64,000 bases of DNA from Deltaproteobacteria bacterium (GTDB taxonomy: Bacteria; Desulfobacterota; GWC2-55-46; UBA9637; GWC2-42-11). This document shows, piece by piece, positions 1-64,000 of this stretch. The stretch covers positions 2,666-66,665 of the forward strand of contig JACRNI010000011.1 of the NCBI GenBank assembly GCA_016234925.1. The letters are read 5' to 3'. The notes under the pieces were generated by a model. It was not told the origin of the DNA, made no database searches, and was given only the letters and a program-made list of their open reading frames with translations. Both the position numbers and the translations under genes were made by a program. How positions within the stretch are numbered: position 1 is the first letter of the stretch; each line of letters starts with the position of its first letter.

Positions 1-729
1 CATGCCGCATGCCATCACATTATCAAGCGAGACATAGCACGGGATATTTTTTTTATCTGCAATTTCTGCAACTGCCTTTAGCATTGGTTTTGAACCACAT
101 GCCAAAACAAGGGTATTATTTGACCCCTTGACCCCTTGACCCCTTGACCCCTTTTTTTCTAGTTCTTCTTTAAGAAGTTCTGTAACAAATCCTTTTCCTC
201 CAGTGCTGCCGTCATCTGTGGAAATTGATATATCAACTCCAAGTTTTTTAAAATCATTCAATCCCGGCAAGTCATTCTTATTCCTTCCGCCAAATAATAT
301 CTTGCAGGTTGCAACTTGCATCTTGCAACTTGCAACCTGCATATAGAACGGCACAATGCCAATCCCCCCTGCAACCATGATAATATTTTTATATCCATCT
401 GATAATGGAAATGAATTGCCAAGCGGGCCTAATACATCAATCTTATCACCCTCTTTCAATCCTGACATAATCCATGTGCCTTTCCCAACAACCTTATATA
501 ATATCTCAATTCCTTGAACCCTTGAACCCGCGCCCAGAGGGCACCCGCCTTGAACCCTGTTCTTATAAATCCCAAACGGTCTTCTTAAAAGCGGGTCTAA
601 TTGCTCACTAATCTTCAACATCACAAACTGCCCTGCCTGACAATCTGGAAATCCCCCATCTATTTCAAGTCCAAGTTTGTAATAGGATGGAAGAATATTT
701 TTGTTATATAATACCCGTGAATTCATCAT
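1..729 (-). CDS. PyrK-like FAD/NAD(P)-binding oxidoreductase with C-terminal 2Fe-2S motif. Partial; C-terminus runs off the window start.
   Basis: Reverse translation gives MMNSRVLYNKN...ILFGGRNKNDL...VSLDNVMACGM, the PyrK/sulfide-dehydrogenase-like MACGxG cluster motif at the window edge. Start ATG pair at 724-729. In-frame tandem short repeats are embedded at 121-152, 301-341 and 512-530. Confidence 0.55.
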   Translation of the reverse strand, partial: MMNSRVLYNKNILPSYYKLGLEIDGGFPDCQAGQFVMLKISEQLDPLLRRPFGIYKNRVQGGCPLGAGSRVQGIEILYKVVGKGTWIMSGLKEGDKIDVLGPLGNSFPLSDGYKNIIMVAGGIGIVPFYMQVASCKMQVATCKILFGGRNKNDLPGLNDFKKLGVDISISTDDGSTGGKGFVTELLKEELEKKGSRGQGVKGSNNTLVLACGSKPMLKAVAEIADKKNIPCYVSLDNVMACGM

Positions 730-741
730 AAATAAAGCGCC

Positions 742-1236
742 TTACTTTTGACTTTTGAGTTTTAAGTTTTGCGTTATATTCATTTCAAGACCCATAACTA
801 TTGCATCTTCATTATTGTCAGAATAATATCCTTTTCTGATGCCGATTTCTTTAAAACCAAAACCTTTGTAAAGCATCTGCGCCGCAGTGTTTGAATGCCG
901 CACCTCAAGATAAACAGCCCTTGCGTATTGCTTTGCAAGGAAATCCAAAATAAATTGAATGAGTTTTGTAGCTATGCCTTTTTTTTTAAAATCAGGATGA
1001 ACAGCAATATTCAAGATGTGAGCCTCTTCTGCAACAAGCCAGATAATTATATAGCCCACAAGGGTTTTATTATTTGATTTGTCCAGCCTTGCGACAAAAG
1101 AGCGGGAGAATGGATTTTGTAATTCCTTTTCAAATTGAGACCTTGACCATGGTCTTGGAAATGATACATCCTCTATTTTTAGAACCTCATCAATATCGCC
1201 TTGAGACATTGGCAGGATGGTTATATCCAAAAGCAA
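742..1236 (-). CDS. rimI: GNAT N-acetyltransferase, RimI-like (ribosomal-protein-alanine acetyltransferase family)
   Basis: 164 aa; SFPRPWSRSQFEKEL and the acetyl-CoA binding core KKGIATKLIQ typical of RimI. Confidence 0.7.
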   Translation of the reverse strand: MLLDITILPMSQGDIDEVLKIEDVSFPRPWSRSQFEKELQNPFSRSFVARLDKSNNKTLVGYIIIWLVAEEAHILNIAVHPDFKKKGIATKLIQFILDFLAKQYARAVYLEVRHSNTAAQMLYKGFGFKEIGIRKGYYSDNNEDAIVMGLEMNITQNLKLKSQK

Positions 1237-1327
1237 CCCTTATGTTTACCCTGTTAGAAAAGGTGTTGCTAAAGTTGAGTAGTCACACCCATGATTGATA
1301 CATTTTTATTGACTTTTCTAACAGGGT

Positions 1328-1945
1328 TTATTTTTCATTCACTGCAAATATAACATGCCATAGGTCTATCTTTTTCAACTTATACTTTTTCTCTACATGA
1401 AGATTTGACTTTTTTATAAAATCATTAAGAGAAAGGTCTGTGCGCCAGCCGATTTTCTTAGTTATGGGATTTAGCATCTTCACGACACTGCCAACCATCT
1501 TATTATTGCTCTTGAAGTGATTGACTATGACTATCCTGCCGTTCTTTTTGCAGACCCTTTTTACCTCTGATATTGTCTTGAACGGGTCTGGCACAACACT
1601 AACAACATGGGATATGAAAACCTTGTCAAATGTATTGTCAGGAAATTCCAGATTCATTGCATCCATTTCCATAAGTTCAATGTGGTTTAAATGGAGTTCT
1701 TTTATCTTTTCCCTTGCCTCTTTTAACATGGCAGAAGAAATGTCTATGCCGACAACACTGCAATATTTAGGAAATAGAGGCAAAGACAAACCTGTTCCAA
1801 CGCCAACATCAAGAACCCTCTCGCCATCCTTTATATCCATAGTTGCAATGGCATGTTTTATCCTCGGGAAAAAAAATCTTTTAAAGATTGCATCATAGGC
1901 GTTTGAATAGCCTGCATAAATCTTTTTTATTGCCTCTGTTTCCAA
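1328..1945 (-). CDS. Class I SAM-dependent methyltransferase (UbiE/COQ5-like)
   Basis: 205 aa; SAM motif I VLDVGVGTGLSL and motif post-I VVGIDIS. Confidence 0.8.
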   Translation of the reverse strand: METEAIKKIYAGYSNAYDAIFKRFFFPRIKHAIATMDIKDGERVLDVGVGTGLSLPLFPKYCSVVGIDISSAMLKEAREKIKELHLNHIELMEMDAMNLEFPDNTFDKVFISHVVSVVPDPFKTISEVKRVCKKNGRIVIVNHFKSNNKMVGSVVKMLNPITKKIGWRTDLSLNDFIKKSNLHVEKKYKLKKIDLWHVIFAVNEK

Positions 1946-2428
1946 TCAAGACACCTCCTTCCTGTAAATCATCTTATCATCCCCAATCTTGTAAAAATCC
2001 TTTATCCGCGCTATTTCTGTAAAACCATTCCTCTCGTAAAAGATTTTTGTTTTATAATAATCAGGCTTTGACGATGTCTCTGCGAGAAGCATCCTCGCAC
2101 CGATGTCTTTTAACACACTTTCAAGGCGATTGACAAGCACTTTGCCAATGCCCTTGCCTTGATATAATGGGTCAACAACTATCCAGTACAGGTCGTATGC
2201 GCCTTCTGTCAAAGGGATTCTGCCGTAGCAGATATAGCCAATGACTTTTTCACCTTTATCAACAGCGCAAAAAAAATTATAGTCTTTCTGTTCAGGGTTC
2301 CCCAAATAAATATCCAGCAGTTCTTTAGCGCAGTCTTTTTCTTCGTCTGTAAAATTGCCATTTCTATTTACTATAGAGATTATCGCATCCCTGTCAGATG
2401 ACAAAACCTTTCTAATGTTTATATTCAT
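1946..2428 (-). CDS. GNAT family N-acetyltransferase
   Basis: 160 aa; Q/RxxGxG/A motif YQGKGIGKVLV. Directly abuts the methyltransferase. Confidence 0.75.
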   Translation of the reverse strand: MNINIRKVLSSDRDAIISIVNRNGNFTDEEKDCAKELLDIYLGNPEQKDYNFFCAVDKGEKVIGYICYGRIPLTEGAYDLYWIVVDPLYQGKGIGKVLVNRLESVLKDIGARMLLAETSSKPDYYKTKIFYERNGFTEIARIKDFYKIGDDKMIYRKEVS

Positions 2429-2435
2429 TTATGGC

Positions 2436-3473
2436 TTAAGGTTTAAAGAATTTTTTATCTGTGCCATCATACCTTTTAACCGCACAATTTATTATTTCAC
2501 ATATGAGTTTAGAATATGAAAAACCTGCTGCTAAAGCGCTCCTTGCAAGACCGGCATCTGGCGATATATCAGGGTTTGGATTAACCTCTAAAACTTTTGG
2601 CATATTATCATTGCCCATCCTTATATCTATCCTTGCATAATCCCTGCAGCCAAGAGCCTTATACGCCTTAATCGCTGTGCAGGATAATTTTTCTTCAATA
2701 TCTTTTGATATATTTGCCGGGCAAACAGGCACGGTCTTTTTATAAAGCGGACTGGTTGTAATCCACTTTGCCTCATAACCGACTATCTTTGGTATATCCA
2801 TTGGAAGTTCAGAAAAATCTATCTCTGATACAGGCAGCACATTGGGGGTTTCATTGCCGATAACAGACACATTGAATTCCCTTCCGTCGATGTATTCCTC
2901 CACAAGCGCAGGCTGCTTATAAATATCTATGATGTATTCAATTCTTTTTTTAAGCGATGTAATATCCCAAACAACCGCATTGTTGTCTATGCCAATGCCG
3001 GCATCCTCATGAACAGGCTTCACAATAAGAGGGAAACTTATGCTGACAGAAGATAAAGATTTTATATCACCTATAACTGCATACTTGGGTGTTGGAATGC
3101 CTCTGGCATATAATATATTCTTTGCTGTTTCTTTGTTAAGGCTTAAACCAAGGGTTAAAGGCCCTGAACCAGTATATCTAAAACCGAATAATTCATAAAG
3201 CCCTGCGACATTCATCTCCATTGAACTTAAACCAAACGCCCCTTCACAGAGATTAAATATTATGTCCGGCGCACCATGCCTTAACATTTTTATAAAATCT
3301 TCAGGGTCATCTTTTAAAGGGACGAGTTTGGGGGCTATGCCATTTTCTTCAATAGCCTTTTTTACAGAATCCGCAGTATCAACAACTCCTTGAAGAGAGA
3401 TAATATCATCTAATTCGCCCTTTCTTACATACGCATCATCATTGTATGTTATAAAAATATTTTTTGGAATCAT
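2436..3473 (-). CDS. D-alanine--D-alanine ligase family ATP-grasp ligase
   Basis: 345 aa; GSGPLTLGLSLNKETAKNIL, PLIVKPVHEDAGIGI, EEYIDGREFNVSVIGN are Ddl-type motifs. Confidence 0.7.
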   Translation of the reverse strand: MIPKNIFITYNDDAYVRKGELDDIISLQGVVDTADSVKKAIEENGIAPKLVPLKDDPEDFIKMLRHGAPDIIFNLCEGAFGLSSMEMNVAGLYELFGFRYTGSGPLTLGLSLNKETAKNILYARGIPTPKYAVIGDIKSLSSVSISFPLIVKPVHEDAGIGIDNNAVVWDITSLKKRIEYIIDIYKQPALVEEYIDGREFNVSVIGNETPNVLPVSEIDFSELPMDIPKIVGYEAKWITTSPLYKKTVPVCPANISKDIEEKLSCTAIKAYKALGCRDYARIDIRMGNDNMPKVLEVNPNPDISPDAGLARSALAAGFSYSKLICEIINCAVKRYDGTDKKFFKP

Positions 3474-3485
3474 AACAAAAAAGCA

Positions 3486-3582
3486 AATCCTAATTTCTAA
3501 ATCCTAATTCCTAATGCTTTTATTTTAGAAATTTGACATTCGGATTTAGACATTATATTAGACATTAGGATTTAGGAATTAT
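3486..3582. repeat. Word-hairpin element (CCTAAT / ATTAGG words) between the two Ddl-like genes
   Basis: AATCCTAATTTCTAAATCCTAATTCCTAATG ... CATTAGGATTTAGGAATT. Confidence 0.5.
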
Positions 3583-3612
3583 TTTTACTTTCACGCCTTT
3601 CGTTTTTAGTTT

Positions 3613-4531
3613 TCAGATTGTTGTGTTCAACCCGTATCTCTTGCATGCAATATCCAAAACTGTATTTATAAGTTTATTATAATCCATGCCAGATGCCCTT
3701 GCTGCCTTTGGAAAACAGGAGTTATTCTTTGGGTCAGGGAGTATGCCCGGCAGGGGGTTGAGTTCCAGAATATAGGGGTTGCCGCTGGCATCCAGTCGGA
3801 CATCTATCCTGCACCAATCCTTTATATCCAGAACCTTAAATGTCTCTTTGCATACCGCCTCTATTTCATGCTTTAATGCCTTGTCTATTTTTGCCGGACA
3901 GACAAATATTTCCAGCGGATTATCAGGCGTGTCCCATATCCATTTTGCTTCATATGAATAGATAGGCTTGACACCTTCTGGCTTCATCTAAAACCCATTT
4001 GATTTTTTTATTCAGTTCTCCTTCATTATGAACAACAGAATCATTTCTTATGCCCTTGCTTGAGCCTTCATAAAGGGGTTTGACGATGAGAGGGAAATTG
4101 TAGCCCCCGACCTTTAGGTCGGGGGTGAGATGTGAGATGTGAGATGAAACTACAAAAAATCTTGCTGTGGGAATGCCGTAATATGACAGTATCTCTTTTG
4201 CCCTTGCCTTATCAAGGCATATGCCGAGTGTCAGAGGGTTAGAACCTGTGTATGGTATTTCAAGCATCTCTAATATCGCAGGAATATGCGATTCCCTGCT
4301 CCTGCCGTTAAGACCCTCCGCAATATTGAAAACAATATCAGGTTTTTCTATTTTAAGTTTTTGATACGCATCCTTGTCAGCCTCTATTAAAACAACTTCA
4401 TGTCTTTCTAAAATTGCTTTTTTTACAGCATCTATTGTCTCATCATCATCCCATTCAGCATAAAAATCCGGAGGGAGGTTCTCTGTTTCAATTTCTTTCT
4501 TTTTAATATTATATGTAATTGCGATTTTCAT
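3613..4531 (-). pseudogene. Second Ddl-like ATP-grasp ligase, split into two overlapping ORFs by a frameshift near 3950-3987. It also carries an in-frame hairpin-repeat insertion at 4103-4146.
   Basis: ORF 3950-4531 holds the N-terminal and central Ddl motifs (GSNPLTLGICLDKARAKEIL, PLIVKPLYEGSSKGI). ORF 3613-3987 holds the C-terminal ATP-grasp part (ILELNPLPGIL). Could be a real pseudogene or a sequencing frameshift. Confidence 0.5.
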
Positions 4532-4541
4532 TTTAGTAACA

Positions 4542-4692
4542 GATTACACAGATTATAAATTGCAGATTACGCAGAAATGTCATTGCGAGGCGAAGCCGAA
4601 GCAATCTCTTGGGATTGCCGCAGTCGCTTACGCTCCTTCGCAATGACAACAAGTTGTCATCTGTGTAATCGTTTTAAAAAATCTGTGTAATC
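4542..4692 (+). repeat. MITE-like family 3 copy (GATTACACAGAT termini, hairpin core)
   Basis: GATTACACAGATTATAAATTGCAGATTACGCAGA...GTCATTGCGAGGCGAAGCCGAAGCAATCTCTTGGGATTGCCGCAGTCGCTTACGCTCCTTCGCAATGAC...ATCTGTGTAATC x2. Confidence 0.65.
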
Positions 4693-4700
4693 ATTTTCAA

Positions 4701-5711
4701 TCATTTTGCAAGATTTTCTTTCACACACATGACAAGTTTTTTAATAACCCTGTCAACCACATCATCAGGGACTGCGTCGGGATATTGCGATTTCCGCCTC
4801 ATATCGCACATGTCATTTACATAATCAACAACAATGAATTTTCCGCTCTTTACCCCGTTAGAAGTTCCCCTCTCAGAGACACCTGTTTCTTTTATTTCTT
4901 TACTGCCTTTTAAAGATACACTTCTAACGGGGTTTATCTTTGCTATCTCTGTTGAAAAAAAATCCAGACAACATATATCGGCTATCCTTCTTGTTATATC
5001 TTCAAGTCCTTTCAGCCCGTAATGCTCCATTTCATGGCTAGTTACCCTGTGGTAGATATGCGTATCCGTATCCCACCAGCATGATATTACATCTCCGCAT
5101 ATATAAAAGACCCTGAACCATGCCATCCTGCTGTTCAAGCCTCTTCCAAAAACAACAGGTATGATTTTCTCCTGCAGCAGGTATTTGTCGTGGCTGATTT
5201 CCATCCGTGCCTTCACTATCTGGTGAATGGTTTTGGCATCAATAACAACACCTAGTCCGCCGCCTCCGCATGCAGGTTTTATTATGAACGGCATCCCAAG
5301 TTTTTTAAATCTTGAAATCTTCATCATAGTATGAAGTTTGGGATTATCTTTCCAAGGCGAGAGGATTATTGTATAAGGGACATTTATCCCATGTGTAAGA
5401 AACTCAAGGTGCATGGTTGCCTTGTCAACAGCCCTTGGCAAAAGGGAAACCTCGTTAATCATCTTAAAAGGCAGTTTTCTTGAATGATGCACCAGATTAT
5501 GAAACCTTGGATTTGTATCAGATGCGCGGTCAATGAACATCCTGAATGCAATCCTGCCTGCCTCTTGCAAACCAAGAGTTTCCTCAAGATTTGACGGATA
5601 GATTATATAACTGCTTACCCCGCTTTTTTGGCACTCTTTATCAAGGCTGTAAGCAAAATCCCTGTCATACTGCCATTCCCATGCAATGCCGAGGTCAAAA
5701 AATTGTGTCAT
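4701..5711 (-). CDS. ATP-grasp ligase with pre-ATP-grasp N-domain (RimK/GshB/GspS-like)
   Basis: 336 aa; FIIKPACGGGGLGV glycine-rich ATP-grasp loop; distinct from the two Ddl-like neighbours. Confidence 0.6.
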   Translation of the reverse strand: MTQFFDLGIAWEWQYDRDFAYSLDKECQKSGVSSYIIYPSNLEETLGLQEAGRIAFRMFIDRASDTNPRFHNLVHHSRKLPFKMINEVSLLPRAVDKATMHLEFLTHGINVPYTIILSPWKDNPKLHTMMKISRFKKLGMPFIIKPACGGGGLGVVIDAKTIHQIVKARMEISHDKYLLQEKIIPVVFGRGLNSRMAWFRVFYICGDVISCWWDTDTHIYHRVTSHEMEHYGLKGLEDITRRIADICCLDFFSTEIAKINPVRSVSLKGSKEIKETGVSERGTSNGVKSGKFIVVDYVNDMCDMRRKSQYPDAVPDDVVDRVIKKLVMCVKENLAK

Positions 5712-5728
5712 CGTTCATATTGGTAAAG

Positions 5729-5892
5729 TTGACGCTCAAAAATGTCTGGATGCTGGTAGCCGCAGGCTTTAGCCTGCGAAATAACGCAACCTAAAGGTTG
5801 CGGCTTTTTAGTATGTTGAGCGCAGAAGCCGAAGCGACAACGCCCGGGGCACCCATTGCAAAGCAATGGGTCGGGGCTTTTTGAGCGTCAAC
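5729..5892 (+). repeat. MITE-like family 1 copy with nested REP-like element (5755-5806) and GGGGCACCC hairpin (5843-5877)
   Basis: TIRs TTGACGCTCAAAAATG / CTTTTTGAGCGTCAAC; core GTATGTTGAGCGCAGAAGCCGAAGCGACAAC. Confidence 0.65.
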
Positions 5893-5895
5893 TTA

Positions 5896-6444
5896 TTATA
5901 AAATAAGGACTGCAGCAGCAATAACCGTCGTATATCTGCCGTCGCTCTTTACAATCGCTGACTGCGTTATATTGGTTGTCCTGACGATTTTATCGCTGAT
6001 TCTATAAATCTCTTTTTTCTCATCCCACCCTAGATTTGTGTCAAGTTCTATACCTAACGTTGACGCAAGCATTGCTGCGGCAAGGTCTTCTGCATAATCG
6101 CCTGCTATCTTGTCTGTCATGCCAAAGGCATGATGCTCGCTTAAGTAGCCATACTGTTTTTTATCCATTGGGATTGCACACCCTACAGATGCCGCCATCA
6201 GCCTTCTCGGCTCATTGCTGCAGCATCTTGACATGACGCAGAATGTCACCTGCCCAGGAGAAATCATTTTTAACCCTTGCGCCCTTGCAATAACCTTGCA
6301 CCCCGGCGGGAATATGCTGGATACTGTCACAATATTTAGTTTTTCAATGCCCGCATCTCTTAACGCCAATTCAAATGAATGCAGTTCTTCTTTATGAGTT
6401 CCTACACCCTTTGTGAAAAACACCCTTCTGGGAACCATGTTCAT
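5896..6444 (-). CDS. pdaD: Pyruvoyl-dependent arginine decarboxylase
   Basis: 182 aa; VTVSSIFPP matches the PdaD self-cleavage Ser-Ser site (IRISSIMPP in archaeal PdaD). Confidence 0.8.
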
Positions 6445-6463
6445 TTATCAAACCCTCCTTTTT

Positions 6464-6541
6464 CAGTGTCAGTGATTAGTGTCAGTATCAGTGAATGTTT
6501 TTTATCTTTATTACTGTCACTGACACTTCCACTCTTCACTG
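6464..6541. repeat. Word-hairpin element (GTCAGTGA words) between pdaD and agmatinase
   Basis: CAGTGTCAGTGATTAGTGTCAGTATCAGTGAATG-TTTTTTATCTTTATTA-CTGTCACTGACACTTCCACTCTTCACTG. Confidence 0.5.
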
Positions 6542-7528
6542 TTTCTTTACTATATATCCCATCATCTTGTAAACAAGTTTTGCAGACATAAAATCAGGCG
6601 CAACATTTCCGGGTATCGGGCATAATTCAACAACATCAAAACCAATTATATTTTTTTTGTTGGCAATAAATTTTAACAATTCAATAACATCATACCAGCC
6701 TAGTCCGCCCGGCTCAGGCGTTCCTGTTGCAGGCATAATTGACGGGTCAAACACATCAAGGTCAATTGTAACAAAAACATCATCTGTTAAATTATTGCAT
6801 ATATCCTTTGCAGGAATGTCGTTTATAATATCTTTTGCAAAATAGGTGGAGATACCGTGATGCGTTTTTCCTTGCCCCTTGACCCCCCACCCATCCGACC
6901 CATCCTTCGGATGGGTGCCCCGATGGGTACCCGCCCTTGACCCCTTCTTTAAAAACTCTGCTTCTTCAACAGATAAACTCCTTATGCCGACTTGAACAAT
7001 GGGACAAATTTCAGAAATCCTTCTCGCAATGCACGCATGATTATATGGGCTTTCCTGATAAACATCACGCATATCAGCATGCGCATCCATTTGCAAAACA
7101 GACATATTTGGATATTTTTTCTTTAATGCCTTAACAAGACCAAACGTTATGCTGTGTTCGCCGCCTAACATCACAGGTATTTTTTTGGCATTTATTATAT
7201 GCCTTGACGCATCATAAACAATGCCAGCCATCTCCTCTGGGCCTTTTGATGTCGGCTCAAGATAAGGGAGCGTATGTATACCAGCCTTGCATGCTTCTTT
7301 GTCCAATTCCTCGTCATACAGTTCCATATGCGTTGATGCATCTATGATTGCCCTAGGACCGTTTCGCGTTCCGCTTTGATAAGATGCAGTCATGTCATAC
7401 GGCACAGGCAGGACAACAAATCTGGCATTTTTAAATGATGATATTTTTGGCTGAAGACCGCCAAAGTTGTGCGGGATGCTGAATGGATAAGGAGGCATAT
7501 TATGTTTCGTTACCATCCCAACACCCAT
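6536..7528 (-). CDS. speB: Agmatinase (arginase/ureohydrolase family)
   Basis: 330 aa; metal-binding motifs VLQMDAHADMRD, DLDVFDPS, GFDVVELCP. Contains an in-frame GC-rich repeat insertion at 6871-6947. Confidence 0.8.
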   Translation of the reverse strand: MGVGMVTKHNMPPYPFSIPHNFGGLQPKISSFKNARFVVLPVPYDMTASYQSGTRNGPRAIIDASTHMELYDEELDKEACKAGIHTLPYLEPTSKGPEEMAGIVYDASRHIINAKKIPVMLGGEHSITFGLVKALKKKYPNMSVLQMDAHADMRDVYQESPYNHACIARRISEICPIVQVGIRSLSVEEAEFLKKGSRAGTHRGTHPKDGSDGWGVKGQGKTHHGISTYFAKDIINDIPAKDICNNLTDDVFVTIDLDVFDPSIMPATGTPEPGGLGWYDVIELLKFIANKKNIIGFDVVELCPIPGNVAPDFMSAKLVYKMMGYIVKKQ

Positions 7529-8499
7529 GCAAAAATCAGCGGGGCAACAATGCTTGCGTCTGATTCAATAATAAATTTAGGGGTATCTATCCCTAATTTG
7601 CCCCAAGTGATTTTTTCATTTGGAATAGCCCCGGAATATGAGCCGTAACTCGTGGTTGAATCTGATATTTGACAGAAGTATGACCAGAAAGGAACATCCT
7701 TCCAGCCTAAATCCTGATACATCATCGGCACAACGCAAATCGGAAAATCTCCGGCAATCCCGCCGCCGATTTGGAAAAAGCCCACGCCTTTTCCTCTGGA
7801 ATTTTTCTTATACCAGTCAGCAAGCCACACCATATATTCAATCCCTGATTTTACAGTAGAAGGTTTTAAATCTCCTTTTATGCAATAAGAGGCAAAAATA
7901 TTACCCATTGTAGAGTCTTCCCATCCGGGACAGACAATCGGCAGATTTTTCTCTGCTGCTGCAATCATCCAGCTGTTTTTTGGGTCTATCTCGTAATATT
8001 GCTCCATATCTTTTGAGAGAAGCATCTTATACATAAACTCATGAGGGAAATATCTCTCCCCCTTCCCTTCCGCAGTTTTCCATTGTTTGTAAATGCGCTT
8101 TTGTATCCTGCGGAATGCCTCCTCTTCAGGGATGCATGTGTCTGTCACACGGTTATACCCTTTCTCCATCAACTCCCATTCCTGCTGCGGGGTTAAATCT
8201 CTATAATTCGGAACGCGTTTATAATTCTTATGAGCGACCAGATTCATAATATCTTCTTCCAGATTAGCCCCTGTGCATGAGATGATATGCACCTTGTCCT
8301 GCCGTATCATTTCTGCTAATGAAATTCCAATCTCAGCAGTGCTCATGGCCCCGGCAAGCGTAATCATCATCTTGCCTTTTTTGCCGAGGTGCTTATCATA
8401 TGCCTTAGCAGCATCAACCAATGCTGCGGCGTTAAAATGCAGATAGTGCCTTTCTATAAATTGTGAAACAACGCCATTCTTCTTTGATTTTTTCTTCAT
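7510..8499 (-). CDS. Deoxyhypusine synthase family protein (DHS-like; possibly homospermidine-forming)
   Basis: 329 aa; NAD-binding DHS fold motifs ISCTGANLEEDI, FFQIGGGIAGDF; overlaps agmatinase start. Confidence 0.7.
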   Translation of the reverse strand: MKKKSKKNGVVSQFIERHYLHFNAAALVDAAKAYDKHLGKKGKMMITLAGAMSTAEIGISLAEMIRQDKVHIISCTGANLEEDIMNLVAHKNYKRVPNYRDLTPQQEWELMEKGYNRVTDTCIPEEEAFRRIQKRIYKQWKTAEGKGERYFPHEFMYKMLLSKDMEQYYEIDPKNSWMIAAAEKNLPIVCPGWEDSTMGNIFASYCIKGDLKPSTVKSGIEYMVWLADWYKKNSRGKGVGFFQIGGGIAGDFPICVVPMMYQDLGWKDVPFWSYFCQISDSTTSYGSYSGAIPNEKITWGKLGIDTPKFIIESDASIVAPLIFAWVLGW

Positions 8500-9155
8500 A
8501 ATCTGTAAACCCCTTTAAATCTTTCCATATGATTCTTATAGCCTGCAACCACCCTGTTTGCAAAATCAAGAGAGACTTCTTCATCAGCATCCATCATGTC
8601 TCTGACATATGTGGGCCCGAAATTATACGCAGCAAGCGCCAGTTCTGTTTTATCAAACTTATCTTTAAGGACATTAAAATAATAAAGTCCAATCCTCACA
8701 TTCATATACGGGTCAAGAAGCGTATGTTCCCCATTCCAATCTATGTTTAAGTCGCTTGCAATATCTTTGCCAACATATTCTCTGATTTGCATGAGACCCA
8801 TTGCCCCCCTGTCAGACCTTGCCCAGTTAAAAAATGAACTCTCTTTTTCTATAAGCGCCAGGACAAACATCGGGTCCAAATTATACTTACTGCTCTCATC
8901 AATTATCACCTGAGCAAGTTTAAGTTCCTCTCCTCTGGATAAGCCTGTCTTATAATTTCTGATGGTGTCAAGGACATAGTTGTCCTCCGCCGTCTGCTCA
9001 TCAAACACAATTTTAGGCACAACTTTCTGTCCAATATCGGTTCTTCTCAATTCCGCATCTGCGGAAACGACAGCCGCAATTACAAACACAAGCAGTATGG
9101 CTAATCCCTGCTTAAAGCATACAGGGACAAGTATATTTTTAACATTGAAATTCAC
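8496..9155 (-). CDS. Lytic murein transglycosylase (SLT domain) with signal/TM anchor
   Basis: 219 aa; SLT catalytic motif ESSFFNWARSDRGAMGLMQI; N-terminal hydrophobic segment. Confidence 0.8.
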   Translation of the reverse strand: MNFNVKNILVPVCFKQGLAILLVFVIAAVVSADAELRRTDIGQKVVPKIVFDEQTAEDNYVLDTIRNYKTGLSRGEELKLAQVIIDESSKYNLDPMFVLALIEKESSFFNWARSDRGAMGLMQIREYVGKDIASDLNIDWNGEHTLLDPYMNVRIGLYYFNVLKDKFDKTELALAAYNFGPTYVRDMMDADEEVSLDFANRVVAGYKNHMERFKGVYRL

Positions 9156-9183
9156 AGCATTCTCCCTTAAAATCTTTTCTGGA

Positions 9184-9411
9184 TTTTGAGCGTAATATTA
9201 TATTCAATTTGCAAGGTTTAAGTCAAGGATTAAGGCGATTGTAGTCTGCCGATTTATCGGCGTTTTTAAACTTGTCCCTGTATGCTTTAAGCAGGGATAC
9301 GCTCAATAAATTGAGCAACTACAAGTATGTTGAGCGCAGAAGCCGCTATGTTATGAGATTCCTCGCTTCGCTCGGAACAGGCTCCGCAGATGGGCATTTT
9401 CCAGCGTGAAC
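9184..9411 (+). repeat. MITE-like family 1 copy (degenerate/composite)
   Basis: Contains the family core GTATGTTGAGCGCAGAAGCCGC and right terminus GCAGATGGGCATTTTCCAGCGTGAAC. Confidence 0.5.
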
Positions 9412-9570
9412 TAATACAAACGCATTAAATTCAGTTACATCATACGAACGCAAGAAATGGTTTTAGACAAGGCGGACGACGAGGAAAACCGCAGGCATAC
9501 TAATTGGTATGTTGAGGATTTTCCGAGGAGTCCAACGCAGTATAAAGACATTTATTGCGTTCGTATTAGA

Positions 9571-10728
9571 TTACCCTTTCATTGCCTCTATCAAAACCCT
9601 TGCAACCTCTGGTCTTGAAAACTCAACAGGCGGGATCTGTCCTGCCTTTAACATTTCCCTTACCTTTGTGCCGGATAAGGCAATATGGTGGCTGGAATCA
9701 TGCGGGCAGCTCTTGTAAGATGCCATGCTCTCGCATTTTTTGCAGTAGAATGTATGGTCAAAAAAGAGCGGTGTTATGCCGATTTCCTGAGGGTCAAACT
9801 CGTCAAATATATAATGAGCGTCAAATGAGCCGTAATAATTGCCGACCCCTGCATGGTCCCTGCCAACAATAAAATGCGTGCAGCCGTAGTTTTTTCTTAT
9901 GAGCGCATGGAATATCGCCTCTTTCGGGCCTGCATATCTCATTGCCGCTGGAAGCACAACAAGGGCAGTCCTGTCCTTTGGATAATAGTTTTCAAGCAAA
10001 ACTTCGTAACACTTCATCCTCACATCAGCAGGTATGTCATCGCCCTTTGTCTCGCCTACAATCGGATGGATCATAAGCCCGTCAACTACCTCCAATGCGC
10101 ATTTCTGAATGTATTCATGCGCCCTGTGTATCGGATTTCTTGTCTGAAAACCAACGACCCTTTTCCAGCCTTTTTCTTTGAAAAGATGCCTTGTCTCTTT
10201 AGGGTCAAGCCTGTATTTTTTAAAGTCCTCCTGCTTTACCCTGTGTATGACTGACACCTTGCCTCCAAGAAGCATGTCCCCCATTTCAAAAACCTTTGCA
10301 ACACCCGGATGCGCCGTGTCCTTTGTGCCGTAGACCTGAACAGCCTCTTTTTCTTTGTCATGGCTATGCTTTTCTTCAATGTGAAGAACTGCTAAAATCT
10401 CGCCCTGTTTATTGACAAGGCTTACTTCCTCGCCTTGTTTTAGATTCTTTGCCTCGTCTTTTGTAACTGATAAAGTAACTGGTATTGTCCAAGGAAGACC
10501 ATTTGACAGTTTCATATTGTCCATGACGTTGTGATAATCATCCTTTTTCATAAACCCTTCGAGAGGACTGAATGCGCCTATTGCAATCATCTCAAGGTCA
10601 GACACCTCTCTGTCATTGAGATGCACCTTCTTTAGTTTTTTTGTCTTTTCTAAAAGTGCTTCCCTTTCCTTTCCTTCCAAAATCCTGTTTACAAGTTTGC
10701 CGCCATGCGGCTCGATTAAACCTAGCAT
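9571..10728 (-). CDS. sat: Sulfate adenylyltransferase (ATP sulfurylase)
   Basis: 385 aa; [11 protein letters not shown] and GRDHAGVG motifs. Confidence 0.9.
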
Positions 10729-10759
10729 TATTTATGCCTCCTTTTTTGAATACAGGTAG

Positions 10760-10813
10760 AGGTATAGGTAAAGTAAAAGATATTTTCCTCTACCTATACC
10801 TGTTTTACTTATG
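10760..10813. repeat. Word-hairpin intercistronic element (arms built of GGTAGAGGTATAGGTA words around an A/T loop)
   Basis: ACAGGTAGAGGTATAGGTA ... CCTCTACCTATACCTGT imperfect inverted repeat between sat and cysH. Confidence 0.5.
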
Positions 10814-11521
10814 TATCCCGCACTCCTTCTTTTCATCCTCTTTATTAAACCACCGCCACCTGCCTGAGCGGGGCGGTTCGCCTTTAACAAGAGGCGTTGA
10901 GCATATTATGCAGCCGATAGAGTCATAGCCCATATCAAAGAGTTTATTATACGGCAAATCATTTTCCTTTATATATTGCCAGATTTTTGCCATATCCCAG
11001 TCAGCAAGAGGATTTATTTTTAAGATTTTTCTGTTTTCTTCATCAATAATCTCTGCCTTTGGAACAGTTTTTCTATAATCTGACTGGTCTCTTCTAAGTC
11101 CTGTTATCCAAACATCAAGTGTTTTGAGCGCGCGTTTATTCGGTTCAACCTTTCTAACAAAACAGCAGTATTCCTGCTTTGCCTTGTCCATAAAAAAGAG
11201 ATACTCGCCGAATCTTTCAATCATATTCTTTAATGCGTTCTCATCAGGAAAATATCTTTCAACAGTCAAAACATATTTTTCTTCTGTATTATTGATTGCC
11301 TCATATGTCTCTGGATGAAGGCGAAGCGTGTCAATTGTAAAGCCCCTGAACTTTTTTGCACACCTGCTGGCAATATCAATAATCACAGTCCCTGTTAATT
11401 GAAAACTTGTGCCTATCGCGCACCTTTCACCAAACTCATCAAATGCCCATTTAATGAGTTCTTCTGCAGGCATTGCATTTAATTTTTTAAGTGTATCTTT
11501 TGTAATATCTTCAATCTTCAT
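10805..11521 (-). CDS. cysH: Assimilatory APS/PAPS reductase, Fe-S type (CysH family)
   Basis: 238 aa; PAPS-reductase fold plus cysteine pairs EYCCFVRKV and C-terminal KECGIH typical of 4Fe-4S APS reductases. Confidence 0.85.
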   Translation of the reverse strand: MKIEDITKDTLKKLNAMPAEELIKWAFDEFGERCAIGTSFQLTGTVIIDIASRCAKKFRGFTIDTLRLHPETYEAINNTEEKYVLTVERYFPDENALKNMIERFGEYLFFMDKAKQEYCCFVRKVEPNKRALKTLDVWITGLRRDQSDYRKTVPKAEIIDEENRKILKINPLADWDMAKIWQYIKENDLPYNKLFDMGYDSIGCIICSTPLVKGEPPRSGRWRWFNKEDEKKECGIHK

Positions 11522-11527
11522 AGTTAA

Positions 11528-12640
11528 TTATATTTCAATCCCCGATACTGCCGATACTGCTGACACTACCATGTTTCTGCCTCTGCTCTTGCCCAGATAC
11601 AAAGCCTTATCCGCATAATCAATAAGTTTGATTGCAGATTTGGCGTCATCGGGCCATGTGGCAACGCCGATAGTAACTGACACCATTCCACTCGGCTGAT
11701 TCTCTCCGCCCTTGTATTTGCTGCCCTCTACAGCCTTTCTGAGTTTTTCAGCAACCACTACTGCCCTATTATTGGGTGTCTCAGGAAGAAGACAGATAAA
11801 CTCCTCTCCGCCGTAGCGGGCGACAACATCCGCTGTCCTTAATTTATCAATCAATAGTTTTGCCGTCTGTTTAATCGCATCATCGCCCAACAAGTGGCCA
11901 TTCTTGTCATTGAAGTTTTTAAAGTGGTCAATATCTATCATAAGAACAGAAAAATGTTTTTTGTACCGCTTTGCCCTTGATAATTCCTTTTCAATGTAAT
12001 CAAAAAAGTATCTGCGGTTGTACATGCCTGTCAACTCGTCCCGCATGGATATATCTCTGGCATTTTTATAGATATATGCCTTCTCAACTGCTATTGCTAT
12101 CTGCTGCGCCACCTCTGTAAAAAATTTTACATCATTCTCATTAAATGAGTTTGGCTGCGCCTTGTGTATATTAAAAACACCGAGGATATTCCCATGCTTG
12201 CCAACCAATGGGACGCAAAGAAATGCGCCGATATTTGTCGCAGCGCCCTTATAAAACATGGACTTGGGTTCTTTGCTTACATCCTGCACCAGAACAGGCT
12301 TGCCTGTCTTTGCTGCCATGCCTGATATTCCCTCGCCTATTTTAAGGCATATGCACGGCAATACAACAGGGTCCGGATACCATGCCCTTACTACAAGTTC
12401 ATTGGATGTTTCATCCAGCAGCATAATGCAGAATTCATCAATACGAAGAGACTTGCCAATAGTGTCTATGGTTCCATTGAATATCTCTTCTATGCCGATG
12501 CTTAAATTAAGCACCTTGCTGATGTTGTAAAGCGAATAGATTTCTAAGACCCTGGCATCAAGTTCATTATTCAGCCTTTCCAACTCATCCCTTTCAGATT
12601 TGAGCCTTTCAAGTTCTTTAGCAATATCTTTCGCAGCCAT
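11528..12640 (-). CDS. GAF-domain diguanylate cyclase (GGDEF)
   Basis: 370 aa; N-terminal coiled coil, GAF-like region, and a GGDEF domain with RYGGEEF active-site motif. Confidence 0.85.
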   Translation of the reverse strand: MAAKDIAKELERLKSERDELERLNNELDARVLEIYSLYNISKVLNLSIGIEEIFNGTIDTIGKSLRIDEFCIMLLDETSNELVVRAWYPDPVVLPCICLKIGEGISGMAAKTGKPVLVQDVSKEPKSMFYKGAATNIGAFLCVPLVGKHGNILGVFNIHKAQPNSFNENDVKFFTEVAQQIAIAVEKAYIYKNARDISMRDELTGMYNRRYFFDYIEKELSRAKRYKKHFSVLMIDIDHFKNFNDKNGHLLGDDAIKQTAKLLIDKLRTADVVARYGGEEFICLLPETPNNRAVVVAEKLRKAVEGSKYKGGENQPSGMVSVTIGVATWPDDAKSAIKLIDYADKALYLGKSRGRNMVVSAVSAVSGIEI

Positions 12641-12648
12641 TATTACCT

Positions 12649-13260
12649 CTAAAACTTCACATATTCCTTTTTCTCAAGATAACTAATTATAGTCCTTGTT
12701 GACTCTTCAATTGACATCTTTGATGTATCAATTGTCAGTTCAGGGTTCAAAGGCTCTTCATACGGCGCTGATATGCCTGTGAATTCCTTGACCTCTCCAA
12801 GTCTTGCCTTTTTGTAAAGCCCTTTTGTATCCCTCTGTTCACAGACCTCTATCGGACACTTTACATACACCTCTATAAATTCGCCTTGTTTTTGAAGTTT
12901 TCTTGCATTATCTCTATCAGCCATGTATGGCGATATGAATGCTGTTATTGTGATGATATTTGCATCTGTAAATAGTTTTGCAACCTCGCCGATTCTGCGG
13001 ATATTTTCAGACCTATCCTCTGGCGAGAAGCCCAGATTCTTATTCAAGCCATGACGAATATTATCGCCGTCCAATATATATGCCTGATGTTTGTTTTCTA
13101 ACAAGGCATGTTCCAGTTCAACAGCAATGGTTGATTTTCCTGAGCCTGAAAGCCCTGTGAGCCATATTGTCACACCTTTCTGCTTCATCAACTTTATCCT
13201 GTCCTCTTTTGTAATCTTCCCATGATGCCATTTTATGTTTGTAGATTTTTGATTAGTCAT
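12649..13260 (-). CDS. cysC: Adenylylsulfate (APS) kinase
   Basis: 203 aa; P-loop [11 protein letters not shown] and [16 protein letters not shown] motif. Confidence 0.9.
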
Positions 13261-13302
13261 TCATCCCCCTTTTTAATTTCATTTCACTCACAAGTTTGCA
13301 CA

Positions 13303-13502
13303 GTTCACGCTCAAAAATTGCCCAGATGCAAGGCGGAGCAAGGTTTCAAGCGAGGCATACTTTTGTAGTATGTTGAGCGAAGAAGCCGCAGCGACAACAT
13401 GCACAGCGAGCGTTAGCGAGCGAATAGTAATGCATTATCCCTTACATGAGAGCATCCCGCAGGGATGCTCAACGCCGCAGATGGGCATTTTTCAGCGTGA
13501 AC
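13303..13502 (+). repeat. MITE-like family 1 copy
   Basis: Terminal inverted repeats GTTCACGCTCAAAAAT / ATTTTTCAGCGTGAAC; conserved core GTATGTTGAGCGAAGAAGCCGCAGCGACAAC. Confidence 0.7.
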
Positions 13503-13505
13503 ATC

Positions 13506-13994
13506 TTATTCCTCAAACACCTCAATCTTGCAAGATGCCCTTTCAACCAGTTCATCAACTATTGATTTTGAAAAATATTTTAAAAATACTGAACGTTTTC
13601 TTTTTATTGCCACTGCTGTATCAATCTTGTATCTTTCAATCACATCAAGAGACTTTTCAACAAAATCGCCCTGTGTTGTAACTGCGTCAAAATCAACATT
13701 CTCTTCCATTGCCCTGATTTGAACCTTGCCCATCTCCTCATAGCCGCGCTGCCGATACTCCTTCATTATAGCCTCTGTGAGTTGGGTTGAAGGCTTGTCG
13801 CCGATAAAACCTATGTCTGTAAATTTATCAAAAATCTCCTGAGTAAGTTCAGTCTCAATTATATAAAGGACAACGAGTTTTGCCTTTTCCTTTTTTGCAA
13901 GATTAACAGCATATTCAATTGCATCCTGCGATGTCCTTGATGTTGACAAAATTAAAAGTATATTTTTCATATCTTTATCCCCAAAATAGGCCAA
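13506..13994 (-). CDS. Universal stress protein-like (adenine nucleotide alpha-hydrolase fold)
   Basis: 162 aa; alternating hydrophobic beta-strand pattern NILLILSTS...KLVVLYII typical of UspA, but weak. Confidence 0.45.
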   Translation of the reverse strand: MAYFGDKDMKNILLILSTSRTSQDAIEYAVNLAKKEKAKLVVLYIIETELTQEIFDKFTDIGFIGDKPSTQLTEAIMKEYRQRGYEEMGKVQIRAMEENVDFDAVTTQGDFVEKSLDVIERYKIDTAVAIKRKRSVFLKYFSKSIVDELVERASCKIEVFEE

Positions 13995-15394
13995 TAAACT
14001 TTAGCCATAATATTGAAAACTATCCATGCGGTTATCATCATCACAATCCCTGCCTTTGCCATATCTCTTGCTGTAATATATCCAGATGAAACTGCTATTG
14101 CATTTGCAGGCGTTGACATTGGAAAACAAAATGCCAGACCTGCCGGAATTGCTATGGCATATGTAATAATCTGCGGGTCAAGATTAAATCTGCCTGCCAT
14201 GCCTATGCTGACAGGAAGCAAAATTGCTATAACAGCGGCATTGCTCATCCCCTCTGTTAAAAGGATTGTTAAAAGGGAAAATACCGCTATAACAAGAACA
14301 GGGCTGTTTGCCCAATCACCAATCACTGTATTTGCAAGCCATGCTGCTGCGCCTGATTTTTCCATTGCCGCGCCTAACGTTATAGCGCCGCCATACATAA
14401 GTATTATGCCCCAGTTGACATATTCCTCTATGTCTTTCCATCGGACAAGTTTTAATACGAATAATGCAACAACTGCGATGATTGCAATATTTGCAATACC
14501 TGCCATTCTGCTAAACAAAAGCCATGAAGATATGGTTATGAGCATCAAAATGCCGACAGCATATTCAGTATAACCCATCTTGCCAAGCCCTTTTATCTTT
14601 CTTGCAAACACATCTTTTGCAAGATGTATGTCCTGTATATCCTGCGGAAAAAATCTTGTAAGGCCGATGTAGCCTATAAAAAGCAGAATTACTACTGTTG
14701 GAAACACAACCATTGTGTATTCAAAAAAACCAATGGTTATACCTGTCGCCTCCTTGAGCATGCCAGCAGCAAGCGGAACCCTTGCGCCGCCCAAAAATGT
14801 CGCAACACCTCCGATTACACAGCCCCATGCAAGCGCGAGAAAAAGCGACTTTGCATAGTTTGACTTACCGGGTTTCAGATTCAAGCCCTTTGCAATCTCA
14901 AGCACTATCGGGAAAAGCATTGCGGCAACTGCATGTTCTGACATAAAAAACGACAAAACCGCTGCAAGTAAAAATATTGACGCAAGAAGTCCCTTCGGCG
15001 TATTCCCAAACCTATCCATTATTAGAACTGCAATCCGGCTCGCCAATCCTGAATGCATAACAGCAGCAGAAAGTATGAATGCGCCGAGTATAAAAAATAC
15101 TGCCTCATTTCCAAAGAGCGCATATGCCGCCTTTTTATCCATAACACCCAATAAAGGCACCATCACAATCGCCATAAGGCTTGTAATTGCAAGAGGCAGG
15201 GCATCTGTTACCCAGAGTATAAGACATACAACAAAAAGCGCCAATGCCCTCTGCCCTTGAATTGTAAGCCCGGAAGGTGTAGGGATATTTATGAGATACC
15301 AGAATATAAAACCAAGGGCTAAAAAAAATATGGGTCTTAATGACCTTACTAAAACTATTACCCAAATTGGTCTTCTGTCTATGATTACCTTCAT
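13967..15394 (-). CDS. Anion permease of the ArsB/NhaD/DASS superfamily, putative sulfate/anion transporter
   Basis: 475 aa, about 12-14 predicted TM helices, internal duplicated halves; sulfate-assimilation context. Confidence 0.6.
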   Translation of the reverse strand: MKVIIDRRPIWVIVLVRSLRPIFFLALGFIFWYLINIPTPSGLTIQGQRALALFVVCLILWVTDALPLAITSLMAIVMVPLLGVMDKKAAYALFGNEAVFFILGAFILSAAVMHSGLASRIAVLIMDRFGNTPKGLLASIFLLAAVLSFFMSEHAVAAMLFPIVLEIAKGLNLKPGKSNYAKSLFLALAWGCVIGGVATFLGGARVPLAAGMLKEATGITIGFFEYTMVVFPTVVILLFIGYIGLTRFFPQDIQDIHLAKDVFARKIKGLGKMGYTEYAVGILMLITISSWLLFSRMAGIANIAIIAVVALFVLKLVRWKDIEEYVNWGIILMYGGAITLGAAMEKSGAAAWLANTVIGDWANSPVLVIAVFSLLTILLTEGMSNAAVIAILLPVSIGMAGRFNLDPQIITYAIAIPAGLAFCFPMSTPANAIAVSSGYITARDMAKAGIVMMITAWIVFNIMAKVYWPILGIKI

Positions 15395-15397
15395 AAA

Positions 15398-16621
15398 TTA
15401 TCCCTCACCTACCTCCCTGACCCTCAATTTCCTCCGCAAAGTAGAAAGCCCCCAAACTGTCTTCAGTCCAAGTTTTGACTTGTAAAACTTATGCATCATT
15501 GTTTTGAATCTTGACATATCCCCTGTAAAAAACATCGCCTCAATGGGCGTTGTTATAACGCTGATGTCTCTCACCCAGTTCATGTTTATCCTGTTCTTTT
15601 TAACAGCATGATATAGATGCTTGTAAACAGGGGCAATCTCATCAAGAGAAGGTATTTTATATGAAAGAAGTTTCACGCTGCTCACGGGTCTATAAATCGG
15701 AAGTATAGGCACAACGCCAAGGTCTGTAAGAAAATCTATCCCCCTCATTGTTGATTCTGCCGGCTCAAGCCCGACAATAAGATTAGATGCGACAGTGCCG
15801 TTTGGAAAAACCTTTGCAGCATATTTAAGCGCATTTATATATCTGTTTCTGCCAATCAGTTCATCCCTCCCCGGGCATATCTCCTTAAAAAGTTTTTCAT
15901 CAAATATCTCCATATTGTAAAGCACAGAATCAGCGCCAACCGCATATGTTTCGTCTATAAACTTGTTCTCCTTTGGCGGAAGCGCCTCAACAGCAACAAT
16001 GGTGTTAAAATGTTTCTTGATTGCCTTTATATAAGGCTTTAAAAATTCTATGCCGCCGTCAGGCGTTTCTGAAAAACCAATTGAAAGATAGACAATCTCT
16101 GCCTTGCCTTCTTTGTATGCAGCCTCAACAGTTTCAAGAACCTCCTCAACACTATAAACTACACCGCCCTTTGAATTAAAATTCCCTGCACAGTATCTGC
16201 ACTCTATATTCATGTTGAAAAACTCGCACCTTGTGTCAGGCGTGATTGCAACATAACTGCCGTGCATATTGCCGATTTTTGAAAGCGGAATGCCTGTCGT
16301 TGTTTTCAGTTTATAAAAATCAGGTTTTGGTATGATTTTGACCTTAACAGATTCCCCCTCTCTTTTTATGAATGCCTTTCCATCTTTCTGGATAAGTTCA
16401 TAAGGAGAATTCTTTGCAAAATCCTCAAGAAAAGGCGCATTTACCCATGTCTTATAAGGCAATATTATGTCAAGCCCGCCTGTAATGCCTGTATAGCCTG
16501 TAGAAAGGTCTATGCCCAGACTCTTAACAGCGTTTTCATTAAGCCTTATACCGCAAAGCATAAGGTCTATCTTTAAATAACCGGGGTTGTGGAGATATGT
16601 CTTTGTTTTTTTCATAAACAA
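15398..16621 (-). CDS. Radical-SAM-like TIM-barrel protein with non-canonical Cys triad (C-x8-C-x2-C), function unknown
   Basis: 407 aa; CEFFNMNIECRYCAG in place of CxxxCxxC, followed by a radical-SAM-like downstream pattern (GKAEIVYLSIGFSETPDGG ... ASNLIVGLEPAES). Start abuts the ThiF stop (16621/16622). Confidence 0.55.
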   Translation of the reverse strand: MFMKKTKTYLHNPGYLKIDLMLCGIRLNENAVKSLGIDLSTGYTGITGGLDIILPYKTWVNAPFLEDFAKNSPYELIQKDGKAFIKREGESVKVKIIPKPDFYKLKTTTGIPLSKIGNMHGSYVAITPDTRCEFFNMNIECRYCAGNFNSKGGVVYSVEEVLETVEAAYKEGKAEIVYLSIGFSETPDGGIEFLKPYIKAIKKHFNTIVAVEALPPKENKFIDETYAVGADSVLYNMEIFDEKLFKEICPGRDELIGRNRYINALKYAAKVFPNGTVASNLIVGLEPAESTMRGIDFLTDLGVVPILPIYRPVSSVKLLSYKIPSLDEIAPVYKHLYHAVKKNRINMNWVRDISVITTPIEAMFFTGDMSRFKTMMHKFYKSKLGLKTVWGLSTLRRKLRVREVGEG

Positions 16622-17443
16622 TCATGTGCTGCATTTTGCAGCCTGTATCTCGCAAGCCTGCTCATACATAACCAAATCCTTTACTGTCGGATTATCTCCG
16701 CATAATGCACACTGGGTATCCCTTCTTACCTTTACTTTCCTGAATGTCATGGCAAGCGCATCAAATATAAGAAGATGTCCTGCGAGTTCATCACCTATTT
16801 TTAGAATCTGTTTTATTGCTTCTACTGCCTGAATAACGCCGATTACACCAGCGAGCGCTCCTAAAACACCTGCCTCCTGACAACTTGGCACAAGCCCTTT
16901 TGGAGGAGGCTCTGGATAAAGGCATCTGTAGCAGGGCTTTCCTTCATGCGGCTTGAATATTGTCACCTGTCCGTCAAACCTGAACATACTGCCTGACACA
17001 AGGGTCTTTTTTTCAAAAAAACATGCATCATTCATTAAATACCGCGTTGGAAAATTATCGCTGCCGTCAAGGATAACATCATAGTCTCTTATAATCTTTC
17101 TTATATTATCAATGCCAAGACGCTCGTTATAGACAATAACCTTGACATCAGGATTCAAGCCTTCAATAGATTTTTTAGCAGATTCTACCTTTGGCATCCC
17201 AATCTTTTCAGTAGAGTGAATTATCTGCCTTTGAAGGTTAGATAAGTCAACACAGTCAGCATCGGCAATGCCGATTGTGCCTATACCTGCAGCAGCAAGA
17301 TAATAAAGCGCCGGCGAACCAAGCCCGCCTGCGCCAAGCACAAACACCTTTGCGTCTAATAATTTAGCCTGACCCTTGCCGCCGACCTCAGGAAGAATTA
17401 TATGCCTTGAATATCGCTCTATTTGTTCTTCTGTAAAGTTCAT
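16622..17443 (-). CDS. ThiF/MoeB/MoeZ-type E1-like sulfur-carrier adenylyltransferase
   Basis: 273 aa; nucleotide-binding VLGAGGLGSPALYYLAAAGIGTIGIAD and zinc CxxC pairs CYRC ... CALC. Confidence 0.85.
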   Translation of the reverse strand: MNFTEEQIERYSRHIILPEVGGKGQAKLLDAKVFVLGAGGLGSPALYYLAAAGIGTIGIADADCVDLSNLQRQIIHSTEKIGMPKVESAKKSIEGLNPDVKVIVYNERLGIDNIRKIIRDYDVILDGSDNFPTRYLMNDACFFEKKTLVSGSMFRFDGQVTIFKPHEGKPCYRCLYPEPPPKGLVPSCQEAGVLGALAGVIGVIQAVEAIKQILKIGDELAGHLLIFDALAMTFRKVKVRRDTQCALCGDNPTVKDLVMYEQACEIQAAKCST

Positions 17444-17453
17444 AATTTAAATA

Positions 17454-17546
17454 CAGTTAAGGAGTTTAAGAGTTGTGGAGTTGAGGGATTTTTTTATTTT
17501 TAAGTTTTTAACTCCTAAACTCTTGAACTCTTCAACTCTTAAACTG
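17454..17546. repeat. Word-hairpin element (ACAGTTAAGGAGTT words), 3' flank of JAMM gene
   Basis: AATACAGTTAAGGAGTTTAAGAGTTGTGGAGTTGAGGG-ATTTTTTTATTTTT-AACTCCTAAACTCTTGAACTCTTCAACTCTTAAACTGTTTCT. Confidence 0.55.
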
Positions 17547-17946
17547 TTTCTATTTCCTCTTCCCTAAACGGCTCTCCTTCATTTTCAAATGTCCATGACT
17601 TCACTGAAACATCTTTTCCATTTTGCACAGCGACAATCACATATGAATAAAACGGCCATGCCCTTTGCCTGTCAAAATCAGATGGTCTGTCAGGATGGTC
17701 AGGATGGGAATGAAAAAAACCAATCACCTCAAAACCATCTTTTTTCGCCTCTTTTTCAACCCTTAATAAATCCTTTGGGTTTATCTCATACCTGTCATTC
17801 GCCCTTTCTTTATTTATATTCTCCAGAGGATAAATCTTTGTAATCTTTTTGTCCTTGCCAACCAATGCGCCGCAGCCCTCGCAAGGGTAGGATTTTTTTG
17901 CATGGCTGATGATTTCGTTGTAAATTTTCTGTGATAGATGTAACAT
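17539..17946 (-). CDS. JAMM/MPN+ metalloprotease (Mec+/CysO-cleaving-type)
   Basis: 135 aa; JAMM motif FHSHPDHPDRPSDFD (HxHx7SxxD) and upstream EGCG. Confidence 0.8.
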   Translation of the reverse strand: MLHLSQKIYNEIISHAKKSYPCEGCGALVGKDKKITKIYPLENINKERANDRYEINPKDLLRVEKEAKKDGFEVIGFFHSHPDHPDRPSDFDRQRAWPFYSYVIVAVQNGKDVSVKSWTFENEGEPFREEEIETV

Positions 17947-17953
17947 AAGAAAA

Positions 17954-18056
17954 TACAGTTAAAGAGTTCAGGAGTTCGAGAGTTAAGGAGTTAAAAAATA
18001 AAACTGTTTTTTACTCCTCAACTGTATTTGTATTTACTCCATAACTCCTGAACTGT
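17954..18056. repeat. Word-hairpin element, paralog of 17454-17546, 5' flank of JAMM gene
   Basis: AATACAGTTAAAGAGTTCAGGAGTTCGAGAGTTAAGGAGTT-AAAAAATAAAA-...ACTCCATAACTCCTGAACTGTTTCT; same termini as the other copy. Confidence 0.55.
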
Positions 18057-18060
18057 TTCT

Positions 18061-19059
18061 CTACTCCCACAACACAGTTGACAGATACCTGTCCCCGCCG
18101 TCAGGGAATATAACAACAATTACACCCTCTTCTAATTCCTTTGCAGCCTGAAGCGCACCCCACATTGCAGCGCCTGACGACTGCCCCACAAAAAGCCCTT
18201 CCTCCATTGCAAGCCTCTTTGCCATATCATATGATTCCTCTGTTGGCGCAGAAATCTTTTTATCAAGTTTATCTTCATGATATATGCCCGGGACAATGGA
18301 TGAAGGCATATGTTTTAAACCCTCAAGCCCATGCAGCGCTGTTGCTGGCTCAACTGCAATGATCTGTATGTCCGGATTGAACTCCTTTAATCTCCTGCCT
18401 GTTCCCATTATTGTCCCGCCTGTTCCTATGCCTGCGACAAGATGTGTTATCCTGCCGTCTGTCTGCTCTATAATCTCCACCCCTGTTGTGTCGTAATGCG
18501 CCTGCGGATTTGATGGATTATTATACTGGTCAAGTTTGCAGTATTTATCAGGACTGTCAACATACATCTTCCATGCAAGCCTTATTGCGCCGTCAGAGCC
18601 TTCCATTGGATTTGAATAAACCGTGTTTGCGCCGAAAGCCTTTAAAATCTTTTTTCTTTCATTGCTGACATTTTGCGGAACAACAAGTTCAACCTGATAA
18701 CCCTTAACAGCGCCAATCCATGCATATGCAATGCCTGTGTTGCCGGATGTTGAGTCAAGTATAATCTTGTCCTTTGTAAGCCTTCCTGCCTCTTCTGCAT
18801 CCTTTATCATCTTTAGCGCTGCTCTATCTTTAACAGAGCCTCCCGGATTATAAGATTCAATCTTCGCATAAATCTCGACACCTTTGCTTAAACCCTGTGC
18901 AATCCTATTTATTTTAACCAGAGGGGTATTGCCTACAAGTTCCAAAACAGAGGTCTTTGGCAATTTATAACCCCAGTTTATGATTTGTTTTAGATTATTC
19001 ATATTAAACCTTTCCGAGTAATGTAGTATATATCTTTGCTCCAAAAATGGTAGCCGCAA
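18061..19059 (-). CDS. cysM: Cysteine synthase B-like PLP enzyme (CysM-type, likely sulfur-carrier dependent)
   Basis: 332 aa; PLP lysine region GSVKDRAAL, glycine loop [20 protein letters not shown] as called probably starts too far upstream. Confidence 0.8.
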   Translation of the reverse strand: MRLPFLEQRYILHYSERFNMNNLKQIINWGYKLPKTSVLELVGNTPLVKINRIAQGLSKGVEIYAKIESYNPGGSVKDRAALKMIKDAEEAGRLTKDKIILDSTSGNTGIAYAWIGAVKGYQVELVVPQNVSNERKKILKAFGANTVYSNPMEGSDGAIRLAWKMYVDSPDKYCKLDQYNNPSNPQAHYDTTGVEIIEQTDGRITHLVAGIGTGGTIMGTGRRLKEFNPDIQIIAVEPATALHGLEGLKHMPSSIVPGIYHEDKLDKKISAPTEESYDMAKRLAMEEGLFVGQSSGAAMWGALQAAKELEEGVIVVIFPDGGDRYLSTVLWE

Positions 19060-19102
19060 CCTTTAGGTTGCGTTACCTACGCAGGCTAAAACCTGCGGCT
19101 AC
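19050..19102. repeat. REP-like two-hairpin element (GTAGCCG outer stem enclosing two hairpins)
   Basis: GTAGCCGCAACCTTTAGGTTGCGTTACCTACGCAGGCTAAAACCTGCGGCTAC; overlaps and supplies the last codons of cysK. Confidence 0.65.
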
Positions 19103-20011
19103 CGAATTTTCATGCACCCTTTCGCATGTATCAGGCAAAATAACCACAATAAGTTTCCCTTTGGAATCAGTTCTTTTTGCAATATCCAGCGCAGCAAAAA
19201 CTGCTGCGCCTGATGATATACCGCAGAGAATGCCCTCTTCCTTTATCATCCTTTTTGTCATATTTAATGCATCCTCATCTGAAACCTGCATCACCTCATC
19301 TATAATAGATATATTAAGTATTTGAGGCACAAATCCAGCGCCTATGCCGGAAATCTTATGCGCCCCTGCCTGACCGCCTGAAAGAACAGGAGATTTTTTT
19401 GGTTCAACTGCAATCGCCTTAAAACACGGCTTTCTCTTTTTAATAACCTCTCCAATACCTGTGATTGTGCCTCCTGTTCCAATACCTGCCACCAAAATAT
19501 CAACCTTTCCGTCAGTATCATTCCAGATTTCCTCTGCTGTAGTCCTTTTGTGAATATCAGGATTTGCAGGATTCTTAAACTGCTGAGGTATATATGAATT
19601 TGAAACCTTTTTTGAAATTTCCTCTGCCTTCAAAATAGCGCCCTTCATGCCTTCTGACGCAGGTGTCAAAACAACCTCTGCGCCAAACATCTTAAGAAGA
19701 GAGAGCCTTTCAATGTCAACAGTTTCAGGCATTGTAAGAATCAACTTATAACCTCTTGCAGCGCAAACAAATGCAAGCGCAATGCCTGTATTTCCTGATG
19801 TCGGCTCAATAATCGTTGTATTATTATTTATTAACCCTGCCCTCTCGCCTGCCTCAATCATACTTACAGCAATCCTGTCTTTGACGCTGTTTAAAGGATT
19901 AAATGACTCCAGTTTTGCGGCAACCTCCGCCTTTATACCCTTTGTCACCCTGTTCAATCTGACAAGCGGTGTATTGCCTATTGTCTCTGTGATGTCGTTA
20001 AATATCCGCAT
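19073..20011 (-). CDS. cysK: Cysteine synthase A (O-acetylserine sulfhydrylase)
   Basis: 312 aa; SVKDRIA PLP-lysine motif, [17 protein letters not shown]-terminal 13 residues are encoded by the REP-like element. Confidence 0.85.
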
Positions 20012-20018
20012 CTGAAAA

Positions 20019-20100
20019 TAGGGTTCAAGGATTCTAGTGGTCTAGGGTTCGAGTGAAAAAATAAACACTTGAACCCTTGAATCCTCTACCCCTTGACTCC
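20019..20100. repeat. Word-hairpin element (GGTTCAAGG words) between NIL gene and cysK
   Basis: GGGTTCAAGGATTCTAGTGGTCTAGGGTTCGAGTG-AAAAAATAAACA-CTTGAACCCTTGAATCCTCTACCCCTTGACTCC. Confidence 0.5.
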
Positions 20101-20227
20101 TTAAAATCACTACAACTATCCTGATAACAAACCATATTTCTATAATACTTTATCTAATATATCAACAAATACCCAACGCCTGCAAATATTTCTTTACAAT
20201 AAAGATAAAGAAATATTTCAAAAAATT

Positions 20228-20464
20228 TTATTCTATTATATCAAGTTCAATAGGCTCTACCTTTACGCCTTTTTCAATAAAATAATTTATTGCCTTTTCT
20301 ATTTCCTGTGGTTCTCCGTCCAGTTCAAGCGCAACAAGACCAATGCTTTCGGAAACAGTCGCCTGTCTTATGTTTGTTACAACCTTATACAGTTTTCCAG
20401 CCTGATAAATAAGCGGCTCTTTTATCAATTCTTTTGGAAATGTAAGGTAAAATCTCTTTTTCAA
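20228..20464 (-). CDS. Small NIL-domain-like protein (MetO/MA1822-like ferredoxin-fold partner of sulfur-carrier pathways)
   Basis: 78 aa; pattern LTFP...EPLIYQ...LVALELDGEPQEIEKAINYFIEKGVKVEPI resembles NIL domains. Starts at a TTG overlapping the carrier stop (ATGTTTTGA). Confidence 0.4.
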   Translation of the reverse strand: MKKRFYLTFPKELIKEPLIYQAGKLYKVVTNIRQATVSESIGLVALELDGEPQEIEKAINYFIEKGVKVEPIELDIIE

Positions 20465-20742
20465 AACATCCCTCCGGCAATTGCAGGGATGATTGAAATC
20501 TCATCCCCATCCTTTAATTCTGTATCAATGCTGTTTTTAAACCTTATGTCCTCATCATTGACATAGATGTTCACAAAGCGTCTTATCTTGCCGTCATCTT
20601 CACAAATCCTTTCTTTAAGACCGGGGTATTGTTTTTCAATATCATTTATAAGGTCTTTAATATTTTTACCCCCTCCTTCTACTTCATCCTTGCCATTCGT
20701 AAGTTTCCTGAGCGGTGTTGGAATTCTGACTTTAATTGCCAT
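20461..20742 (-). CDS. ThiS/MoaD/CysO-like sulfur carrier with C-terminal GG followed by a 2-residue extension (…AIAGG-MF)
   Basis: 93 aa; beta-grasp-like pattern and terminal IIPAIAGGMF. The extension implies a need for proteolytic exposure of the GG, with the JAMM protease nearby. Confidence 0.65.
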   Translation of the reverse strand: MAIKVRIPTPLRKLTNGKDEVEGGGKNIKDLINDIEKQYPGLKERICEDDGKIRRFVNIYVNDEDIRFKNSIDTELKDGDEISIIPAIAGGMF

Positions 20743-20810
20743 TGTTGCCCTCCGTCAATATTAGTTTCACATTGAAAGTCTTGTCTATTACATCTTACAT
20801 TTCTCACATC

Positions 20811-21062
20811 TTACCGTTTTTCTATCTTCAACCTAAAATGATCGCCTTCTTTTTTGACCTCAACAATCTTATGTCCTTCTTCCTTGATGCTCTTTGGGAC
20901 ATTCTGAATCGGCTCGCCGTCATCTATAACAATCTCTAACACCTGACCTTTTTCCATCATCTCCAACTGCAATTTTGTTTTAACAAAATTTATAGGACAT
21001 AGAACATTTCTTAAATCAAGTGATTTGTCAGCCTTAATATCCATTTCATTTTGCTCCTGCAA
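20811..21062 (-). CDS. TusA/SirA-like sulfurtransferase
   Basis: 83 aa; LDLRNVLCPINF resembles the TusA CPxP motif region; overlaps sulfite reductase stop. Confidence 0.6.
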   Translation of the reverse strand: MQEQNEMDIKADKSLDLRNVLCPINFVKTKLQLEMMEKGQVLEIVIDDGEPIQNVPKSIKEEGHKIVEVKKEGDHFRLKIEKR

Positions 21063-22002
21063 CTATCTCGCCGCTCTTAAATGCGCCTGTCATAAACTTC
21101 ATATAACTTTCAACGCCAACCCTGTCAATGGTTGAACCAATCCTCTCGCCCCTTTTGCCATTCTCTTTATACCATTCAATGGTCTTTTGTATGACATCTG
21201 ACACCTTATCATCAGGAATAAATACCGCCGCCTCATTTGCCTCTCTCGGATGTCTGCCGTGCTTGCCGCCTACCCTTACAAAATGCCCGTATCTCTTTGC
21301 CTTCCATGACTCTGTCGGGCACGCCCTTATGCAGTCCCCGCAGTATATGCACTTTTCTGCATCATATATCGGTTTGCCTGTCTCCTGATGAGATACAATA
21401 GCGCCTTCTTTGCAAGCCCTTGAGCATATTGTGCATCCTGTGCATGTGTCCTCATCCCATATCGGCTCAACAACGCCCTGAAAACCCAAATCAGCCTCAC
21501 GGGTCCTTGCGCAGTCAATCGGACAGCCTGAAAATGACATCTTAAACTTATGATGCGTTGGAGTGCCGAAGAATTTTTCATCAACCATCTCTGCCATCTT
21601 CTGCGTATCTGTAAGACCATTTGGATTATATTCGCACCCGCCGCATGCAGTGGGCACCCTCACCCTTGGCCCGCATGACGCAACCTTGTGGTCAACCTTT
21701 GCCAAATCCGAGGTCAGATTATCAAAGTCCTTGTAATCAACATACAGAATCTCCAATGACTGCCTGAAACTTAAATGAACAACCCCTTTTTTGCTGTATT
21801 TATCAGCAATCTTCGCAAGTTCAATGAGTTTTTTTGTTGTGAGCCTTCCGCCGGGACAGCGCAGCCTTACTGTAAATAAATCCTTTTGCCTCTGCTTTAT
21901 AAAACCGCCGGACTTTAGCTCATTAAAGTCAACCTTAACCTCCTGTCCCTCTTTTTTAACAGGCACACGGGTTATCTTATCCTCTATAAAATGGTCAGCC
22001 AT
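21046..22002 (-). CDS. Small siroheme-[4Fe-4S] sulfite reductase with embedded 2x[4Fe-4S] ferredoxin domain (AsrC/assimilatory low-MW type)
   Basis: 318 aa; nitrite/sulfite reductase cysteines (ACGGCEYN, SFSGCPIDCA) plus ferredoxin motifs CTGCTICSRAC and CIYCGDCIRACP. Confidence 0.7.
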   Translation of the reverse strand: MADHFIEDKITRVPVKKEGQEVKVDFNELKSGGFIKQRQKDLFTVRLRCPGGRLTTKKLIELAKIADKYSKKGVVHLSFRQSLEILYVDYKDFDNLTSDLAKVDHKVASCGPRVRVPTACGGCEYNPNGLTDTQKMAEMVDEKFFGTPTHHKFKMSFSGCPIDCARTREADLGFQGVVEPIWDEDTCTGCTICSRACKEGAIVSHQETGKPIYDAEKCIYCGDCIRACPTESWKAKRYGHFVRVGGKHGRHPREANEAAVFIPDDKVSDVIQKTIEWYKENGKRGERIGSTIDRVGVESYMKFMTGAFKSGEIVAGAK

Positions 22003-22059
22003 TCATTATCTCCTGTTTGCCAGTAGCCTACTATATCTCAAAACTCTTTTTCAAGGTTT

Positions 22060-23313
22060 TTATGCCTTCACAGCATAGACCTTGCCTTCTTTTGCCACAA
22101 GTTCATCAAATTCAGCAAGCCTTGCATTGATTGTTCTTGGCGCCCCAATCCTTCCAACAAGCGCCTCCTGTGTCTTTAACCCATTGCCTGTTATAGACAC
22201 AACTATTGACTCATCTTTTGGTATCCTTCCCTGCTCAATCAATTTCTTTGCAACGGCTAAAGTTACACCGCCTGCTGTTTCAGCGAATATACCTTCTGTC
22301 TCAGCCAGAAGTTTCATTGCATCAATAATCTCTTCATCAGACACATCCTCGCCCCATCCGTTGCTCTCCCTCATAACCTTTGCTGAATAAAACCCGTCCG
22401 CAGGGTTTCCTATTGCAAGGGACTTTGCAATGGTCTTTGGCTTTACAGGCTTTATAAGTTCTGTGCCTTCTTTAACCGCTGTGGTAATAGGCGAGCAGCC
22501 TGTTGCCTGCGCGCCGTATACCTTTGTATTTAAACTGTCAACAAGCCCGAGTTTATGAAACTCCTTGAATGACTTCCAGATTTTTGTGATAAGCGAACCC
22601 CCTGCCATAGGCACAACAATATGTTTTGGAAGTTTCCACCCTAACTGCTCTGCAATCTCGTAGCCAAACGCCTTTGACCCCTCTGCATAGTAAGGTCTTA
22701 TATTTATATTAACAAATGCCCATCCGTATTTGCCTGCAATCTCGCTGCACAAACGGTTGACCTCATCATAATTTCCCTTTATTGCAATGACATTTGTGCC
22801 GTAAACAAGCGTCCCCATTACCTTTGTCTGCTCAAGGTCATGCGGGATAAAAACATAACTTTCCATGCCGCAGGCAGCGGCATTTGCAGCAACTGAATTC
22901 GCAAGGTTTCCTGTTGACGCGCATGCAACGATCTTGAAATCAAACTCTATTGCCTTTGATATTGCGACAGCAACAACCCTGTCTTTGAAAGAAAGCGTCG
23001 GATAATTAACAGCATCATTTTTTAAATACAATTCTTGGACGCCCAAAACCTTTTCAAGATTCTTTGCCCTTACAAGCGGTGTAAACCCGACATCCAAGCC
23101 AACCTTCGGTTCGCCGTCGATTGGAAGGAGTTCCTTGTATCTCCACATATTCGGCGGTCTTTTTGATATGATGTCTCTTGTTAAAGATTTCTTGATTTTT
23201 TCATAATCATAATTGACCTCAAGGGGACCAAAGCAATACTCGCACACATGGAGAGCCTCTTTTGGATACTCCTTGCCGCATTCCCTGCATTTAAGACCTT
23301 TTACATAACTCAT
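22060..23313 (-). CDS. thrC: Threonine synthase family PLP enzyme. Annotated by homology as ThrC, but placed behind a SAM riboswitch in a sulfur operon, so it may be a MetM-like homocysteine synthase.
   Basis: 417 aa; N-terminal Zn-ribbon CRECG...CEYC, PLP lysine FKDR, long ThrC-type fold. Confidence 0.75.
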   Translation of the reverse strand: MSYVKGLKCRECGKEYPKEALHVCEYCFGPLEVNYDYEKIKKSLTRDIISKRPPNMWRYKELLPIDGEPKVGLDVGFTPLVRAKNLEKVLGVQELYLKNDAVNYPTLSFKDRVVAVAISKAIEFDFKIVACASTGNLANSVAANAAACGMESYVFIPHDLEQTKVMGTLVYGTNVIAIKGNYDEVNRLCSEIAGKYGWAFVNINIRPYYAEGSKAFGYEIAEQLGWKLPKHIVVPMAGGSLITKIWKSFKEFHKLGLVDSLNTKVYGAQATGCSPITTAVKEGTELIKPVKPKTIAKSLAIGNPADGFYSAKVMRESNGWGEDVSDEEIIDAMKLLAETEGIFAETAGGVTLAVAKKLIEQGRIPKDESIVVSITGNGLKTQEALVGRIGAPRTINARLAEFDELVAKEGKVYAVKA

Positions 23314-23343
23314 ATTTTCACCTCTGTAACGGCTTTGTAAAAA

Positions 23344-23395
23344 GTAGCCGCAACCTTTAGGTTGCGTTATTTCGCAGGCTAAAGCCTGCGGCTAC
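23344..23395. repeat. REP-like two-hairpin element in the 5' leader of the thrC-like gene
   Basis: GTAGCCGCAACCTTTAGGTTGCGTTATTTCGCAGGCTAAAGCCTGCGGCTAC. Confidence 0.65.
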
Positions 23396-23428
23396 CTACT
23401 TTGCCGTTTTTATAGACTTTTATTTGCA

Positions 23429-23470
23429 ATAAAAAAGCCCCTTCTTGAAATTAAGAAGAGGCTTTTATTT
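23429..23470 (-). terminator. Rho-independent terminator/attenuator (expression platform of the SAM riboswitch)
   Basis: Minus-strand AAAAGCCTCTTCTTAATTTCAAGAAGGGGCTTTTTT: GC-rich stem followed by a U-tract, between riboswitch and start codon. Confidence 0.65.
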
Positions 23471-23475
23471 CCTAA

Positions 23476-23596
23476 TCTTATCTTTCAAGGCTTAAACTAA
23501 AAAACCTTGATGGAGTTAGCACCTAGTCATCCTGCATTTGCAGGATCGGTTGCTGTGGTTTCACAGGGCCATTCCCTCCGCCACTCTGGATAAGCA
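23476..23596 (-). promoter_or_regulatory. SAM-I (S-box) riboswitch
   Basis: Minus-strand CUUAUCCAGAGUGGCGGAGGGAAUGGCCCUGUGAAACCACAGCAACC ... GGUGCUAACUCC ... GAAAGAUAAG matches the S-box consensus (CUUAUCaAGAG-GG-GGAGGGA-GGCCC-UGAA-CC-GCAACC, GGUGCcAAuuCC, P1 closing AGAUAAG). Confidence 0.85.
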
Positions 23597-23747
23597 ATAT
23601 CCATATTAAATTGTTGTAATATTTATAATATGAACAAATGTGCGTTGTCAAGGATAAATTTAATACTTATACACTGCCTTGACAATCAATCCCTTTTGTC
23701 ATACCCTTTTTAACATTAAAAGCTTGTTGAAAAACTCAACAATCTCT

Positions 23748-23830
23748 GATTACGCAGATAAAGGATTAGATTACACCGATTAAAACTCCTTGAAATATCT
23801 GTGTAATCATTTTTTCTAATCTGTGTAATC
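23748..23830. repeat. MITE-like family 3 solo-end copy (GATTACGCAGAT ... ATCTGTGTAATC tandem termini without core)
   Basis: GATTACGCAGATAAAGGATTAGATTACACCGAT ... ATCTGTGTAATCATTTTTTCTAATCTGTGTAATC just upstream of nadB. Confidence 0.55.
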
Positions 23831-23880
23831 AAGGCTGTTGATGACTTTTTTAACAGCCTGTTAGAACAAGAGGCAATTTA

Positions 23881-25488
23881 ATGGAGATTAAAACAGATTT
23901 TCTAGTCATAGGCAGCGGTATTGCAGGACTGACCTTTGCATTAAAGGCTGCAAGATACGGAAGCGTCTCAATTGTCACAAAAAAAGAAAAGACGGAATCA
24001 GCAACCTTTTATGCGCAGGGAGGCATTGCATCTGTTTTAAGCAAAGAGGATACTTTTGAAAATCATATAAGAGACACTATAGAGGCTGGCTGCGGGCTGT
24101 GTCATCCTGATATTGTTGAACTTGTTGTAAAAGACGGCCCTGAAATGATACATGAATTGATGCAGTTCGGCGCAAGGTTCACAATGAGAACCAACCACGG
24201 CGAAACTGAACTTGACCTTGGCAAAGAAGGCGGACATTCAAAAAGAAGGATTGTCCATGCGGCAGATTTTACAGGCAGAGAAATAGAAGAGGCGCTGCTT
24301 CGGGCAGCAGATGCTGAAAAAAATATTGCCATCTATGAAAATCATATAGCAATAGACCTCATCACACATTCAAAGTTTATAGAAAAGATTGAAAAAGACA
24401 TATGCCTCGGCGCATATGTCCTTGATAAAAACACAGGCAAAATCCATACATTTTTGGCAAAGGCAGTAATCCTTGCAACAGGCGGCACTGGAAAGGTTTA
24501 TTTGTTCACAAGCAATCCTGATGTTGCAACAGGGGACGGAATTGCCATTGGCTACAGGGCAGGGGCGACGATTGCAAATATGGAGTTTATACAATTTCAT
24601 CCAACCTGTTTGTACCATTCAAAGGCAAAAAATTTCCTAATATCAGAGGCAGTGCGGGGCGAGGGCGGCATACTGCGGCTTAAAGACGGCGCAAGATTTA
24701 TGGAAAGATGCCACCCGATGAAAGAACTTGCGCCAAGGGATGTCGTCGCAAGGGCGATAGATTTTGAACTCAAAAAAAGCGGCGATGACTGTGTTTATCT
24801 TGATATAACCCACAAAGACCCGCAGTTTGTCAAAGACAGATTCCCCAATATCTATGAAAGATGCCTCTCATTCGGCTATGACATGACAAAAGAGCCGCTC
24901 CCCGTAGTGCCTGCCGCGCACTATGTATGCGGCGGCATACAAACCGACAGTTTCGGCGAGACAAGCATAAAAAGACTTTTTGCAATCGGCGAGGTCGCAT
25001 GCACAGGCCTGCACGGCGCAAACAGACTCGCATCAAATTCACTCCTTGAAGGCATGGTCTTTGCAAACAGGACATTTATAAAGGCAAAAGAAATAGCAAT
25101 GGATAAGACGATTGCAATCCCGAGAATACCTGAATGGCAGGCAGGCGGCGCAGTTGACAGCGATGAGGCTGTTGTGATTTCACAAAACTGGGATGAGATA
25201 AGGCGCACGATGTGGAATTATGTCAGCATAGTCCGTTCAAACAAAAGGCTTGAAAGGGCAAAACACAGGATAGACATGCTCCAGAAGGAGATAAATGACT
25301 ACTATTGGAATTTTGTTGTAACAAATAATCTCATCGAACTGCGAAACATTGCAACGGTTGCAGATTTAATAATAAGGTGCGCTATGAAAAGAAAAGAGAG
25401 CAGAGGACTGCACTATAATATTGACTACCCTGAAAAAGATGACAAGAACTGGAAGGTTGATACGATTATAAGGAAGGAGATAATATGA
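23881..25488 (+). CDS. nadB: L-aspartate oxidase
   Basis: 535 aa; FAD fingerprint DFLVIGSGIAGLTFAL and succinate-dehydrogenase/fumarate-reductase flavoprotein fold motifs (RLASNSLLEG). Confidence 0.9.
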   Translation: MEIKTDFLVIGSGIAGLTFALKAARYGSVSIVTKKEKTESATFYAQGGIASVLSKEDTFENHIRDTIEAGCGLCHPDIVELVVKDGPEMIHELMQFGARFTMRTNHGETELDLGKEGGHSKRRIVHAADFTGREIEEALLRAADAEKNIAIYENHIAIDLITHSKFIEKIEKDICLGAYVLDKNTGKIHTFLAKAVILATGGTGKVYLFTSNPDVATGDGIAIGYRAGATIANMEFIQFHPTCLYHSKAKNFLISEAVRGEGGILRLKDGARFMERCHPMKELAPRDVVARAIDFELKKSGDDCVYLDITHKDPQFVKDRFPNIYERCLSFGYDMTKEPLPVVPAAHYVCGGIQTDSFGETSIKRLFAIGEVACTGLHGANRLASNSLLEGMVFANRTFIKAKEIAMDKTIAIPRIPEWQAGGAVDSDEAVVISQNWDEIRRTMWNYVSIVRSNKRLERAKHRIDMLQKEINDYYWNFVVTNNLIELRNIATVADLIIRCAMKRKESRGLHYNIDYPEKDDKNWKVDTIIRKEII

Positions 25489-25657
25489 TTACGCAGATTT
25501 TGAAATGCGATTACACAGATGACAACTTGTTGTCATTGCGAAGGAGCGTAAGCGACTGCGGCAATCCCAAGAGATTGCTTCGGCGACCCATCCTTCGGAT
25601 GGGTGCCCCCCTCGCAATGACAAGTGAGGGTGATCGGAATGACATTTCTGTGTAATC
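25487..25657 (-). repeat. MITE-like family 3 copy (reverse orientation relative to 4542-4692) carrying a nested UUCG-hairpin element
   Basis: Termini GATTACGCAGAT...GATTACACAGAT / TCTGTGTAATC; core GTCATTGCGAAGGAGCGTAAGCGACTGCGGCAATCCCAAGAGATTGCTTCGGCG; nested GACCCATCCTTCGGATGGGTGCCCC. Confidence 0.65.
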
Positions 25658-25680
25658 AATTTCTTTCATAGGAGTAAGCA

Positions 25681-26094
25681 ATGAAGGCGCACACGGAATA
25701 TCTTTTTTTTGAAACAAAGAAGAAAAGGGAATACATAAATATCACAGATAAGATTGAAGGCATTGTAGAAAAAAGCAGGGTCAAAGAAGGCATGGTTTTG
25801 GTCTCTGCAATGCATATAACAGCAGGTATTTATGTAAATGACGCAGAATCAGGATTGATTCAAGACATAGACGAATGGCTTGAAAAACTTGCGCCTTTTA
25901 ATATCAATTATAGACATCACAGGACCGGCGAAACAAACGGCGATGCGCATCTAAAAAACCTGCTCATAGGACATGAGGTGATTATCCCTGTAACAAATGG
26001 AAAATTAGACTTTGGCCCATGGCAGCAGGTCTATTACGCAGAATTTGACGGACAGAGGAAAAAGAGGGTTGTAGTCAAGGTGATGGGGGGGTAA
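25681..26094 (+). CDS. YjbQ/UPF0047 family protein (secondary thiamine-phosphate synthase-like)
   Basis: 137 aa; conserved YjbQ pattern [50 protein letters not shown]. Confidence 0.8.
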
Positions 26095-26104
26095 TATCTT
26101 TAAC

Positions 26105-26238
26105 TATACAGAGCGTCATAACTTTGCATACCTGCGTATTGAGGCAGGGATTAGGGTTTAGTAGTTAGGGGTTAGTAAAAAAACTAATCCCTAATCCCTA
26201 ACACCTGTATTCTAACTTTGTTCTGACGCTCTGTATGC
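26105..26238 (+). repeat. MITE-like family 2 copy (TIR ATACAGAGCGTCA / TGACGCTCTGTAT) with internal GGGATTAGGG word hairpin
   Basis: ATACAGAGCGTCATAACTTTGCATACCTGCGT ... TTGTTCTGACGCTCTGTATGC. Confidence 0.7.
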
Positions 26239-26246
26239 TGTTCTAC

Positions 26247-27095
26247 TTATGACGCTATATATAATAACCCGCTTATTGCATCCCTTACCATCCCAATATC
26301 AACCCCTGTTCCAACGCAGTAACCCTGCGGCCTTTTATTAACTATGCCCAGCACCGGCAGTGGATATGCGTCCTGAATCCCGCTTGTCAAATCTCTCTCA
26401 CATGCAACAGCAACAATCACATCAGGTCTTTTTTCATAAACCTTTCTCCTTGCAATTGTGCCGCCTGTCGAGATGTATATGTCTATGCCGTATTCGTCCA
26501 TTATGCCAAGCAAATCCTTTATCTCGCACTTTCCGCATTCCTTGCAGTTCCTTATATCCTGCGTAACCTTGATTTTGCAGTCTACATACTGTATGCAGTG
26601 CGGCATGAGTATCATAATCTTTTCAGGTTTAACCAACTTGCCCATGCCTCTGACAAGTTGATTGTTGATTTCTATAAATGACTGCTCTATCTTGATTTTT
26701 GGTATCTTTAAGAGCCCGCCGAGCATTATCATCAAAGGCAGAAAGAATTTTATCAAGATGCCTCTGAATTTGTATGAATGAAATATGTCTTTGCCATTTG
26801 CTACGGCAATGGTTAATGCAAATGCGCCGACAACAAGAAATATGATTGCTGATAAAACAGCGATGCCGAAGATAAGCGGAAGTTTAGGATGTATATTGCC
26901 GAGCCCGACAGACGGGATATACCAGAATAAAAAACCGGCAACTAAAACTATGAAGGCGCAAAATGCAAGGAGACCGATGAATATCCCTTTTGCAGGACGA
27001 TAAGGGATGCTCTCTGCGCTGCCCGCCCACTCTGCCTCTTTGTCAATTAAGGATTTATTTTTTGCCATATTTAATACCACATTATCAGACGGCAA
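26247..27095 (-). CDS. DUF116-like membrane protein with C-terminal cysteine-rich domain
   Basis: 282 aa; N-terminal TM helices, then CIQYVDC ... CKECGKC ... VAVACE cysteine pattern. Confidence 0.45.
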   Translation of the reverse strand: MPSDNVVLNMAKNKSLIDKEAEWAGSAESIPYRPAKGIFIGLLAFCAFIVLVAGFLFWYIPSVGLGNIHPKLPLIFGIAVLSAIIFLVVGAFALTIAVANGKDIFHSYKFRGILIKFFLPLMIMLGGLLKIPKIKIEQSFIEINNQLVRGMGKLVKPEKIMILMPHCIQYVDCKIKVTQDIRNCKECGKCEIKDLLGIMDEYGIDIYISTGGTIARRKVYEKRPDVIVAVACERDLTSGIQDAYPLPVLGIVNKRPQGYCVGTGVDIGMVRDAISGLLYIAS

Positions 27096-27097
27096 AG

Positions 27098-27152
27098 TAG
27101 GCAGCCGCAGGCTTTAGCCTGCGAAATAACGCAACCTAAAGGTTGCGGCTAC
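27098..27152. repeat. REP-like two-hairpin element (opposite orientation)
   Basis: GTAGGCAGCCGCAGGCTTTAGCCTGCGAAATAACGCAACCTAAAGGTTGCGGCTAC. Confidence 0.65.
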
Positions 27153-27166
27153 TTTTTACAAAGCCG

Positions 27167-28075
27167 TCAATTAAGGATTTGCCCTTTGACAATTCTATAC
27201 CCCTTTATGAATTCAGATGCGCTCATTCTGTTTTTATTCTCCATCTGCAATTCAGTGATAAGCAATGTGCCTCTGCCTGCCGCCACAAAAATTCCCTCGG
27301 TTGATATATTTATTATGGTTCCGGGTTCTTCCTTGACTCCTGCTTCAACCTCTGCCTTGAATATCTTTATCTGCTTGCCTTCCCATCTCGTATATGCGCA
27401 TGGCAACGGATTCAAACCTCGTATAAGATTTTTAATCTCCTCCGCCTTCAGCGTCCAGTCTATGCGGCCGTCTTCCTTTTTTATCATCGGCGCATATGTT
27501 GCGAGAGAATCATCCTGTTCAATCGGGGCAATTGTGCCATTTCTTAGAGCATCCAGAGTCTTTATCAGAAGATTTGCTCCAACCTCTTTTAATTTATCAT
27601 GTAAAGTCCCTGCAGTATCATCATTAGAAATCTTAACGGACTCTTTTAAAAGCATTTTACCCGTGTCCATGCCCTCGTCCATCAACATTGTTGTTATGCC
27701 TGTTTCCTTTTCTCCATTTATTATCGCCCAATTTATCGGCGCGGCCCCGCGGTATTTTGGCAGAAGCGAGGCATGGACATTTATACAGCCGTATTTAGGA
27801 ATTTCAAGCACAGACTTGGGGAGGATTTTACCATATGCAGCGACAACTATCATATCAGGCGCTATTTCTTTTAGTTTTGCGGCAAAATCGCTGTTCAATC
27901 TTTCAGGCTGAAAAACAGGGATATTATGAGCCAATGCCAGAACCCTTACAGGAGGAGGCGTTAAAACCATGCCCCTGCCCTTTGGCTTGTCAGGCTGGGT
28001 TGCAACAGCGCAAACCTCATATGGTGATTCAATCAATAATTTAAGGCTTGGCGCGGCAAAATCAGGGGTGCCCAT
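27167..28075 (-). CDS. fmt: Methionyl-tRNA formyltransferase
   Basis: Conserved KIVFMGTPDFAAPSL start region and formyltransferase fold. The called ORF (to 28210) has an N-terminal extension that is translated MITE sequence, so I trimmed the start to the ATG at 28073-28075. Confidence 0.85.
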   Translation of the reverse strand: MGTPDFAAPSLKLLIESPYEVCAVATQPDKPKGRGMVLTPPPVRVLALAHNIPVFQPERLNSDFAAKLKEIAPDMIVVAAYGKILPKSVLEIPKYGCINVHASLLPKYRGAAPINWAIINGEKETGITTMLMDEGMDTGKMLLKESVKISNDDTAGTLHDKLKEVGANLLIKTLDALRNGTIAPIEQDDSLATYAPMIKKEDGRIDWTLKAEEIKNLIRGLNPLPCAYTRWEGKQIKIFKAEVEAGVKEEPGTIINISTEGIFVAAGRGTLLITELQMENKNRMSASEFIKGYRIVKGQILN

Positions 28076-28086
28076 AAAAACAATTT

Positions 28087-28171
28087 TATACAGAGCGTCA
28101 TAACTTCGCATACCTGCGTTGCTCCTCGCTTCGTCGCGCCTTGGTCTGCTTTGTTCTGACGCTCTGTATGC
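28087..28171 (+). repeat. MITE-like family 2 copy (short form)
   Basis: ATACAGAGCGTCATAACTTCGCATACCTGCGTTGCTCCTCGCTTCGTCGCGCC...TTGTTCTGACGCTCTGTATGC. Confidence 0.7.
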
Positions 28172-28254
28172 GGATTTATTTATGCCGTTGTTTATAAATT
28201 TCTTATCCAATGCAACCCTTTAATTTGTTGATACTGTAAAATACCTTTAACACA

Positions 28255-28449
28255 GTTCACGCTCAAAAATCGCCCAGATGCAAGGCTGTAGAAACATGGC
28301 TCGTAGAAACACGGCTTCAGCCGTGTTAACCTTAATTTTAACAGGTCTAAAGACCTGTTTCTACGCTGGTATGTTGAGCGTAGAAGCCGCAGCGACAACG
28401 CACGGGGCACCCAGCCGAAGGCTGGGTCGGGGTATTTTTCAGCGTGAAC
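28255..28449 (+). repeat. MITE-like family 1 copy with extra internal hairpins
   Basis: GTTCACGCTCAAAAATCGCCCAGATGCAAGG ... GGTATGTTGAGCGTAGAAGCCGCAGCGACAAC ... GGTATTTTTCAGCGTGAAC. Confidence 0.7.
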
Positions 28450-28453
28450 CAAT

Positions 28454-28990
28454 CTATAACCTTTTTCTTTCTTCCTCTATTGCCTTTAATATCTTCTTTT
28501 TTATAAATTCCCTCTTTAATCTGCCAAGCCTGTCTATGAACAGCATACCGTTCAAATGATCAATCTCATGCTGCAAGGCGATTGCAAAAAGACCTTCTGC
28601 ATATATCTCGATGCCCTTGCCATTCTTGTCAAGCCCTCTGACCTTAACGCTGGCAAACCTTTTTACATCTGCGTTAAAACCAGGGACGCTCAAACATCCT
28701 TCCTCGTATTTTATTTTGCCGTCCTGCTCAATAATCTCAGGGTTTATAATTGCAATCAGGTTTTCGCCCTTTTTATAATCTTTTTTTTCATCCTCATCAG
28801 GCACATCAAGGACAACAACCCTTTTGTCAACACCAACCTGATTTGCGGCAAGACCAATGCCCCTTGCAAAATACATGGTCTCTGTCATATCATCTATAAG
28901 TTTTTCTATGTCAGCGCCGATAATCTCTACATGCTGAGTCTTCTTTTTTAAAAACGGGTCAGGATATTTTAATATCTCAAATATTGCCAT
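28454..28990 (-). CDS. def: Peptide deformylase
   Basis: 178 aa; GIGLAANQVG, EGCLSVPG, HEIDHLNG motifs. Confidence 0.9.
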   Translation of the reverse strand: MAIFEILKYPDPFLKKKTQHVEIIGADIEKLIDDMTETMYFARGIGLAANQVGVDKRVVVLDVPDEDEKKDYKKGENLIAIINPEIIEQDGKIKYEEGCLSVPGFNADVKRFASVKVRGLDKNGKGIEIYAEGLFAIALQHEIDHLNGMLFIDRLGRLKREFIKKKILKAIEEERKRL

Positions 28991-29003
28991 ACTATTTAGT
29001 TTA

Positions 29004-31295
29004 TCAAACCGTGGTTACAGGGTCAACATCAACAATAAGTTCAATGCCTGATATTTTATTCTGCTTAAATTCAGCGATGATGCCTTGTGCAAATGTATGG
29101 AGTGTCTTTACATTCTTTCCCTTAACAAGCATATGCCATCTGTATTTGCCTTTTAACAAGGAAAGGAATGCAGATACAGGTCCAAGCAAGATTATATCCT
29201 TAAATCCTTTTATATGTTTGTCCGCTATTCTCTTTAAAACATTTGCCCCGTCTATAACCTTTTTTTCTTTATTGCCTTCTATGCGGAGGTTTATGAGCCT
29301 GCAAAACGGGGGGTAAAAAACCTCTTTCCTTATCTCAATCTCTTGTTTAAAAAAACCTATATAGTCATGTCTCAAGATGCCTTTAAAACAGTAATGTTCG
29401 GGGTTAAATGTCTGAACAACCACATTTCCAGCCGCATCTCCTCTTCCCGCCCTTCCAGCAGCCTGCGTTATAATCTGAAATGTCCTTTCAGCGCTTCTAA
29501 AATCAGGGATATTCATTAAGGCATCAGAAGAAACTATGCCCATAACGCTTACATTTGGAAAGTGATGCCCTTTCGCAACCATCTGCGTGCCGACAAGCAT
29601 ATCTGCCTCGCCGCTTTCCACTGCGCTTAATATCCTTTCATGCGCTCTTTTTTTGCGGGTCGTATCCCTATCCATCCTTGCGATTCGTATCTTTGGGAAC
29701 AGCCTTCTTGCCTCTTCTTCAACCTTTTCTGTTCCAATGCCAATATCTTTCACATTATATCCATTGCACTTTGGGCATAAATCTGGAACAGGCATTGACA
29801 TATCGCAGTAATGGCACTTTAATATATTTTTTGCCTTGTGAAACGTCATTGACACGCTGCAGTTAAGACACTTGAAAACATGACCGCAGTCTTTGCAGAT
29901 TAGAAAATTTGAAAATCCCCTCCTGTTCAAAAAAAGTATTGCCTGCTGTTTTTTATCAAGGGCATTGTCCAAAAGATGTTTGAGTTTTTCTGAAATAATT
30001 TCACCATGCTTTTGACCCCTGCTTACTGCCTGCAGGGGCAGGCTTTTGACTTTTGACCCCTGATTACTACCTTCAGGGGCATGCTTTTGACTTTCATTTC
30101 TCATATCCACAATCTCTACATCCGGCATCGGCCTCTCTTCAATCCTTTTATCCAGACTGATTAACCTTATCTTGCCCTGCTGCGCATTATAAAATGTCTC
30201 AATGGAAGGTGTTGCAGAACCAAGCACAACAACCGCATTAAGCATCTTTGCAAGCATAATGCCCGCATCCCTTGCATTATATCTAACACCATCCTCTTGT
30301 TTGTAAGATGTTTCATGCTCTTCATCAACTATGATGATTCCAATGTCTTTTAAAGGCGCAAAAAGCGCAGACCTTGCGCCGACAACAATGTCAATGCTGC
30401 CGTCCCTTATCTTTTTCCACTGGTCATATCTCTCGCCGTCTGAAAGTCCGCTGTGCATAACAGCGACCCTTTCTAAAAATCTTGATGCTAGATGCTGGAT
30501 AAGCCAATATGTCAGTGAAATCTCTGGAACAAGGACTATTGCCTTTTTGCCCATATTGAGACATTCTTCTATTGCCTTTAAATAAACAAGGGTCTTGCCG
30601 CTGCCTGTAACACCGTGCAGGAGGAATGGAGAAAATTTTCCGCTTTGTATTGCCTCTGTTATAAGAGAAATAGCAGATGCCTGCTCTTTGTTTGGCTTAT
30701 GAAAGACCGGGGCTGAAGGTTTTTGAAGGGCTACTGGGTTTCTCTCAACATCTTTTTCAAATACTTTGATAATGCCTTTGTCTTTGAGTTTTTTGATGGC
30801 AGAATCAATATTGCCAAGTTCCTTTCTTAAAACGGATAAAGAGACATCGGTTTTATCTGATAAAAATAAAACAATCTTTGCCTGAACAGGCGCGGTCTTT
30901 TTCAATTGGCTGGCAATGTCTTCTGAAATATTCTGCGCAAGACAGGCAAACCTTTCTTTTTTATTTTTCATATTTAATCTAGGCGGATGCGTGAGTTTTA
31001 AAATCTCTCCAAGCGGGGAAAAATAATACGACGCCATCCATCGGTAAAACTTGAGCCTTTCCTCGTCAAATATCGGCTCATCATCAAAGACATCTATTAC
31101 TTCTTTGACACCTTTCAAATCTGTCTTTTCCTGAAATTCCACTGCATATGCAGTAATAACCCTTTTGCCAAACGGCACAAGGAGCATTTTGCCTGTACTT
31201 ACACGGCTTAATAAAGATTCTGGAATTTTGTATGTAAATTCTTTATCTATCGGGATTGGGATGGCAACCTTAATGAATGGATGATTTGCAGGCAT
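29004..31295 (-). CDS. priA: Primosomal protein N' (PriA helicase)
   Basis: 763 aa; Walker A LLHGVTGSGKT, DEEH box IIIVDEEHE, Zn-binding cysteine cluster. In-frame repeat insertion at 30013-30100. Confidence 0.9.
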   Translation of the reverse strand: MPANHPFIKVAIPIPIDKEFTYKIPESLLSRVSTGKMLLVPFGKRVITAYAVEFQEKTDLKGVKEVIDVFDDEPIFDEERLKFYRWMASYYFSPLGEILKLTHPPRLNMKNKKERFACLAQNISEDIASQLKKTAPVQAKIVLFLSDKTDVSLSVLRKELGNIDSAIKKLKDKGIIKVFEKDVERNPVALQKPSAPVFHKPNKEQASAISLITEAIQSGKFSPFLLHGVTGSGKTLVYLKAIEECLNMGKKAIVLVPEISLTYWLIQHLASRFLERVAVMHSGLSDGERYDQWKKIRDGSIDIVVGARSALFAPLKDIGIIIVDEEHETSYKQEDGVRYNARDAGIMLAKMLNAVVVLGSATPSIETFYNAQQGKIRLISLDKRIEERPMPDVEIVDMRNESQKHAPEGSNQGSKVKSLPLQAVSRGQKHGEIISEKLKHLLDNALDKKQQAILFLNRRGFSNFLICKDCGHVFKCLNCSVSMTFHKAKNILKCHYCDMSMPVPDLCPKCNGYNVKDIGIGTEKVEEEARRLFPKIRIARMDRDTTRKKRAHERILSAVESGEADMLVGTQMVAKGHHFPNVSVMGIVSSDALMNIPDFRSAERTFQIITQAAGRAGRGDAAGNVVVQTFNPEHYCFKGILRHDYIGFFKQEIEIRKEVFYPPFCRLINLRIEGNKEKKVIDGANVLKRIADKHIKGFKDIILLGPVSAFLSLLKGKYRWHMLVKGKNVKTLHTFAQGIIAEFKQNKISGIELIVDVDPVTTV

Positions 31296-31299
31296 AAAA

Positions 31300-31701
31300 C
31301 TAAATCTCTACATCAAGCAGATGCCTCTGGCTTGACAGATACTCTTCCAGCATCTTTTTGCTATATTCCGGATAATCAATAAACTCAATACCCATTCCGC
31401 GAGGGTGTTTGTTATTTTGTTTATTTACCCATACTACCCTTCCCGTCAATTCAACCAATACCTTGTTATGCGGTATATTAAACTGCATTTTAATATGCTC
31501 TCCAATCTGCATTGGTTTGTCCGTCATTATAAAAACTCCATTACTGCTTATATTAAGAATATAATCACAGTAATCAAATGAGTTGCCTGAATATTTTACA
31601 GAGATACAGACAGGAAATCTTATATGCTGCCGCCGCTGCTCCTCATCACCTTTATACTCTGATATTTCTCTTTTATGGGCAATAATCTTATCGTCGTCCA
31701 T
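31300..31701 (-). CDS. PilZ domain protein (c-di-GMP receptor-like)
   Basis: 133 aa; RRQHIR...DxSxxG-type motifs (QRRQHIRFP, NISSNGVFI). Confidence 0.65.
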   Translation of the reverse strand: MDDDKIIAHKREISEYKGDEEQRRQHIRFPVCISVKYSGNSFDYCDYILNISSNGVFIMTDKPMQIGEHIKMQFNIPHNKVLVELTGRVVWVNKQNNKHPRGMGIEFIDYPEYSKKMLEEYLSSQRHLLDVEI

Positions 31702-31779
31702 ATAGTTTATAAGGATACCACAACTTGCCTGTTTTGCAAGGGATTGACTAAAAAATGCAGGTCAGAGATAATAATGGAG

Positions 31780-32451
31780 TTAGTTTCTTGAAAGGTATAT
31801 ATCGCCAAAAAAGGCCTCGGCGGCGCTCTTTGTATCATCTGAATCTATCATCACAGATACCTTGCCCATCTTTGAAGGCTCTTCATTAAAAAGCATCTTA
31901 TAATCAGCATACACATTCCTTTTTTCTGTGAACCACTTGCCTAGTTCATTCTTTCCGCTTCTTAAAACAACATATTTAGTATTTGATAATTTTGTGCTCG
32001 TAACTATGCTGTCCTTCGGCGTATTTGTATCCCAGATATATCCAATCACCCTAGAGTTTATCTGCGACGGAAACCTTGGGAATATGACATAAATCTGGGC
32101 GGCTTGGTCGTCTGCCGCCTTTTTTCTTACATCCCCGCCTTCAGGGAGTTTTGTCACCTTCCACTGCCAGTTGAGGTAAGGCGCTTCTTTTATATCCATT
32201 GCTATATTCTTGTAAAGCGCTGTTGATGTTCCATTGCTCTTTAAGCACAAAACATATCCTGCATCTCCACTTATAACCTTAACATCTGCCTTGCCTTTCC
32301 ATTCTTTTACCTGCCAGTCTAATGGGCAAACATCTGTCTCCTGATTAAATCTCGCAATACGGATTATATCTTCCTGCGCAGTTATCTTGTCAACAAGAAT
32401 GAACATGAAAAGAACAAACACTGATGCGTATGCCGTCAATTTGATATTCAT
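31780..32451 (-). CDS. Secreted protein of unknown function (DUF3047-like)
   Basis: 223 aa; N-terminal signal peptide, no catalytic motifs recognised. Confidence 0.35.
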   Translation of the reverse strand: MNIKLTAYASVFVLFMFILVDKITAQEDIIRIARFNQETDVCPLDWQVKEWKGKADVKVISGDAGYVLCLKSNGTSTALYKNIAMDIKEAPYLNWQWKVTKLPEGGDVRKKAADDQAAQIYVIFPRFPSQINSRVIGYIWDTNTPKDSIVTSTKLSNTKYVVLRSGKNELGKWFTEKRNVYADYKMLFNEEPSKMGKVSVMIDSDDTKSAAEAFFGDIYLSRN

Positions 32452-32622
32452 ATCAAATATTATACCTTTTTCAATACTAGATTACAACTAAATTTTCAAG
32501 TTTTTTTAGCCCTTATTGTCTATAACAGTTTCCTGATTATCATGCCAGACATGAAAACCATCAAATACATAATTATCTAATTTTTGCTTCCTCTTACTTA
32601 ATATGGTAAACAATAATTACCC

Positions 32623-34266
32623 ATGAAACCTTATATTATTTTAATACTGCTAGTTGCAATTGCATATGCAAATTCTCTCCAGAATTCATTTGTATGGGAT
32701 GATACCGACATTATTGTAAATAATCCAAAGATTAATCTTTCAATAAAAGAAATACCGTCTGTATTTACAACATCTCTATGGGGAATGGCAGGTTTTAGCG
32801 AACGGCAGGACTATTATAGACCAGTCATATTCTTACTTTATGTCTTAAACTACAAAATCTGGGGGTTAAATCCATTTGGCTTTCATCTTATCCATATCTT
32901 AATTCATCTAATCAATGCAGTGATTCTTTACAGGATCGGTTTAATCCTCTTTAATGATAACCTTATATCACTCATTGGAGCATCCGTATTTGCAGTTCAC
33001 CCTGTTAATAATGAGCCAGTAGAGTGGGTTTCAACAGGTGATGTTGTATTCGGCTTTTTCATAATCCTTTCCATTTATTTCTTTTTAAAAGAAAAAAGAT
33101 ACCTTTCATGGATTACATTCTTTCTAGCGCTTCTTTCAAAAGAAGGAGCAATAATGCTGCCATTTGCATTGATAATTTTTTCAATATGCAGAAATGGATT
33201 TAAAAAAGGGGTGATTGCAATAACACCCTATCTGGCGCTTTCAGGCATATATCTTTTTATCAGGATGAATGTTGTAGATATTGTTTTAGTTTTAGGCGCA
33301 GATATAAAACAGCCTATATTCATACAAGTCATTACAATGGCAGTTGCAGCATTTGATTATATAAAACTCCTTATAATTCCATATCCTTTAAGCCCGTTTT
33401 ATCCTGCGAAATGGCATACATCTGTATTTGAGCCAAAGGTTATACTTGCAATAATAGTTCTAATATCAATCTCATTCCTTGCCTTTAAGATTAGAAAAGA
33501 CAGGGTAATGCTTTTTTTACTTATATCCCCATTTATTATGCTTGCGCCTGTTATATGGATGGTCAATATGTTTATGGCTGGAGAGGATAATGTATACATT
33601 GCTGAGAGGTATTTATATGTGCCGGCAATGTTTTTTTCTATATTTGCGCCTGCTCTTCTTGTAAAGATTTTTAATGATAGGGCAAGAAGGTATCTTAATA
33701 TCGGATGGATATTGATTATAATTATATTCACATATACTACGGCATCTTCAAGCGCAGCATGGAAAAACGATATTACACTTTTCAAAAAAATTATAGAGAA
33801 ATCACCAGAAGCCGCTTTTGCCCATAATAATCTTGGGAATGTCTATGCTGATGAAGGCAGGCTTGATGAGGCGATAAAGGAATATTTGACAGCGTTAAAA
33901 ATTAAACCTTACTATGCAAGTGTCCATAATAACCTAGGAACCGCATATTATGAAAAAGGTAATGTTGATATGGCTATAAAGGAATACATGATGGCATTGA
34001 AAATCAAACCTGACTATGCAGACGCCCATAACAACCTTGGCGCTGCATATTATGAACAAGGCAAGATTGATGAGGCTATAAAAGAATATCTTGCTTCGTT
34101 AAAAGTTAGTTCTGATTTTGCGCCTGCCCATTATAACCTTGGCCGCACTTATTGGAAAAAAGGATTAAAGCAAGATGCCAGAAAAGAATTTGAAATGGTT
34201 TTAAAATTAAAGCCTGATTTTGCCCCAGCCAAAAAAGCCCTTGAATCGCTTGATAAAGACAAATAA
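32623..34266 (+). CDS. Polytopic membrane protein with C-terminal TPR repeats (TMTC/PMT-like glycosyltransferase-39-type architecture)
   Basis: 547 aa; about 11 TM helices then four TPR units (AHNNLGNVYADEGRLDEAIKEYLTALKIKPYYA ...). Confidence 0.65.
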   Translation: MKPYIILILLVAIAYANSLQNSFVWDDTDIIVNNPKINLSIKEIPSVFTTSLWGMAGFSERQDYYRPVIFLLYVLNYKIWGLNPFGFHLIHILIHLINAVILYRIGLILFNDNLISLIGASVFAVHPVNNEPVEWVSTGDVVFGFFIILSIYFFLKEKRYLSWITFFLALLSKEGAIMLPFALIIFSICRNGFKKGVIAITPYLALSGIYLFIRMNVVDIVLVLGADIKQPIFIQVITMAVAAFDYIKLLIIPYPLSPFYPAKWHTSVFEPKVILAIIVLISISFLAFKIRKDRVMLFLLISPFIMLAPVIWMVNMFMAGEDNVYIAERYLYVPAMFFSIFAPALLVKIFNDRARRYLNIGWILIIIIFTYTTASSSAAWKNDITLFKKIIEKSPEAAFAHNNLGNVYADEGRLDEAIKEYLTALKIKPYYASVHNNLGTAYYEKGNVDMAIKEYMMALKIKPDYADAHNNLGAAYYEQGKIDEAIKEYLASLKVSSDFAPAHYNLGRTYWKKGLKQDARKEFEMVLKLKPDFAPAKKALESLDKDK

Positions 34267-34300
34267 CCCGAAAAATGTATTTGGTTTTTATTTTTCGGGG
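34267..34300. terminator. Hairpin terminator downstream of the TPR membrane protein
   Basis: CCCGAAAAATGTATTTGGTTTTTATTTTTCGGGG; stem CCCGAAAAAT / ATTTTTCGGG. Confidence 0.45.
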
Positions 34301-34464
34301 CAAACGCAAGATTTGAGCCAAAGACAAGGAAAAGATGGTTGGACAAAACAGACGCATACCCCTTAATGTATGTGAGTCTTTGGACAGACAGATTTGACGC
34401 AGTATTTGGACAAAGATTGCGTTTGCCAAAAAATGCAACTGCATTTTTTTGGGATAAAAGATGC

Positions 34465-35805
34465 TCAAATCTTCTTCAATATCTCCCTTGCAGCAACAAT
34501 GCCTGATGCCGCTGCCTGAATAATCCCCCGTGTTATGCCCGCGCCGTCGCCTGCTGCAAACAGATTCTTTAATTCTGTCTCAAGACAATTTGTTAGTTTA
34601 AGACGCATTGAATAAAATTTTACCTCAATGCCGTATAAAAGCGTTGATTCCGAATTTATGCCGGGGGCAATTCTATCAAGCGCCTCAAGCATCTCCAGTA
34701 TGTCAACTATATAACGATAAGGCAGGGCAAAGGAAAGGTCGCCCGGCGCGGCATGTTTCAATGTCGGCTGAACAAGCCCGTTTTTAATCCGTTCAAATGT
34801 TGACCTCCTTCCCTGAAGCAAGTCGCCAAGCCTCTGGACAATAATCCCCTCGCCCAGCAGATTTGCCAGTTTTGCAATATACTGTCCATATGCAATCGGC
34901 TCATGGAAAGGCTCTGTAAATGTTGTTGAGACAAGGATTGCAAAGTTTGTATTCTCTGTTTTTTTAACAGAAAAACTGTGTCCATTGACTGTGCAGAAAT
35001 CCTTGTGCTGCTCCTTCACAACAACGCCGTATGGATTCATGCAGAATGTCCTTACATGGTCATTAAATCTTTTTGAATAAAATGTGAGTTTAGCCTCATG
35101 CACAATATCTGTGACAGACTTTAAAACTTCAGCAGGAACTTCAACCCTGACACCTATATCAACAGGATTATTTTCCGTTGACAACCCAAGTCTTTTAGCC
35201 TCTTCATTCAGCCAGTAAGAGCCGCTCCTGCCGGGCGCAAGGATTACATACTTCGCATAAAAATCATCCCCGTCTTTTGTCCTGATTCCAGCAGCCTTTT
35301 CATTATCTTTTAATATTTCTAAAACATCGGTATCAAATAAAAGGTCAATACTTTTATCCAGATCCTTCCTGATATTTTCCAGCACTTTAAAACATCTGTC
35401 TGTGCCGAGATGTCTGATTCTAAATGGTATGAGTTTTAAGCCGTTTTTTCCTGCAATACCCTCAAGCCTTTTTACCTCTCCTTCATTTGTGCCGTGCAGT
35501 TCTTTTGGCGCGCCGTATCTTAAAAATATTTCATCAACATACTGGATTAGTCTATCCAGTTCAGCGCCGTCTATGAAATCATTCAGAAAACCGCCGACAT
35601 CTGAAGACAGATTAAGTTTGCCGTCGCTGAATGTACCAGCCCCGCCCCATCCGCAAAAGACCTGTGAAGGTTCTCTGTCAGGCAAATCCCTGCCTTTTTC
35701 AATCAAAAGGATTTTTAGATTTTTCCCTGAAGATAGAAATTCAATCGCAGCGAATATCCCTGCAGGACCAGCGCCGACAATTATGATGTCATAGGTGTTT
35801 GGCAT
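34465..35805 (-). CDS. FAD-dependent oxidoreductase (COG2509-like)
   Basis: 446 aa; N-terminal dinucleotide fingerprint DIIIVGAGPAGIFAA and C-terminal FAD motif GDGAGITRG. Confidence 0.6.
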   Translation of the reverse strand: MPNTYDIIIVGAGPAGIFAAIEFLSSGKNLKILLIEKGRDLPDREPSQVFCGWGGAGTFSDGKLNLSSDVGGFLNDFIDGAELDRLIQYVDEIFLRYGAPKELHGTNEGEVKRLEGIAGKNGLKLIPFRIRHLGTDRCFKVLENIRKDLDKSIDLLFDTDVLEILKDNEKAAGIRTKDGDDFYAKYVILAPGRSGSYWLNEEAKRLGLSTENNPVDIGVRVEVPAEVLKSVTDIVHEAKLTFYSKRFNDHVRTFCMNPYGVVVKEQHKDFCTVNGHSFSVKKTENTNFAILVSTTFTEPFHEPIAYGQYIAKLANLLGEGIIVQRLGDLLQGRRSTFERIKNGLVQPTLKHAAPGDLSFALPYRYIVDILEMLEALDRIAPGINSESTLLYGIEVKFYSMRLKLTNCLETELKNLFAAGDGAGITRGIIQAAASGIVAAREILKKI

Positions 35806-35948
35806 TTGGGGAGTGAAATTGTAGTTGCCTAAACCTGACCTGTCGTCAGGACAGGTTTATTGGCACAGCAAAAGCCGCCGATAAATCGGCAGGCTACAAA
35901 TAAAACGCAACCATAAAGGTTGCGGCTGCCATTTACTCATAATTTGGG

Positions 35949-36380
35949 TTAATTTCTCTTTGCAGTTTCTTTTGAAATTTTATCCAGTATCCCATTTATA
36001 AATGCGCCTGAATCCTTTGCGCCGAATTTTTTGCCTAGTTCAACTGCCTCGTCTATGGCAACCTTGTGCGGAATATCCTCGCAGTAAAGCATTTCAAAGA
36101 TGGACAATCTCAAGATATTCCTATCCACCAATGCCATGCGCTTTAAAGACCAATTTTCTGATGACGCCTCAATAAGCGAATCTATTTTATCCTTGTATTC
36201 GCAGACACCCTTGACAAGTTTATGCGCATAATCCTTTACATCCTTTGATAAAGAGGCAGATAGATGCGCTGCAACAGCATCCTCTATATCATCATCCCTT
36301 ACATCAAGTTGGTAAAGAACCTGCAAAGATATTTCTCTTGCGCTTGTTCTGCTGCCCATAAAATTAAACTCAAGATCCAA
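35949..36380 (-). CDS. nusB: Transcription antitermination factor NusB
   Basis: 143 aa; AREISLQVLYQLD signature. Confidence 0.85.
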   Translation of the reverse strand: MDLEFNFMGSRTSAREISLQVLYQLDVRDDDIEDAVAAHLSASLSKDVKDYAHKLVKGVCEYKDKIDSLIEASSENWSLKRMALVDRNILRLSIFEMLYCEDIPHKVAIDEAVELGKKFGAKDSGAFINGILDKISKETAKRN

Positions 36381-36400
36381 AACTAATATATTTATAATAG

Positions 36401-36524
36401 ATTCACGCTCAAAAATTGCACAGATGCAAGGCGGAGCAAGGCTTCAAGCGAGGCATACTTTGTAGTATGTTGAGCGTAGAAGCCGCAGCGACAACGCAGC
36501 AGATGGGTATTTTTCAGCGTGAAT
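36401..36524 (+). repeat. MITE-like family 1 copy (minimal form)
   Basis: ATTCACGCTCAAAAATTGCACAGATGCAAGGCGGAGCAAGGCTTCAAGCGAGGCATACTTTGTAGTATGTTGAGCGTAGAAGCCGCAGCGACAACGCAGCAGATGGGTATTTTTCAGCGTGAAT; ends at ribH stop codon. Confidence 0.7.
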
Positions 36525-36991
36525 TATTTAAGTTCCTTCAACAGATTTGCCATTTCTATTGCAGAGAGCGCCGCATCCCTGCCTTTATTCCCCTGCTTTG
36601 TTCCTGCCCTTTCTATTGCCTGCTCAATGTTATCTGCTGTGATAATCCCGAATGATATGGGCATGCCTGAATCAATGGAAATCCTTGCAATGCCTTTTGC
36701 CGCCTCGCCTGCAACATATTCAAAATGCGGGGTTGAACCGCGTATTATTGCGCCGAGACATATTACTGCATCATATTTCTTTTTAGCAGCCAAATTTTTC
36801 ACAGCAAGAGGCATTTCAAACGAGCCGGGAACCATTACAATATCTATATTTTTTTCATCTGCGCCGCTTCTAATCAGCGTATCAACAGCCCCCTTTTTTA
36901 ATCTCTCTCCAATGAAATCATTGAACCTGCTTAAAACAATCGCAAATTTAAGACCCTTTGCTGATAGATTTCCTTCTATTATTTTTGGCAT
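36524..36991 (-). CDS. ribH: 6,7-dimethyl-8-ribityllumazine synthase
   Basis: 155 aa; [14 protein letters not shown] motif. Confidence 0.9.
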
Positions 36992-37018
36992 GATGACCTC
37001 CTGTCATACATTGAATTT

Positions 37019-37348
37019 TCAGTGTCTTGAATAAACCACAATACCATTGTCCAGAATCTCTCTGGCAAATCCCTCTCTGTTCCTGACCTGTTCCGGTGTT
37101 AAACCTATTGGCTCAATCGGCTCTCCAAATTTATGGTGTGCACTGCTCAATATCTCCTGCCGTCTAAAGACATCAAGTTTTTTAAACACAGGAGATACAA
37201 CTGCAATATCAATATCACTGTACTCTTTTGGTTTTCCTTTTGCATAAGAGCCATACAGTATAACCTGCGACACCTCTATACCGAGCCTTTCCAGTTCAAT
37301 AACATACTTTCCAATTATTTTTTTAATCTCGTATTTTTTTTTAACCAT
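37019..37348 (-). CDS. Nucleotidyltransferase (MNT-type, minimal pol-beta fold), toxin-antitoxin partner of HEPN
   Basis: 109 aa; GSxxxGxxxxxSDxD motif LYGSYAKGKPKEYSDIDIAVV. Confidence 0.8.
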   Translation of the reverse strand: MVKKKYEIKKIIGKYVIELERLGIEVSQVILYGSYAKGKPKEYSDIDIAVVSPVFKKLDVFRRQEILSSAHHKFGEPIEPIGLTPEQVRNREGFAREILDNGIVVYSRH

Positions 37349-37707
37349 TTCAGTAAATCCTTTGTCTTCTTTAGATAATCTGTAACCCTGCCTTTTTTAA
37401 ATGCCTTTACAAGGGCTGTTATATCCTCTGGATACCTTGTTACAATACTTAAATCATTCAAAGACTCAAGAGTTTTTAAGCGGTCTTCAGGAATTTCAAG
37501 GACTATAGCATTAGATAGATAAATCAGATTGTGCGTCTTTGGCGGAATCTTCCCTAACACAGATTCATATACTGCCTTCAATAATTTCTCTACGGATAAA
37601 TGGCACATGAAAAGGACATAAACATACCTTCCTGTTTCAAACATATGTTCTGCGGTTTTAATATCATAGTCCGACGACTTAATCCAGTTTGCTATACTTT
37701 TTTTCAT
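37315..37707 (-). CDS. HEPN domain protein
   Basis: 130 aa all-helical; overlaps the nucleotidyltransferase gene by 34 nt in the classical HEPN/MNT pair arrangement. Confidence 0.65.
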   Translation of the reverse strand: MKKSIANWIKSSDYDIKTAEHMFETGRYVYVLFMCHLSVEKLLKAVYESVLGKIPPKTHNLIYLSNAIVLEIPEDRLKTLESLNDLSIVTRYPEDITALVKAFKKGRVTDYLKKTKDLLKWLKKNTRLKK

Positions 37708-37721
37708 TTTTGATTTTTACT

Positions 37722-38972
37722 TTAGCACTTGCATGAAACATCCTTTTTTTCATCCCCTGCAACCACTTCAAGATTTCCAATCATATGACCCATCTTTTCC
37801 TTTTTAACCCTCAAATAATCTACATTCTTTTTATGCGGGGTAGCCTCTATCGGCACCCTTTCAACAACCTCCAGTCCATAACCTTCAAGCCCGACAATCT
37901 TCTTTGGATTGTTTGTCATAAGCCTCATCTTTCTAACACCCAAATCAAGGAGGATTTGCGCTCCAATTCCATAATCCCTTAAATCAGGCTTAAAACCAAG
38001 TTTTTCATTTGCCTGAACAGTGTCCATGCCCTTGTCCTGAAGCGCATACGCCCTTAATTTATTTGCAAGACCAATGCCCCTGCCCTCTTGATGCATGTAT
38101 AAAACAACGCCCTTGCCTTCCCTTTCTATCATCTTCATTGCGCATTTTAACTGCTCTCCGCAGTCGCACCTTTCAGAACCAAACACATCGCCTGTCAGAC
38201 ATTCAGAATGAACCCTCACAAGAACAGGCTCGTCAGGATTGATTTCGCCCTTCACAAGCGCAAGATGCTCGTGGAAATCAACATCATTCTCATATGCAAT
38301 TGCTGTAAATTCCCCGCCAAATCTGGTTGGAAGCGTTGTGACCGCCGCCCTTCGGACAAGTCTTTCTTTCCTTAAGCGATACTCAACAATATCAGCAACT
38401 GTAACGATTTTTAGATTATGCTCTCTTGCAAATATTTCTAAATCAGGCATCCTTGCCATTGTTCCGTCGTCCTTCATGATTTCGCAAATAACGCCAGCCG
38501 GTTTTAAACCTGCGAGCCTTGCCAAATCTATTGAACCCTCTGTCTGTCCAGTCCTCACAAGAACCCCGCCCTTCCTGCCTCTGAGCGGAAATATGTGGCC
38601 AGGTCTTGCAAGGTCTTCTGGTTTTGCATCATCTTTAACAGAAGTCAATATTGTTAATGCCCTGTCTTGCGCAGATATGCCTGTTGTCGCGCCTTTTTTA
38701 GCGTCTATTGATATTGTAAACGCGGTTTTGTGAAGCGATGTATTATCAGAAACCATCGGCTTCAAATCAAGTTCATCCGCCTTTTCTTCTGTGATTGCAA
38801 GACATATTAAACCCCTCGCATGCTTTGCCATAAAGTTTATCGCATCCGGGGTGATCTTTTCAGCGGCAATTACAATATCGCCCTCGTTTTCCCTGTCCTC
38901 ATCATCAACAAGGATGACCGCTTTGCCTTCTTTTATATCCTTTATTGCGTCTTCAACCCTTTTAATAGCCAT
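37722..38972 (-). CDS. ribBA: Bifunctional 3,4-dihydroxy-2-butanone-4-phosphate synthase / GTP cyclohydrolase II
   Basis: 416 aa; DHBP synthase motifs ([10 protein letters not shown]) and GCH-II zinc cysteines CxxGx...CDCGEQL. Confidence 0.9.
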
Positions 38973-38978
38973 ATATAT

Positions 38979-39698
38979 TTACCTCTTATCTATGCCTTTT
39001 ATTTTACCAATCTCCCTCAAAACAACATCAAGATTGTAATGAGCATCTGCATAGTCAGGTTTCAATTTCACTGCAGATAAGTATTCCTTTATCGCCTCGT
39101 CAAATCTGCCCTGTCTAGAATATACATTACCAAGATTATTATATGCTGGGGCATAGTCAGGTTTAAGTTCCAATACAGTTGCGTATTCTCTTATTGCCTT
39201 ATCAAACAAACCCTGATTATAATATACAATCCCAAGGTTATTATGAGCCTCTGCAAAATCAGGTTTAATCCTTAATGCAGTCAAATATTCATTTATTGCA
39301 TGATCCAGCAGTCCTTGAACAGAATAGGCATGACCAAGGTTATTATGGGCATCCGCATCATTAGGATTAAGTCTTAATGCACTCTTATATTCCTTTATCG
39401 CCTCATTAAATTTGCCTTGCACAGAATAAACATTTCCGAGGTTATTGCTGGCTTTTGCATAATCAGGTTTAAGTTCTAATGCAGTTAAATATTCTTTGAC
39501 AGCCTCGTTCAGCAAGCCTTGAATAGAATAAGTATTCCCAAGATTATAATGCCCCCTTTCCTTTGCAGGGCTTTTAATTACAACATCCTTCCATAATGTT
39601 AAATCTGTCTTCCATATAATATTTCTAAAACAAGCGGCAATGGAAAGTAAAGCCAATAAAATAATAAAGACAATAATCCGTAATCCTTCAGTCCTCAC
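38979..39698 (-). CDS. TPR repeat protein with N-terminal membrane anchor
   Basis: 239 aa; six TPR units nearly identical in sequence to those of 32623-34266. Confidence 0.8.
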   Translation of the reverse strand: MRTEGLRIIVFIILLALLSIAACFRNIIWKTDLTLWKDVVIKSPAKERGHYNLGNTYSIQGLLNEAVKEYLTALELKPDYAKASNNLGNVYSVQGKFNEAIKEYKSALRLNPNDADAHNNLGHAYSVQGLLDHAINEYLTALRIKPDFAEAHNNLGIVYYNQGLFDKAIREYATVLELKPDYAPAYNNLGNVYSRQGRFDEAIKEYLSAVKLKPDYADAHYNLDVVLREIGKIKGIDKR

Positions 39699-40341
39699 CT
39701 ATAAATCCATGTTTTATTAAAAAATCTTCGTCTATGCTGCTTTTTTTGGCATATGGAAACAAAAACCTTTCCACATATTTGCCTATAATATCAGTCTCTA
39801 TGTTCACCTTGCTGCCGATATTTTTTAATCCCAGGGTTGTTAATTTCAATGTATGAGGCACAAGATGCACTATAAAACTATTACCAATTATTTCAGCAAC
39901 TGTCAAACTTATACCATCAACTGCAATTGAGCCCTTTTTAACAACCTGCCTCATAAGTTCATCCGGGATGTTGAATTCAACAACAGAAAATCCGTGTTTC
40001 ATGTCCTTGTTTTTAATAGTTCCAAGACCGTCAATATGTCCTGTAACAATATGACCGCCAATCTTTCCAGACGGTTTCAATGCCTTTTCAATATTTACCT
40101 TAACGTCTTTTTTTGCGCTTGCAAGTGTTGTAAGTTTCAAGGTCTCTTTTGAAACATCGGCAGTAAAAAAGCCTTTGCCCTTTTCAACAACAGTCAAACA
40201 AACGCCGTCAACAGCAATGCTGTCGCCAATGGCAGCATCATCCATAAACAAAGGTTCAGCAGCAATAGAAATCCTGCTTGTTGATTGCCCTTTTTCAATA
40301 TTGCTTATTACACCTGTAGATTGTATTATGCCGGTAAACAT
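39688..40341 (-). CDS. ribE: Riboflavin synthase alpha subunit
   Basis: 217 aa; MFTGIIQSTGVI start and duplicated lumazine-binding halves (GDSIAVDGVCLTV / GSIAVDGISLTV). Confidence 0.9.
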   Translation of the reverse strand: MFTGIIQSTGVISNIEKGQSTSRISIAAEPLFMDDAAIGDSIAVDGVCLTVVEKGKGFFTADVSKETLKLTTLASAKKDVKVNIEKALKPSGKIGGHIVTGHIDGLGTIKNKDMKHGFSVVEFNIPDELMRQVVKKGSIAVDGISLTVAEIIGNSFIVHLVPHTLKLTTLGLKNIGSKVNIETDIIGKYVERFLFPYAKKSSIDEDFLIKHGFIGED

Positions 40342-40721
40342 ATTTTTTCTTTACCTTGCAAACATATTCTTTCTGAAGGCATTCAGGCTGTCAAGTGGAT
40401 ACGGGCTGAATATAATACTTAAGATAACCACACCTACCAAAGAAAAAAATGCCGTTATGCTCAAATCGTTAAACTTTATCTTAATGCCATCTTTGCTCAC
40501 CTTGAATAAAAACAACAAGAGCATTGAATAAAAAGAGATTTCTCTTATGGATGTTACATGTTTAAATGGAAGGGAAAAACAAAAATATACAAAAATAGCC
40601 TCATAAAGTAAGAGAGATTATCTGTGGTATTAAGTGGTTTCAGAGAATCAAATATCATTTCATTGCTCCAGCATTTAACAAATTGATTCTAACGCTCACA
40701 TTTACAGGTCACTATAAGTAA

Positions 40722-41552
40722 TTACTTAAGGATATAAAGTTCCTTGCCACTAGTCTTAAACACTATATCTCCATCAGAATAAGTATACAGTATCTTTATA
40801 TTATTATCCTGCAACCTCTTAACTATAATAGGGTCTGCATAGCCTTGAAGATTTTCTCCGGCAGCAGATATAATACCGTAAAGCGGAGAAACTGCTTTTA
40901 TAAACCTCTCGCCTGCGGCATCTGCCGACCCATGGTGGCCGACCTTTAAAATACCGGCATTTAAATCAATCCCCTCTCTCAAAAGGGCATCCTCTGTCTC
41001 AGCATTTGCATCCCCCATGAGGAGGAAAACAACCTCATTATAAATTATCTTTAGCACTAATGAATTAGTATTCCAGTTGGATGATAGAATATCATTAGGC
41101 CATAAAACCTGAATCCTGACATCGCCATACTGGAAGATGTCGCCGGTATTAACAGCCCTATAATTGCTGCCTCTTCTAACCTCCTTATACCACCGATATG
41201 CCTCATATTCCGAAGCGTCAGAGATAGGTTGGCCATTATCATACAGAGTCTTCACATTTATTCCGGGAAGTATATGGAATATGCCTCCTATATGGTCTGA
41301 GTGGGGATGAGTAATAAACAAAGCATCCAACAGAATTACACCCTTAGCCTTCAGGAAATCCGCCAAACGAAAACCTGCCGCAGGATTTCCCGTATCAACC
41401 AAAATCCTTTCTTTTGACGGAGTCTCAATATATGCCGCATCCCCTTCCCCCACATTAATGAAAGTAACTATTAAATCCTTTGCATAGAGCTCTGGCGGAG
41501 GGGGTAAAAAGAAAACGGATATTAAAAGAAGTCTTTTAAGCCTTTTTATCAT
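40722..41552 (-). CDS. MBL-fold metallo-hydrolase (ComEC C-terminal-domain-like), secreted
   Basis: 276 aa; signal peptide, HxHxDH motif FITHPHSDHIGG. Confidence 0.7.
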   Translation of the reverse strand: MIKRLKRLLLISVFFLPPPPELYAKDLIVTFINVGEGDAAYIETPSKERILVDTGNPAAGFRLADFLKAKGVILLDALFITHPHSDHIGGIFHILPGINVKTLYDNGQPISDASEYEAYRWYKEVRRGSNYRAVNTGDIFQYGDVRIQVLWPNDILSSNWNTNSLVLKIIYNEVVFLLMGDANAETEDALLREGIDLNAGILKVGHHGSADAAGERFIKAVSPLYGIISAAGENLQGYADPIIVKRLQDNNIKILYTYSDGDIVFKTSGKELYILK

Positions 41553-42051
41553 TTATAGTACTTGCAAGTACACCAAAGATTCCACCCAGAAGATTAAGCC
41601 CAACATCCTTAATCTCCCCCACTCTATTAGGGAGCAGCCATTGAATAAATTCATCTCCAATCCCTATGGCTCCTACAAAAATAACAGACCTCAACAAAGG
41701 GCGGTTAGAAAACTTATACCCTTTGTAAACCAGTATGCCAAGGAAACCATACTCCAGAATGTGCACTTTCTCTTCAGGAACCTTAATTAACTGCATCGTC
41801 ACAGTGAAAAAAATGAGAAGAAAAACAAAGGCCGTTATTCTCTTCCATTCCAAATTCCAGATTCTTTCATAATAAAAGAAGGATAAGATACCAGCCGCAG
41901 AGATTACACCCAGCAAAATGTCTAATGCATCCTTTCCTATACTTGAGTAGAGAAAATTTAAGAAATACCGCACAACAGGAAGGCTTATATAGATAAGAGC
42001 AATGTATATCCCTATAAATATCCACAATCTTTTTGAACTTTCCACAATCAC
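41536..42051 (-). CDS. VanZ-like family membrane protein
   Basis: 171 aa; four TM segments, conserved GIGDEFIQ. Confidence 0.6.
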   Translation of the reverse strand: MIVESSKRLWIFIGIYIALIYISLPVVRYFLNFLYSSIGKDALDILLGVISAAGILSFFYYERIWNLEWKRITAFVFLLIFFTVTMQLIKVPEEKVHILEYGFLGILVYKGYKFSNRPLLRSVIFVGAIGIGDEFIQWLLPNRVGEIKDVGLNLLGGIFGVLASTINDKKA

Positions 42052-42069
42052 TTTAAACCTACCTTGAAA

Positions 42070-43482
42070 TCAGTACGCATTCTTATTCATCAACCCTTTC
42101 CAGATTGTAAGCCACATTATCTTTATATCAAACCAGAGAGACCAGTGCTCTATATAATAAATATCGTGGTCTACCCTCTGATTCATCTTTTCTATGGTAT
42201 CTGTTTCCCCTCTCCATCCGTTTACTTGAGCCCAACCAGTAATCCCTGGTTTGACTTTATATCTCCACATATATGCATCCAACAGCAATTTATGCTTTTC
42301 ATCAAGATGCACCGGATGCGGCCTGGGGCCGACTATTGACATATCACCTTTGAGTACATTAAAAAACTGCGGCAGTTCATCTATGCTGGTGCGGCGAATA
42401 AACATTCCGATGGGAGTAAGACGCAAATCATCCTTTGTTGCTTGTATCGTATCAGCCACTCCTTGATCATGAACATACATGCTTCTCATTTTATATATCT
42501 TGAATTTTTTCCCACCAATGCCGTACCGTTGTTGTGTGAACAGTACTGCCCCAGGAGAGGTTAATTTGGTCAGGACGGCAACAATTATCATAAGCGGCGC
42601 TGCTATTACAACAACAAGTACAGATACAACTATATCAAAGAGCCTCTTTATTGCCTGGTTCCAGCCATATATAGGGCTTTCCGTTAAATTGATTATTGGC
42701 AAACCGTCAAAATCCTCTATACTGGCATTCAATGTAACCACCTGATATATATTTGGAACCACCTTCACATCCACCATTTCTTGCTCGAGTTTCTTTAAAA
42801 GATATAAGAGCCTCCTGTATGCAGTGACAGGGAGGGCAATAAAAACCTGGTCAACATTTTTCTTTACTATATATTCATTGATATGAGTAATATTACCCAA
42901 AACCTTTTCCCCATATATCTCCTCTCCAATCTTTTTATGGTCATCTATCCAGCCTACAACATTGAAGCCTGCCCAGGGGTTCTCCGCTATTTTATGGGCA
43001 ACCCTTCTTCCAAGGTCGCCTGCCCCCACTATTAACACATTCTTCAGATTATATCCCTTGCTTCTCATAAACCGCATAGTCTTTCTAATAACAGCTCTGC
43101 TCAGCATGAGAAAAACCAGGCTCAGAATTGAAAACAAGAAGATAACCATTCTGGAGTAACTGTACTGCTTATAGAAAAAGAAGGTCACAGAGATTAAAAT
43201 AAAAGTGGCTATAATGTTAGCTTTAAAAATACCGAAGAATTCCTCCCATAAAGAGATATTGCGCTTTGGCCGATACAATTTTGAGATATTGAATGCTATG
43301 GGCCAGATTACTGCAATAAATGGAACCGCATACAGGTAGAATCCCACCGGCGTAATCTGCTCAGCATGAAAGTAGCCTGAATAGAACCGCAGATAATATG
43401 CAAGCAGCCATGAAAAGATTACAATGATTAAATCATTAGCGTACAGCGCAGAAAGAACAATCTGTCCGTGTTTTTTCAGCAT
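42070..43482 (-). CDS. Polyprenyl-phosphate sugar phosphotransferase (WbaP/EpsL-type priming glycosyltransferase)
   Basis: 470 aa; N-terminal TM block, Rossmann-like middle, C-terminal bacterial sugar transferase domain (PGITGWAQVNGWRGET). Confidence 0.85.
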   Translation of the reverse strand: MLKKHGQIVLSALYANDLIIVIFSWLLAYYLRFYSGYFHAEQITPVGFYLYAVPFIAVIWPIAFNISKLYRPKRNISLWEEFFGIFKANIIATFILISVTFFFYKQYSYSRMVIFLFSILSLVFLMLSRAVIRKTMRFMRSKGYNLKNVLIVGAGDLGRRVAHKIAENPWAGFNVVGWIDDHKKIGEEIYGEKVLGNITHINEYIVKKNVDQVFIALPVTAYRRLLYLLKKLEQEMVDVKVVPNIYQVVTLNASIEDFDGLPIINLTESPIYGWNQAIKRLFDIVVSVLVVVIAAPLMIIVAVLTKLTSPGAVLFTQQRYGIGGKKFKIYKMRSMYVHDQGVADTIQATKDDLRLTPIGMFIRRTSIDELPQFFNVLKGDMSIVGPRPHPVHLDEKHKLLLDAYMWRYKVKPGITGWAQVNGWRGETDTIEKMNQRVDHDIYYIEHWSLWFDIKIMWLTIWKGLMNKNAY

Positions 43483-43959
43483 ACACTACCCCCCTGATTA
43501 GATAGGCGCTGTTGAATCCCGGAAGTTTGCTGCAGGAATCCTTCTATGTATAGCAAATGCACCATTTTCATTATGAATCTTGGCATGCCTATTATTTGAG
43601 TGACGGCTATTTTAAGAATGACCTTATATAAACTAATCCTATAGTAAAAGCAATAATTAACTTGCTCCGTAAAATAGCGATTAAAAACCTCGCTATTTTA
43701 CAAACCTGCGATTTGGCTGCCATACTTGCAGGTTTCCCCAAAAATCAATGTCTATTTTTGGGTTGCTGTTGAAAAAGTCTTCTCCATCGGGAAAAATGTC
43801 ATGCCCGCGAAAGCTGGCATCCAGTAACATATTGAAAAGACTGGATTCCCATTTGCACGGGAATGACAGCAAAAAAGCGAAAATTAGTTTTTCAACACCC
43901 TGTTAACTTGCTGTAGGGCAGGGCTTTAGCCCTGCAAATTACTTATTACCTTCGCTATG

Positions 43960-45240
43960 TCATGCAGCATTAGGAGACAGAAGCCTTTGCAATTCAAGAA
44001 CAAAACCACCCAGCACACTTTCAGCAGACAATTTTTCTATTGCGTATGTTCTTCCGTTCGCGCCATACTTCAGCCCAATGGCTGGGTCAGAATATATCTT
44101 TAAAATAGCATCCTTCAGCAATACAGGATTCTCAGGTTCCACGACTATACCACAGTTTGCTTTGTTAATAAAGTGTGACAACTCACATGTCTGGTTTGCG
44201 GTTGCAACAACCGGCCTGGCGCTGGCCATGATATTTAGAATCTTCGACGGCATTACAATATCTCCAATAGCTTTTTTCTGAATTATGAGCGAAATATCCG
44301 CAGCAGCAAGCATATACGGCAGCATTTCTCTGCTTTGGAGCGGCATTAACATCATATTATTTAAGCGCTTTTCCTCTATCTTTGCCTGCAGCTTTGCGCG
44401 ATTCGCACCCTCTCCCGCAATTACATAAAATATCTCTTTTTTATCCTGTGTCATTTCCGCTACATCAATGACAATATCAACCCCTTGCTTCTCGCCTATG
44501 TTCCCTGCATATAGCGCCAGAAATTTACCCTCAGATATTCCATACTCCGCCCTGAATTTATTGTTTCTTGGCATAGGCTTTATATAGTCTGTGTCTATCC
44601 AGTTCGGCATCATAGAAACATCCTTTTCATCAATCCCCTTGCCAATAATTTTTCCTCTCATCCCGCTGCTGATTGTGGTGAGCATCGTTGCCTTCTTAAA
44701 CAAATATTTCTCTACCTTTGTAAGAACATTCAGCAAAAACCTGCTCTTAAGCATTCCCATATCAAAGGCTGCATCCACCTGCAAATCCTGCACATGAAAA
44801 ATTAAAGGAATACGCTTCAGCATACAGAATAGGCGCGCTATCAAGCCAATCTGCAGCGGCGGACATACAGTAAATACTGCATCAACCTTCTTAAAAAGAA
44901 GAGGGAATATATTGAGAAGCGATGATACCGCAAAAATTGTCTCATGGATTATTCTGGTTTTGGAATTAACTTTTTGGGGAGAATATACATACGACCTCTT
45001 AACATTTATACCCCCCAACTCCTCTGTCATTAAAAGACGACCCTTATAACCATCCATGACCTTCCAATATGGATACCAGGGGAATGCTGTAACTACCGTA
45101 ACATCTAAGTCTTTCTTTGCCAGATATTGAGCCATCTCGTGGTTAAAGACCCCTATTCCTATCAACTCGGGATAATAGTGAATACTGTATATTACAATAT
45201 GTCTTTTTCTGTTTTCAGACATCATCTTCTTAGAATTCAA
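43960..45240 (-). CDS. Glycosyltransferase family 4
   Basis: 426 aa; GT-B fold with C-terminal EGxxxxxLEAMAAG-type region (MLMPLQSREMLPYMLAAADI). Confidence 0.75.
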   Translation of the reverse strand: MNSKKMMSENRKRHIVIYSIHYYPELIGIGVFNHEMAQYLAKKDLDVTVVTAFPWYPYWKVMDGYKGRLLMTEELGGINVKRSYVYSPQKVNSKTRIIHETIFAVSSLLNIFPLLFKKVDAVFTVCPPLQIGLIARLFCMLKRIPLIFHVQDLQVDAAFDMGMLKSRFLLNVLTKVEKYLFKKATMLTTISSGMRGKIIGKGIDEKDVSMMPNWIDTDYIKPMPRNNKFRAEYGISEGKFLALYAGNIGEKQGVDIVIDVAEMTQDKKEIFYVIAGEGANRAKLQAKIEEKRLNNMMLMPLQSREMLPYMLAAADISLIIQKKAIGDIVMPSKILNIMASARPVVATANQTCELSHFINKANCGIVVEPENPVLLKDAILKIYSDPAIGLKYGANGRTYAIEKLSAESVLGGFVLELQRLLSPNAA

Positions 45241-45242
45241 CC

Positions 45243-46439
45243 TTACGCTCGCAAAACACCACCTGCCTTAATACCCTTTGCTTGGATAAATTCATCTATC
45301 TTAGAAATCACCTCATCAGCCTGAATTTTATCCATACACTCATTAATACCATTTTTGCATTGTTTAATATCACTGTAAACGCACGGCCTGCAATCCATAT
45401 CTTCCCTCCATACAGCAATGATATTTTCGTCTATTGGTTTGGCAATCTGCGGCAATTGAGGGCCATAAAGGACAATTGCCGGTGTGTTCACCGCTGATGC
45501 AAAATGTGAAGCTGCGCTATCAAGGCAAATAACCAGCGAGCATATCTCAAAAAAAGCGATTACATTCAAAAGGCTGGTCTTGAGCCTCACGATATCATTC
45601 TTGCAATGAGAACATATCTCATCAGCTGCAGCATTATCTCCCGGCCCTTCTACCAAGATAGGGCAAAATCCTTTACCATAAAGATAATCAATAATAGCAG
45701 CAAATCTTTCGCTTCGCCACAACTTCTCAGGAACGCTTGCCCCGGGATGTATAGCAACAATATTTTGTCCTTCTATGCCTTTTTCATGCAGGAAGGTTTC
45801 TACCCATCTTCTGGCTTCCTCATTTACAGGCAGTTCATATCGCTTATCAGTTATATCTATTCCCAAATATTGAAGAACAGACAACCTCCCTTCCAATAGA
45901 TGCGCAATCTCCCGAGGAAAGTCCGGTATGTCAGTGAGAAAAGTTCTGCCGCCCACAATATCATAGCCCAGCCTCCGTTTGGCCCCTATAAGAAACATTA
46001 GAAAGGCATTTCTGAAATCTATCTGGGCGTCAATAGCAAGGTCAAATCTCGCCCTTCTTAATCTCATAATTACAGAAAAAAGCCTCCAGAGGTTGATGAT
46101 ACTGTATTGTCTAATGCCCCATGGGAACGGCGCTGTATATATTTTATCAACATACCATGCATCTTTCAGGAACTCTTTTGCAAAATCGTTTGCCAGCAGA
46201 TAGAGAGACGCTTCAGGATACTTCCTTTTTAATGCCTTAAGCATCGGTATTGCCATCATCAAATCGCCTATCAAATGCGATTGAACTACCAATATCTTTT
46301 TCGGATTTTCGTTGCAGCCGCTGCGCTTCTTCGCCGCAAAAGAGAATATTCTCAGTATTCTGTCAATTAAAAACCCAACTTTGAGTTTACGCTGGTTATA
46401 TGCTTTTAAGAAGGGAATGCCTTTGTATTGCACCTTCAT
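45243..46439 (-). CDS. Glycosyltransferase family 9 (heptosyltransferase-like)
   Basis: 398 aa; ILVVQSHLIGDLMMAIPMLKALKRKYP N-terminal GT9 signature. Confidence 0.7.
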   Translation of the reverse strand: MKVQYKGIPFLKAYNQRKLKVGFLIDRILRIFSFAAKKRSGCNENPKKILVVQSHLIGDLMMAIPMLKALKRKYPEASLYLLANDFAKEFLKDAWYVDKIYTAPFPWGIRQYSIINLWRLFSVIMRLRRARFDLAIDAQIDFRNAFLMFLIGAKRRLGYDIVGGRTFLTDIPDFPREIAHLLEGRLSVLQYLGIDITDKRYELPVNEEARRWVETFLHEKGIEGQNIVAIHPGASVPEKLWRSERFAAIIDYLYGKGFCPILVEGPGDNAAADEICSHCKNDIVRLKTSLLNVIAFFEICSLVICLDSAASHFASAVNTPAIVLYGPQLPQIAKPIDENIIAVWREDMDCRPCVYSDIKQCKNGINECMDKIQADEVISKIDEFIQAKGIKAGGVLRA

Positions 46440-46465
46440 TTCAATCCTTTTTCAACAACTACAAC

Positions 46466-47863
46466 TTAGATTTTCAGCAAAGAAAAGAAGGCATTGGAAT
46501 ATGCCCTAATATCATGGATAGACCTAATCTTAAATAATCTGCCTATGATATAGCCTGGTCTGCGGTAAAACTTTTTCCAGGCATAACGGGTAAACTCCTC
46601 AACCTCAGCCGGCGATACAGTAGGAAGATTAACAAGACATCGCGATGCTGTATACAAACTCAAATCCTCTGATAAGAGATATCCATTCTCTTTTGCCCAG
46701 TTATACATCGGCGTCCCAGGGTACGGTGTTGTAATATTAAAGAGCGCAAAGTCCGGCTTTGTTCTTAGTGTAAACTCAAGGGTTTTTTGCATGCTTTCCA
46801 CAGTCTCTCCCGGGTTGCCAAACATGAAAGAGGCGCGACATGCAATTCCCGCCTTTTTTGTGGCTTTAATAACCTGCTCAGCCTCTTCTATTTTTATATT
46901 CTTGTGGATATTCTTTAATATCTGTTCGTCTACAGACTCAACACCATAGCAAATATGGTGGCAGCCTGCCTTCTTCATAAGGCGCAACACATCCTCATCA
47001 ACAAATTTGACAATAGCATTGCAGCTCCATGTTATATCTATTTTATTTTTAAGTATCGCCTCGCAAAGCTGCACCATTCTGGAGCGTATTGCAGGAAGTG
47101 TATCATCGGAAAAAGAGATTTCCCGTATGCCATACTGCTGCGTTAATACCTTAAGCTCTTCAATAACATTTTCTATAGACCTCATCCTGAGTTTTCCCGG
47201 CCATATGGTTTGAGTGGCGCAATAAGTGCACTTAAATGGGCAGCCGCGGGATGTTATGATATTTATGGCAGGCAATCTTCTGAAAAGAGCTTCCGGCGGA
47301 TGATATTTTTCAATCTGAAACAGATGATACGACGGAAAGGGTATTTCATCAAGATTTGCAATAGGAAGCCTATCCGGATTATGTAGGAGTTTGCCATCTT
47401 TCTTGTAAGAAAGCCCCTTTATATTAGACAGTTCCTCTCCCCTCACAACAAGGTCAATTATTGTAACCTCCCCCTCTCCTCTCACAACATAATCCACATG
47501 CTCACTCTCAAGAAACATCTCAGGAGTAACAGTAGGCTGCACCCCTCCCATTACTACCTTTGCATCAGGAAATACCCTCTTACATATCCCTGCAATATCT
47601 TTTGCGGCATGGACAGTAGTGGCTGCCGAGGTTATTCCTATGAACTGCGGTATAAATCCGAGCATTGATAGGGTTTGCGGCAGGTCTTTAAGTCCCGCCC
47701 TATTCACATTAAGGTCCAGAATTTTTATACCAACCCCTTCCTTCTCAAGACAGGCTGCAATATATCCAAGTCCGAGCGACGGCAGACAACTGATGACTTT
47801 AAACCTTGCCCTGTTGTCGTCAGCCCTCTTTTCCCATGGCGGATTTATTAAAAGTACTTGCAT
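46466..47863 (-). CDS. B12-binding domain radical SAM protein
   Basis: 465 aa; N-terminal cobalamin-binding Rossmann, then SRGCPFKCTYC radical SAM motif. Confidence 0.8.
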   Translation of the reverse strand: MQVLLINPPWEKRADDNRARFKVISCLPSLGLGYIAACLEKEGVGIKILDLNVNRAGLKDLPQTLSMLGFIPQFIGITSAATTVHAAKDIAGICKRVFPDAKVVMGGVQPTVTPEMFLESEHVDYVVRGEGEVTIIDLVVRGEELSNIKGLSYKKDGKLLHNPDRLPIANLDEIPFPSYHLFQIEKYHPPEALFRRLPAINIITSRGCPFKCTYCATQTIWPGKLRMRSIENVIEELKVLTQQYGIREISFSDDTLPAIRSRMVQLCEAILKNKIDITWSCNAIVKFVDEDVLRLMKKAGCHHICYGVESVDEQILKNIHKNIKIEEAEQVIKATKKAGIACRASFMFGNPGETVESMQKTLEFTLRTKPDFALFNITTPYPGTPMYNWAKENGYLLSEDLSLYTASRCLVNLPTVSPAEVEEFTRYAWKKFYRRPGYIIGRLFKIRSIHDIRAYSNAFFSLLKI

Positions 47864-47885
47864 TCAATCCTCTTATTTTTAAAGA

Positions 47886-49886
47886 CTATTTTACGGTTGT
47901 TTCAGAAGAAGACATGTTGTGTCTTGCCGCGCCTATCAACCCAAGACAGAAACCCGTTGTTATGCTGATAAAGAGATTAGAGGCGGCAAAAATACCAGCC
48001 AATATCATTATAAACACATTTAAAAACAATACCTCTATAATAATAGCGCCGTCACCCTGCATTTTAAAGTATTTTATCATTCTAATAAAGCATGCGATTA
48101 GAACAATGCAAAAAACGAAAAATATAGCCAACCCAATAGCCCCATTTCTGTATAGCAATGCAAAAGGAAGAAGGTGAATGGCATGGACAGCCTTTACCCT
48201 ATTCCCATAGACACTTGCTATGGTTGGATCAGGACTTCTGGAAAGGTCTATTACTGCGCCGTTTCCATATCCAAAAAGGAAAGTCAATAAATTGCTTTTA
48301 ATCTTCTCCATTACAACTCTCGCCTCATAAATCCTATGGTTTATAGATTGGTTCATTGCCGGATATGCATATACCTCAAAATTTTCAAACAAATCATTAT
48401 CCGGATTGACCATGGCGCTAAGTTTATGCCCATCTATTTCTCCCTCAACAACGATGCCGCCATCAGCATAATAGACTCCATCCTTATATTCAAGGACAAA
48501 TAACCATAATTCCACCACATCTATTTTACTCCTTATCTCTTTGGAGACAGTTAAAAATTCCCATTTGCCATTTCCGGAATATACCGTAGAATTGGCATAA
48601 ATAGGGCCATCAGAATCTAAATTAGTATCAATATCTGAGATACGAAGCATTATCTTTTTATCAGTTGGAGAAAAAACCCAGCATCCAAAGGTTATCTTGC
48701 GGCCGTCAAAATAAAACTTATCATAATCATCTGATATCCGGATACGAGCATAAAACTGCTTTGACGCATCTGAATTAACTTTAATAAATTTTAAACTACT
48801 TTGTCCGATTTTTTTTATGGTTGGTTCTATCTCATATCTTCCCTCACCAATAACCTCTACTATTTTACGCACACTAACCACCTTTACCTCCGGCGACTCA
48901 ATACCTTTAGCCTTCTCTTCCTGAACCACCTTTACCTCCGGCGACTCAATACCTTTAGCCTTCTCTTCCTTAATAATATTATCATTAATCTTATTATAAA
49001 CACTTGTATATGCCTGCAACATCTTTGAATAAACTGGGTGAAAATGAAGGTATACTGCTTTTTCTTCAATTAAATCAAACCTCCAGAATAAAGATATGGA
49101 AATAAAAACTACTAACAACACGGCTGCAAACCTCTTAACAAAACCCTTTTCAGTGATACGGATAGAAAATACAAGTGCCATTGCAGTAAATATCTGAAGA
49201 AAAGATGTTAGACGTAATGACCTGGAAAAAACTGCCGGCAGAATACCAATAAGCAATGCCATATAAATCCATCTGTTTTTGCTCAGTGTTGCGAGTATCA
49301 TCAATGATACAATTATAAATGTCTCAGTGAATGGCAAAGTATAAAATCCCATGGGACTAATCTCCTTGTAAATCATTATTGCAAACCCATGGATAGGAAA
49401 TGAGAAGAGGATAATCTGGAAGAAGAGCATAAAATAGAAAAGGCTTCTTATACCTCTATCTTCTTTGATATAATTTCTAACAAAAAAATAACTGAGTGGT
49501 ATAATTGATAATAAAAAGGTATCTCCAAATAGATATCTTAAACTATTGCCATTTATGGCGCCTACAATAAACGCAATGACATCATATGCAAGCCAAAGCA
49601 TAAGCATGATTTCTATTCCATCCCGTTTGTTAAATCCCTTTAAGAACCTTAAAATAGAAGGAATAGTAAAGGCAAAGAATATGGGACCAAAGATAAGCCC
49701 CCAATATGGCCTAACTTTACCTTCTACTATGAATGCCTTTCCACCTTTAGTAATATCTGTACCTGAAAATTTAGAAATAAAAAAGAAGCCGAGTATCGCA
49801 TATAACAAGACGCCGCAGAGGTATAATAAGGCTACCCTTCCTATTTGAGCATCAAATCTGTTTTTAATCCAATCAAATAATTTCAT
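47886..49886 (-). CDS. O-antigen ligase/polymerase (Wzy-like) with large inserted soluble domain
   Basis: 666 aa; multiple TM helices, Wzy_C-like region around LTFLFGYGNG. Perfect 48-bp tandem duplication at 48877-48972 (EEKAKGIESPEVKVVQ x2). Confidence 0.5.
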   Translation of the reverse strand: MKLFDWIKNRFDAQIGRVALLYLCGVLLYAILGFFFISKFSGTDITKGGKAFIVEGKVRPYWGLIFGPIFFAFTIPSILRFLKGFNKRDGIEIMLMLWLAYDVIAFIVGAINGNSLRYLFGDTFLLSIIPLSYFFVRNYIKEDRGIRSLFYFMLFFQIILFSFPIHGFAIMIYKEISPMGFYTLPFTETFIIVSLMILATLSKNRWIYMALLIGILPAVFSRSLRLTSFLQIFTAMALVFSIRITEKGFVKRFAAVLLVVFISISLFWRFDLIEEKAVYLHFHPVYSKMLQAYTSVYNKINDNIIKEEKAKGIESPEVKVVQEEKAKGIESPEVKVVSVRKIVEVIGEGRYEIEPTIKKIGQSSLKFIKVNSDASKQFYARIRISDDYDKFYFDGRKITFGCWVFSPTDKKIMLRISDIDTNLDSDGPIYANSTVYSGNGKWEFLTVSKEIRSKIDVVELWLFVLEYKDGVYYADGGIVVEGEIDGHKLSAMVNPDNDLFENFEVYAYPAMNQSINHRIYEARVVMEKIKSNLLTFLFGYGNGAVIDLSRSPDPTIASVYGNRVKAVHAIHLLPFALLYRNGAIGLAIFFVFCIVLIACFIRMIKYFKMQGDGAIIIEVLFLNVFIMILAGIFAASNLFISITTGFCLGLIGAARHNMSSSETTVK

Positions 49887-49888
49887 AT

Positions 49889-50614
49889 CTAAATATGGGC
49901 AAAATAGGAGCTCGCCTCCTTCAGTTCAACCGGAGAGTTTACATTGATATACCTGTCACAGAGATTAAAAGATTTGACTATCCTCCCATCATCTATGGCG
50001 CACTGAATCAAATCGGGCAGTTCCTTTTCCCCTCTTTTCTGGTTGATGGGGGTCTGCTCTATATACGAAAGAATTTCATTTTTAAAAATACAATTTCCTG
50101 TGCCCATTACATTGTTCAGCGGATTCTTTGGTTTCTCAATCAGCCTGAAGATTCTTTTATCATCGCCTTGAATAATAGCGTATGTCCTGCTTATAAGAGC
50201 CCTATCCTCTACCTCGACAATCCCACAGACACCAAAAAGACCTTCCTGCGTATATTTTTTGACCATCTCGCCGTGCTTCGGGTTTACTAATACCTCGTCG
50301 CCCAACATCATCATAAAATCACTATCTCCAATTATATATTTACTGCACTCTATAGCATGAACCACACCCCTTTGTTCCTGTTGTATTACATATTTGAGGA
50401 GTTTTCCTTTATACGCATTGCCATAGGCGTTAATTATCTCCTCTGCCATATATCCAACAACAATAATTATCTCATATACCTCTGCCTTTACCGCACAATC
50501 GAGGCTGTATTCAATAAGAGGCCGTCCGGAAACCTTCAACATGCATTTATTTTGACTCTCCGATGCCTGACCAAGCCTCTTTCCTCTGCCGCCTGCCAGG
50601 ATTAACGCTTTCAT
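49889..50614 (-). CDS. Sugar-phosphate nucleotidyltransferase
   Basis: 241 aa; MKALILAGGRGKRLG signature. Confidence 0.85.
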   Translation of the reverse strand: MKALILAGGRGKRLGQASESQNKCMLKVSGRPLIEYSLDCAVKAEVYEIIIVVGYMAEEIINAYGNAYKGKLLKYVIQQEQRGVVHAIECSKYIIGDSDFMMMLGDEVLVNPKHGEMVKKYTQEGLFGVCGIVEVEDRALISRTYAIIQGDDKRIFRLIEKPKNPLNNVMGTGNCIFKNEILSYIEQTPINQKRGEKELPDLIQCAIDDGRIVKSFNLCDRYINVNSPVELKEASSYFAHI

Positions 50615-50618
50615 GCCA

Positions 50619-51650
50619 TCACGCTCCTTTAAATAGCTCCCTGTTTTTTTGAACCCACTTTACCAACTCTTCTATTCCGTTTCGCGGAGAAATTTTAGGC
50701 TCCCACTGCAATTCTCTTTTTGCTTTGCCAATATCACATACAAAATACTGAAGGTCGCCGTGACGGCTTTCTGCAAAATTGACTTGAATGTCTTTACCTA
50801 AAATCTCTCTGAGAACATCCATGCATTCCAGAAGCGAGATTGAAAATTTTGTTCCGCCGCCAATATTATAGATCCCGGGTTTTCTTGCCTTATAAAACGC
50901 ATCAAACGCAGCAGCAACATCTGTTGCATATAAAATATCGCGCACCTGTTTGCCTGTTCCATATATCGTTATTGGCCAACCCAGCGCGCTTCTGATAGAA
51001 AAGTTGGCAACCCACCCATGGTCTTCCCCTCCAAATTGTCTCGACCCGTAAAGACCTGTTAAACGAAAACTGGCTGCCTCCATCTTATAGGTGTCAATAT
51101 ATGTTTTCACATAAATATCTCCTGTGCCCTTTGAAGCATGAAGCGGAGTAATAGTCCCTTCTAGTGTCGGATGATTTTCATCAATAGCCTCCGGCACCCT
51201 TATATAGCGCGTCTTCCCTTGTTTGAGGGTTTCATTAATCTTGTTGCCGTAAACATGAACGCTTGCGCAGCATGCAACAGGAATTTTAAACTTTCTTGCC
51301 GCCTCCAGCACATTAAATGTGCCAAGGGCATTTGTTGTAAAATCCAGTTGAGGGTCTTCCCAGCTTATAGTCATTGCAGGCTGGGCAGCGGTATGGATGA
51401 TATAATTGCATCCTTGAGCATTATCCAAAATCTCCTCAAAATTTCTTATGTCAGCCTTTACCATCTTGACGCCAAGGTTTTTTAAATAGTCCCAGTTATA
51501 GTTTCGGGATGCATCAGATGCGTATCCGGTTCTCACTATCTCATGTTTGGTCATATTGTCATACGATATAACCTCGTCCCCTTTTTTAATGTAGTACTCG
51601 CAGACATGCGACCCTATGAACCCGCAGCCCCCTGTTACCAATACCTTCAT
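50619..51650 (-). CDS. NAD-dependent sugar epimerase/dehydratase (SDR family)
   Basis: 343 aa; VLVTGGCGFIGSH and YxxxK (YATDVAAAFD region). Confidence 0.85.
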   Translation of the reverse strand: MKVLVTGGCGFIGSHVCEYYIKKGDEVISYDNMTKHEIVRTGYASDASRNYNWDYLKNLGVKMVKADIRNFEEILDNAQGCNYIIHTAAQPAMTISWEDPQLDFTTNALGTFNVLEAARKFKIPVACCASVHVYGNKINETLKQGKTRYIRVPEAIDENHPTLEGTITPLHASKGTGDIYVKTYIDTYKMEAASFRLTGLYGSRQFGGEDHGWVANFSIRSALGWPITIYGTGKQVRDILYATDVAAAFDAFYKARKPGIYNIGGGTKFSISLLECMDVLREILGKDIQVNFAESRHGDLQYFVCDIGKAKRELQWEPKISPRNGIEELVKWVQKNRELFKGA

Positions 51651-52828
51651 TCATTGCCTCCTTTATTTTTTATAATATCCTCAAAAATTTGAAGATTTCT
51701 TTTTGCAAAATTAGCCCATGTTAGATTATTCTTCACCCATTCTTTACTCACGATAGTTTTTTCACGATAGGCGGAAGGATTCCTATATATATCAAAGACT
51801 GCATCGGCATAGTTCTGCGTTACTATCCCCAATCCTTCCCTCTTAATAAGACTTGCTGCGCCCATAGTGCCTGAAACTATGACAGGAACAGACGCACACA
51901 TCGCCTCAAACGGCGCAAGCCATCCGCCCTGCGTCTTTACCGGAAACAGCGCCACATTGCTCGCACAATATATAGCAGCTATTTCGTTTTTTGGCAAGTG
52001 TCCAAGGAAAAATATATGCTCATTCATCTTGTTTTCTCTAATATAACCCCTAATGCTTTTTTCATAATCGTTACTGCCTGTACCTGCTAAAAGGAGAATG
52101 ATATTTGGTATCTTGTTTTTTAATTCTTTTACTGCCGTCACACTTTCCATCTGGTTTTTCTGGGGAGTTATGGTTCCAACCTGTGTTACGATGAACTTAT
52201 CCTGTAAACCATACTTTTCTATAACGACGCTGCCATCACCTTCTGAAAACAGGTCATACTCAATGCCGTACGAAATTATGTCAAAGTCCATTCCATAACG
52301 GCCGCCTATACGCTCGCCATTGAGTTCGTCGGCTACGCAGAGCCTTTGAACGGTTCTTCTGACAATAAATCTGTCTATATGATACCCAACCTCGCGAATC
52401 ACTTTTAGCAGGATGGAAGAACCCTCTTTATTCCACATATCCGGAGGCTCATTGCACATCCAGACAATATTCTTATGGCCGGTGAAAGCAAGCGCCCATG
52501 TGGCTGGAAAGTTGTGTGTGTTTATTATGTCATACCCAGCGGCATATCTCATTACAAGCCTTCTTAATGCCATGACCTCGGCAAAGAGCCTTTTCATGCT
52601 CCCGGCAAAACTCCTGTTCTGGAGATTAACGCCGAAGCACTCCTCAGGAGTAATCACCTCTACCCCTTCACAGAGGGACTTGACCTCTTCCGAGATGGAG
52701 AGCGTCAGAACCGAATTTTCCACGTCTAACTTCTTAATCTCTCTTGCGAGGTTTATGACAACCGTCTCCGCCCCTCCGTAGAAAGACATATGCGGATGAA
52801 CGATAAGAACCTTCATAGATAAATCCAA
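51647..52828 (-). CDS. Glycosyltransferase family 4
   Basis: 393 aa; GT-B fold, conserved C-terminal FPVKTQGGWLAPFEAMCASVPVIVS. Confidence 0.75.
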   Translation of the reverse strand: MDLSMKVLIVHPHMSFYGGAETVVINLAREIKKLDVENSVLTLSISEEVKSLCEGVEVITPEECFGVNLQNRSFAGSMKRLFAEVMALRRLVMRYAAGYDIINTHNFPATWALAFTGHKNIVWMCNEPPDMWNKEGSSILLKVIREVGYHIDRFIVRRTVQRLCVADELNGERIGGRYGMDFDIISYGIEYDLFSEGDGSVVIEKYGLQDKFIVTQVGTITPQKNQMESVTAVKELKNKIPNIILLLAGTGSNDYEKSIRGYIRENKMNEHIFFLGHLPKNEIAAIYCASNVALFPVKTQGGWLAPFEAMCASVPVIVSGTMGAASLIKREGLGIVTQNYADAVFDIYRNPSAYREKTIVSKEWVKNNLTWANFAKRNLQIFEDIIKNKGGNE

Positions 52829-53142
52829 GTGCAGTTTACCATGTTTTCAGTCTTTAACAAGGTATGCCGCCATGCACGGTCTTTGATTATTAAAATCGGC
52901 ACTCTGGCTCGAGATATTATTTTGTCTATTATCATTGTTTTAATTGCAAGCCCTTTCTTTCAAACTGATTTGAAAAAAATCTCTCATTGCCACATTCAAC
53001 GAGCAAGTGCAACACTTGAGCTAAAGACCTCATCAGGAGTTTTATAATCAAGACACTTGCGAGGACTGTTATTTAATAAAGATTCAATGTGTTTTATCTG
53101 TTGCGGACTCACTATAGCAAAATCGGTTTTCTTAGGCAAGAA

Positions 53143-54025
53143 TCATCTAACAAGACCAACGGCATTCGGAGCAGCCCCCTTTTCCCAACTGTGGTAAGGG
53201 TTGCAAAAATAGGATTTTGTTCCAAGTTTTTTATTGGTTTTAAGATGCTCCACATTCTCTGAACCGTTATTATAGGTTATAGTCCGTTTCAGAGAAGAGG
53301 AATACGGCTTTAGCCGCTCCTCAATTGCACGAGAGAATAGATGATAAGACTTTTGTTTGATCTTTTTAAGGTGAATGATTCTACTTTTGCGCTCCAGGAG
53401 AACGGCTATTGCAGCAAGGCTTTGACGCGACACAACGGTATCGGTTTCCCAGTGGCCCGATTGTCTGCGTTTTGCGATATAATGGGGCCTTTTTTCAATG
53501 GAAATACGCTCTGGGATATGGCTTTTACTATGTTTACGGGAATATCCGCATTTAAGCCTTTTTCTGTGGCTGCGGGGAAGATAAACTGTTAAGTCTTCCT
53601 GTTTGCGTTGTTCTTTGTTATAGATAAACTGGTATATGGCCTCATGGCTTATGGAGAGATTTGGATGCTCATTAGACCATCGCCCTGAGATTGTTTCAGG
53701 AGACCAGCCAAGTTTCAGTTTTTCGATTGTATATGCCATTAAGTTCTTTGTTTTTGAGTCTAGGTCTCTGACCTGACTTGCATTTTCGTTCTTTTGAGCG
53801 TTCCTGCGCCTTATGAGGCAGATAGCAATCATAGACTGGAGATTTATTGCGTCTTATCTCTCGTGAAATAGCGCCTTTATCACGGTTTATGAGTCTTGCT
53901 ATTTCACTTGCCTTAAAACCTTGAGCGCGAAGAACTGCTATATGGTCTCTCTCTTCGCTTGAGAGATGTTTATAGTTTTGTTTGTGCCATTCACTTAGGA
54001 TACCGTCCTCTCCTAAGTGTTGCAC
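53143..54025 (-). mobile_element. IS30-family transposase remnant (frameshifted into two ORFs and C-terminally truncated)
   Basis: ORF 53696-54025 carries the IS30 N-terminal HTH (LSSEERDHIAVLRAQGFKASEIARLINRDKGAISREIRRN). ORF 53143-53832 carries the DDE integrase core (GHWETDTV...YFCNPYHSWEKG). No intact terminal inverted repeats found. Confidence 0.7.
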
Positions 54026-54157
54026 TTCCTTATTGAACTGGGGGGCGTATTTTTTTTATTTGTTATCAATTTGTTTACTCCTATTCTATCTGTTATATGC
54101 ATATTAGATTACCCAGAAAAACCAAAAAATGTCATCCTATTCTATAGAACTTTTTAA

Positions 54158-55243
54158 CTAACAACGTAGCCATTCTATCACCTTTTTGAGCCCTACCTTT
54201 TTATAGCAAAATTTAGTAAATGCTAGCCCTTTTTCTCCAAATAAGCGATTTATAAGAAGATGGATATATATAAACCTTGTATTAAATAATCTTTGTCTCC
54301 AACTATAGTTAGATCTGTAATTAAAAACATGTTTTACAATTTCAATATAATCATCATAATTATCTTTATTACCTTTTTTGAGTTCGCCTGTTTGTTTTGG
54401 AATTCTAAATTCAGCCCAAATATGCTTCGGCATCTGTCGTGGCAAGGAGTTTATAGTAAGCCCTGCGCGTTGAGCTATCACTCTTAATGAATTCTCAGAA
54501 AAAGTAAATGTATGCTCTTTACAAAGTAAATAATCATCCCCTGTATGTGGGTCGCCTTGCAAATGCCATATATCGGGTGTTTCTATTATAAATCGCCCAT
54601 CTTCTTTCAATAATGTTTTAACCTTTTTTAAAAAAGCAGTAGGGAACTCAACATGCTCAATGACATGAAATGCTAATATCAAATCATACGTAATATTATC
54701 TGTAAAATTCTCAAGATAGCCATTAAAAACATCTAAACCTTTCCTTTTAGATAATTCATACAAAGACTGAGATGGCTCAATTCCTTTCACTAAGTGTCCT
54801 TCTTGCCTTAACAACTCAAGCGTCACACCATGAGCACTTCCAATTTCTAATATATTTAACACAGAGGTTGTATACGTATGTAAGTAATTGCGTATGTATG
54901 TAAACCGAACCTTATTACCATGTGAAATATATCCTTCGGGAATTACACTATATATAAATTCGGAATATTCACTACTATAAAACTTTTTTATCTCTGCAGA
55001 ATCCATTCTAGGATTTTGATACACCAAACCACACCCACGGCAGACAACATTTGTTACAGGTTCTTTAAAACGCCCCATGGCTTCTAAAACAATACAATTA
55101 TCGGTATCACAAATGTCACACTTCACATATTTCATACAAACCTCATTCTTCTCAAATACTGTGCCCCTTTTACCTAGTACCAATTCTAATAGTATAGGAG
55201 AAGTTGATTTTAGCAAAATCGCCAGACCCGAGCATGCATGCAA
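54158..55243 (-). CDS. Class I SAM-dependent methyltransferase with N-terminal Cys4 zinc ribbon
   Basis: 361 aa; CDICDTDNC...CRGCG ribbon then LNILEIGSAHG SAM motif. Confidence 0.7.
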   Translation of the reverse strand: MHACSGLAILLKSTSPILLELVLGKRGTVFEKNEVCMKYVKCDICDTDNCIVLEAMGRFKEPVTNVVCRGCGLVYQNPRMDSAEIKKFYSSEYSEFIYSVIPEGYISHGNKVRFTYIRNYLHTYTTSVLNILEIGSAHGVTLELLRQEGHLVKGIEPSQSLYELSKRKGLDVFNGYLENFTDNITYDLILAFHVIEHVEFPTAFLKKVKTLLKEDGRFIIETPDIWHLQGDPHTGDDYLLCKEHTFTFSENSLRVIAQRAGLTINSLPRQMPKHIWAEFRIPKQTGELKKGNKDNYDDYIEIVKHVFNYRSNYSWRQRLFNTRFIYIHLLINRLFGEKGLAFTKFCYKKVGLKKVIEWLRC

Positions 55244-55255
55244 GACACGTCATAA

Positions 55256-55576
55256 CTACAAAAAAAGAACCCGCTTGTCATCTGTCCAAGAAAAAGAAAA
55301 AAGAGGTTGTAGCCTACTAACAGGACACGGAATATCTTTTTCTTTTATGCTTTTTAACACCTCTATCCCATTCATGCCGGACATCATTATATCAAGAAGT
55401 ATAATGTCGGGGATTGCATTATTGAGTTCAGAAAGGGCTTGTTTCCCGTCTTCTGCTGTGATGACCTTGAAACCGCTGTCATTAAGGATCTCCGATATAG
55501 TCATCCTTATATTCTTATCATCATCAACGACAAGGACAGTTCCTTTGTAGTTTGTTTTTTTTAATGAATGCCTCAT
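55256..55576 (-). CDS. Response-regulator receiver domain protein (stand-alone, possibly truncated)
   Basis: VLVVDDDKNIRMTISEIL...DIILLDIMMSGMNGIEV receiver motifs. The called ORF (to 55666) begins inside a MITE family 2 copy, so I trimmed the start to MRHSLKK. Confidence 0.55.
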   Translation of the reverse strand: MRHSLKKTNYKGTVLVVDDDKNIRMTISEILNDSGFKVITAEDGKQALSELNNAIPDIILLDIMMSGMNGIEVLKSIKEKDIPCPVSRLQPLFSFSWTDDKRVLFL

Positions 55577-55583
55577 ATATTCT

Positions 55584-55718
55584 ATACAGAGCGTCATAAC
55601 TTCGCATACCTGCGTTGCTCCTCGGCTCGTCGCTGCGGCGTATCCTGAAAATACGCCTCCTCTCACTCCTCACTTTCGTCGCGCCACAGGTCTCTCTTTG
55701 TTCTGACGCTCTGTATGC
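55584..55718 (+). repeat. MITE-like family 2 copy
   Basis: ATACAGAGCGTCATAACTTCGCATACCTGCGTTGCTCCTCGGCTCGTCGC ... TTGTTCTGACGCTCTGTATGC. Confidence 0.7.
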
Positions 55719-55820
55719 GGCTTTATTTATGTCGTTGTGTATATCTTTTGGCAAGCCAATCCGTATCATGTTTGAAAATTTAAAAATTATAATCTAGAGG
55801 ATACAATTTTAGTCTAAAAT

Positions 55821-55894
55821 ATTATTCTTGTCTACCTGTCCTTTTCGACAGGTAGACAAGAATAATAAAAATGTATTATATATAATACATTTTT
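55821..55894. repeat. Two adjacent perfect palindromes
   Basis: ATTATTCTTGTCTACCTGTC-CTTTTCG-GACAGGTAGACAAGAATAAT followed by AAAAATGTATTATATATAATACATTTTT. Confidence 0.6.
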
Positions 55895-55959
55895 TTAAAA
55901 AATTAAACTGACCCTATTGCCAGTTACGCAAAAATAAAATTTCTGTTAGATATGCCTTC

Positions 55960-56341
55960 ATGGAACTGATATTTCAGGAAGGCAGTTACCTAATCAAAAC
56001 CCTGTCAACCCATGAAGAGATGGAGGCAGCGTATCGTTTAAGGCATGAGGTTTTTGTTGATGAACTTAAGTGGGTTCCGGCATGTCCGTTCTATTCCGGC
56101 GCCCCACCCATTCATGATAGAAAAAGAATTTGCATGCCTTTTACCGAAAGACAAACCTTTCAGAAAACTTCCCGATATGGCGGAGGTTACAAGAATATGC
56201 GTTAAAAAAGAGTACAGAACAATGCTATACTCTTCTTTAACACTCTGCCATCTTCTTTATAAAGCTTTTTATCAATGGAGTCTTTTGGAGGATATTAGCA
56301 GTTTGCGGAAAAACCCTATTAAGACAAAACATTTCGTATGA
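55960..56341 (+). pseudogene. Frameshifted and truncated N-acyl amino acid synthase (PEP-CTERM/exosortase-associated GNAT-like acyltransferase)
   Basis: ORF1 MELIFQEGSYLIKTLSTHEEMEAAYRLRHEVFVDELKWVPA, then a second frame carrying AEVTRICVKKEYR; total far shorter than the ~250 aa family. Confidence 0.45.
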
Positions 56342-56452
56342 TAGACAAAACTTTTGACCCTGCAGCATGTTTTAACAATAACACCTCGTGCATTGAAACC
56401 CCTGATGGAGGGGTCTTTTCATGCCAATTATAATGCTGTTTCCGCTTCTTTT

Positions 56453-56961
56453 TCATGCCGCTGCCTCTATGGGCATAAGTTTAGCCATTCTAATGAGATT
56501 ATAGGCAGCGCCTACAAGCCATGCCGCCAGTTGGGTTCGGTCTCTTCCTTTGTATCTGGTCTTTCTGAGTCCTCCGGTAGTCTTCATCCAACCGAATATC
56601 TCTTCAACCCTTTTTCTGATACGTTGGCTTATGGCATAACCGCTGTGGCGGGTGGTTCGTCCGTCTATGGCAGAGCCGCCTCTCCTCAGGGATTGCCAGA
56701 GTCTCCATCAGACGGCATATCAGGAGGGTCTTCGTCTTTGGGGCGAAAGCTCTTAAGGCTTGCCCATGCGTCTATCAAGGTGCCGTCAACAGTAAAGTGG
56801 TCATCGCTCATAAGTCCGGAATCTCTTGCTTTTTTGACAATGGCGTCAAAACTGTCTTCAATTGTATTCATGTCAAGAAACCAACGAAAAAGTAGGTTGT
56901 AATCCATCTGCTCGCAAAACTGCCTTTCGCTCCTTACGGAATAAAGGGCTATAAGGAGCAT
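56453..56961 (-). mobile_element. IS5/IS1182-family transposase remnant with internal deletion
   Basis: ORF 56686-56961 holds the InsH-type N-terminus (DYNLLFRWFLDMN...VDGTLIDAWASLKSFRPKD). A different frame at 56453-56708 encodes the family C-terminus (RKRVEEIFGWMKTTGGLRKTRYKGRDRTQLAAWLVGAAYNLIRMAKL). Confidence 0.7.
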
Positions 56962-57202
56962 GCTCTTGAGTATTCTTTCAGGAGGGATGGATGGACGACC
57001 TTTGGAACTCTTTGTTCAGGGGATATTATGGAAAGCATGGTTGCTTGTCTTTCATGGGTTCCTCTCATATGTTATTCCTCCAAGTTTTAAGTTTCGGGTA
57101 TATTATCATATGAGGCTTTTATTTTGAATATGTAATTGAGAGTTTTTCAGCAAACTGCTAGGACCTTCTTATTTATCATCTACCTTGTACATGGCAGATT
57201 TT

Positions 57203-58756
57203 CTACGACTTACTGAAGAAATTCTTGACGGTCTTGAGCATTATATTAAAGAACGTTCCCACATGCCTTACCATGCGTCTGAAGAATATATCGAAGAATG
57301 CTATCATATATAGTTTGCGGTGTGCAGATTTCATGTAGACGTTGAAGTGCCTGAATAGCGAGAACATAGGGTCGAAGTACATTGGAAGCGCGGTAAACCT
57401 CAGAAAAAGCGTCATCGCTAATATACTCATATTCTTATTGTGTTTGCACAGTTTGAACCTTGGGTCTACTATCTGCTTATAAGGTGTGCTACCCAGATAA
57501 AGAGAATATTCCTCTTTTGTGAGTTTTGGATGGACGTACTCCTCGTATATCTCGGTACCGAGGAGAGGCACGGTCACGAAGAAGCCGTAATTCGTAGCTT
57601 TTATCTTTTTGGCAAGGCAGACAGTATGATTCATGTCCTCTTCCGTTTCCGTTGGAGTGTTTATCATGAAGTTTGCGAAGGTCCTGATGCCATATTTTCT
57701 GCATATGCCGAAGGCTCGCTCCACCTGCTCCACAGTTATCCCCTTTTTCATCAAATTAAGTATCCTTTGCGAGCCGCTCTCAACCCCGAATTCAGCCTGC
57801 ACGCAACCTGCGTTCGCAATCGCCTCAGCCATCTGCTCTGTAAATATATTTACACGCGTCTGGATGCCCCATATAAGATGGTGTAATTTGCGTTTTTTAA
57901 GTCCTTCGCAAAACTCTGCTACCCTTGCATTTGAAGTTGTAAAAGAATCATCATTTACAAAAAAACTATCTATCTTGTATTCATGATAAAGATACTCTAT
58001 CTCGTCCAGCACCTTCTCTATCGGCCTGCACCTAAACCTCTTGTTGTAATGATGCACCTCCCAGAGCGTGGGATTGCCGCAGTATGTACAATTGCATGGA
58101 CACCCTCTTGTGGTCTGGACGTCTACGCCAGAAAAGATGCTGTAACGAATGATACTTGTTCTTGGCATTGTGTAAAAATTCATATCCAAAAGGTGATAGG
58201 CCGGCATCGGCAGAATACTTAAATCTTCGATCACGCGTCTGGGGGCGGTTGTTATCTTTTCTCCCCTGTAAAAACTAAGCCCCGGTATACCAGATGGGTC
58301 TTTCCCGTTTTCAAGACACTCTATAATCTCGTATAGAGTTACCTCTCCTTCACCAAGGACACAAAAATCCACAAGTGTGCCCTCGTAGATAAAGTCGGTA
58401 GGGTAGAACGTCGGGTGGTGGCCGCCGACTATTATCTTTCCCTTATAGCCGAGTTCGCGGATCTTCTTTATCATCCTTGTAACACAGTAGAACTCGGCGC
58501 TTAAGCACGTAAAGCCGACGTAGGGGGCGTTTACCCTCACTATCTCCCTGACGGTCTTCTCCTCTATTGCTGCCTCGTCGATTCTTAGGATGTCACTTTT
58601 GAAATCGATTATACTGCACCTTACTCCCCTCTCCTCGAGAAAACCAGCAAGGTAGATGCACGGGAACGGCACTATATGTGAGTATGCCCTCGTAGGCGGG
58701 CTTACCAAGACAATATCAAATTTTCTCGTTATATCTTTTCTAATCATAAAAAGCAC
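57203..58756 (-). CDS. B12-binding domain radical SAM protein
   Basis: 517 aa; TTRGCPCNCTYC motif preceded by Rossmann B12-binding domain. Confidence 0.8.
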   Translation of the reverse strand: MLFMIRKDITRKFDIVLVSPPTRAYSHIVPFPCIYLAGFLEERGVRCSIIDFKSDILRIDEAAIEEKTVREIVRVNAPYVGFTCLSAEFYCVTRMIKKIRELGYKGKIIVGGHHPTFYPTDFIYEGTLVDFCVLGEGEVTLYEIIECLENGKDPSGIPGLSFYRGEKITTAPRRVIEDLSILPMPAYHLLDMNFYTMPRTSIIRYSIFSGVDVQTTRGCPCNCTYCGNPTLWEVHHYNKRFRCRPIEKVLDEIEYLYHEYKIDSFFVNDDSFTTSNARVAEFCEGLKKRKLHHLIWGIQTRVNIFTEQMAEAIANAGCVQAEFGVESGSQRILNLMKKGITVEQVERAFGICRKYGIRTFANFMINTPTETEEDMNHTVCLAKKIKATNYGFFVTVPLLGTEIYEEYVHPKLTKEEYSLYLGSTPYKQIVDPRFKLCKHNKNMSILAMTLFLRFTALPMYFDPMFSLFRHFNVYMKSAHRKLYMIAFFDIFFRRMVRHVGTFFNIMLKTVKNFFSKS

Positions 58757-58818
58757 ACACGCTCAAAGAAATATAGGCAAATCATAGCACATTTCGCGGC
58801 ATGCCTGCACATATCTCT

Positions 58819-60282
58819 TTAAACCCTCGCCTCTATCATTGATTTCATCCAGATAGGCATTATCCTGCTCATAAGGAACAATATGGAAAAATAGATGATA
58901 AGACCCAAGGATGCACCAAGCCATATATTCATGATTGAATCCTGTTTAAGATACGCAAACATTGCTATGGCGGAGACCAGGGGGCAAAACAGGATTTTGA
59001 ATACGGGTATCTCGACGATATTCTTCATAACTATGAAATAAAACAAGAATGTCACGAGATCCGCTCCCACCTTTGCTATCGCTGCACCAACGCCGCTCCA
59101 GACAGGTATCAAAGCGATATTTAGAATTATATTCAAAACAGCTGTTGTCAATGCACCCCATATTATATAACGCTGTTTGCCGCATACAATAAGTGTTCTG
59201 ATGTAGGTATTGACAACACCCCCCACAACAGGCCACCATAACAGTATGCCAAGGACAGCAGTGCCTCCAATAAATTTCTCTCCGTAGAGCATCTTAATTA
59301 TATCACCGGCAAGGTAATTACCAGCCACTGCAAGAGGGAGGAAGAAGGTTAGTATGCCTCCAATCGATGTATTTATAATCCTCCTGAGCATATCAGTATT
59401 ATCCATGGCGGCTCTTGATATCGTCGGGAATATTGCATTAAGATAATATACTATCCCCACTGTTATGAGCACTACCGGCTTAAATGCTGCGCTGAATACA
59501 CCCGCCTCACCCTCTCCTTTCCACAAAAAAAGCATGGTTGAATCAAAATAGAGCATAACCCAACCAAGCATTATCGACAAGCCAATCGGAAGTGAATCCT
59601 TTAAAAAAGACCTGTACGCAGGGAGGTCTATTTTCAGACCAGGGAAACCAAATGACTTTACATAAAAAAACAATAAGATTATGGCAGGCACCAGCCTTGA
59701 CAAAAAATAGATTATGGAAACAAGAACGATATCTTCATGACCTGTGGTGAAAAAAAATACCCCCAATATGAATACGACCGCCTTGATTATCGAACCTGCC
59801 GCAACAAATTGCATCCGCTCAAGCCCCTGGAAGACCCAGTCAACAAAAAACGCTGCGCAAAAAAGTGCAAGACCGTATATGACGGTCACATACTTTGTAA
59901 CAAGTGGCTTATCCAGAAAGATAACAAAGACAGTAAGCAAGACAAAACTCGCAAAGGCGAGCAGCAACCTCATTGAAACGATGGTGCCGACAAGGTAATC
60001 TGTTTTTCCTCTGTCTTTCGCAACATCTCTCATGCCGATATAATCAAGTCCAAGGCTAGTAACTCCGACAAAGAACGTCAAAACCCCTTCCGCAAAATTT
60101 ATGATCCCAAAATTATGCGGGCCAAGGGTGCGCGCAAGATACGCGATGGCAAAGAATAAAATCAAACCGCTTACGCCTTCTCCTATAAAAAGAAAAAAGA
60201 TATTGCGTAATATTCTCTTCTTATTGGAAGTCATCCACTCCCTCACAAAAGTCCGGCACTGTTTTATTTCTTCCGCCTGCAA
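58819..60282 (-). CDS. Polysaccharide flippase (Wzx/MOP superfamily)
   Basis: 487 aa; about 14 TM helices with MOP-type duplicated topology. Confidence 0.7.
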   Translation of the reverse strand: MQAEEIKQCRTFVREWMTSNKKRILRNIFFLFIGEGVSGLILFFAIAYLARTLGPHNFGIINFAEGVLTFFVGVTSLGLDYIGMRDVAKDRGKTDYLVGTIVSMRLLLAFASFVLLTVFVIFLDKPLVTKYVTVIYGLALFCAAFFVDWVFQGLERMQFVAAGSIIKAVVFILGVFFFTTGHEDIVLVSIIYFLSRLVPAIILLFFYVKSFGFPGLKIDLPAYRSFLKDSLPIGLSIMLGWVMLYFDSTMLFLWKGEGEAGVFSAAFKPVVLITVGIVYYLNAIFPTISRAAMDNTDMLRRIINTSIGGILTFFLPLAVAGNYLAGDIIKMLYGEKFIGGTAVLGILLWWPVVGGVVNTYIRTLIVCGKQRYIIWGALTTAVLNIILNIALIPVWSGVGAAIAKVGADLVTFLFYFIVMKNIVEIPVFKILFCPLVSAIAMFAYLKQDSIMNIWLGASLGLIIYFSILFLMSRIMPIWMKSMIEARV

Positions 60283-60421
60283 TATCCGGGTTACACCGGC
60301 ATATCGGGCAATCGTGTACCAACGTCACCGGGGGAAAGATTGACACCAAAATTAGTTTTTATACCTGAACATGCAACGTCGGCCTTATTCGGCTGAGCCA
60401 CCCTGCCACATCAGAACGGGT

Positions 60422-61492
60422 TTACTTATCAAGCGCCGCCAATCCGATATTCCCTTCCCCGTTACTATCAAATCCTGAATAAAACAAATACAATCTTCCA
60501 TCTTTCACGGCCGCGTGAGGAGCAACCAGTATTTTATCGTCAAAAGAACCCTTCTTGCCGGCGTTAATAACGGGATTACCCACAAACTTTTCCCATTTCA
60601 TCAGATCAGCCGAGTAAGCGATACCTACACCGTAACAGTTCATGGAATTCTCGCCCTCGTAAAACAAGACGTATCCATCAGCCAATTTAATCACACTGAT
60701 TACTTCAGCGCACCGCTCATCCCATGCGCTCTTGCCTCCGGCTTTCAGTATTGGATTGCTTTTATGTCTCTCCCAACCCCTTAAGTCTGATGAAAAAGCC
60801 AGACCGCTGCACACCTTTTTCCCATCCGTAGCTGAATAGTACATCCAGTATTGTCCGTTAACCCTGTATATTTTTGGAGCAAATACACCCATTGATTCCC
60901 AAAGGTTCTGCTCCTCTTTTGTAAAAATGGGATTCTTATCATTTTCATTCCATCTGATGCCATCCACAGAAGTCGCAAATCCGATACTGCGGTTATAGGC
61001 ATGAACGGCTGCCTGAGGCAGATTGGGAAACAAGTATAAATCCCATATCTTTTTGACAAACTTCATGTTACGGACAAACCCAAGCCCCCTGCTGTTTACT
61101 TTTTTCTGTATCCTATAAAGCCAATGAGGGGAAGATGTTGCCTCATAGAACAGATAATAAATGCCATCCTTGCTGCTTACAAAAGGCCCATCCGGCTTCT
61201 CCCCCCATTTGATCATGCTCTGTGTGAGTACCATATCCCTTTTTTCCCAGTGTTCAAGGTCTCTTGAATTGGCTAGACCAATCGCCCAGTTCCTGTCTCT
61301 GTTTTGCCCCATATAATAAAGGAAAAATTTTCCCCCATCTCTTTCTAAGACAAAAGGGCTTGCCACCACTCTCTCATCAAAATTGCCGGGATCGCCTTTT
61401 TTAAAAACAGGCGATGAATACCTTATCCATTTTGAACTCACGAATTCTTTGTAACTCAAATTATATTCTGGAATAAGACCGTCTCGCATCAA
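60422..61492 (-). CDS. Glycoside hydrolase/phosphorylase with five-bladed beta-propeller repeats (GH43/GH130-like)
   Basis: 356 aa; four repeats of the xGLAxSxDLxxWEK blade motif (WAIGLANSRDLEHWEK, CSGLAFSSDLRGWER, GVGIAYSADLMKWEK). Confidence 0.5.
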   Translation of the reverse strand: MMRDGLIPEYNLSYKEFVSSKWIRYSSPVFKKGDPGNFDERVVASPFVLERDGGKFFLYYMGQNRDRNWAIGLANSRDLEHWEKRDMVLTQSMIKWGEKPDGPFVSSKDGIYYLFYEATSSPHWLYRIQKKVNSRGLGFVRNMKFVKKIWDLYLFPNLPQAAVHAYNRSIGFATSVDGIRWNENDKNPIFTKEEQNLWESMGVFAPKIYRVNGQYWMYYSATDGKKVCSGLAFSSDLRGWERHKSNPILKAGGKSAWDERCAEVISVIKLADGYVLFYEGENSMNCYGVGIAYSADLMKWEKFVGNPVINAGKKGSFDDKILVAPHAAVKDGRLYLFYSGFDSNGEGNIGLAALDK

Positions 61493-61637
61493 GTTCCTCC
61501 ACTAAAAAACACCACGAAAAAAATTAAGGACTGCGTTACGCCGCAAAAGGCAATAAACTTACAGGTTAAGCATACGGCAGAGAAAATCCGGTTACGGACA
61601 TACAGCGTTTCCATCGGCGATTAGAGCCGGTAAATCA

Positions 61638-63176
61638 TCACATGTTTTTCCAAAAAAGTATCCATTTCCGCATTCTCGGGGTAAGCATTTTTACAATCTT
61701 ATGATACAGATTCATCTTAAGCAAAACAGAGCGCAGGAACACGAAGCATGCATGTATCTGATATATAATGGCTGCCTTTTTCTCATATTTAAAAACAAGC
61801 CGGGTCACATCGAAGTGCGCGCGTAGTCCGCGCCTGGAATATATCAGCCTGTCAAACCGCCTCGTGGCTATCAATGCCCTTTCAAAGACCTCTATTCTCT
61901 TCTTGACGGGATAATACTCGGTATCAAAATTCAGGCTGCCCTCGTCTATAAAGGTCATTGAAGCGTCTTTATAATCACTCAATATACGGCCGTTCCTCTT
62001 GACCCATTCATACATCTCGGTCTTCGGATAGGCGTTCGCTATTGTCCAGTACGTATTTATTCCGAGTTGACGTGCAACCTCTATGGAACGGATGTCCTTC
62101 TCGTAAGTGCTGCCAGGGAGTCCGATTATCAGAAATATCTGCGTATTTATATCGGCATTCCTGACCTTGTTGATGGACTCGATAGTCTTTTCAAGGCTGA
62201 CGCCTTTCCTCAAAATATTTCTGACATCCGAGTCTATGCTTTCCACGCCTATAGCGATACTCTGCACCCTGGCCCTCTTTATTAAATCTATGAACTCGTC
62301 ATCTATCATATCCGCCCTGACACCGGCTAGAAAATCAATTATCAGGTCGCCTGCTTCCTCAGCCATAAGCTTCAATATCTCTTTGGCCCTTTTTAAATCA
62401 AGGTTGAAGTTATCCTCCATGAAGTTGACTCTTTTGATTTTGTACTTCTTCCTGGCATAATTAATCTCTTCCAAAACGCTCCGCGGCGATCTCATCCTCC
62501 ACTTCTTTCCCGAAACGATCGGTGAAAGGCAGAAGGTACACGAGTAAGGACAGCCGCGGCTGGTCACAATCGGGTAGGAAGGGATGATCCCGTTATTCGC
62601 AATAACGGAAGTGAAGCCGTCATATACCGGGAACGGAATAGAATCAAGGTCTTTGACAAATTCATTCTGGGGGGACATCACTATTTTTCCGTTATCACGA
62701 TATGCTATCCCATTAATGGACTCCAACTTCCTGCTGCCAGAGAAGTACTCGTAGAGGTCCTGAATAGTATATTCCGCTTCCCCGATAACACCGATATCGG
62801 TCATGGTCTCGTTCATGAAGTCCAATCCATCAATGCTCAGATGCGACCCTCCGGCAATGACCGTAATCTGATGGTAATTAGTCTTAAGGAACGCTATCAG
62901 TTCCTGGGATTGGCGAAAAAACGTGCTTCTTACAGACACACCGATAACATCGGGAGCAAACCGCCCAATGACCGTCCTCAGATAACCATAATCAATGCAT
63001 TCAGGCATTTTGACAAAACCAGCCGTATCCGCCTTTATATTCACATTGCGCAGATCAAGAACGCTTACCTCGCAAGGCTTTCCTGAAAGCATTGCGGCCA
63101 GCGAGGCAAGACCGTTATGCAGTCCCAAGGATTGCGACGGCTGATCGATAAACAAAATCCTCATATTCCCCTTCAA
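61638..63176 (-). CDS. B12-binding domain radical SAM protein
   Basis: 512 aa; TSRGCPYSCTFC motif after B12-binding domain. Confidence 0.8.
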   Translation of the reverse strand: MKGNMRILFIDQPSQSLGLHNGLASLAAMLSGKPCEVSVLDLRNVNIKADTAGFVKMPECIDYGYLRTVIGRFAPDVIGVSVRSTFFRQSQELIAFLKTNYHQITVIAGGSHLSIDGLDFMNETMTDIGVIGEAEYTIQDLYEYFSGSRKLESINGIAYRDNGKIVMSPQNEFVKDLDSIPFPVYDGFTSVIANNGIIPSYPIVTSRGCPYSCTFCLSPIVSGKKWRMRSPRSVLEEINYARKKYKIKRVNFMEDNFNLDLKRAKEILKLMAEEAGDLIIDFLAGVRADMIDDEFIDLIKRARVQSIAIGVESIDSDVRNILRKGVSLEKTIESINKVRNADINTQIFLIIGLPGSTYEKDIRSIEVARQLGINTYWTIANAYPKTEMYEWVKRNGRILSDYKDASMTFIDEGSLNFDTEYYPVKKRIEVFERALIATRRFDRLIYSRRGLRAHFDVTRLVFKYEKKAAIIYQIHACFVFLRSVLLKMNLYHKIVKMLTPRMRKWILFWKNM

Positions 63177-63238
63177 ATAGCCATCCTCCGTTCTTCGGAA
63201 TCAAGCATGCCTTTTCCTCACGGCAGGTATAGCCCGCG

Positions 63239-64000
63239 TTAATGCCAGCCATACGGGTAATAACATGCCTTGCATGGTAATTCAGCGCAGCCATTCTTTA
63301 AACCCTTTCTGAGTTCCCGGTATTTCCTGTTATTCCAGATATCCAGCACATTTTCTTCATTCACATTACCCATGAGAAGCGAGGGACAGTCCACAACCCC
63401 CTCGCAAAACTTTCCGTCTTTTACGTAAAAAAAGCATGGCTTTGGGAAACGGAAATGCGTGCAAGCAGATACATCGCCGTTGTTATAAAAGACCATCACC
63501 TGCCATGGAGCGCAACAGGTCATGTATTTGGTCGGCAAATGAATCTCCGGCAGCCTCGCTTCCAATCGTAGCGCCTTCGCCTGCCTTCTTATCTGCTCAA
63601 AGATCCCCTGCAGGACACTACGGTCGATTTTCAAAATAGAATTTTCCACACTCTCCTTGTTATGCACCAGCAAACCGGTGAAGTACACTCTTTCAATGCC
63701 TTCTTTTGCGGCAAATTCCATGACACGAGGCAGTTCTTCCACGTTCTTCTTCTGGATAACGTAGTTGATGGCAATAACAGGCAACATTGACCTGCGCTCT
63801 TTTTTCAATGAAACCAAGCGCCTTATGGCATTCATGACAATGTCATAATCTGTACCCCTCTTGATATTCTCGTAAAGTTCCGGCTCTATGCTGTCAATGG
63901 AGATGAATACCATATCAGTTTTTTCCGTGAAGACTTTTTGTATATGATCCTCACTCATCAACATGGCGTTCGTGAAAAAACAAGTCCGCGCACCTGCGTC
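63239..64000 (-). CDS. Radical SAM protein, SPASM-domain C-terminal part (N-terminus beyond window end)
   Basis: C-terminal cysteine-rich SPASM-like region CCAPWQ...CTHF...CEGVVDC...CKACYYP; radical SAM TIM barrel upstream runs off the window. Confidence 0.7.
   Translation of the reverse strand, partial: DAGARTCFFTNAMLMSEDHIQKVFTEKTDMVFISIDSIEPELYENIKRGTDYDIVMNAIRRLVSLKKERRSMLPVIAINYVIQKKNVEELPRVMEFAAKEGIERVYFTGLLVHNKESVENSILKIDRSVLQGIFEQIRRQAKALRLEARLPEIHLPTKYMTCCAPWQVMVFYNNGDVSACTHFRFPKPCFFYVKDGKFCEGVVDCPSLLMGNVNEENVLDIWNNRKYRELRKGLKNGCAELPCKACYYPYGWH

Follow-up and report, generated by a model that had tools for sequence, protein, structure and literature searches.

The window, a 64,000-nucleotide stretch of a deltaproteobacterial contig, carries an eleven-gene run on its minus strand, in the order SLT, SpeY/DHS-like, agmatinase-like, PdaD, orphan ATP-grasp, Ddl1, Ddl2, GNAT, PmtA-like methyltransferase, RimI, and pyrK. 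Profile searches bore out the genes named in a first-pass annotation, all on the minus strand and in the stated order, and the block reaches further upstream than described there, to the SLT gene. The features are as follows (window coordinates).

9197 to 9226, minus strand: candidate sigma-70-like promoter (TTGACT-18-TATAAT, 11/12, consensus match only)
8496 to 9155, minus strand: SLT-domain lytic transglycosylase (PF01464, 77 bits)
7510 to 8499, minus strand: SpeY-like deoxyhypusine synthase (DHS) homologue (Pfam DS, PF01916, 137 bits)
6536 to 7528, minus strand: agmatinase-family ureohydrolase, SpeB-like (TIGR01230, 240.6 versus a cut-off of 174.3)
5896 to 6444, minus strand: PdaD, pyruvoyl-dependent arginine decarboxylase (NF009064, 221 versus a cut-off of 207)
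5712 to 5896, no strand: MITE-like insertion of 185 bp (terminal inverted repeats AAGTTGACGCTCAAAAA) that the close relative L170 lacks
4701 to 5711, minus strand: orphan ATP-grasp ligase (weak ATP-grasp matches only, best rimK_fam at 35.9 bits)
4576 to 4658, no strand: palindromic spacer element (inverted ends TGTCATTGCGAgG), an insertion separating Ddl1 from the orphan ATP-grasp gene
3613 to 4531, minus strand: Ddl1 pseudogene (ORFs 3950-4531 and 3613-3987, Dala_Dala_lig_C match on both fragments)
3482 to 3630, no strand: palindromic insertion of 149 bp between Ddl1 and Ddl2
2436 to 3473, minus strand: Ddl2, intact Ddl-like ATP-grasp (Dala_Dala_lig_C, 108.8 bits)
1946 to 2428, minus strand: small RimI-like GNAT of the ligase module (Acetyltransf_1/7)
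1328 to 1945, minus strand: PmtA-like SAM-dependent N-methyltransferase (Methyltransf_11/25; NF045882, 142 versus 390)
742 to 1236, minus strand: RimI, ribosomal protein S18-alanine N-acetyltransferase (TIGR01575, 136.9 versus a cut-off of 86.4)

The best promoter-like site of the block, at 9197-9226, lies just 5' of the SLT gene and is a candidate operon start. The SLT protein has an N-terminal hydrophobic segment, and its gene overlaps the start of the DHS-like gene by 4 bp. SLT occupies the same slot in the relatives L006, L008, L010, and L027, an adjacency seen in one clade only among the 80 genome loci compared. At the other end of the block, pyrK follows rimI as it does in relatives; RimI is probably a housekeeping enzyme, since it passes its equivalog cut-off and belongs to a syntenic run with pyrK/pyrD.

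The polyamine genes form a recognizable unit. PdaD contains the self-cleavage motif (TVSSI) and would convert arginine to agmatine. The SpeY-like protein scores below the SpeY equivalog cut-offs and retains the catalytic Lys in a TWGK motif; it is predicted to couple two molecules of agmatine, giving N1,N9-bis(guanidino)homospermidine (G44G). The agmatinase-like protein, whose alignment shows no variation at residues that match the metal-ligand motifs of the arginase family, is a probable G44G/agmatine ureohydrolase that would free homospermidine. It carries a lineage-specific insert of 23 aa (residues 197 to 219, window positions 6872-6940) containing an 11-nt inverted repeat. The trio matches the SpeY/G44G homospermidine route, from arginine through agmatine and bis-guanidino-homospermidine to homospermidine, whose SpeY-SpeB-pyruvoyl-ADC cluster and chemistry are published (PMC13625781), and is not novel.

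The Ddl-like proteins missed every curated Ddl cut-off in profile searches; Ddl2 reached 153 bits with the best Ddl model, whose cut-off is 243. The first-pass annotation had asked whether D-Ala-binding residues are retained. Ddl2 has the full set of ATP, Mg, and catalytic residues. Compared with Escherichia coli DdlB, K97, K144, E180, E187, K215, R255, D257, E270, and N272 are retained and Y216 is replaced by W; the D-Ala site of Ddl2 is altered, with S150 replaced by A/G, S281 by A, L282 by G, and G276 by D. Matches with E<1e-30 number 1,691 clusters at 50% identity, and the family occurs in Bathyarchaeia MAGs. Tandem Ddl-Ddl fusions account for 11 of the top 150 cluster representatives, and Ddl2-GNAT fusions for at least 7. 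Because of the scores, the altered site, the occurrence in Bathyarchaeia, and the fusions, we judge that these genes are not cell-wall Ddl, in line with the earlier proposal that they act outside that role. That they are ordinary D-alanine-D-alanine ligases for peptidoglycan is very improbable: their top database matches are Ddl proteins and some sources annotate them as such, but their operon partners are KamA or PdaD rather than mur/fts genes, and the Ddl1 copy in the window is a pseudogene.

The order Ddl1-Ddl2-GNAT is kept in about 55 of the 80 genome loci, across many phyla. On these comparisons, it is a conserved, widespread, and uncharacterised module for putative amide bond formation. 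A full-text literature search found no description of it, so the earlier statement that the arrangement is not a described pathway holds for the ligase module. Lysine 2,3-aminomutase (KamA), whose product is beta-lysine, adjoins the module in 60 of the 80 loci; it is AblA-like and keeps D293, D330, and K337 of lysine 2,3-aminomutase. PdaD adjoins it in 10 (Delta/Thermodesulfobacteriota and Nitrospinota), and in none of the 80, at one contig per genome, do KamA and PdaD occur together beside it. The linkage of the ligases to polyamine genes thus recurs in relatives, as suggested earlier. Its extent varies: L006 and L007 have no SpeY beside the ligases, and L021 and L024 have neither SpeY nor agmatinase. 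The Nitrospinota loci carry PdaD-Ddl2-GNAT and lack both an adjoining DHS-like gene and an adjoining agmatinase gene, and in L024 stop and start codons overlap at both PdaD/Ddl2 and Ddl2/GNAT. Because the DHS-like gene is missing from L006 and both genes from the Nitrospinota loci, the constant partner of the ligases in PdaD-linked loci is PdaD alone, not a polyamine end product.

A Glu aligned with DdlB E15, which anchors the ammonium of the acyl donor (site 1), is present in 55 of 61 KamA-linked Ddl2 proteins versus 0 of 20 PdaD-linked ones, in an N-terminal alignment that is gapped and uncertain there; its loss is seen in both PdaD-linked Ddl2 clades. Since PdaD linkage traces to one main and one small clade (neighbor-joining tree, unsupported), it would represent at most two evolutionary events. 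The conserved order in the main clade also spans the housekeeping genes recJ, rimI, pyrK, and pyrD, and the ligase-PdaD adjacency could therefore be inherited gene order.

The orphan ATP-grasp protein had been described as RimK/GspS-like, which does not hold specifically: rimK_fam scores 35.9 against a cut-off of 143, and ArgX, LysX, Ddl, and RimK are similarly good matches to the AlphaFold model. Neither profile searches nor structure comparison found similarity to GspS for the ligases, and the proposed likeness to MysD likewise gained no specific support. Members of the family usually have about 300 to 312 aa and are annotated as hypothetical; in the window, an 84-bp palindrome is inserted in frame at 4853-4936, and this part is disordered in the model. 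Their usual neighbors are envelope-type genes (TPR lipoproteins, DUF4292/LolA-like, M23 peptidase, and glmM). With X denoting this gene, PdaD-X-Ddl1-Ddl2-GNAT is found in L090-L095, L170, and the window, and KamA-X-Ddl1-Ddl2~GNAT in L133, L135, and L141; KamA and PdaD thus share one slot in different loci. Stop and start codons overlap at PdaD/X in L170.

The first-pass annotation had placed both GNATs and the methyltransferase in one pathway. The small GNAT fits, being conserved with the Ddl pair; RimI probably does not. The small GNAT has the acetyl-CoA motif YQGKGIGK and about 45% identity to PDB 2R7H, and its top family matches are RimI-type N-terminal acetyltransferases (31 to 53 bits); some fused GNATs of the family are of the Acetyltransf_3 type. 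It is not AblB. The methyltransferase is nearest to the phospholipid N-methyltransferase PmtA, matches PDB 8YS9 with 99 bits, and occurs only in PdaD-linked loci among the 80; it may serve either a module step or phospholipid methylation.

The ligase module is partly decayed in this genome, as indicated by a deletion in Ddl1 and by palindromic elements between and inside genes. Relative to L170 (89.6% nucleotide identity), Ddl1 has a 119-bp deletion at about 3982 that removes YKQPALVEEFLDGREFTV...INYSTL, some 40 residues including the EE[FY] ATP hinge. Ddl1 also has a 13-bp CATCTCACATCTC expansion at 4127-4139. The gene had been called frameshifted; it is indeed broken, but by this deletion, and would be dead even with its reading frame restored. 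Ddl1 and Ddl2 overlap in L170, and in the window two more insertions, one of 61 bp and one of 149 bp, lie between the ATP-grasp genes. The 185-bp insertion sits between PdaD and the orphan ATP-grasp gene and contains a terminator-like hairpin at 5785-5802, which qualifies the earlier remark that no intervening terminator was seen. Further copies of this element lie at approximately 13301-13504, 28253, and 36399, and a second copy of the spacer element lies at 25531-25622. With a dead Ddl1, and with PdaD separated from the ligases by an insertion that bears a hairpin, the window's copy of the module may not be active.

The best explanation of the locus is that two units, a homospermidine pathway and an amide-ligase module, share one transcriptional block. 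We tentatively propose, at somewhat less than even confidence, that the module is NRPS-independent and builds an N-acetylated pseudopeptide on agmatine. Its members are Ddl1, Ddl2, and the small GNAT, to which this lineage would add the orphan ATP-grasp and the PmtA-like methyltransferase. In the Deltaproteobacteria/Nitrospinota lineage, PdaD stands in place of the aminomutase, and agmatine would be the basic building block. Each ligase would convert a carboxylate to an acyl phosphate and then form one amide bond, and the GNAT would acetylate the leftover free amine, giving an N-acetyl-(amino acyl)n-agmatine pseudopeptide, possibly N-methylated. We infer this substrate, product, and step order. 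Since the module pairs with lysine 2,3-aminomutase in most phyla, the scaffold is likely agmatine here and beta-lysine elsewhere, not spermidine or homospermidine. Agmatine has no carboxylate and is not chemically equivalent to beta-lysine; therefore, it cannot take the position of beta-lysine if the latter is the acyl donor. That PdaD already supplies the SpeY pathway was also counted against the agmatine reading.

It is possible, though doubtful, that the two units are merely neighbors and functionally independent, the module using beta-lysine (with KamA elsewhere in the genome) or ordinary amino acids. The unrelated housekeeping genes in the conserved block, the confinement of PdaD linkage to one or two clades, the 70 loci in which the module stands alone or with KamA, and the 185-bp insertion between the units all favor independence, as does the presence of SpeY-SpeB-ADC without the ligase module in Caldilinea (PMC13625781). 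Against it stand the mutual exclusion of KamA and PdaD and their shared slot upstream of the orphan ATP-grasp, the stop-start overlaps in the Nitrospinota locus, where no other polyamine gene adjoins, and the loss of the Ddl2 site-1 Glu exactly where KamA is absent.

ATP-grasp chemistry can amidate the primary amine of a polyamine, and most PdaD-linked loci have SpeY and an agmatinase homologue in the same block. A route that attaches amino acids or peptides to the finished polyamine (putrescine or homospermidine) in the manner of glutathionylspermidine synthetase, and then acetylates or methylates the conjugate, is nonetheless improbable, given the PdaD-linked loci that lack these enzymes, the missing GspS similarity, and a partner that in 60 loci is beta-lysine synthesis rather than a polyamine pathway. 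Moreover, SpeY-associated ureohydrolases are reported to be inactive on agmatine (PMC13625781), and putrescine may therefore not be made. The earlier suggestion of amide formation onto a polyamine thus gives way to agmatine as the likely scaffold, PdaD being the sole constant partner and KamA replacing it elsewhere. Modification of a macromolecule, in which the module would use a cationic amine to amidate or extend either a protein (at its C-terminus or on an acidic side chain, in the way of RimK) or a cell envelope precursor, with the GNAT acting RimI-like on an N-terminus, is unlikely as well. The GNAT matches, the envelope-type neighbors of the orphan ATP-grasp, and the SLT gene at the head of the block are in its favor, but no conserved target or carrier-protein gene was found beside the module, an SLT gene adjoins the module in a single clade only, and the module occurs in Bathyarchaeia MAGs, from archaea assumed to lack murein. 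The module's pairing with KamA or PdaD, each a dedicated source of a building block, is typical of small-molecule pathways.

That the module goes with the agmatine-making enzyme here, and with a beta-lysine-making one in most microbes, suggests an as yet unknown class of small amides built on a basic amine. A precedent for ATP-grasp amide joining with agmatine is the fungal E-64 pathway, in which an acid, an amino acid (by an ATP-grasp enzyme), and agmatine are joined, and whose amine units derive from amino acid decarboxylation (PMC12568646).

The gene block best fits two units lying in one stretch: a SpeY homospermidine pathway and an uncharacterised amide-ligase module that is independent of nonribosomal peptide synthetases (NRPS). 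The core of this module is Ddl1-Ddl2-GNAT, Ddl1 and Ddl2 being two Ddl-like ATP-grasp ligases. ORF calling and HMM assignment recovered every gene named in the first-pass annotation, all on the minus strand, and its gene list was correct. The block is set out below, with scores followed by the family cut-offs where these were reached.

Gene block of the window, in transcription order
8496-9155, minus strand, SLT-domain lytic transglycosylase (PF01464)
7510-8499, minus strand, deoxyhypusine-synthase (DHS) homologue (PF01916, 137 bits)
6536-7528, minus strand, agmatinase-family ureohydrolase (TIGR01230, 240.6 > 174.3)
5896-6444, minus strand, PdaD, pyruvoyl arginine decarboxylase (NF009064, 221 > 207; TIGR00286, 136.7 > 106.95)
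4701-5711, minus strand, orphan ATP-grasp (weak family matches only)
3950-4531 and 3613-3987, minus strand, Ddl1, Ddl-like, split in two ORFs
2436-3473, minus strand, Ddl2, Ddl-like, intact
1946-2428, minus strand, small GNAT
1328-1945, minus strand, class-I SAM methyltransferase, PmtA-like
742-1236, minus strand, RimI (TIGR01575 equivalog, 136.9 > 86.4)
after RimI, minus strand, start of pyrK

Just upstream of the block, at 9571-11521, translations indicate a Sat-like sulfate adenylyltransferase (385 aa), a PAPS/APS-reductase-like gene and, next to these, a GAF-GGDEF protein at 11528-12640.

The polyamine trio belongs to an already known pathway, the SpeY homospermidine route. Bacterial DHS homologues (SpeY) convert two agmatine molecules to N1,N9-bis(guanidino)homospermidine (G44G), which an associated agmatinase homologue turns into homospermidine, and a SpeY-SpeB-pyruvoyl-ADC cluster from Caldilinea aerophila is among the published examples (Li et al., J Biol Chem 2026, PMC13625781); the same pathway has been studied in Thermus (PMC10981699). 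The window harbors the same trio of DHS homologue, agmatinase homologue and arginine decarboxylase, as do the comparison loci L008, L011, L027, L029, L058 and L090. Its DHS homologue still has the Lys motif of the catalytic site (...ITWGKL..., aligned with ...VSWGKI... of a DHS) but is divergent, scoring 100.1 against 450 for NF001980 (homospermidine biosynthesis protein) and 80.1 against 500 for NF002699 (1,9-bis(guanidino)-5-aza-nonane synthase). Because it lies far below both of these SpeY-type equivalog cut-offs, we class it as SpeY-like on its context and fold, short of a proven orthologue, with G44G as its predicted product. The PdaD translation contains the motif ...TVSSI..., whose Ser-Ser is the self-cleavage site in this family. 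In the window the operon runs straight into ATP-grasp ligase genes, an arrangement not reported in PMC13625781, from which the term "ATP-grasp" is absent.

Our results argue against a role of the Ddl-like ligases in cell-wall synthesis. Ddl (the DdlB and VanA family) shares their three-domain ATP-grasp fold and is the family nearest to them in sequence, with E values of ~1e-24 to PDB Ddl entries, but the Ddl-like genes score under every curated Ddl or Van model. Ddl2 falls below the NCBIfam Ddl cut-offs, with 153.1 against 243 (NF002378) and 123.1 against 245.65 (TIGR01205), and the two Ddl1 fragments reach 81 and 73 in the same test, also short of the cut-offs. When 168 family members (77 Ddl1 and 91 Ddl2) were aligned to an Escherichia coli DdlB reference sequence checked for residue identity at nine landmark positions only, DdlB residues K97, K144, E180, E187, K215, R255, D257, E270 and N272 were invariant or nearly so in both groups. 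The Ddl2 of the window has the full set of ATP, Mg and catalytic residues; from the Ddl1 of the window the E180/E187 region is deleted. The residues surrounding the substrate differ. Y216 of DdlB is replaced by Trp in both ligases, and Ddl2 also shows A or G for S150, A for S281, G for L282 and D for G276; Ddl1 has E, S, W, S and C in the columns of E15, S150, Y216, S281 and L282. The N-terminal GGxSxE loop of Ddl becomes YN(D/E), and its ALHG becomes FNLCE. Thus the D-Ala residues whose retention in the pair the first-pass annotation had marked for checking (E15-S150-Y216 and S281/L282) are not retained as a set. The gene context differs as well: Ddl lies among mur and fts genes, whereas the module ligases lie with KamA (lysine 2,3-aminomutase) or PdaD and a GNAT. 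Within the 64 kb of the window there is no mur, fts or other ddl gene. With sub-cut-off scores and a changed D-Ala site, we rejected the reading as a canonical D-alanine-D-alanine ligase. Since Ddl1 and Ddl2 are each monophyletic in a neighbor-joining tree built without support values, the pair appears to be an old duplication.

The module is widespread. When one genome per GTDB species was scanned for the family, 80 loci were returned; they belong to Delta/Thermodesulfobacteriota, Ignavibacteriota, Bacteroidota, Aminicenantes, Planctomycetota, Kryptonia, Nitrospinota and Bathyarchaeia. In the loci, ORFs were called and searched with the proteins of the window, and the neighbors were clustered. 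A profile-free search of 1.84 billion representatives gave 1,691 clusters at E<1e-30. The best 150 of these include 11 tandem Ddl-Ddl fusions and a group of ~500-550-aa proteins with a C-terminal GNAT, and contain no fusions to PdaD, KamA or methyltransferase. The order Ddl1-Ddl2-GNAT is found in ~55/80 loci. The commonest extra neighbor, adjacent in 60/80 loci, is a KamA-family radical-SAM enzyme of ~395 aa. This enzyme should make beta-lysine, because it retains D293, D330 and K337 of the Clostridium lysine 2,3-aminomutase and is matched best by the AblA model. A search with an HMM of 61 module-linked KamA sequences found no KamA in the window. PdaD is adjacent in 10/80 loci, all from Delta/Thermodesulfobacteriota or Nitrospinota, and no locus among the 80 has both KamA and PdaD. 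In the Nitrospinota locus L024, nadE is followed by PdaD, Ddl2 and GNAT, with overlapping stop and start codons at both junctions of the latter three, and SpeY and agmatinase are not beside them. Two variant arrangements were also seen. In a second small clade (L019, L051, L054 and L058), SpeY-agmatinase-PdaD-Ddl1-Ddl2 is followed directly by a longer methyltransferase ORF and no GNAT, and methylation may take the place of acetylation there. In the Bathyarchaeia genomes L020, L036, L067 and L076, Ddl2 is convergent with Ddl1-KamA and no GNAT is adjacent; such archaeal Ddl-like genes may be misread as a sign of murein synthesis.

One substrate-site position follows the change of partner. In DdlB, E15 binds the ammonium of the acyl-donor D-Ala. 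A Glu aligned with it is present in 55/61 KamA-linked Ddl2 proteins and in 0/20 PdaD-linked ones, which have L, W or F in this column, although the N-terminal alignment is gapped and the column less certain. The loss is seen both in the main PdaD clade and in the small second clade, which sits next to Geobacter-type KamA loci in a tree without support values. As the alignment is gapped at this point and the tree lacks support values, the correlation with the partner is only suggestive. A strict search for specificity positions (≥80% conserved within each type) returned none; a looser search returned a few, among which only the Ddl2 Glu was consistent across both PdaD-linked clades. A difference at Ddl1 D87 between the linkage types was set aside, as it was not consistent across both.

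The third ATP-grasp gene, between PdaD and Ddl1, had been described as RimK/GspS-like, a label that our data do not bear out: it scores 35.9 against 143.4 for rimK_fam, and Foldseek gave no GspS match. The AlphaFold model (pLDDT 88.8) is confident except for a 28-aa insert, and retrieves ArgX, Ddl, LysX and RimK at similar TM-scores (~0.6-0.7) and 11-15% identity. Judged by this model, the protein is a genuine ATP-grasp ligase without a specific known family. Its own family gave 4,196 matches, annotated "hypothetical" and usually 300-312 aa long. Of the 80 loci from a metagenome scan, most have the gene on its own, next to TPR, DUF4292/LolA-like, M23-peptidase or FBPase genes, and its function may be related to the cell envelope. 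Outside the module, the gene in these loci (L096-L169, with L004) is repeatedly flanked by a TPR protein, with a short TPR-containing protein directly downstream on the same strand, and by a DUF4292/LolA-like lipoprotein, an M23 peptidase and a fructose-1,6-bisphosphatase; in one Zixibacteria genome the gene overlaps glmM. The family occurs in two module settings, PdaD-X-Ddl1-Ddl2-GNAT-MT-RimI in the lineage of the window and KamA-X-Ddl1-Ddl2~GNAT, at 42% identity, in L133, L135 and L141 (X, orphan ATP-grasp; MT, methyltransferase). KamA and PdaD therefore share one slot, as both precede the orphan ATP-grasp and the module.

The GNAT of the window is ~45% identical over its full length to PDB 2R7H, a structural-genomics entry whose name, "putative D-alanine N-acetyltransferase of GNAT family", is a guess from context. 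A gene 99% identical to 2R7H lies in a Desulfovibrio-type contig, in an operon of sigma-54 activator, KamA, Ddl, Ddl and GNAT, which places 2R7H in the KamA-linked form of the module and leaves the GNAT of the window in the PdaD-linked form. Desulfovibrio mangrovi (L171, CP104208) has the same KamA-Ddl-Ddl-GNAT operon, with a sigma-54 enhancer-binding protein encoded ahead of it. After that operon, L171:9629-11386 encodes a 585-aa protein with a GNAT and a histone-deacetylase/acetylpolyamine-amidohydrolase-type domain, and these neighbors hint at a cycle of acetylation and deacetylation and at regulated expression. The methyltransferase, confined to PdaD-linked loci, aligns over its full length with the PmtA equivalog NF045882 at 142.2, under the cut-off of 390, and its best solved relative is the PE N-methyltransferase PDB 8YS9 (99 bits). 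It may methylate an amine of the product, or act on phospholipids and have no part in the module.

The copy of the module in the window is probably impaired. The same genes are found in a compact arrangement in L170, a 5.1-kb contig from a close relative (89.6% nucleotide identity), where PdaD overlaps the ATP-grasp, an intact Ddl1 (338 aa) overlaps Ddl2, and GNAT and methyltransferase follow. Relative to L170, the window has 185 bp inserted between PdaD and the ATP-grasp (5712-5896), with inverted repeats at the ends, an 84-bp in-frame insertion within the orphan ATP-grasp gene (4853-4936), 61 bp of extra palindromic sequence in the spacer after this gene, and a 149-bp insertion (element 3482-3630) separating Ddl1 and Ddl2. 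A 119-bp deletion has removed the EE[FY] hinge region of Ddl1 and shifted its frame. These changes leave the assembly with a Ddl1 pseudogene and an interrupted operon. Counts in terminator and promoter scans were not above shuffled expectation, and only the two matches in intergenic positions are reported: a promoter-like site upstream of the SLT gene (9197-9226) and the sole intergenic terminator-like hairpin (5785-5802), which sits within the 185-bp insertion. Short palindromic, MITE-like elements are scattered through the genome and absent from the 89.6%-identity relative.

Palindromic elements of the window
4853-4936, 5712-5896, 4576-4658, 3482-3630 and 6872-6940, MITE-like palindromic elements
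~13301-13504, 28253, 36399 and 25531-25622, further copies

These elements resemble Rickettsia palindromic elements (RPEs). The 84-bp element, and probably also a 69-bp one in agmatinase, lies in frame inside a coding gene and adds a disordered loop; pyrK (1-740) has odd short inserts such as GSRGQGVKGS.

Taken together, these data raise a broader possibility, which we put forward tentatively and regard as somewhat less than probable: that a widespread pathway, as yet undescribed, has Ddl1-Ddl2-GNAT at its core and leads to N-acetylated oligo-amides on a cationic building block, which has been swapped from beta-lysine (KamA, most lineages) to agmatine (PdaD, this Deltaproteobacteria/Nitrospinota lineage), with matching changes in the substrate site of Ddl2. 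Its products could be compatible solutes of a new class, or conjugates resembling polyamines. In our preferred reading of the module, the basic unit is beta-lysine in most lineages and would be agmatine in this one. Every ATP-grasp would make a single amide bond by way of an acyl phosphate, and an amine left free would be capped by the RimI-like GNAT. The main rival explanation is plain synteny, in which the two units are merely neighbors. It is favored by a conserved block that also includes recJ, rimI, pyrK and pyrD, by the at most two evolutionary events behind the PdaD linkage, and by the fact that PdaD is already employed in polyamine synthesis; the KamA/PdaD alternation in a single slot and the Ddl2 Glu that follows it are what the swap from beta-lysine to agmatine has on its side. 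The first-pass annotation had the ligases decorating a finished polyamine; this now appears less likely, since no partner other than PdaD is constant.

As far as our full-text literature searches show, the Ddl1-Ddl2-GNAT module, the KamA/PdaD alternation and the orphan ATP-grasp family are undescribed, no account of any of them having been found. The Ddl-like family is large (~1,700 clusters at 50% identity, E<1e-30) and is routinely labelled "D-alanine--D-alanine ligase" or "ATP-grasp domain protein", so that cell-wall annotations in many anaerobes, and even in archaea, are probably wrong; lineages carrying the module include Desulfovibrio, relatives of Geobacter, Ignavibacteriota, Bacteroidota, Aminicenantes, Planctomycetota and Bathyarchaeia. 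The strict pairing with beta-lysine or agmatine synthesis suggests the first substrate to try, and the system is tractable, with a GNAT crystal structure at hand (2R7H) and the KamA-linked version present in D. mangrovi, a named species whose genome record is complete. If the swap to agmatine is true, agmatine gains a second use besides the newly described SpeY route.

Among known systems, the AblA/AblB pathway to the compatible solute N-epsilon-acetyl-beta-lysine shares an AblA-like KamA, with the lysine-binding Asp kept, and a GNAT, which accompany the module in 60/80 loci. It differs in that the module has two or three ATP-grasp ligases, which would be superfluous to Abl, that the window has no KamA, and that the GNAT is not AblB, an identity rejected because TIGR03827 gave no match or 20.4 bits against 205. 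Ngg combines a GNAT with ATP-grasp peptide-bond formation to make the osmolyte N-acetylglutaminylglutamine amide, a small N-acetylated dipeptide. The pairing of GNAT and ATP-grasp is common to both systems, but domain order and ATP-grasp subfamily differ, and no module protein matches TIGR03103 (Ngg), RimI alone giving 24 bits against 569. An analogy with leupeptin-type compounds was dropped, as the literature gave nothing usable, and the documented precedent of fungal E-64 was preferred. E-64 is assembled without NRPS, stepwise from an acid, an amino acid and an amine, by an ATP-grasp enzyme and an amide-bond synthetase, and amino-acid decarboxylation supplies the amine, agmatine (or putrescine or cadaverine) (PMC12568646). 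The E-64 enzymes are fungal and presumably unrelated, the oxygenase for the epoxysuccinate warhead has no counterpart in the module, and agmatine is joined by the adenylating amide-bond synthetase, not by the ATP-grasp enzyme. We claim no membership in that system; the likeness lies in how the module would work, by stepwise acyl-aminoacyl-amine assembly, and the chemistry that we propose is of a known kind.

Follow-up and report, generated by a model that had tools for sequence, protein, structure and literature searches.

The window, a 64,000-nt stretch of genomic DNA, carries a family of hairpins that are inverted pairs of tandem repeats of 6-8-nt words. We consider it slightly better than even (roughly 55%) that these hairpins belong to a superfamily of small palindromic DNA repeats specific to this lineage, whose origin, self-renewal and spread all take place at the DNA level. 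Replication slippage would add or remove whole words within an arm, and one arm would be templated on the other by quasi-palindrome correction or template switching, keeping the arms complementary and allowing an altered word to spread. Whole hairpins would also be copied to other junctions, including neighbouring ones, possibly through ectopic conversion or a hairpin-specific transposition without target duplication. The places where they would be retained are short spacers between cistrons and the extreme 3' ends of genes, an arm often supplying a stop codon; since the inserted DNA pairs with itself, the stop of the upstream gene would remain physically close to the start of the downstream one. 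Words free of stop codons would survive in frame within tolerant protein loops. In the polycistronic mRNA each element would form a stem-loop, and the hairpins probably act as such intercistronic structures, their main effect most likely being punctuation of the operon transcript (a 3' exonuclease barrier and/or an RNase III target) rather than transcription termination.

Word hairpins in the window

A first-pass annotation had listed seven such elements, and all of them are present in the sequence within a few bases of where it placed them, with the words and A/T-run loops that it described. Each one folds as a single long imperfect stem-loop that beats all of its dinucleotide shuffles (0/200 for every element; z-scores from -3.8 to -7.2), and Tandem Repeats Finder (TRF) returns arm periods of 6-8 (and 14). 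The placement at gene junctions inside operons is also supported: six elements separate co-directional genes, and in hairpin-free relatives these genes are either joined by an ATGA overlap or spaced by 1 nt. The genes around the elements are on the minus strand and form polyamine and sulfur-assimilation operons.

The six operon elements are all on the minus strand. The first (3484..3584; word AATCCTA/AATTCCT, period 7, TRF 7 and 14; -22.1 kcal/mol, z -4.44) has a ddl-like fragment (3613-3987) on one side and a ddl-like ATP-grasp gene (2436-3473) on the other, and its arms, 3491-3515 and 3557-3581, are 88% complementary. This element is pyrimidine-first, so that the purine-rich first arm that had been ascribed to the whole class does not apply to it, although it does apply to 27 of 34 curated hairpins. 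Among the window elements, it alone has a clear U-tract (TGCTTTTTTGTTATG) after it on the sense strand. The second (6464..6541; word (T)CAGTGA; -31.5 kcal/mol, z -6.58) is located between an agmatinase-family gene (6536-7528) and a pyruvoyl arginine decarboxylase gene (5896-6444); its first word contains the upstream stop TGA, and beyond the stem comes a canonical ribosome-binding site (GGAGG). The third (10755..10806; word AGGTA+N, period 6, stem base ACAGG...CCTGT; -21.1 kcal/mol, z -4.88) separates a PAPS-reductase gene (10805-11521) from an ATP-sulfurylase gene (9571-10728), with AAGGAGG after the stem.

Two further elements flank a JAB deubiquitinase-like gene (17539-17946). The one at 17453..17547 (word AAGAGTT+N, period 8; -27 kcal/mol, z -5.23) separates it from a ThiF/MoeB-like gene (16622-17443); the JAB stop TAA lies within the first word, and the ThiF ATG is 9 nt past the stem. 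The one at 17955..18056 (word (C/A)AGGAGTT, period 8; -36.2 kcal/mol, z -7.15) separates the JAB gene from a PALP enzyme gene (18061-19059); the JAB ATG is 8 nt past the stem. These two neighbours, 500 nt apart, belong to one word class and have 41% of their 6-mers in common. The sixth element (20020..20101; word AGGGTTCA/AGGATTCT, period 8; -31.4 kcal/mol, z -3.76) occupies a 216-nt gap between a NIL-domain gene (20228-20464) and a CysK-like gene (19073-20011), ending a few nt before the CysK-like ATG. The seventh (26144..26208; no strand assigned; word AGGGATT/AGGGTTT, period 7, ends CAGG...CCTGTATTC; -33.3 kcal/mol, z -6.69) is nested in the core of one MITE copy (26106-26236) between convergent genes; alignment of the three copies of this MITE shows that the other two (28088-28169 and 55584-55716) have no word hairpin.

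The architecture of tandem-word arm, A/T-run loop and complementary arm is real and far beyond chance, as judged from these z-scores and from a word-hairpin detector requiring three or more copies of a 5-mer in one arm and two or more of its reverse complement in the other. The detector gives 7 matches in the window vs 0.5 in dinucleotide shuffles, and in this stricter run the elements at 20019 and 26140 are not flagged. A slightly relaxed version gives 8 matches vs 0.0 in local 200-nt block shuffles, at least three of the 8 being outside the hairpin family (the palindrome within the pyrK-like gene, a GATTAC-word hairpin and a probably spurious intragenic match at 26658). All elements lie within the first 27 kb of the window and none in the other 37 kb.

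Distribution and copying among relatives

Nine relatives, uncultured 'Deltaproteobacteria' with a GC content of 40-46%, carry the same kind of element at ten related loci, and in this clade the detector gives 29 matches in 165 kb vs 0.4 in shuffles. Three distant relatives (L011-L013, GC 48-63%) have the same conserved sulfur operon with ordinary spacers, and give 1 match in 61 kb vs 0.4 expected. The word hairpins are restricted to one clade. The source organism of the window is a groundwater bacterium.

Within the clade there is insertion/absence polymorphism. The ATGA overlap of JAB and ThiF is retained in L001 and L004/L007, and the PALP/JAB spacer is 1 nt in L001 and L002. In L002, which has 94% protein identity to L001, a 55-nt hairpin has entered JAB 8 codons upstream of its former stop, and the new stop lies within the arm. 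Orthologous copies differ by whole words: the alignment of L003_15527 with L004_9264 has a 9-nt gap, and L001_6557 is distinguished from L003_11365 by about one word (CACCCAT), as judged by eye.

It had been proposed that the architecture rather than the sequence is conserved. This describes the window, where six different words occur within 23 kb, but not the relatives, in which limited recurrent sequence families occur. Examples of such families, AGGTTGAGGTTAAGG, GGCAATAGGC/GGTGATAGG, AGACT/AGAGT, CCGTGA and AATCCTAAT, are common to several genomes at orthologous and non-orthologous junctions. Sequence is common both to non-orthologous sites and to neighbours. Four pairs from non-orthologous junctions are homologous, L005_235/L006_2530, L003_15527/L005_9902, L003_16320/L010_10808 and the window element at 3484..3584 with L006_3449 (3449-3583, at a different junction); such pairs have 0.49-0.73 of their 6-mers in common, and the homology ends at the hairpin ends. 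In L003, the two hairpins flanking JAB have 0.70 of their 6-mers in common.

Clean boundaries of the polymorphism and homologous copies whose similarity stops at the hairpin ends would also be expected of miniature MITE-like or REP-like elements moved in trans by a transposase that reads the hairpin and its short ends (CAG...CTG), a reading that we regard as unlikely. The candidate enzymes would be single-strand transposases of the IS200/IS605 or RAYT type, with which no target duplication and possibly precise excision would be expected; empty sites with the ancestral ATGA overlap would fit the latter. Common end sequences of about AAACAG...CTGTATT, and thus the CAG...CTG ends, are seen by eye in about 13 of the 34 curated hairpins, one copy is nested in another MITE, and classical GTAG-tagged REP doublets in the same window indicate that REP-type biology is present in this genome. 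Against this reading, we found no mobilising enzyme and no defined terminal repeat, none of the 30 window genes scanned was seen to encode a transposase or RAYT, and the compared sites have no target-site duplication. Moreover, six words within 23 kb is a conservation pattern unlike that of REP or MITE families, the arms made of tandem words and the indels of whole words speak for slippage and not for transposition alone, and non-palindromic arrays of the same words exist.

Stem-loops at operon junctions

The positions of the hairpins bring in another reading, in which the stem-loop is a selected RNA device, kept for differential stability or processing of cistrons or for translational coupling by looping out the spacer, with the words free to change if pairing is kept. 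In the coupling version, looping would hold the stop of the upstream gene, along with any ribosome-binding site that its tail contains, beside the downstream start. We treat this reading as a tentative possibility. By manual count, 30 of the 33 intercistronic hairpins start at or no more than 8 nt from the upstream stop, and the distance from their end to the start is 1-25 nt; often the stop is within the 5' arm, so that a terminating ribosome would open the stem base. The stems, 17-47 bp long with a median of 26 pairs, are sufficient for RNase III, and the same junctions in empty genomes are ATGA overlaps, i.e. translationally coupled. Furthermore, at each of the two junctions next to JAB most clade genomes (6-8 of those compared) have a hairpin, which starts at nearly the same nucleotide and has words that differ per genome. 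This points either to a very hot insertion site or to long-term retention, and retention would suggest selection for structure. The same operon being populated in all relatives, together with the clustering in the window, could likewise reflect function rather than neutrality. Similar roles were proposed for the cyanobacterial STRR hairpins (PMC2670836).

Several observations argue against a selected RNA device. First, the better-folding strand is the sense one in 15 of 29 hairpins and the antisense one in 14 (Wilcoxon p = 0.87), the two strands having 43 and 50 G-U pairs, respectively, and A-run loops and T-run loops are found in both orientations relative to transcription. Both strands fold equally well, with no indication of selection on the coding-strand RNA in these 29 hairpins; pure Watson-Crick stems fold alike on both strands, and therefore the missing asymmetry is compatible with an RNA role. 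Second, ribosome-binding motifs are not rarer in genes after hairpins than in other genes (24% vs 30%, p = 0.65). Third, the hairpin is absent from close relatives, one copy sits in a MITE between convergent genes, and the same words occur as non-hairpin arrays within coding sequence. Finally, between L005 and L006 (91% protein identity) all the words have changed, for which replacement is a better explanation than compensatory drift.

The hairpins had also been set apart from plain rho-independent terminators, and our analysis agrees. Only 7 of the 34 curated hairpins have five or more T among the 8 nt that follow the stem on the sense strand, and a terminator scan flags none of the word hairpins, so that rho-independent terminators or attenuators, possibly bidirectional, that partition operons are a very improbable explanation. 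A U-tract does directly follow the stem in the window element at 3486 (TTTTTT), in L004_9264 (T7) and in L003_15527 and L003_16320 (T6), and the A-rich 5' flank of 15 of the 34 would be a U-tract for antisense transcription. However, these are long and bulged stems, rich in AU and with large loops, in contrast to the genuine terminators of the same window, which have the ordinary shape of short GC-rich stems. The 1-25 nt to the next start codon leave no room for a promoter, and the flanking gene pairs overlap in relatives.

Known analogues and words within a coding sequence

The statement that these elements cannot be placed in any described family was too strong. Xanthomonas genomes contain 70-75 inverted pairs of tandem heptamer arrays (GGGAATC) each, which are capable of forming stem-loops and lie preferentially between aligned ORFs (PMC4692102), and hairpins of 7-bp STRR repeats are located between hupS and hupL in filamentous cyanobacteria (PMC2670836). 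The window hairpins closely resemble both, and we read them as inverted pairs of short tandem repeats of the same kind.

Arms that are arrays of similar units could be recognised through their words, in an iteron-like manner, by a protein that binds DNA or RNA, or could form G-quadruplexes as proposed for GGGNATC arrays; we find this highly improbable. A few words have G-runs, namely those of 26144-26208 and (GGGGTCAA)x4 at 120-153, and the latter array satisfies the four-tract rule discussed in PMC4692102. Nevertheless, most words (GAGTT, AGGTA, CAGTGA, AGACT, CCGTGA) have none, the words are too different for a single binding protein, and it is the complementarity of the arms, not a common word, that defines the elements.

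Word repeats that had not been listed before lie in frame on the minus strand within a pyrK-like coding sequence, at 120-153, 301-342 and 512-558, and such in-frame words at insertion hot spots fit a general process of mutation or insertion on which selection acts as a filter. The direct array at 120..153 ((GGGGTCAA) x 4.2, no hairpin) encodes the 11 residues GSRGQGVKGSN, which are inserted with respect to Lactococcus PyrK in PDB and homologue alignments. The 18-bp near-perfect palindrome at 301..342 (word CTTGCAA, 5.9 copies) encodes MQVASCKMQVATCK, which aligns ungapped to a poorly conserved helix. The segment at 512..558 consists of direct copies of GGGTTCAAGG, the word of the hairpin at 20020-20101, and clade homologues have variable low-complexity insertions at this site in the alignment.

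Build and position of the word hairpins

The first-pass annotation had described seven elements in which an arm of tandem words, an A/T-rich loop and a complementary word arm follow one another, and this build was borne out in the sequence at each of the seven places: similar 6-8 nt words stand in a run and are followed by a loop with an A or T homopolymer and then by the complementary words. In five elements TRF picked up arm periods of 6, 7, 8 and 14, and the unit recurs 2.6 to 5.0 times where the period is 6-8 nt; the repeat in the arms of the element at 10760, which TRF did not report, is visible in the sequence. The arms are 19-29 nt long with 79-89% complementarity (inverted-repeat finder), and the hairpin arms of related loci are likewise head-to-tail arrays of a short unit. 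A 23-kb part of the window contains at least six different units that look unrelated, and the relatives have further ones.

When the seven elements were folded as RNA of the coding strand, the energies ranged from -21 to -36 kcal/mol (z from -3.8 to -7.2), and for each element none of 200 dinucleotide shuffles folded as well. Across the curated word hairpins, 17-47 pairs are predicted per stem (median 26); the stems are rich in AU and contain bulges, and the loops are up to about 25 nt long. Since an ungapped finder and a strict gapped finder missed bulged elements, we used instead a word-based detector that calls a site when one arm contains three or more copies of a 5-mer and the opposite arm contains two or more of its reverse complement. 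The elements proved to be enriched over shuffled sequence, with 7 detected sites in the window vs 0.5 in dinucleotide shuffles; a relaxed detector gave 8 vs 0.0 in local block shuffles, at least three of these eight matches lying outside this hairpin family. Sliding 100-nt MFE across the window did not discriminate the elements because GC-rich coding regions fold equally well, and an Rfam search of the window gave no family match except a SAM riboswitch at 23475-23596.

The genes in question lie on the minus strand, and their context was taken from Pfam. They form a polyamine cluster (agmatinase, pyruvoyl arginine decarboxylase and a deoxyhypusine-synthase-like gene) and, downstream of the SAM riboswitch, a long sulfur-assimilation cluster, which runs from threonine-synthase-like PALP, sulfite reductase, TusA, ThiS, NIL and CysK-like genes through PALP, JAB and ThiF/MoeB to more genes up to PAPS reductase and ATP sulfurylase. 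The riboswitch (RF00162, 80 bits, minus strand) is located upstream of the threonine-synthase-like PALP gene heading the sulfur cluster; therefore, the hairpin-rich gene run may be a single SAM-controlled transcription unit.

The elements had also been placed at gene junctions inside operons, which holds for the six of the seven that lie between co-directional genes: five are between adjacent genes of the polyamine or sulfur clusters, and the element at 20019 (20020-20101) is in the 216-nt NIL/CysK gap. The exception is the element at 26140 (26144-26208), whose neighbors are convergent genes and which lies within a MITE core. Upstream of hairpin 20020-20101, the NIL/CysK gap also holds a perfect 13-bp AT-rich palindrome at 20184-20218 (AAATATTTCTTTA caataaaga TAAAGAAATATTT) that may be an operator or a terminator; the equivalent gap of a closer relative, L010, has a canonical terminator.

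All curated copies in the relatives lie between co-directional genes, and in a manual count of 33 intercistronic hairpins, a sample biased to one operon, the upstream stop and the hairpin start were no more than 8 nt apart in 30. On the coding strand a frequent frame is (A)AAACAG-arm-loop-arm-CTGTATTT, then ATG; the upstream stop codon frequently falls within the first word, and the next start codon is 1-25 nt past the stem. The polarity is purine-first in 27 of the 34 curated hairpins and pyrimidine-first in one.

Several properties separate the word hairpins from plain terminators. First, at least five T in the 8 nt past the stem were found in just 7 of 34, and a consensus terminator scan flagged none of the elements. 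Second, the stems are long, AU-rich and bulged, not short and GC-rich with a small loop as in a rho-independent terminator. Third, a position at the end of a transcription unit appears to be refuted by the relatives, in which functionally linked genes overlap or abut, and by the next start 1-25 nt on. Judged by U-tract count, scan, stem shape and gene overlaps, the word hairpins would thus not be terminators. Ordinary short GC-rich terminators are present elsewhere in the window.

Gain, loss and copying among relatives

A scan with the JAB protein, limited to one genome per species, gave six related loci, a metagenome scan gave three more, and ThiF homologues led to L010 (91% ThiF identity). 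L004 and L007 are 100% identical and come from the same organism, so the ten loci stand for nine relatives. These are uncultured groundwater 'Deltaproteobacteria'/Thermodesulfobacteriota with 40-46% GC, and word hairpins were found in every one of the ten loci but L007, a short fragment; the detector counted 29 in 165 kb of the clade vs 0.4 in shuffles. Three more distant loci (L011-L013; ThiF 77-80% identical, GC 48-63%) carry the operon in the same order with ordinary spacers and terminators, and the detector gave 1 in 61 kb vs 0.4 expected. Therefore, the word hairpins are specific to one clade.

Within the clade, filled and empty sites could be compared at the junctions around the JAB gene. 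L001 and L004/L007 have an ATGA at the JAB/ThiF junction, in which the stop of JAB and the start of ThiF overlap, and 1 nt separates PALP from JAB in L001 and L002. In L002, whose proteins from these genes match those of L001 at 94% identity, a 55-nt hairpin (word AAGAGTCA) has been inserted into JAB, 8 codons ahead of its old stop; the hairpin supplies a new stop, TAG, within its arm, and a remnant of the old JAB tail is recognizable after it. Comparison of this insertion with the empty L001 site revealed no target duplication. Where other genomes have a hairpin here, its start falls on almost the same nucleotide, and its words differ from genome to genome.

The first-pass annotation had proposed that the architecture rather than the sequence is conserved. 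This held within the window but not across the relatives, as shared 6-mer fractions and alignments revealed that the words are not arbitrary and that homologous hairpins recur across genomes. At orthologous junctions (each hairpin denoted by locus and position) the shared 6-mer fraction is 0.90 for L001_6557/L003_11365, 0.71 for L003_15527/L004_9264 and 0.38 for L006_2040/L010_9362. Such homologues differ by whole words: the alignment of L003_15527 with L004_9264 has a 9-nt gap, and L001_6557 differs from L003_11365 by about 7 nt (by eye). Homologous hairpins were also found at non-orthologous junctions of different genomes (L003_15527/L005_9902, 0.71; L003_16320/L010_10808, 0.73; window 3486/L006_3449, 0.51; L005_235/L006_2530, 0.49), and there the homology ends at the hairpin ends. 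Neighbors within one genome are also alike, with 0.70 for the L003 copies flanking JAB and 0.41 for 17454/17954 of the window. L005 and L006 share 91% protein identity, yet have unrelated hairpins at the JAB/ThiF junction, where the L006 hairpin matches an L005 copy ~10 kb off that junction. Furthermore, of the three copies of one MITE in the window, a single one has a word hairpin nested in it. Taken together, these homologies and the nested copy indicate a history that would combine vertical descent with slippage and copying or replacement between sites.

Proposed origin and relation to known repeat systems

Most likely, the elements are self-renewing inverted tandem-repeat DNA. Slippage would change the number of words, arm-to-arm templating would keep the arms complementary, and whole units would be copied from junction to junction; an element would persist where a self-folding insert, often with its own stop codon, does little harm. 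The putative DNA-level dynamics, slippage and copying, are supported by the comparisons between genomes. All word hairpins of the window are within its first 27 kb and none is in the 27-64 kb part, which has at least a dozen co-directional gaps of at least 50 nt. Under an assumed uniform placement, the chance of such clustering is roughly (27/64)^7, about 0.002, which points to local spread or operon-specific retention.

The main rival is that the hairpins have a selected RNA role, a reading favored by the fact that the junctions beside JAB are occupied again and again and that the elements cluster in one operon. We saw no sign that either strand is selected as RNA: among 29 curated hairpins the sense strand folds better in 15 and the antisense strand in 14 (p = 0.87), with 43 and 50 G-U pairs. 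The symmetry of fold and G-U pairs means that the complementarity is plain Watson-Crick and strand-symmetric, as a DNA-level origin predicts, while it is compatible with a role for the transcribed stem. A-run and T-run loops also occur in either orientation.

Two proposed translational signatures did not hold up. A loss of the ribosome-binding site after hairpins, striking by eye, was not confirmed, since the motif is found in 24% vs 30% of other genes (p = 0.65; starts taken from the longest ORFs). Stops in all three frames are found in 11 of 34 5' arms (6.0 expected) and in 8 of 34 3' arms (2.7 expected), an enrichment too mild to make an 'all-frame stop module' a defining property.

The elements would most probably be present in the mRNA as intercistronic stem-loops, which either block exonucleases or are cut by RNase III. 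Intercistronic RNase III or stabilizer hairpins include the phage T7 early mRNA sites, the E. coli malE-malF REP and those of the Rhodobacter puf operon. Like them, the word hairpins would be long stem-loops between cistrons of one transcript, a setting in which such structures process the transcript or protect its upstream segment, and the median of 26 predicted pairs reaches in silico the length of an RNase III substrate (about 20 bp of dsRNA). The known hairpins differ in being individually conserved functional sites and not families of tandem-repeat palindromes.

A further reading, which we regard as improbable, is that the elements are structure-defined mobile palindromes targeting ATGA overlaps and gene 3' tails. 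They would survive because the stem keeps the terminating ribosome by the downstream start (a 'hairpin shunt'), so that coupling is kept across 55-135 extra nt, with the arms evolving in concert by slippage and arm-to-arm templating. If this unlikely reading were true, it would be a natural mechanical link of a selfish DNA element with operon translation, and the lineage would hold a hairpin-specific copying machinery not yet discovered.

The initial view that the elements could not be placed in any described family goes too far, since their defining build is common to the Xanthomonas repeat pairs and the cyanobacterial STRR hairpins. Xanthomonas genomes contain 70-75 convergent pairs of GGGAATC heptamer arrays that are able to form stem-loops, and Nostoc contains arrays of GGGGA(C/T)T; the arrays prefer intergenic sites between aligned ORFs, near stop codons, and the unit number varies between related genomes or species while the repeat type is usually kept (Rehm et al. 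2015, PMC4692102). The word hairpins share with the Xanthomonas pairs the head-to-tail arrays of a roughly 7-nt purine-rich unit with a nearby inverted second array, the stem-loop/cruciform potential, the co-directional genes, the closeness to a stop codon and the variable unit number. The purine-first polarity of most curated hairpins equals the 'convergent' polarity described for those pairs, and some of the present words (AGGGATT, AGGAATT and AGGATTT) are close to GGGAATC and GGGGATT. The differences are as follows: First, a single unit dominates in a Xanthomonas or Nostoc genome, whereas here at least six units are found in 23 kb and more in the relatives. Second, the periods here are 6, 7 and 8, and most units have no G-quadruplex potential; G3-4 tracts are found only at 120-153 (GGGGTCAA x4) and, partly, at 26144-26208, most words having none. 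Third, the host is an uncultured low-GC 'Deltaproteobacteria'/Thermodesulfobacteriota lineage. To that report, the present analysis adds copying between junctions and insertion into ATGA-coupled junctions. Because no single unit dominates, we regard the elements not as plain members but as a variant of inverted pairs of short tandem repeats, with many word families per genome and another host lineage.

The STRR hairpins of filamentous cyanobacteria consist of tandem 7-bp units between the co-transcribed hupS and hupL, with proposed roles in transcript stability, translational coupling and pausing/termination (PMC2670836). They too are tandem short units folding as a hairpin between two co-transcribed genes; they belong to another phylum and use a few fixed heptamers, and gain or loss, copying and in-frame coding insertions are not described in the portion of that report drawn on here. 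TAACTGA direct repeats occur in marine Beggiatoaceae, some Cyanobacteria and Bacteroidetes as intergenic heptamers that end a few nt from start codons, some overlapping the end of the upstream ORF; their forward orientation carries stop codons, they have no predicted structure, and one inverted case was reported (MacGregor 2015, PMC4679880). They are direct repeats, whereas the word hairpins are defined by a complementary second arm. Among the relatives, a hairpin upstream of JAB (L009, 4405-4468) has a 3' arm made of (TAACTGA)x3-4 that ends at GATG, and at about 10505-10520 of L005 AACTGATAACTGAT, TAACTGA one base short, directly precedes ATG. This heptamer is thereby found in one lineage more; tandem TAACTGA is absent from the window and occurs in L009 only, as one word among many, and was rejected as a general word.

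REP/REPIN sequences are short intergenic imperfect palindromes with a GTAG or CGTC tag and a conserved sequence, often located between co-transcribed genes, non-autonomous and variably present, for which mRNA stabilization was proposed (PMC3733652, PMC3116915). The word hairpins resemble them as short intergenic palindromes of variable presence, often between co-transcribed genes. REP/REPIN membership was ruled out, as there is no conserved 20-40 nt palindrome, the arms differ between window copies and only sub-families cross genomes. The word hairpins have no GTAG/CGTC tag, about 13 of 34 instead having CAG...CTG ends (by eye), and no Y1-transposase domain was found in a scan of 30 window proteins. 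The word hairpins resemble MITEs in being present in some genomes and absent from others and in having several homologous copies at scattered sites. That they are MITEs is considered unlikely, since a target-site duplication is missing at the L002/L001 site and at the boundaries of non-orthologous homologues, where a TA target as in IS630-type MITEs was not found either. The only recurring end motif is 3-5 nt, CAG(G/T)...(A/C)CTG, and since the whole element is an inverted repeat, terminal repeats are inseparable from the arms.

Short-tandem-repeat hairpins are known from cyanobacteria and, lately, Xanthomonas, and an agreed function or origin is absent. The present case is informative because many word families coexist in one genome, one operon can be followed through roughly twelve relatives, in which sites are either filled or empty, a recent insertion is visible at an ATGA-coupled junction, copies have moved between junctions, and words are also translated within a protein. 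The coexisting families, filled and empty sites and moved copies make two old questions directly testable: where such repeats come from and how they spread, and which part a long stem-loop plays when it stands between coupled cistrons. A practical consequence is that the repeats will break assemblies and mislead gene callers through repeat-supplied stop codons, ORFs running into arms and low-complexity insertions in MAG proteins.

The pyrK-like gene and other repeats nearby

The translated words are located in a pyrK-like ORF (1-741, minus strand, open at the window start), a homologue of the dihydroorotate dehydrogenase electron-transfer subunit (1ep1_B, E = 4e-19). Three repeats lie in it on the minus strand: (GGGGTCAA)x4 at 120-153, which adds 11 residues in frame; CTTGCAA words at 301-342 that form an 18-bp palindrome and encode MQVASCKMQVATCK in frame; and copies of GGGTTCAAGG, the word of hairpin 20020-20101, at 512-558, which give ...RVQG...GSRVQG in the protein. 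These three sites are hot spots: in PyrK-like homologues of the clade (254-330 aa) they hold low-complexity insertions that vary, and one homologue carries the 7-residue tandem SRVRGQG x3. Rickettsia palindromic elements (RPE) are conserved palindromes of about 100-150 bp, inserted in frame and translated. They are likewise small repeats in frame within coding genes; the coding insertions here differ in being short word arrays, mostly non-palindromic.

The window is crowded with further repeat families. REP-like doublets at 5756-5807, 19050-19102, 23344-23395 and 27101-27152, and also at 28302-28365 and about 35900, consist of a GTAG-tagged 23-nt palindrome, GTAGCCGCA[AC/GG]CTTTAGG[TT/CC]GCG, placed head-to-head with a variant copy in a REPIN-like manner. 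The palindrome has 8 matches in the window vs 0 in shuffles, and the doublets are a genuine REP-like family, separate from the word hairpins; one is located between the CysK-like and PALP genes, and one is nested within another MITE. Another family is MITE-like; its members have the ends TTCACGCTCAAAAAT...ATTTTTCAGCGTGAA and a GC-rich core that varies, and are found at 5729-5891, 13304-13501, 28256-28448, 36402-36523 and 9396-9410. REP-like palindromes are nested in two copies, and a spurious ORF at 28192-28452 is explained by the copy at 28256-28448.

The GATTAC-word hairpin element (4542-4692, 23748-23830 and 25487-25657; 8538-8643 in L004 and 9038-9199 in L006) has in each arm two copies of the 12-nt GATTAC(A/G)CAGAT at about 22 nt spacing, with a variable core. 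It shows the repeated-word-per-arm build at a larger scale, and its word, unlike those of the main family, is conserved across genomes. The MITE that carries the nested word hairpin (26106-26236, 28088-28169 and 55584-55716; ends (TA)TACAGAGCGTCATAAC...GTTCTGACGCTCTGTA(TG)) is conserved in its flanking parts, which are about 30-50 nt long, and no two copies share a core, the word hairpin being one of these cores; many word hairpins have ends similar to its CAG...CTG-TA.

Overlapping minus-strand ORFs at 3613-3987 and 3950-4531 encode the C-terminal and the N-terminal/start parts of a D-Ala-D-Ala-ligase-type ATP-grasp domain; a single gene appears to have been broken here, by a frameshift or through an error in sequencing. 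Positions 4125-4146 of this apparent single gene hold a (GTGAGAT)x3 array.

Follow-up and report, generated by a model that had tools for sequence, protein, structure and literature searches.

A family of palindromic intergenic repeats set antisense to operons and flush with stop codons in uncultured groundwater bacteria

We examined a window of 64,000 nucleotides from a Deltaproteobacteria bacterium (GenBank assembly GCA_016234925.1, contig JACRNI010000011.1) in which several housekeeping operons on the minus strand (def-fmt, ribH-nusB, usp-cysC, and sat) have copies of a repeat between their genes. The repeat core, GTATGTTGAGCGNAGAAGCCG, occurs five times, always on the + strand (at 5811, 9325, 13368, 28369, and 36465), where shuffled sequences lead one to expect none, and the terminal 16-mer and its inverse gave 9 matches in the window compared with 0.9 expected. 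An earlier, sequence-only reading had described five copies in a common orientation, antisense to minus-strand operons. All five are real, but a divergent sixth copy at 9442-9568 had been missed; all six copies lie on the + strand between minus-strand housekeeping genes, as that reading held for its five. Its boundaries for copies 3, 4, and 5 stand, whereas copy 1 now spans 5728-5892 and the start of copy 2, placed at 9184, was wrong: that position falls in a stray right-arm-like fragment, and copy 2 has no left terminus. The copies and their neighbors are as follows.

5728-5892, + strand: copy 1, with fully paired termini GTTGACGCTCAAAAAT and CTTTTTGAGCGTCAAC; a double hairpin (5755-5805) stands in place of the left core half, followed by the right core (5811-5841) and a GGGGCACCC hairpin (5845-5881, + strand)
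5896-6444, minus strand: pyruvoyl arginine decarboxylase gene, its stop 3 nt from the right end of copy 1
9183-9197, + strand: stray right-arm-like fragment GGATTTTGAGCGTAA, as read from the sequence
~9230-9411, + strand: copy 2, left arm absent and AAGGCG retained; in order, a GTAGTCTGCCGATTTATCGGCG module, further hairpins, the right core (9325-9345), a GATTCCTCGCTTCGCTCGGAAC module, and the right arm ATTTTCCAGCGTGAAC
9442-9568, + strand: copy 6, divergent, found with a covariance model (41.6 bits, E = 3.5e-10); terminal stem ATACGAACGC/GCGTTCGTAT, helix P2 GGAAAA/UUUUCC replacing GGCUUC/GAAGCC, paired stem reaching to 9566
9571-10728, minus strand: ATP sulfurylase gene, its stop 4 nt from the right end of copy 6
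12649-13260, minus strand: cysC, downstream of copy 3
13303-13502, + strand: copy 3, left half and core as in the basic form; a 70-nt insert occupies 13401-13470 in the right half
13506: stop of usp, 3 nt from the right end of copy 3
27167-28210 (as called), minus strand: fmt
28255-28449, + strand: copy 4, hairpin modules in the left half and a GGGGCACCC hairpin in the right half
28454-28990, minus strand: def, its stop 4 nt from the right end of copy 4
35949-36380, minus strand: nusB
36401-36524, + strand: copy 5, the basic 124-nt form
36524-36991, minus strand: ribH, whose stop codon TAA overlaps the last base of copy 5

Copy 2 stands in tandem behind copy 6. The termini had been taken as common to all copies, which is so only in part: copy 1 ends in GTTGAC/GTCAAC and copy 5 in ATTCAC/GTGAAT, and the stem of copy 6 differs.

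There is good support for regarding the repeat as a family of palindromic elements that is specific to a lineage and dispersed over intergenic sites. It is hosted by uncultured bacteria of groundwater, namely, GWC2_42_11 (GTDB phylum GWC2-55-46) and MAGs labelled Deltaproteobacteria, Nitrospirae, and Thermodesulfobacteriota. A census of related groundwater MAGs and metagenomes yielded 137 unique copies at 89 independent sites, and about 25 copies with the exact core were found within one MAG. The basic form is ∼125 nt long and the elements range from 124 to 200 nt, the longer ones carrying nested hairpin modules. Because loop length varies, no reading frame is preserved. Rfam covariance models run on the window at gathering thresholds matched only a SAM riboswitch and left the element unmatched, and an Rfam E-value scan with copy 5 returned a single noise match.

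The element forms a rod-like hairpin, in which a near-invariant, asymmetric core of ∼85 nt is closed by a fast-changing but paired terminal stem. On the + strand alignment, 96.0% of cells are standard pairs, compared with 31 to 43% in slid-partner controls. Both sides have changed in 24 of the 37 pairs, none of 500 shuffles reached the observed score, and compensatory changes are present in every helix. At least five unrelated types of terminal stem close the same core, their pairing kept by compensatory changes, and inner helices have been rebuilt in divergent copies (GGCUUC/GAAGCC to GGAAAA/UUUUCC and GGGAUUGCA/UGCAAGCCC to GGGAUUAAA/UUUAAGCCC). The terminal stem closes on both strands in all complete window copies, and the fold of copy 5 had a z-score of -5.3 on the minus strand and -6.7 on the + strand. 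Of the two, the + strand (antisense to the operons) folds better: standard pairs fall to 89.6% on the minus strand, and the + strand has two fixed G·U pairs and is more stable by 1.5 to 10 kcal/mol in every window copy. Outside five positions, wobble intermediates are equally common on both strands (66 versus 72). This better fold of the + strand is not what would be predicted for a structure selected in mRNA.

Among orthologous pairs, the inner core is 92 to 99% identical, compared with 39 to 60% at four-fold codon sites, and across species its conservation matches that of the first and second codon positions of adjacent genes. Homogenization does not explain this conservation, because the few free core positions do differ among the copies of one genome. 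The copies are old. Different species share many of them at orthologous positions, and purifying selection appears to act on each one. Together, the compensatory changes and the conservation of the core strongly indicate selection acting on a folded single strand.

The family had been called MITE-like, with modular nested inserts. The inserts are real, and the element is a dispersed repeat that, like a MITE, is non-coding, small, and present in many copies; it is not a MITE in the strict sense, for its termini vary and neither a target duplication nor a transposase was found. Comparison of the flanks at 74 left ends and 63 right ends revealed no repeated bases of the kind that a target-site duplication would leave. 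An A precedes the left end (position -1) in 69% of cases, and T and A follow the right end at +1 and +2 in 59% and 56%, the latter preference being due to stop codons. A search for a cognate transposase, which the sequence-only reading had proposed, found neither one nor a parent IS in the window or among 777 neighboring ORFs, and no multi-copy transposase among the latter; the few solo termini found were not attached to a transposase gene. The IS200/IS605 TnpA partner that it had suggested does not fit the anatomy: the ends lack separate subterminal hairpins, and no tetranucleotide is fixed in the flanks. Moreover, the termini are the most variable part of the element and the core is nearly invariant, the reverse of an ordinary miniature transposon. 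Subfamilies carry end bases of their own (for instance, AAA before GTTGAC), which indicates that the unit was copied or spread with defined ends in the past. Empty orthologous sites were seen only between genomes ∼80% identical.

The shared orientation of the window copies had been put at a 1-in-16 coincidence, and a wider census of orientation had been called for. In the related MAGs and metagenomes the bias held and was far stronger: among the 89 independent sites, both neighbors were antisense to the element at 61 and both were sense at 9 (two-sided binomial P of ∼1e-10). In 73 of 79 copies, the stop codon of the upstream (antisense) gene falls between -15 and +5 nt of the element's right end. 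Often the element itself supplies that stop, as the TAG in GTGAA[C|TA] or as a TGA inside GTTCACGCTGA, and a spacer of usually 15 to 48 nt or more precedes the next start codon downstream. In sense-oriented copies, the right end adjoins genuine start codons with no Shine-Dalgarno sequence between (6 nt from glmS, MCGIVGY; 8 nt from a CbiM-like gene, MHIPEGY; and 0 nt at locus L009), which suggests that the landing position of the right end follows a rule at the level of DNA. The neighboring genes def, fmt, ribH, nusB, cysC, sat, and glmS stand in conserved synteny.

Our best reading, which we put forward tentatively, is that the element is an old, selectively retained palindrome resembling ERIC or BIME, co-transcribed as an RNA rod that begins at the stop codon, only one orientation being tolerated or useful. 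At ∼87% of the co-directional sites, it would lie inside an operon and be transcribed as the reverse complement of its + orientation. Co-transcription is expected because the neighbors in the window are classical operon pairs (def-fmt and ribH-nusB). At the RNA level, we infer each of the steps as follows. The rod would start at, or a few bases from, the stop codon of the upstream gene and may act on the polycistronic mRNA, as has been shown for ERIC in Yersinia and proposed for NEMIS/Correia elements in Neisseria. Its basal duplex of ∼20 bp is a plausible substrate for RNase III or a block to 3' exonucleases. Recognition by RNase III as substrates has been proposed for the RNA stem-loops of NEMIS, and the effect of ERIC on mRNA depends on orientation and requires that a ribosome reach the hairpin (review, PMC2229807). 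A ribosome that terminates translation at the foot of the rod would have to open the stem, so that processing or decay would be tied to translation of the upstream gene. Orientation would be maintained by selection against the opposite one, since a flipped element would bring into the mRNA a more stable fold as well as terminator-like modules of hairpin and T run. It counts against this reading that no clear terminator is present on either strand of the element in its basic form. After their past spread as defined units, the elements would have changed mainly by in situ swaps of modules and compensatory changes in stems.

A more ambitious proposal, possible but doubtful in our judgment, is that the element, rather than a tolerated parasite, is a host-selected, strand-specific structured module at dozens of operon junctions per genome across a candidate phylum, acting either as a stop-codon cis-RNA or as a one-way barrier on the antisense strand, with its invariant asymmetric core binding a putative trans-acting factor. 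The cis-RNA form, equally doubtful, would be a new class in which the termination of translation is linked either to processing of the mRNA or to how the following cistron is expressed.

The likeness to ERIC/IRU, the 127-bp enterobacterial repetitive intergenic consensus, is extensive: both are imperfect palindromes of about 125 nt whose 5' and 3' ends pair into a long rod, both lie between genes, ERIC being co-transcribed with them and the present element expected to be, both include longer variants through insertions at fixed internal sites, and both include old, orthologous copies. However, a blastn search (word size 11) of 5,426 complete E. coli genomes gave only a chance match (E = 4), the TA target duplication of ERIC is absent here, and the terminal stems vary between copies while the core is fixed. 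The present element also has an extreme orientation bias and sits flush with stop codons, and we know of no report of either for ERIC. Correia/NEMIS elements share long terminal inverted repeats, a basal duplex of ∼20 bp in co-transcribed mRNA, and ends that can overlap gene ends; unlike the present element, with its variable termini and no duplication, NEMIS occur in both orientations and have a TA duplication, an IHF site, and termini conserved over 26 bp. REP/BIME and REPIN-RAYT systems are likewise mosaics of small hairpins at the 3' ends of genes, with long vertical persistence and arms kept paired by compensatory changes. In REPINs, however, it is the arms that are conserved, as 20- to 40-mers carrying a GTAG or CGTC tag, and the loop that varies freely; the reverse holds here, and no RAYT (Y1 transposase) gene was seen in the element loci.

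Small palindromic repeats such as REP, ERIC, and Correia are usually regarded as junk or as occasional regulators, and selection on their individual copies has been hard to demonstrate. In this family, the inverted conservation pattern, purifying selection across species, and strict placement rules (flush with the stop codon and ∼87% of copies facing one way) make per-copy selection testable. If the function is real, the element would provide an uncultured phylum with a widespread means of post-transcriptional or strand-specific control and be a clean case of a mobile hairpin that has become a host component.

It is also conceivable, if unlikely, that the bias follows replication. The element would then move or persist as a folded single DNA strand, through fork-oriented insertion or preferential loss from one strand, and its match with gene direction would be secondary to the co-orientation of most genes with replication; transcription and replication are co-directional at nearly all loci. 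GC3 skew in the window separates leading genes (+0.16) from lagging genes (about -0.06), and it hints that replication direction is also relevant, because about half of the 11 sense-oriented copies lie among genes with lagging-type skew, which make up only ∼8% of the window. The lack of target duplication, the retention of structure while termini vary (as in sites recognized as folded single strands), and the adjoining of the right end to an ORF border regardless of ORF direction would fit as well. So would the comparison of loci L101 and L168 from strains 95% identical, where only the core was lost or gained, at the 8-bp direct repeat GCAGATGC. Against this explanation, clear leading-type skew at five or more sense-oriented sites makes these exceptions to a replication rule too, several antisense sites have lagging-type skew, and the flush placement at stop codons is left unexplained.

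Two known single-strand systems are also among the closest to the element. Palindrome-associated elements derived from IS200/IS605 likewise lack target duplication and have a strong orientation bias, possibly following replication. The better-folding + strand of the present element is on the leading-strand template, the reverse of the arrangement of IS200/IS605 top strands; further, the arms pair only with each other, no flank position is fixed, and no separate subterminal hairpins, TnpA, or other Y1/HUH gene was found in the loci. Integron attC sites likewise conserve structure while stem sequence varies, have one strand that folds better, and directly follow a stop codon, always oriented the same way with respect to the ORF upstream; the strand of attC that folds is, in sedentary integrons, the one on the leading-strand template. 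The present element, in contrast, lacks R''/R' boxes (RYYYAAC...GTTRRRY), its termini being GTTNAC...GTNAAC with GTT/AAC outermost, and it is found among syntenic housekeeping operons rather than in cassette arrays or near an integrase. If the bias does follow replication, the family would be a new example of single-strand-dependent genome dynamics beyond IS200/IS605 and integrons.

We also give little weight to the possibility that the + strand is the working one, whether it yields a stable antisense RNA, terminates or insulates against antisense transcription in one direction, or acts as a hairpin in the template DNA. The excess of standard pairs on the + strand agrees with it, although the covariance-model alignment is itself biased towards that strand. 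The two fixed G·U pairs, which vary only to A-U and G-C, and the lower free energy in all six window copies point the same way, but wobble intermediates are strand symmetric outside a few positions. The nested modules GCCGATTTATCGGCG plus T run and CGCAACC..GGTTGCG plus T run are terminator-like on the + strand only, and the A5/T5 tract around the inner stem is sequence invariant in the two commonest stem types, as in bidirectional terminators. However, the outer stem past the T tract covaries too, which a terminator would not need. No conserved promoter was found within or upstream of the element, the left flanks being unrelated 5' regions of host genes, and ∼10% of copies are sense oriented.

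It seems quite improbable that the element is a terminator-plus-promoter cassette that splits operons, the rod ending the upstream transcript and an outward TTGAGC serving as the -35 box of the next gene. The A5, hairpin, T5 layout on both strands, the start at the stop codon, the 15 to 48 nt or more usually left ahead of the next start codon, and a TTGAGC-16-TATATT adjoining copy 5 would suit such a cassette. However, -10-like hexamers at the right spacing from TTGAGC occurred at 6 of 43 sites, no more than at control offsets, and the T5 tract lies within the terminal stem on both strands. Moreover, def-fmt and ribH-nusB are each normally one transcription unit. Finally, an ordinary decaying MITE with random orientation, whose bias in the window arose by chance, would account for the size, copy number, inverted termini, and intergenic location, but is scarcely credible given the 61 versus 9 independent sites, the missing target duplication, termini more variable than the interior, and a core conserved across species like non-synonymous codon positions.

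The nested modules recur both within and outside the copies. The double hairpin of copy 1 is repeated at 27100-27150 with 98% identity, GGGGCACCC hairpins are found in copies 1 and 4, and hairpin modules have been swapped in situ, even between strains. The terminator-like hairpins of the + strand also close the ribH-nusB operon (35875-35924), where their orientation is sense.

Six copies of the element lie in the window. In its basic form, without nested modules, the element is a hairpin-forming repeat of ~125 nt in which a near-invariant core is closed by a variable paired terminal stem. Its left and right ends are given here as on the + strand of the window, and sense and antisense refer to the neighboring genes. 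The copies are as follows:

5728-5892, +, copy 1, with termini GTTGAC/GTCAAC
~9230-9411, +, copy 2, truncated and without a left arm
13303-13502, +, copy 3
28255-28449, +, copy 4
36401-36524, +, copy 5, with termini ATTCAC/GTGAAT
9442-9568, +, copy 6, divergent, closed by another stem (ATACGAACGC/GCGTTCGTAT) and with different bases in one rebuilt inner helix

Five of these had been described from the sequence as sharing termini and a core around variable centers, and direct reading of the five stretches bore this out. The core GTATGTTGAGCGNAGAAGCCG has 5 matches in the window, every time on the + strand, with a chance expectation of 0, and the terminal 16-mer together with its inverse has 9 matches versus 0.9 expected. 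The terminal repeat is real, but the termini are not identical, as copies 1 and 5 illustrate. Copy 2 had been placed at 9184-9411; its right end was correct, but the proposed start is a short fragment resembling another copy's right arm. The count of five missed copy 6, which emerged (41.6 bits; E = 3.5e-10) when a covariance model trained on 27 basic copies was run unfiltered over the whole window.

The window has a G+C content of ~40% and a strongly negative GC skew, with nearly all genes on the minus strand. The neighbors of the copies are housekeeping genes and classical operon pairs, and the following adjoin a copy:

def and fmt, peptide deformylase and formyltransferase
ribH and nusB, lumazine synthase and NusB
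usp and cysC, universal stress protein and APS kinase
sat, ATP sulfurylase
a pyruvoyl arginine decarboxylase gene

Because the operons around the copies are on the minus strand, all six copies are antisense to transcription, the orientation that the sequence-only reading had noticed and suspected of bias. A census of copies elsewhere confirmed a bias that is strong, although not absolute. The profile search returned 203 copies, of which 137 were unique after removal of duplicates, and clustering by flanks reduced these to 89 independent sites. Genes were called by a simple longest-ORF rule, so that stops are exact and starts are upper bounds on upstream extent. The census of 89 included the following independent sites:

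61 sites, both neighbors antisense
9 sites, both neighbors sense
6 sites, convergent neighbors
7 sites, divergent neighbors, some of them ORF-calling artifacts

The split of 61 versus 9 has a two-sided binomial P value of ~1e-10. Scanning one genome per species for the exact pattern yielded 54 loci, mostly in GWC2_42_11 and related groundwater MAGs. The MAG 'Deltaproteobacteria bacterium GWC2_42_11,' assigned to the GTDB phylum GWC2-55-46 (PMC9751292), carries ~25 exact-core copies. A metagenome scan added at least 120 loci from aquifer samples, with the Rifle and Hainich aquifers as sources, and the nearest DNA to the window in the genome and metagenome collections was ~79 to 81% identical. 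No copy was found in the viral contigs, phage records, or plasmid records searched, and carriage by phage or plasmid was rejected on these grounds. The element matched no known RNA family, and none of its sequences was found printed in a paper in the literature search.

The orientation bias is accompanied by a second rule, unseen in the sequence-only reading, which concerns stop codons. The right end abuts the stop codon of the right-hand gene: 73 of 79 copies have the stop -15 to +5 nt from that end. Many copies finish on the G of a TAG stop, and at others the gene enters the element and terminates at the TGA within GTTCACGCTGA. TAG terminates 32% of the genes ending at an element versus 21% of the other genes at the same loci. 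At the left end, a spacer of usually 15 to 48 nt or more separates the element from the next start codon. Sense-oriented copies are rare; their right end precedes genuine start codons by 0 to 8 nt, and no Shine-Dalgarno sequence intervenes. Examples are the starts of glmS (MCGIVGY), a CbiM-like gene (MHIPEGY), and a gene for an Mth938-like protein. Sense-oriented copies with the right end near starts, all from loci elsewhere, are as follows:

L163, 3919-4040
L067, 1379-1504
L009, 4294-4413
L101, 4507-4630

Since the right end also meets the starts of sense genes, it lines up with a coding border regardless of gene direction, and this placement looks like a property of the DNA event and not of later selection alone. 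At two element-bearing loci (L101 and L107), AGGAG stands directly against the left end, so that the Shine-Dalgarno sequence and the AUG may flank a looped-out hairpin. Two other readings were discarded: a small ORF (ATG to TGA) that spans copy 5 in the mRNA sense is not conserved, being broken elsewhere in the alignment by loop-length variation and missing ATGs, and a hybrid promoter with TTGAGC was not supported by any enrichment at suitable spacing.

The consensus fold is a rod. In 111 copies aligned to the model, an alignment that was fitted to the model and favors structure, 96.0% of cells held standard pairs, compared with 31 to 43% when partners were slid by 1 to 3 columns. Pairs were changed on both sides in 24 of 37 cases (shuffled mean, 11.5), and 0 of 500 shuffles matched the observed score. 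Divergent copies have whole inner helices swapped for other complementary sequences, which supports the fold independently. We lean tentatively toward the + strand as the folding strand: it has 96.0% standard pairs versus 89.6% on the - strand, it has two fixed G·U pairs whose sole variants are A-U and G-C, and it is more stable by 1.5 to 10 kcal/mol in every window copy. Counts of G·U versus A·C were set aside as a guide to the strand, because the + excess was due to five positions and to an alignment fitted to the + model; outside those positions, wobble-type intermediates were equal between strands (66 versus 72). The core also holds TTGAGCGNAGAA, which resembles the right arm TTCAGCGTGAAC in the same orientation (36470-36484 versus 36509-36524 in the window); each element therefore has three related sites, to which one protein might bind.

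Orthologous sites are numerous between species with only 75 to 90% identity in the flanking genes. In six orthologous pairs in which both copies are basic, the inner core was 92 to 100% identical, the level of first and second codon positions, and four-fold degenerate sites of the adjacent gene were 39 to 85% identical (39 to 60% in the four most diverged pairs). Copies from a single genome vary at the few free core positions (in GWC2_42_11, one site is A, C, or T), so gene conversion does not account for the constancy of the remainder. Purifying selection appears to act on each copy.

The label MITE-like, given to the family earlier, fails in its strict sense. Element flanks carry no target duplication, and a TA or TAA duplication was rejected because it is present in just a handful of copies. 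The search for a cognate transposase found none in the 20 window ORFs scanned or in 777 ORFs around copies elsewhere. The conservation pattern is inverted, with a fixed interior and differing termini: across the 27 basic copies, from many species, 58 interior columns are invariant, and at least five unrelated stems (GTTSAYGCTCAAAAAT, GACGGCAAAGTAAAAAG, two ending in AAGGRTT, and ATACGAACGC) close one core. Subfamilies carry their own extra end bases, such as the AAA preceding GTTGAC-type copies, which indicates that the unit was once copied with defined ends. The left spacer is not a degenerate duplicate of the left arm, as its score equaled that of shuffled flanks (5.66 versus 5.28). Homology to ERIC was dismissed for lack of sequence similarity, and an integron reading is contradicted by gene content and end sequences. 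The element is of a known kind, the small palindromic intergenic repeats. It fails the defining tests of MITE, ERIC, REP/REPIN, IS200-type elements, and attC, and it differs further by its inverted conservation, per-copy purifying selection, and two strict placement rules. We are confident that it represents a lineage-wide family of structure-constrained palindromic intergenic elements that are old, retained under selection, mosaic in build, and located at gene ends with strong polarity.

The mosaic build is seen at one orthologous site in five genomes, which has three forms of the element:

form 1, the basic element
form 2, the basic element plus a CCCCCGA...TCGGGGG hairpin
form 3, form 2 plus a second hairpin at the apex

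Forms 2 and 3 separate strains with flanks at least 99.6% identical. Two modules, GCCGATTTATCGGCG and CGCAACC..GGTTGCG, score as terminator-like on the + strand, the only strand on which a T run follows each of them; these hairpins are also present, in the sense direction, where the ribH-nusB operon ends. Two loci from strains ~95% identical (L101, 1340-1440; L168, 254-273) differ by the presence of the core only, which is bounded exactly by the 8-bp direct repeat GCAGATGC; the coreless copy is a plain hairpin with GCAGATGC in its loop. Insertion of the core into preexisting CAGATG-loop hairpins was rejected, as L168 is the one empty hairpin and 1.3 Mb held no family of them, and deletion by slippage between the direct repeats is therefore the simpler reading.

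The operons that contain the element are normally transcribed as one unit, so the one certain RNA is the operon-sense one, and in it the rod would begin at the stop codon. We tentatively favor a role at the mRNA level, where the element would affect processing or stability or would uncouple cistrons. Among worked examples the nearest are ERIC, in which the arrival of a ribosome at the hairpin is believed to uncover an RNase E site and orientation matters critically, and Correia/NEMIS, whose basal duplex is proposed as an RNase III substrate (PMC2229807). Selection would disfavor the opposite orientation, since it would give the mRNA the stronger fold as well as modules resembling terminators. 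Two observations fit this mRNA-level model least well: the superior folding of the + strand and the rule, at the level of DNA, for the right end. One main rival, less probable, is that the + strand itself functions, whether as an antisense RNA, as a terminator specific to antisense transcription, or as a hairpin in the template strand.

The other main rival, of equal probability, is that a folded single strand inserts or survives in a manner linked to replication. GC3 skew, a noisy measure compared here on small numbers, is +0.16 in minus-strand genes of the window versus approximately -0.06 in the two long plus-strand genes. Of the sense-oriented copies, about half are surrounded by genes of lagging-type GC3 skew and the other half by clear leading-type genes, and several antisense copies also lie in lagging-type regions. 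These data suggest that replication direction contributes to the orientation bias; as a means of separating transcription from replication, GC3 skew was suggestive only.

Other repeats and signals were noted in the window:

5755-5805, 27100-27150, 23343-23393, 19045-19075, and 35906-35936, a double-hairpin unit (CGCAGGCTTTAGCCTGCG / CGCAACCTAAAGGTTGCG), free after genes, where a T run follows and it scores as terminator-like, and also nested inside copy 1
26101-26268, 28083-28201, and 55579-55748, a second repeat family of ~120 to 170 nt with inverted ends (ATACAGAGCGTCA... / ...TGACGCTCTGTAT), three copies in one direction, one filling the rest of the def-fmt gap beside copy 4
9197-9226, -, a near-consensus promoter-like TTGACT-18-TATAAT (11/12) in degenerate DNA left of copy 2, facing a transglycosylase gene (8496-9155)
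10745-10800, -, an empty site that contains an unrelated quasi-palindrome, with GGTATAGG/CCTATACC and GGTAGAGG/CCTCTACC in permuted order, and whose counterpart in L012 (a locus elsewhere) bears an element
23475-23596, -, a SAM (S-box) riboswitch (80 bits) upstream of a 417-aa ORF (22060-23313)
33819-34124, tandem 102-nt repeats, 66 to 72% identical, in a TPR-repeat protein gene (32623-34266)
39029-39551, a second set of tandem 102-nt repeats, likewise 66 to 72% identical, within an ORF (38979-39698)
30009-30090, a 41-nt unit present twice, with hairpin GCCTGCAGGGGCAGGC, inside a 763-aa ORF
48876-48971, a 48-nt unit present twice at 98% identity, inside a 666-aa ORF

The second repeat family matches R1, a model of the element, weakly (17 bits) and on the opposite strand, and a distant relationship to the element is possible.
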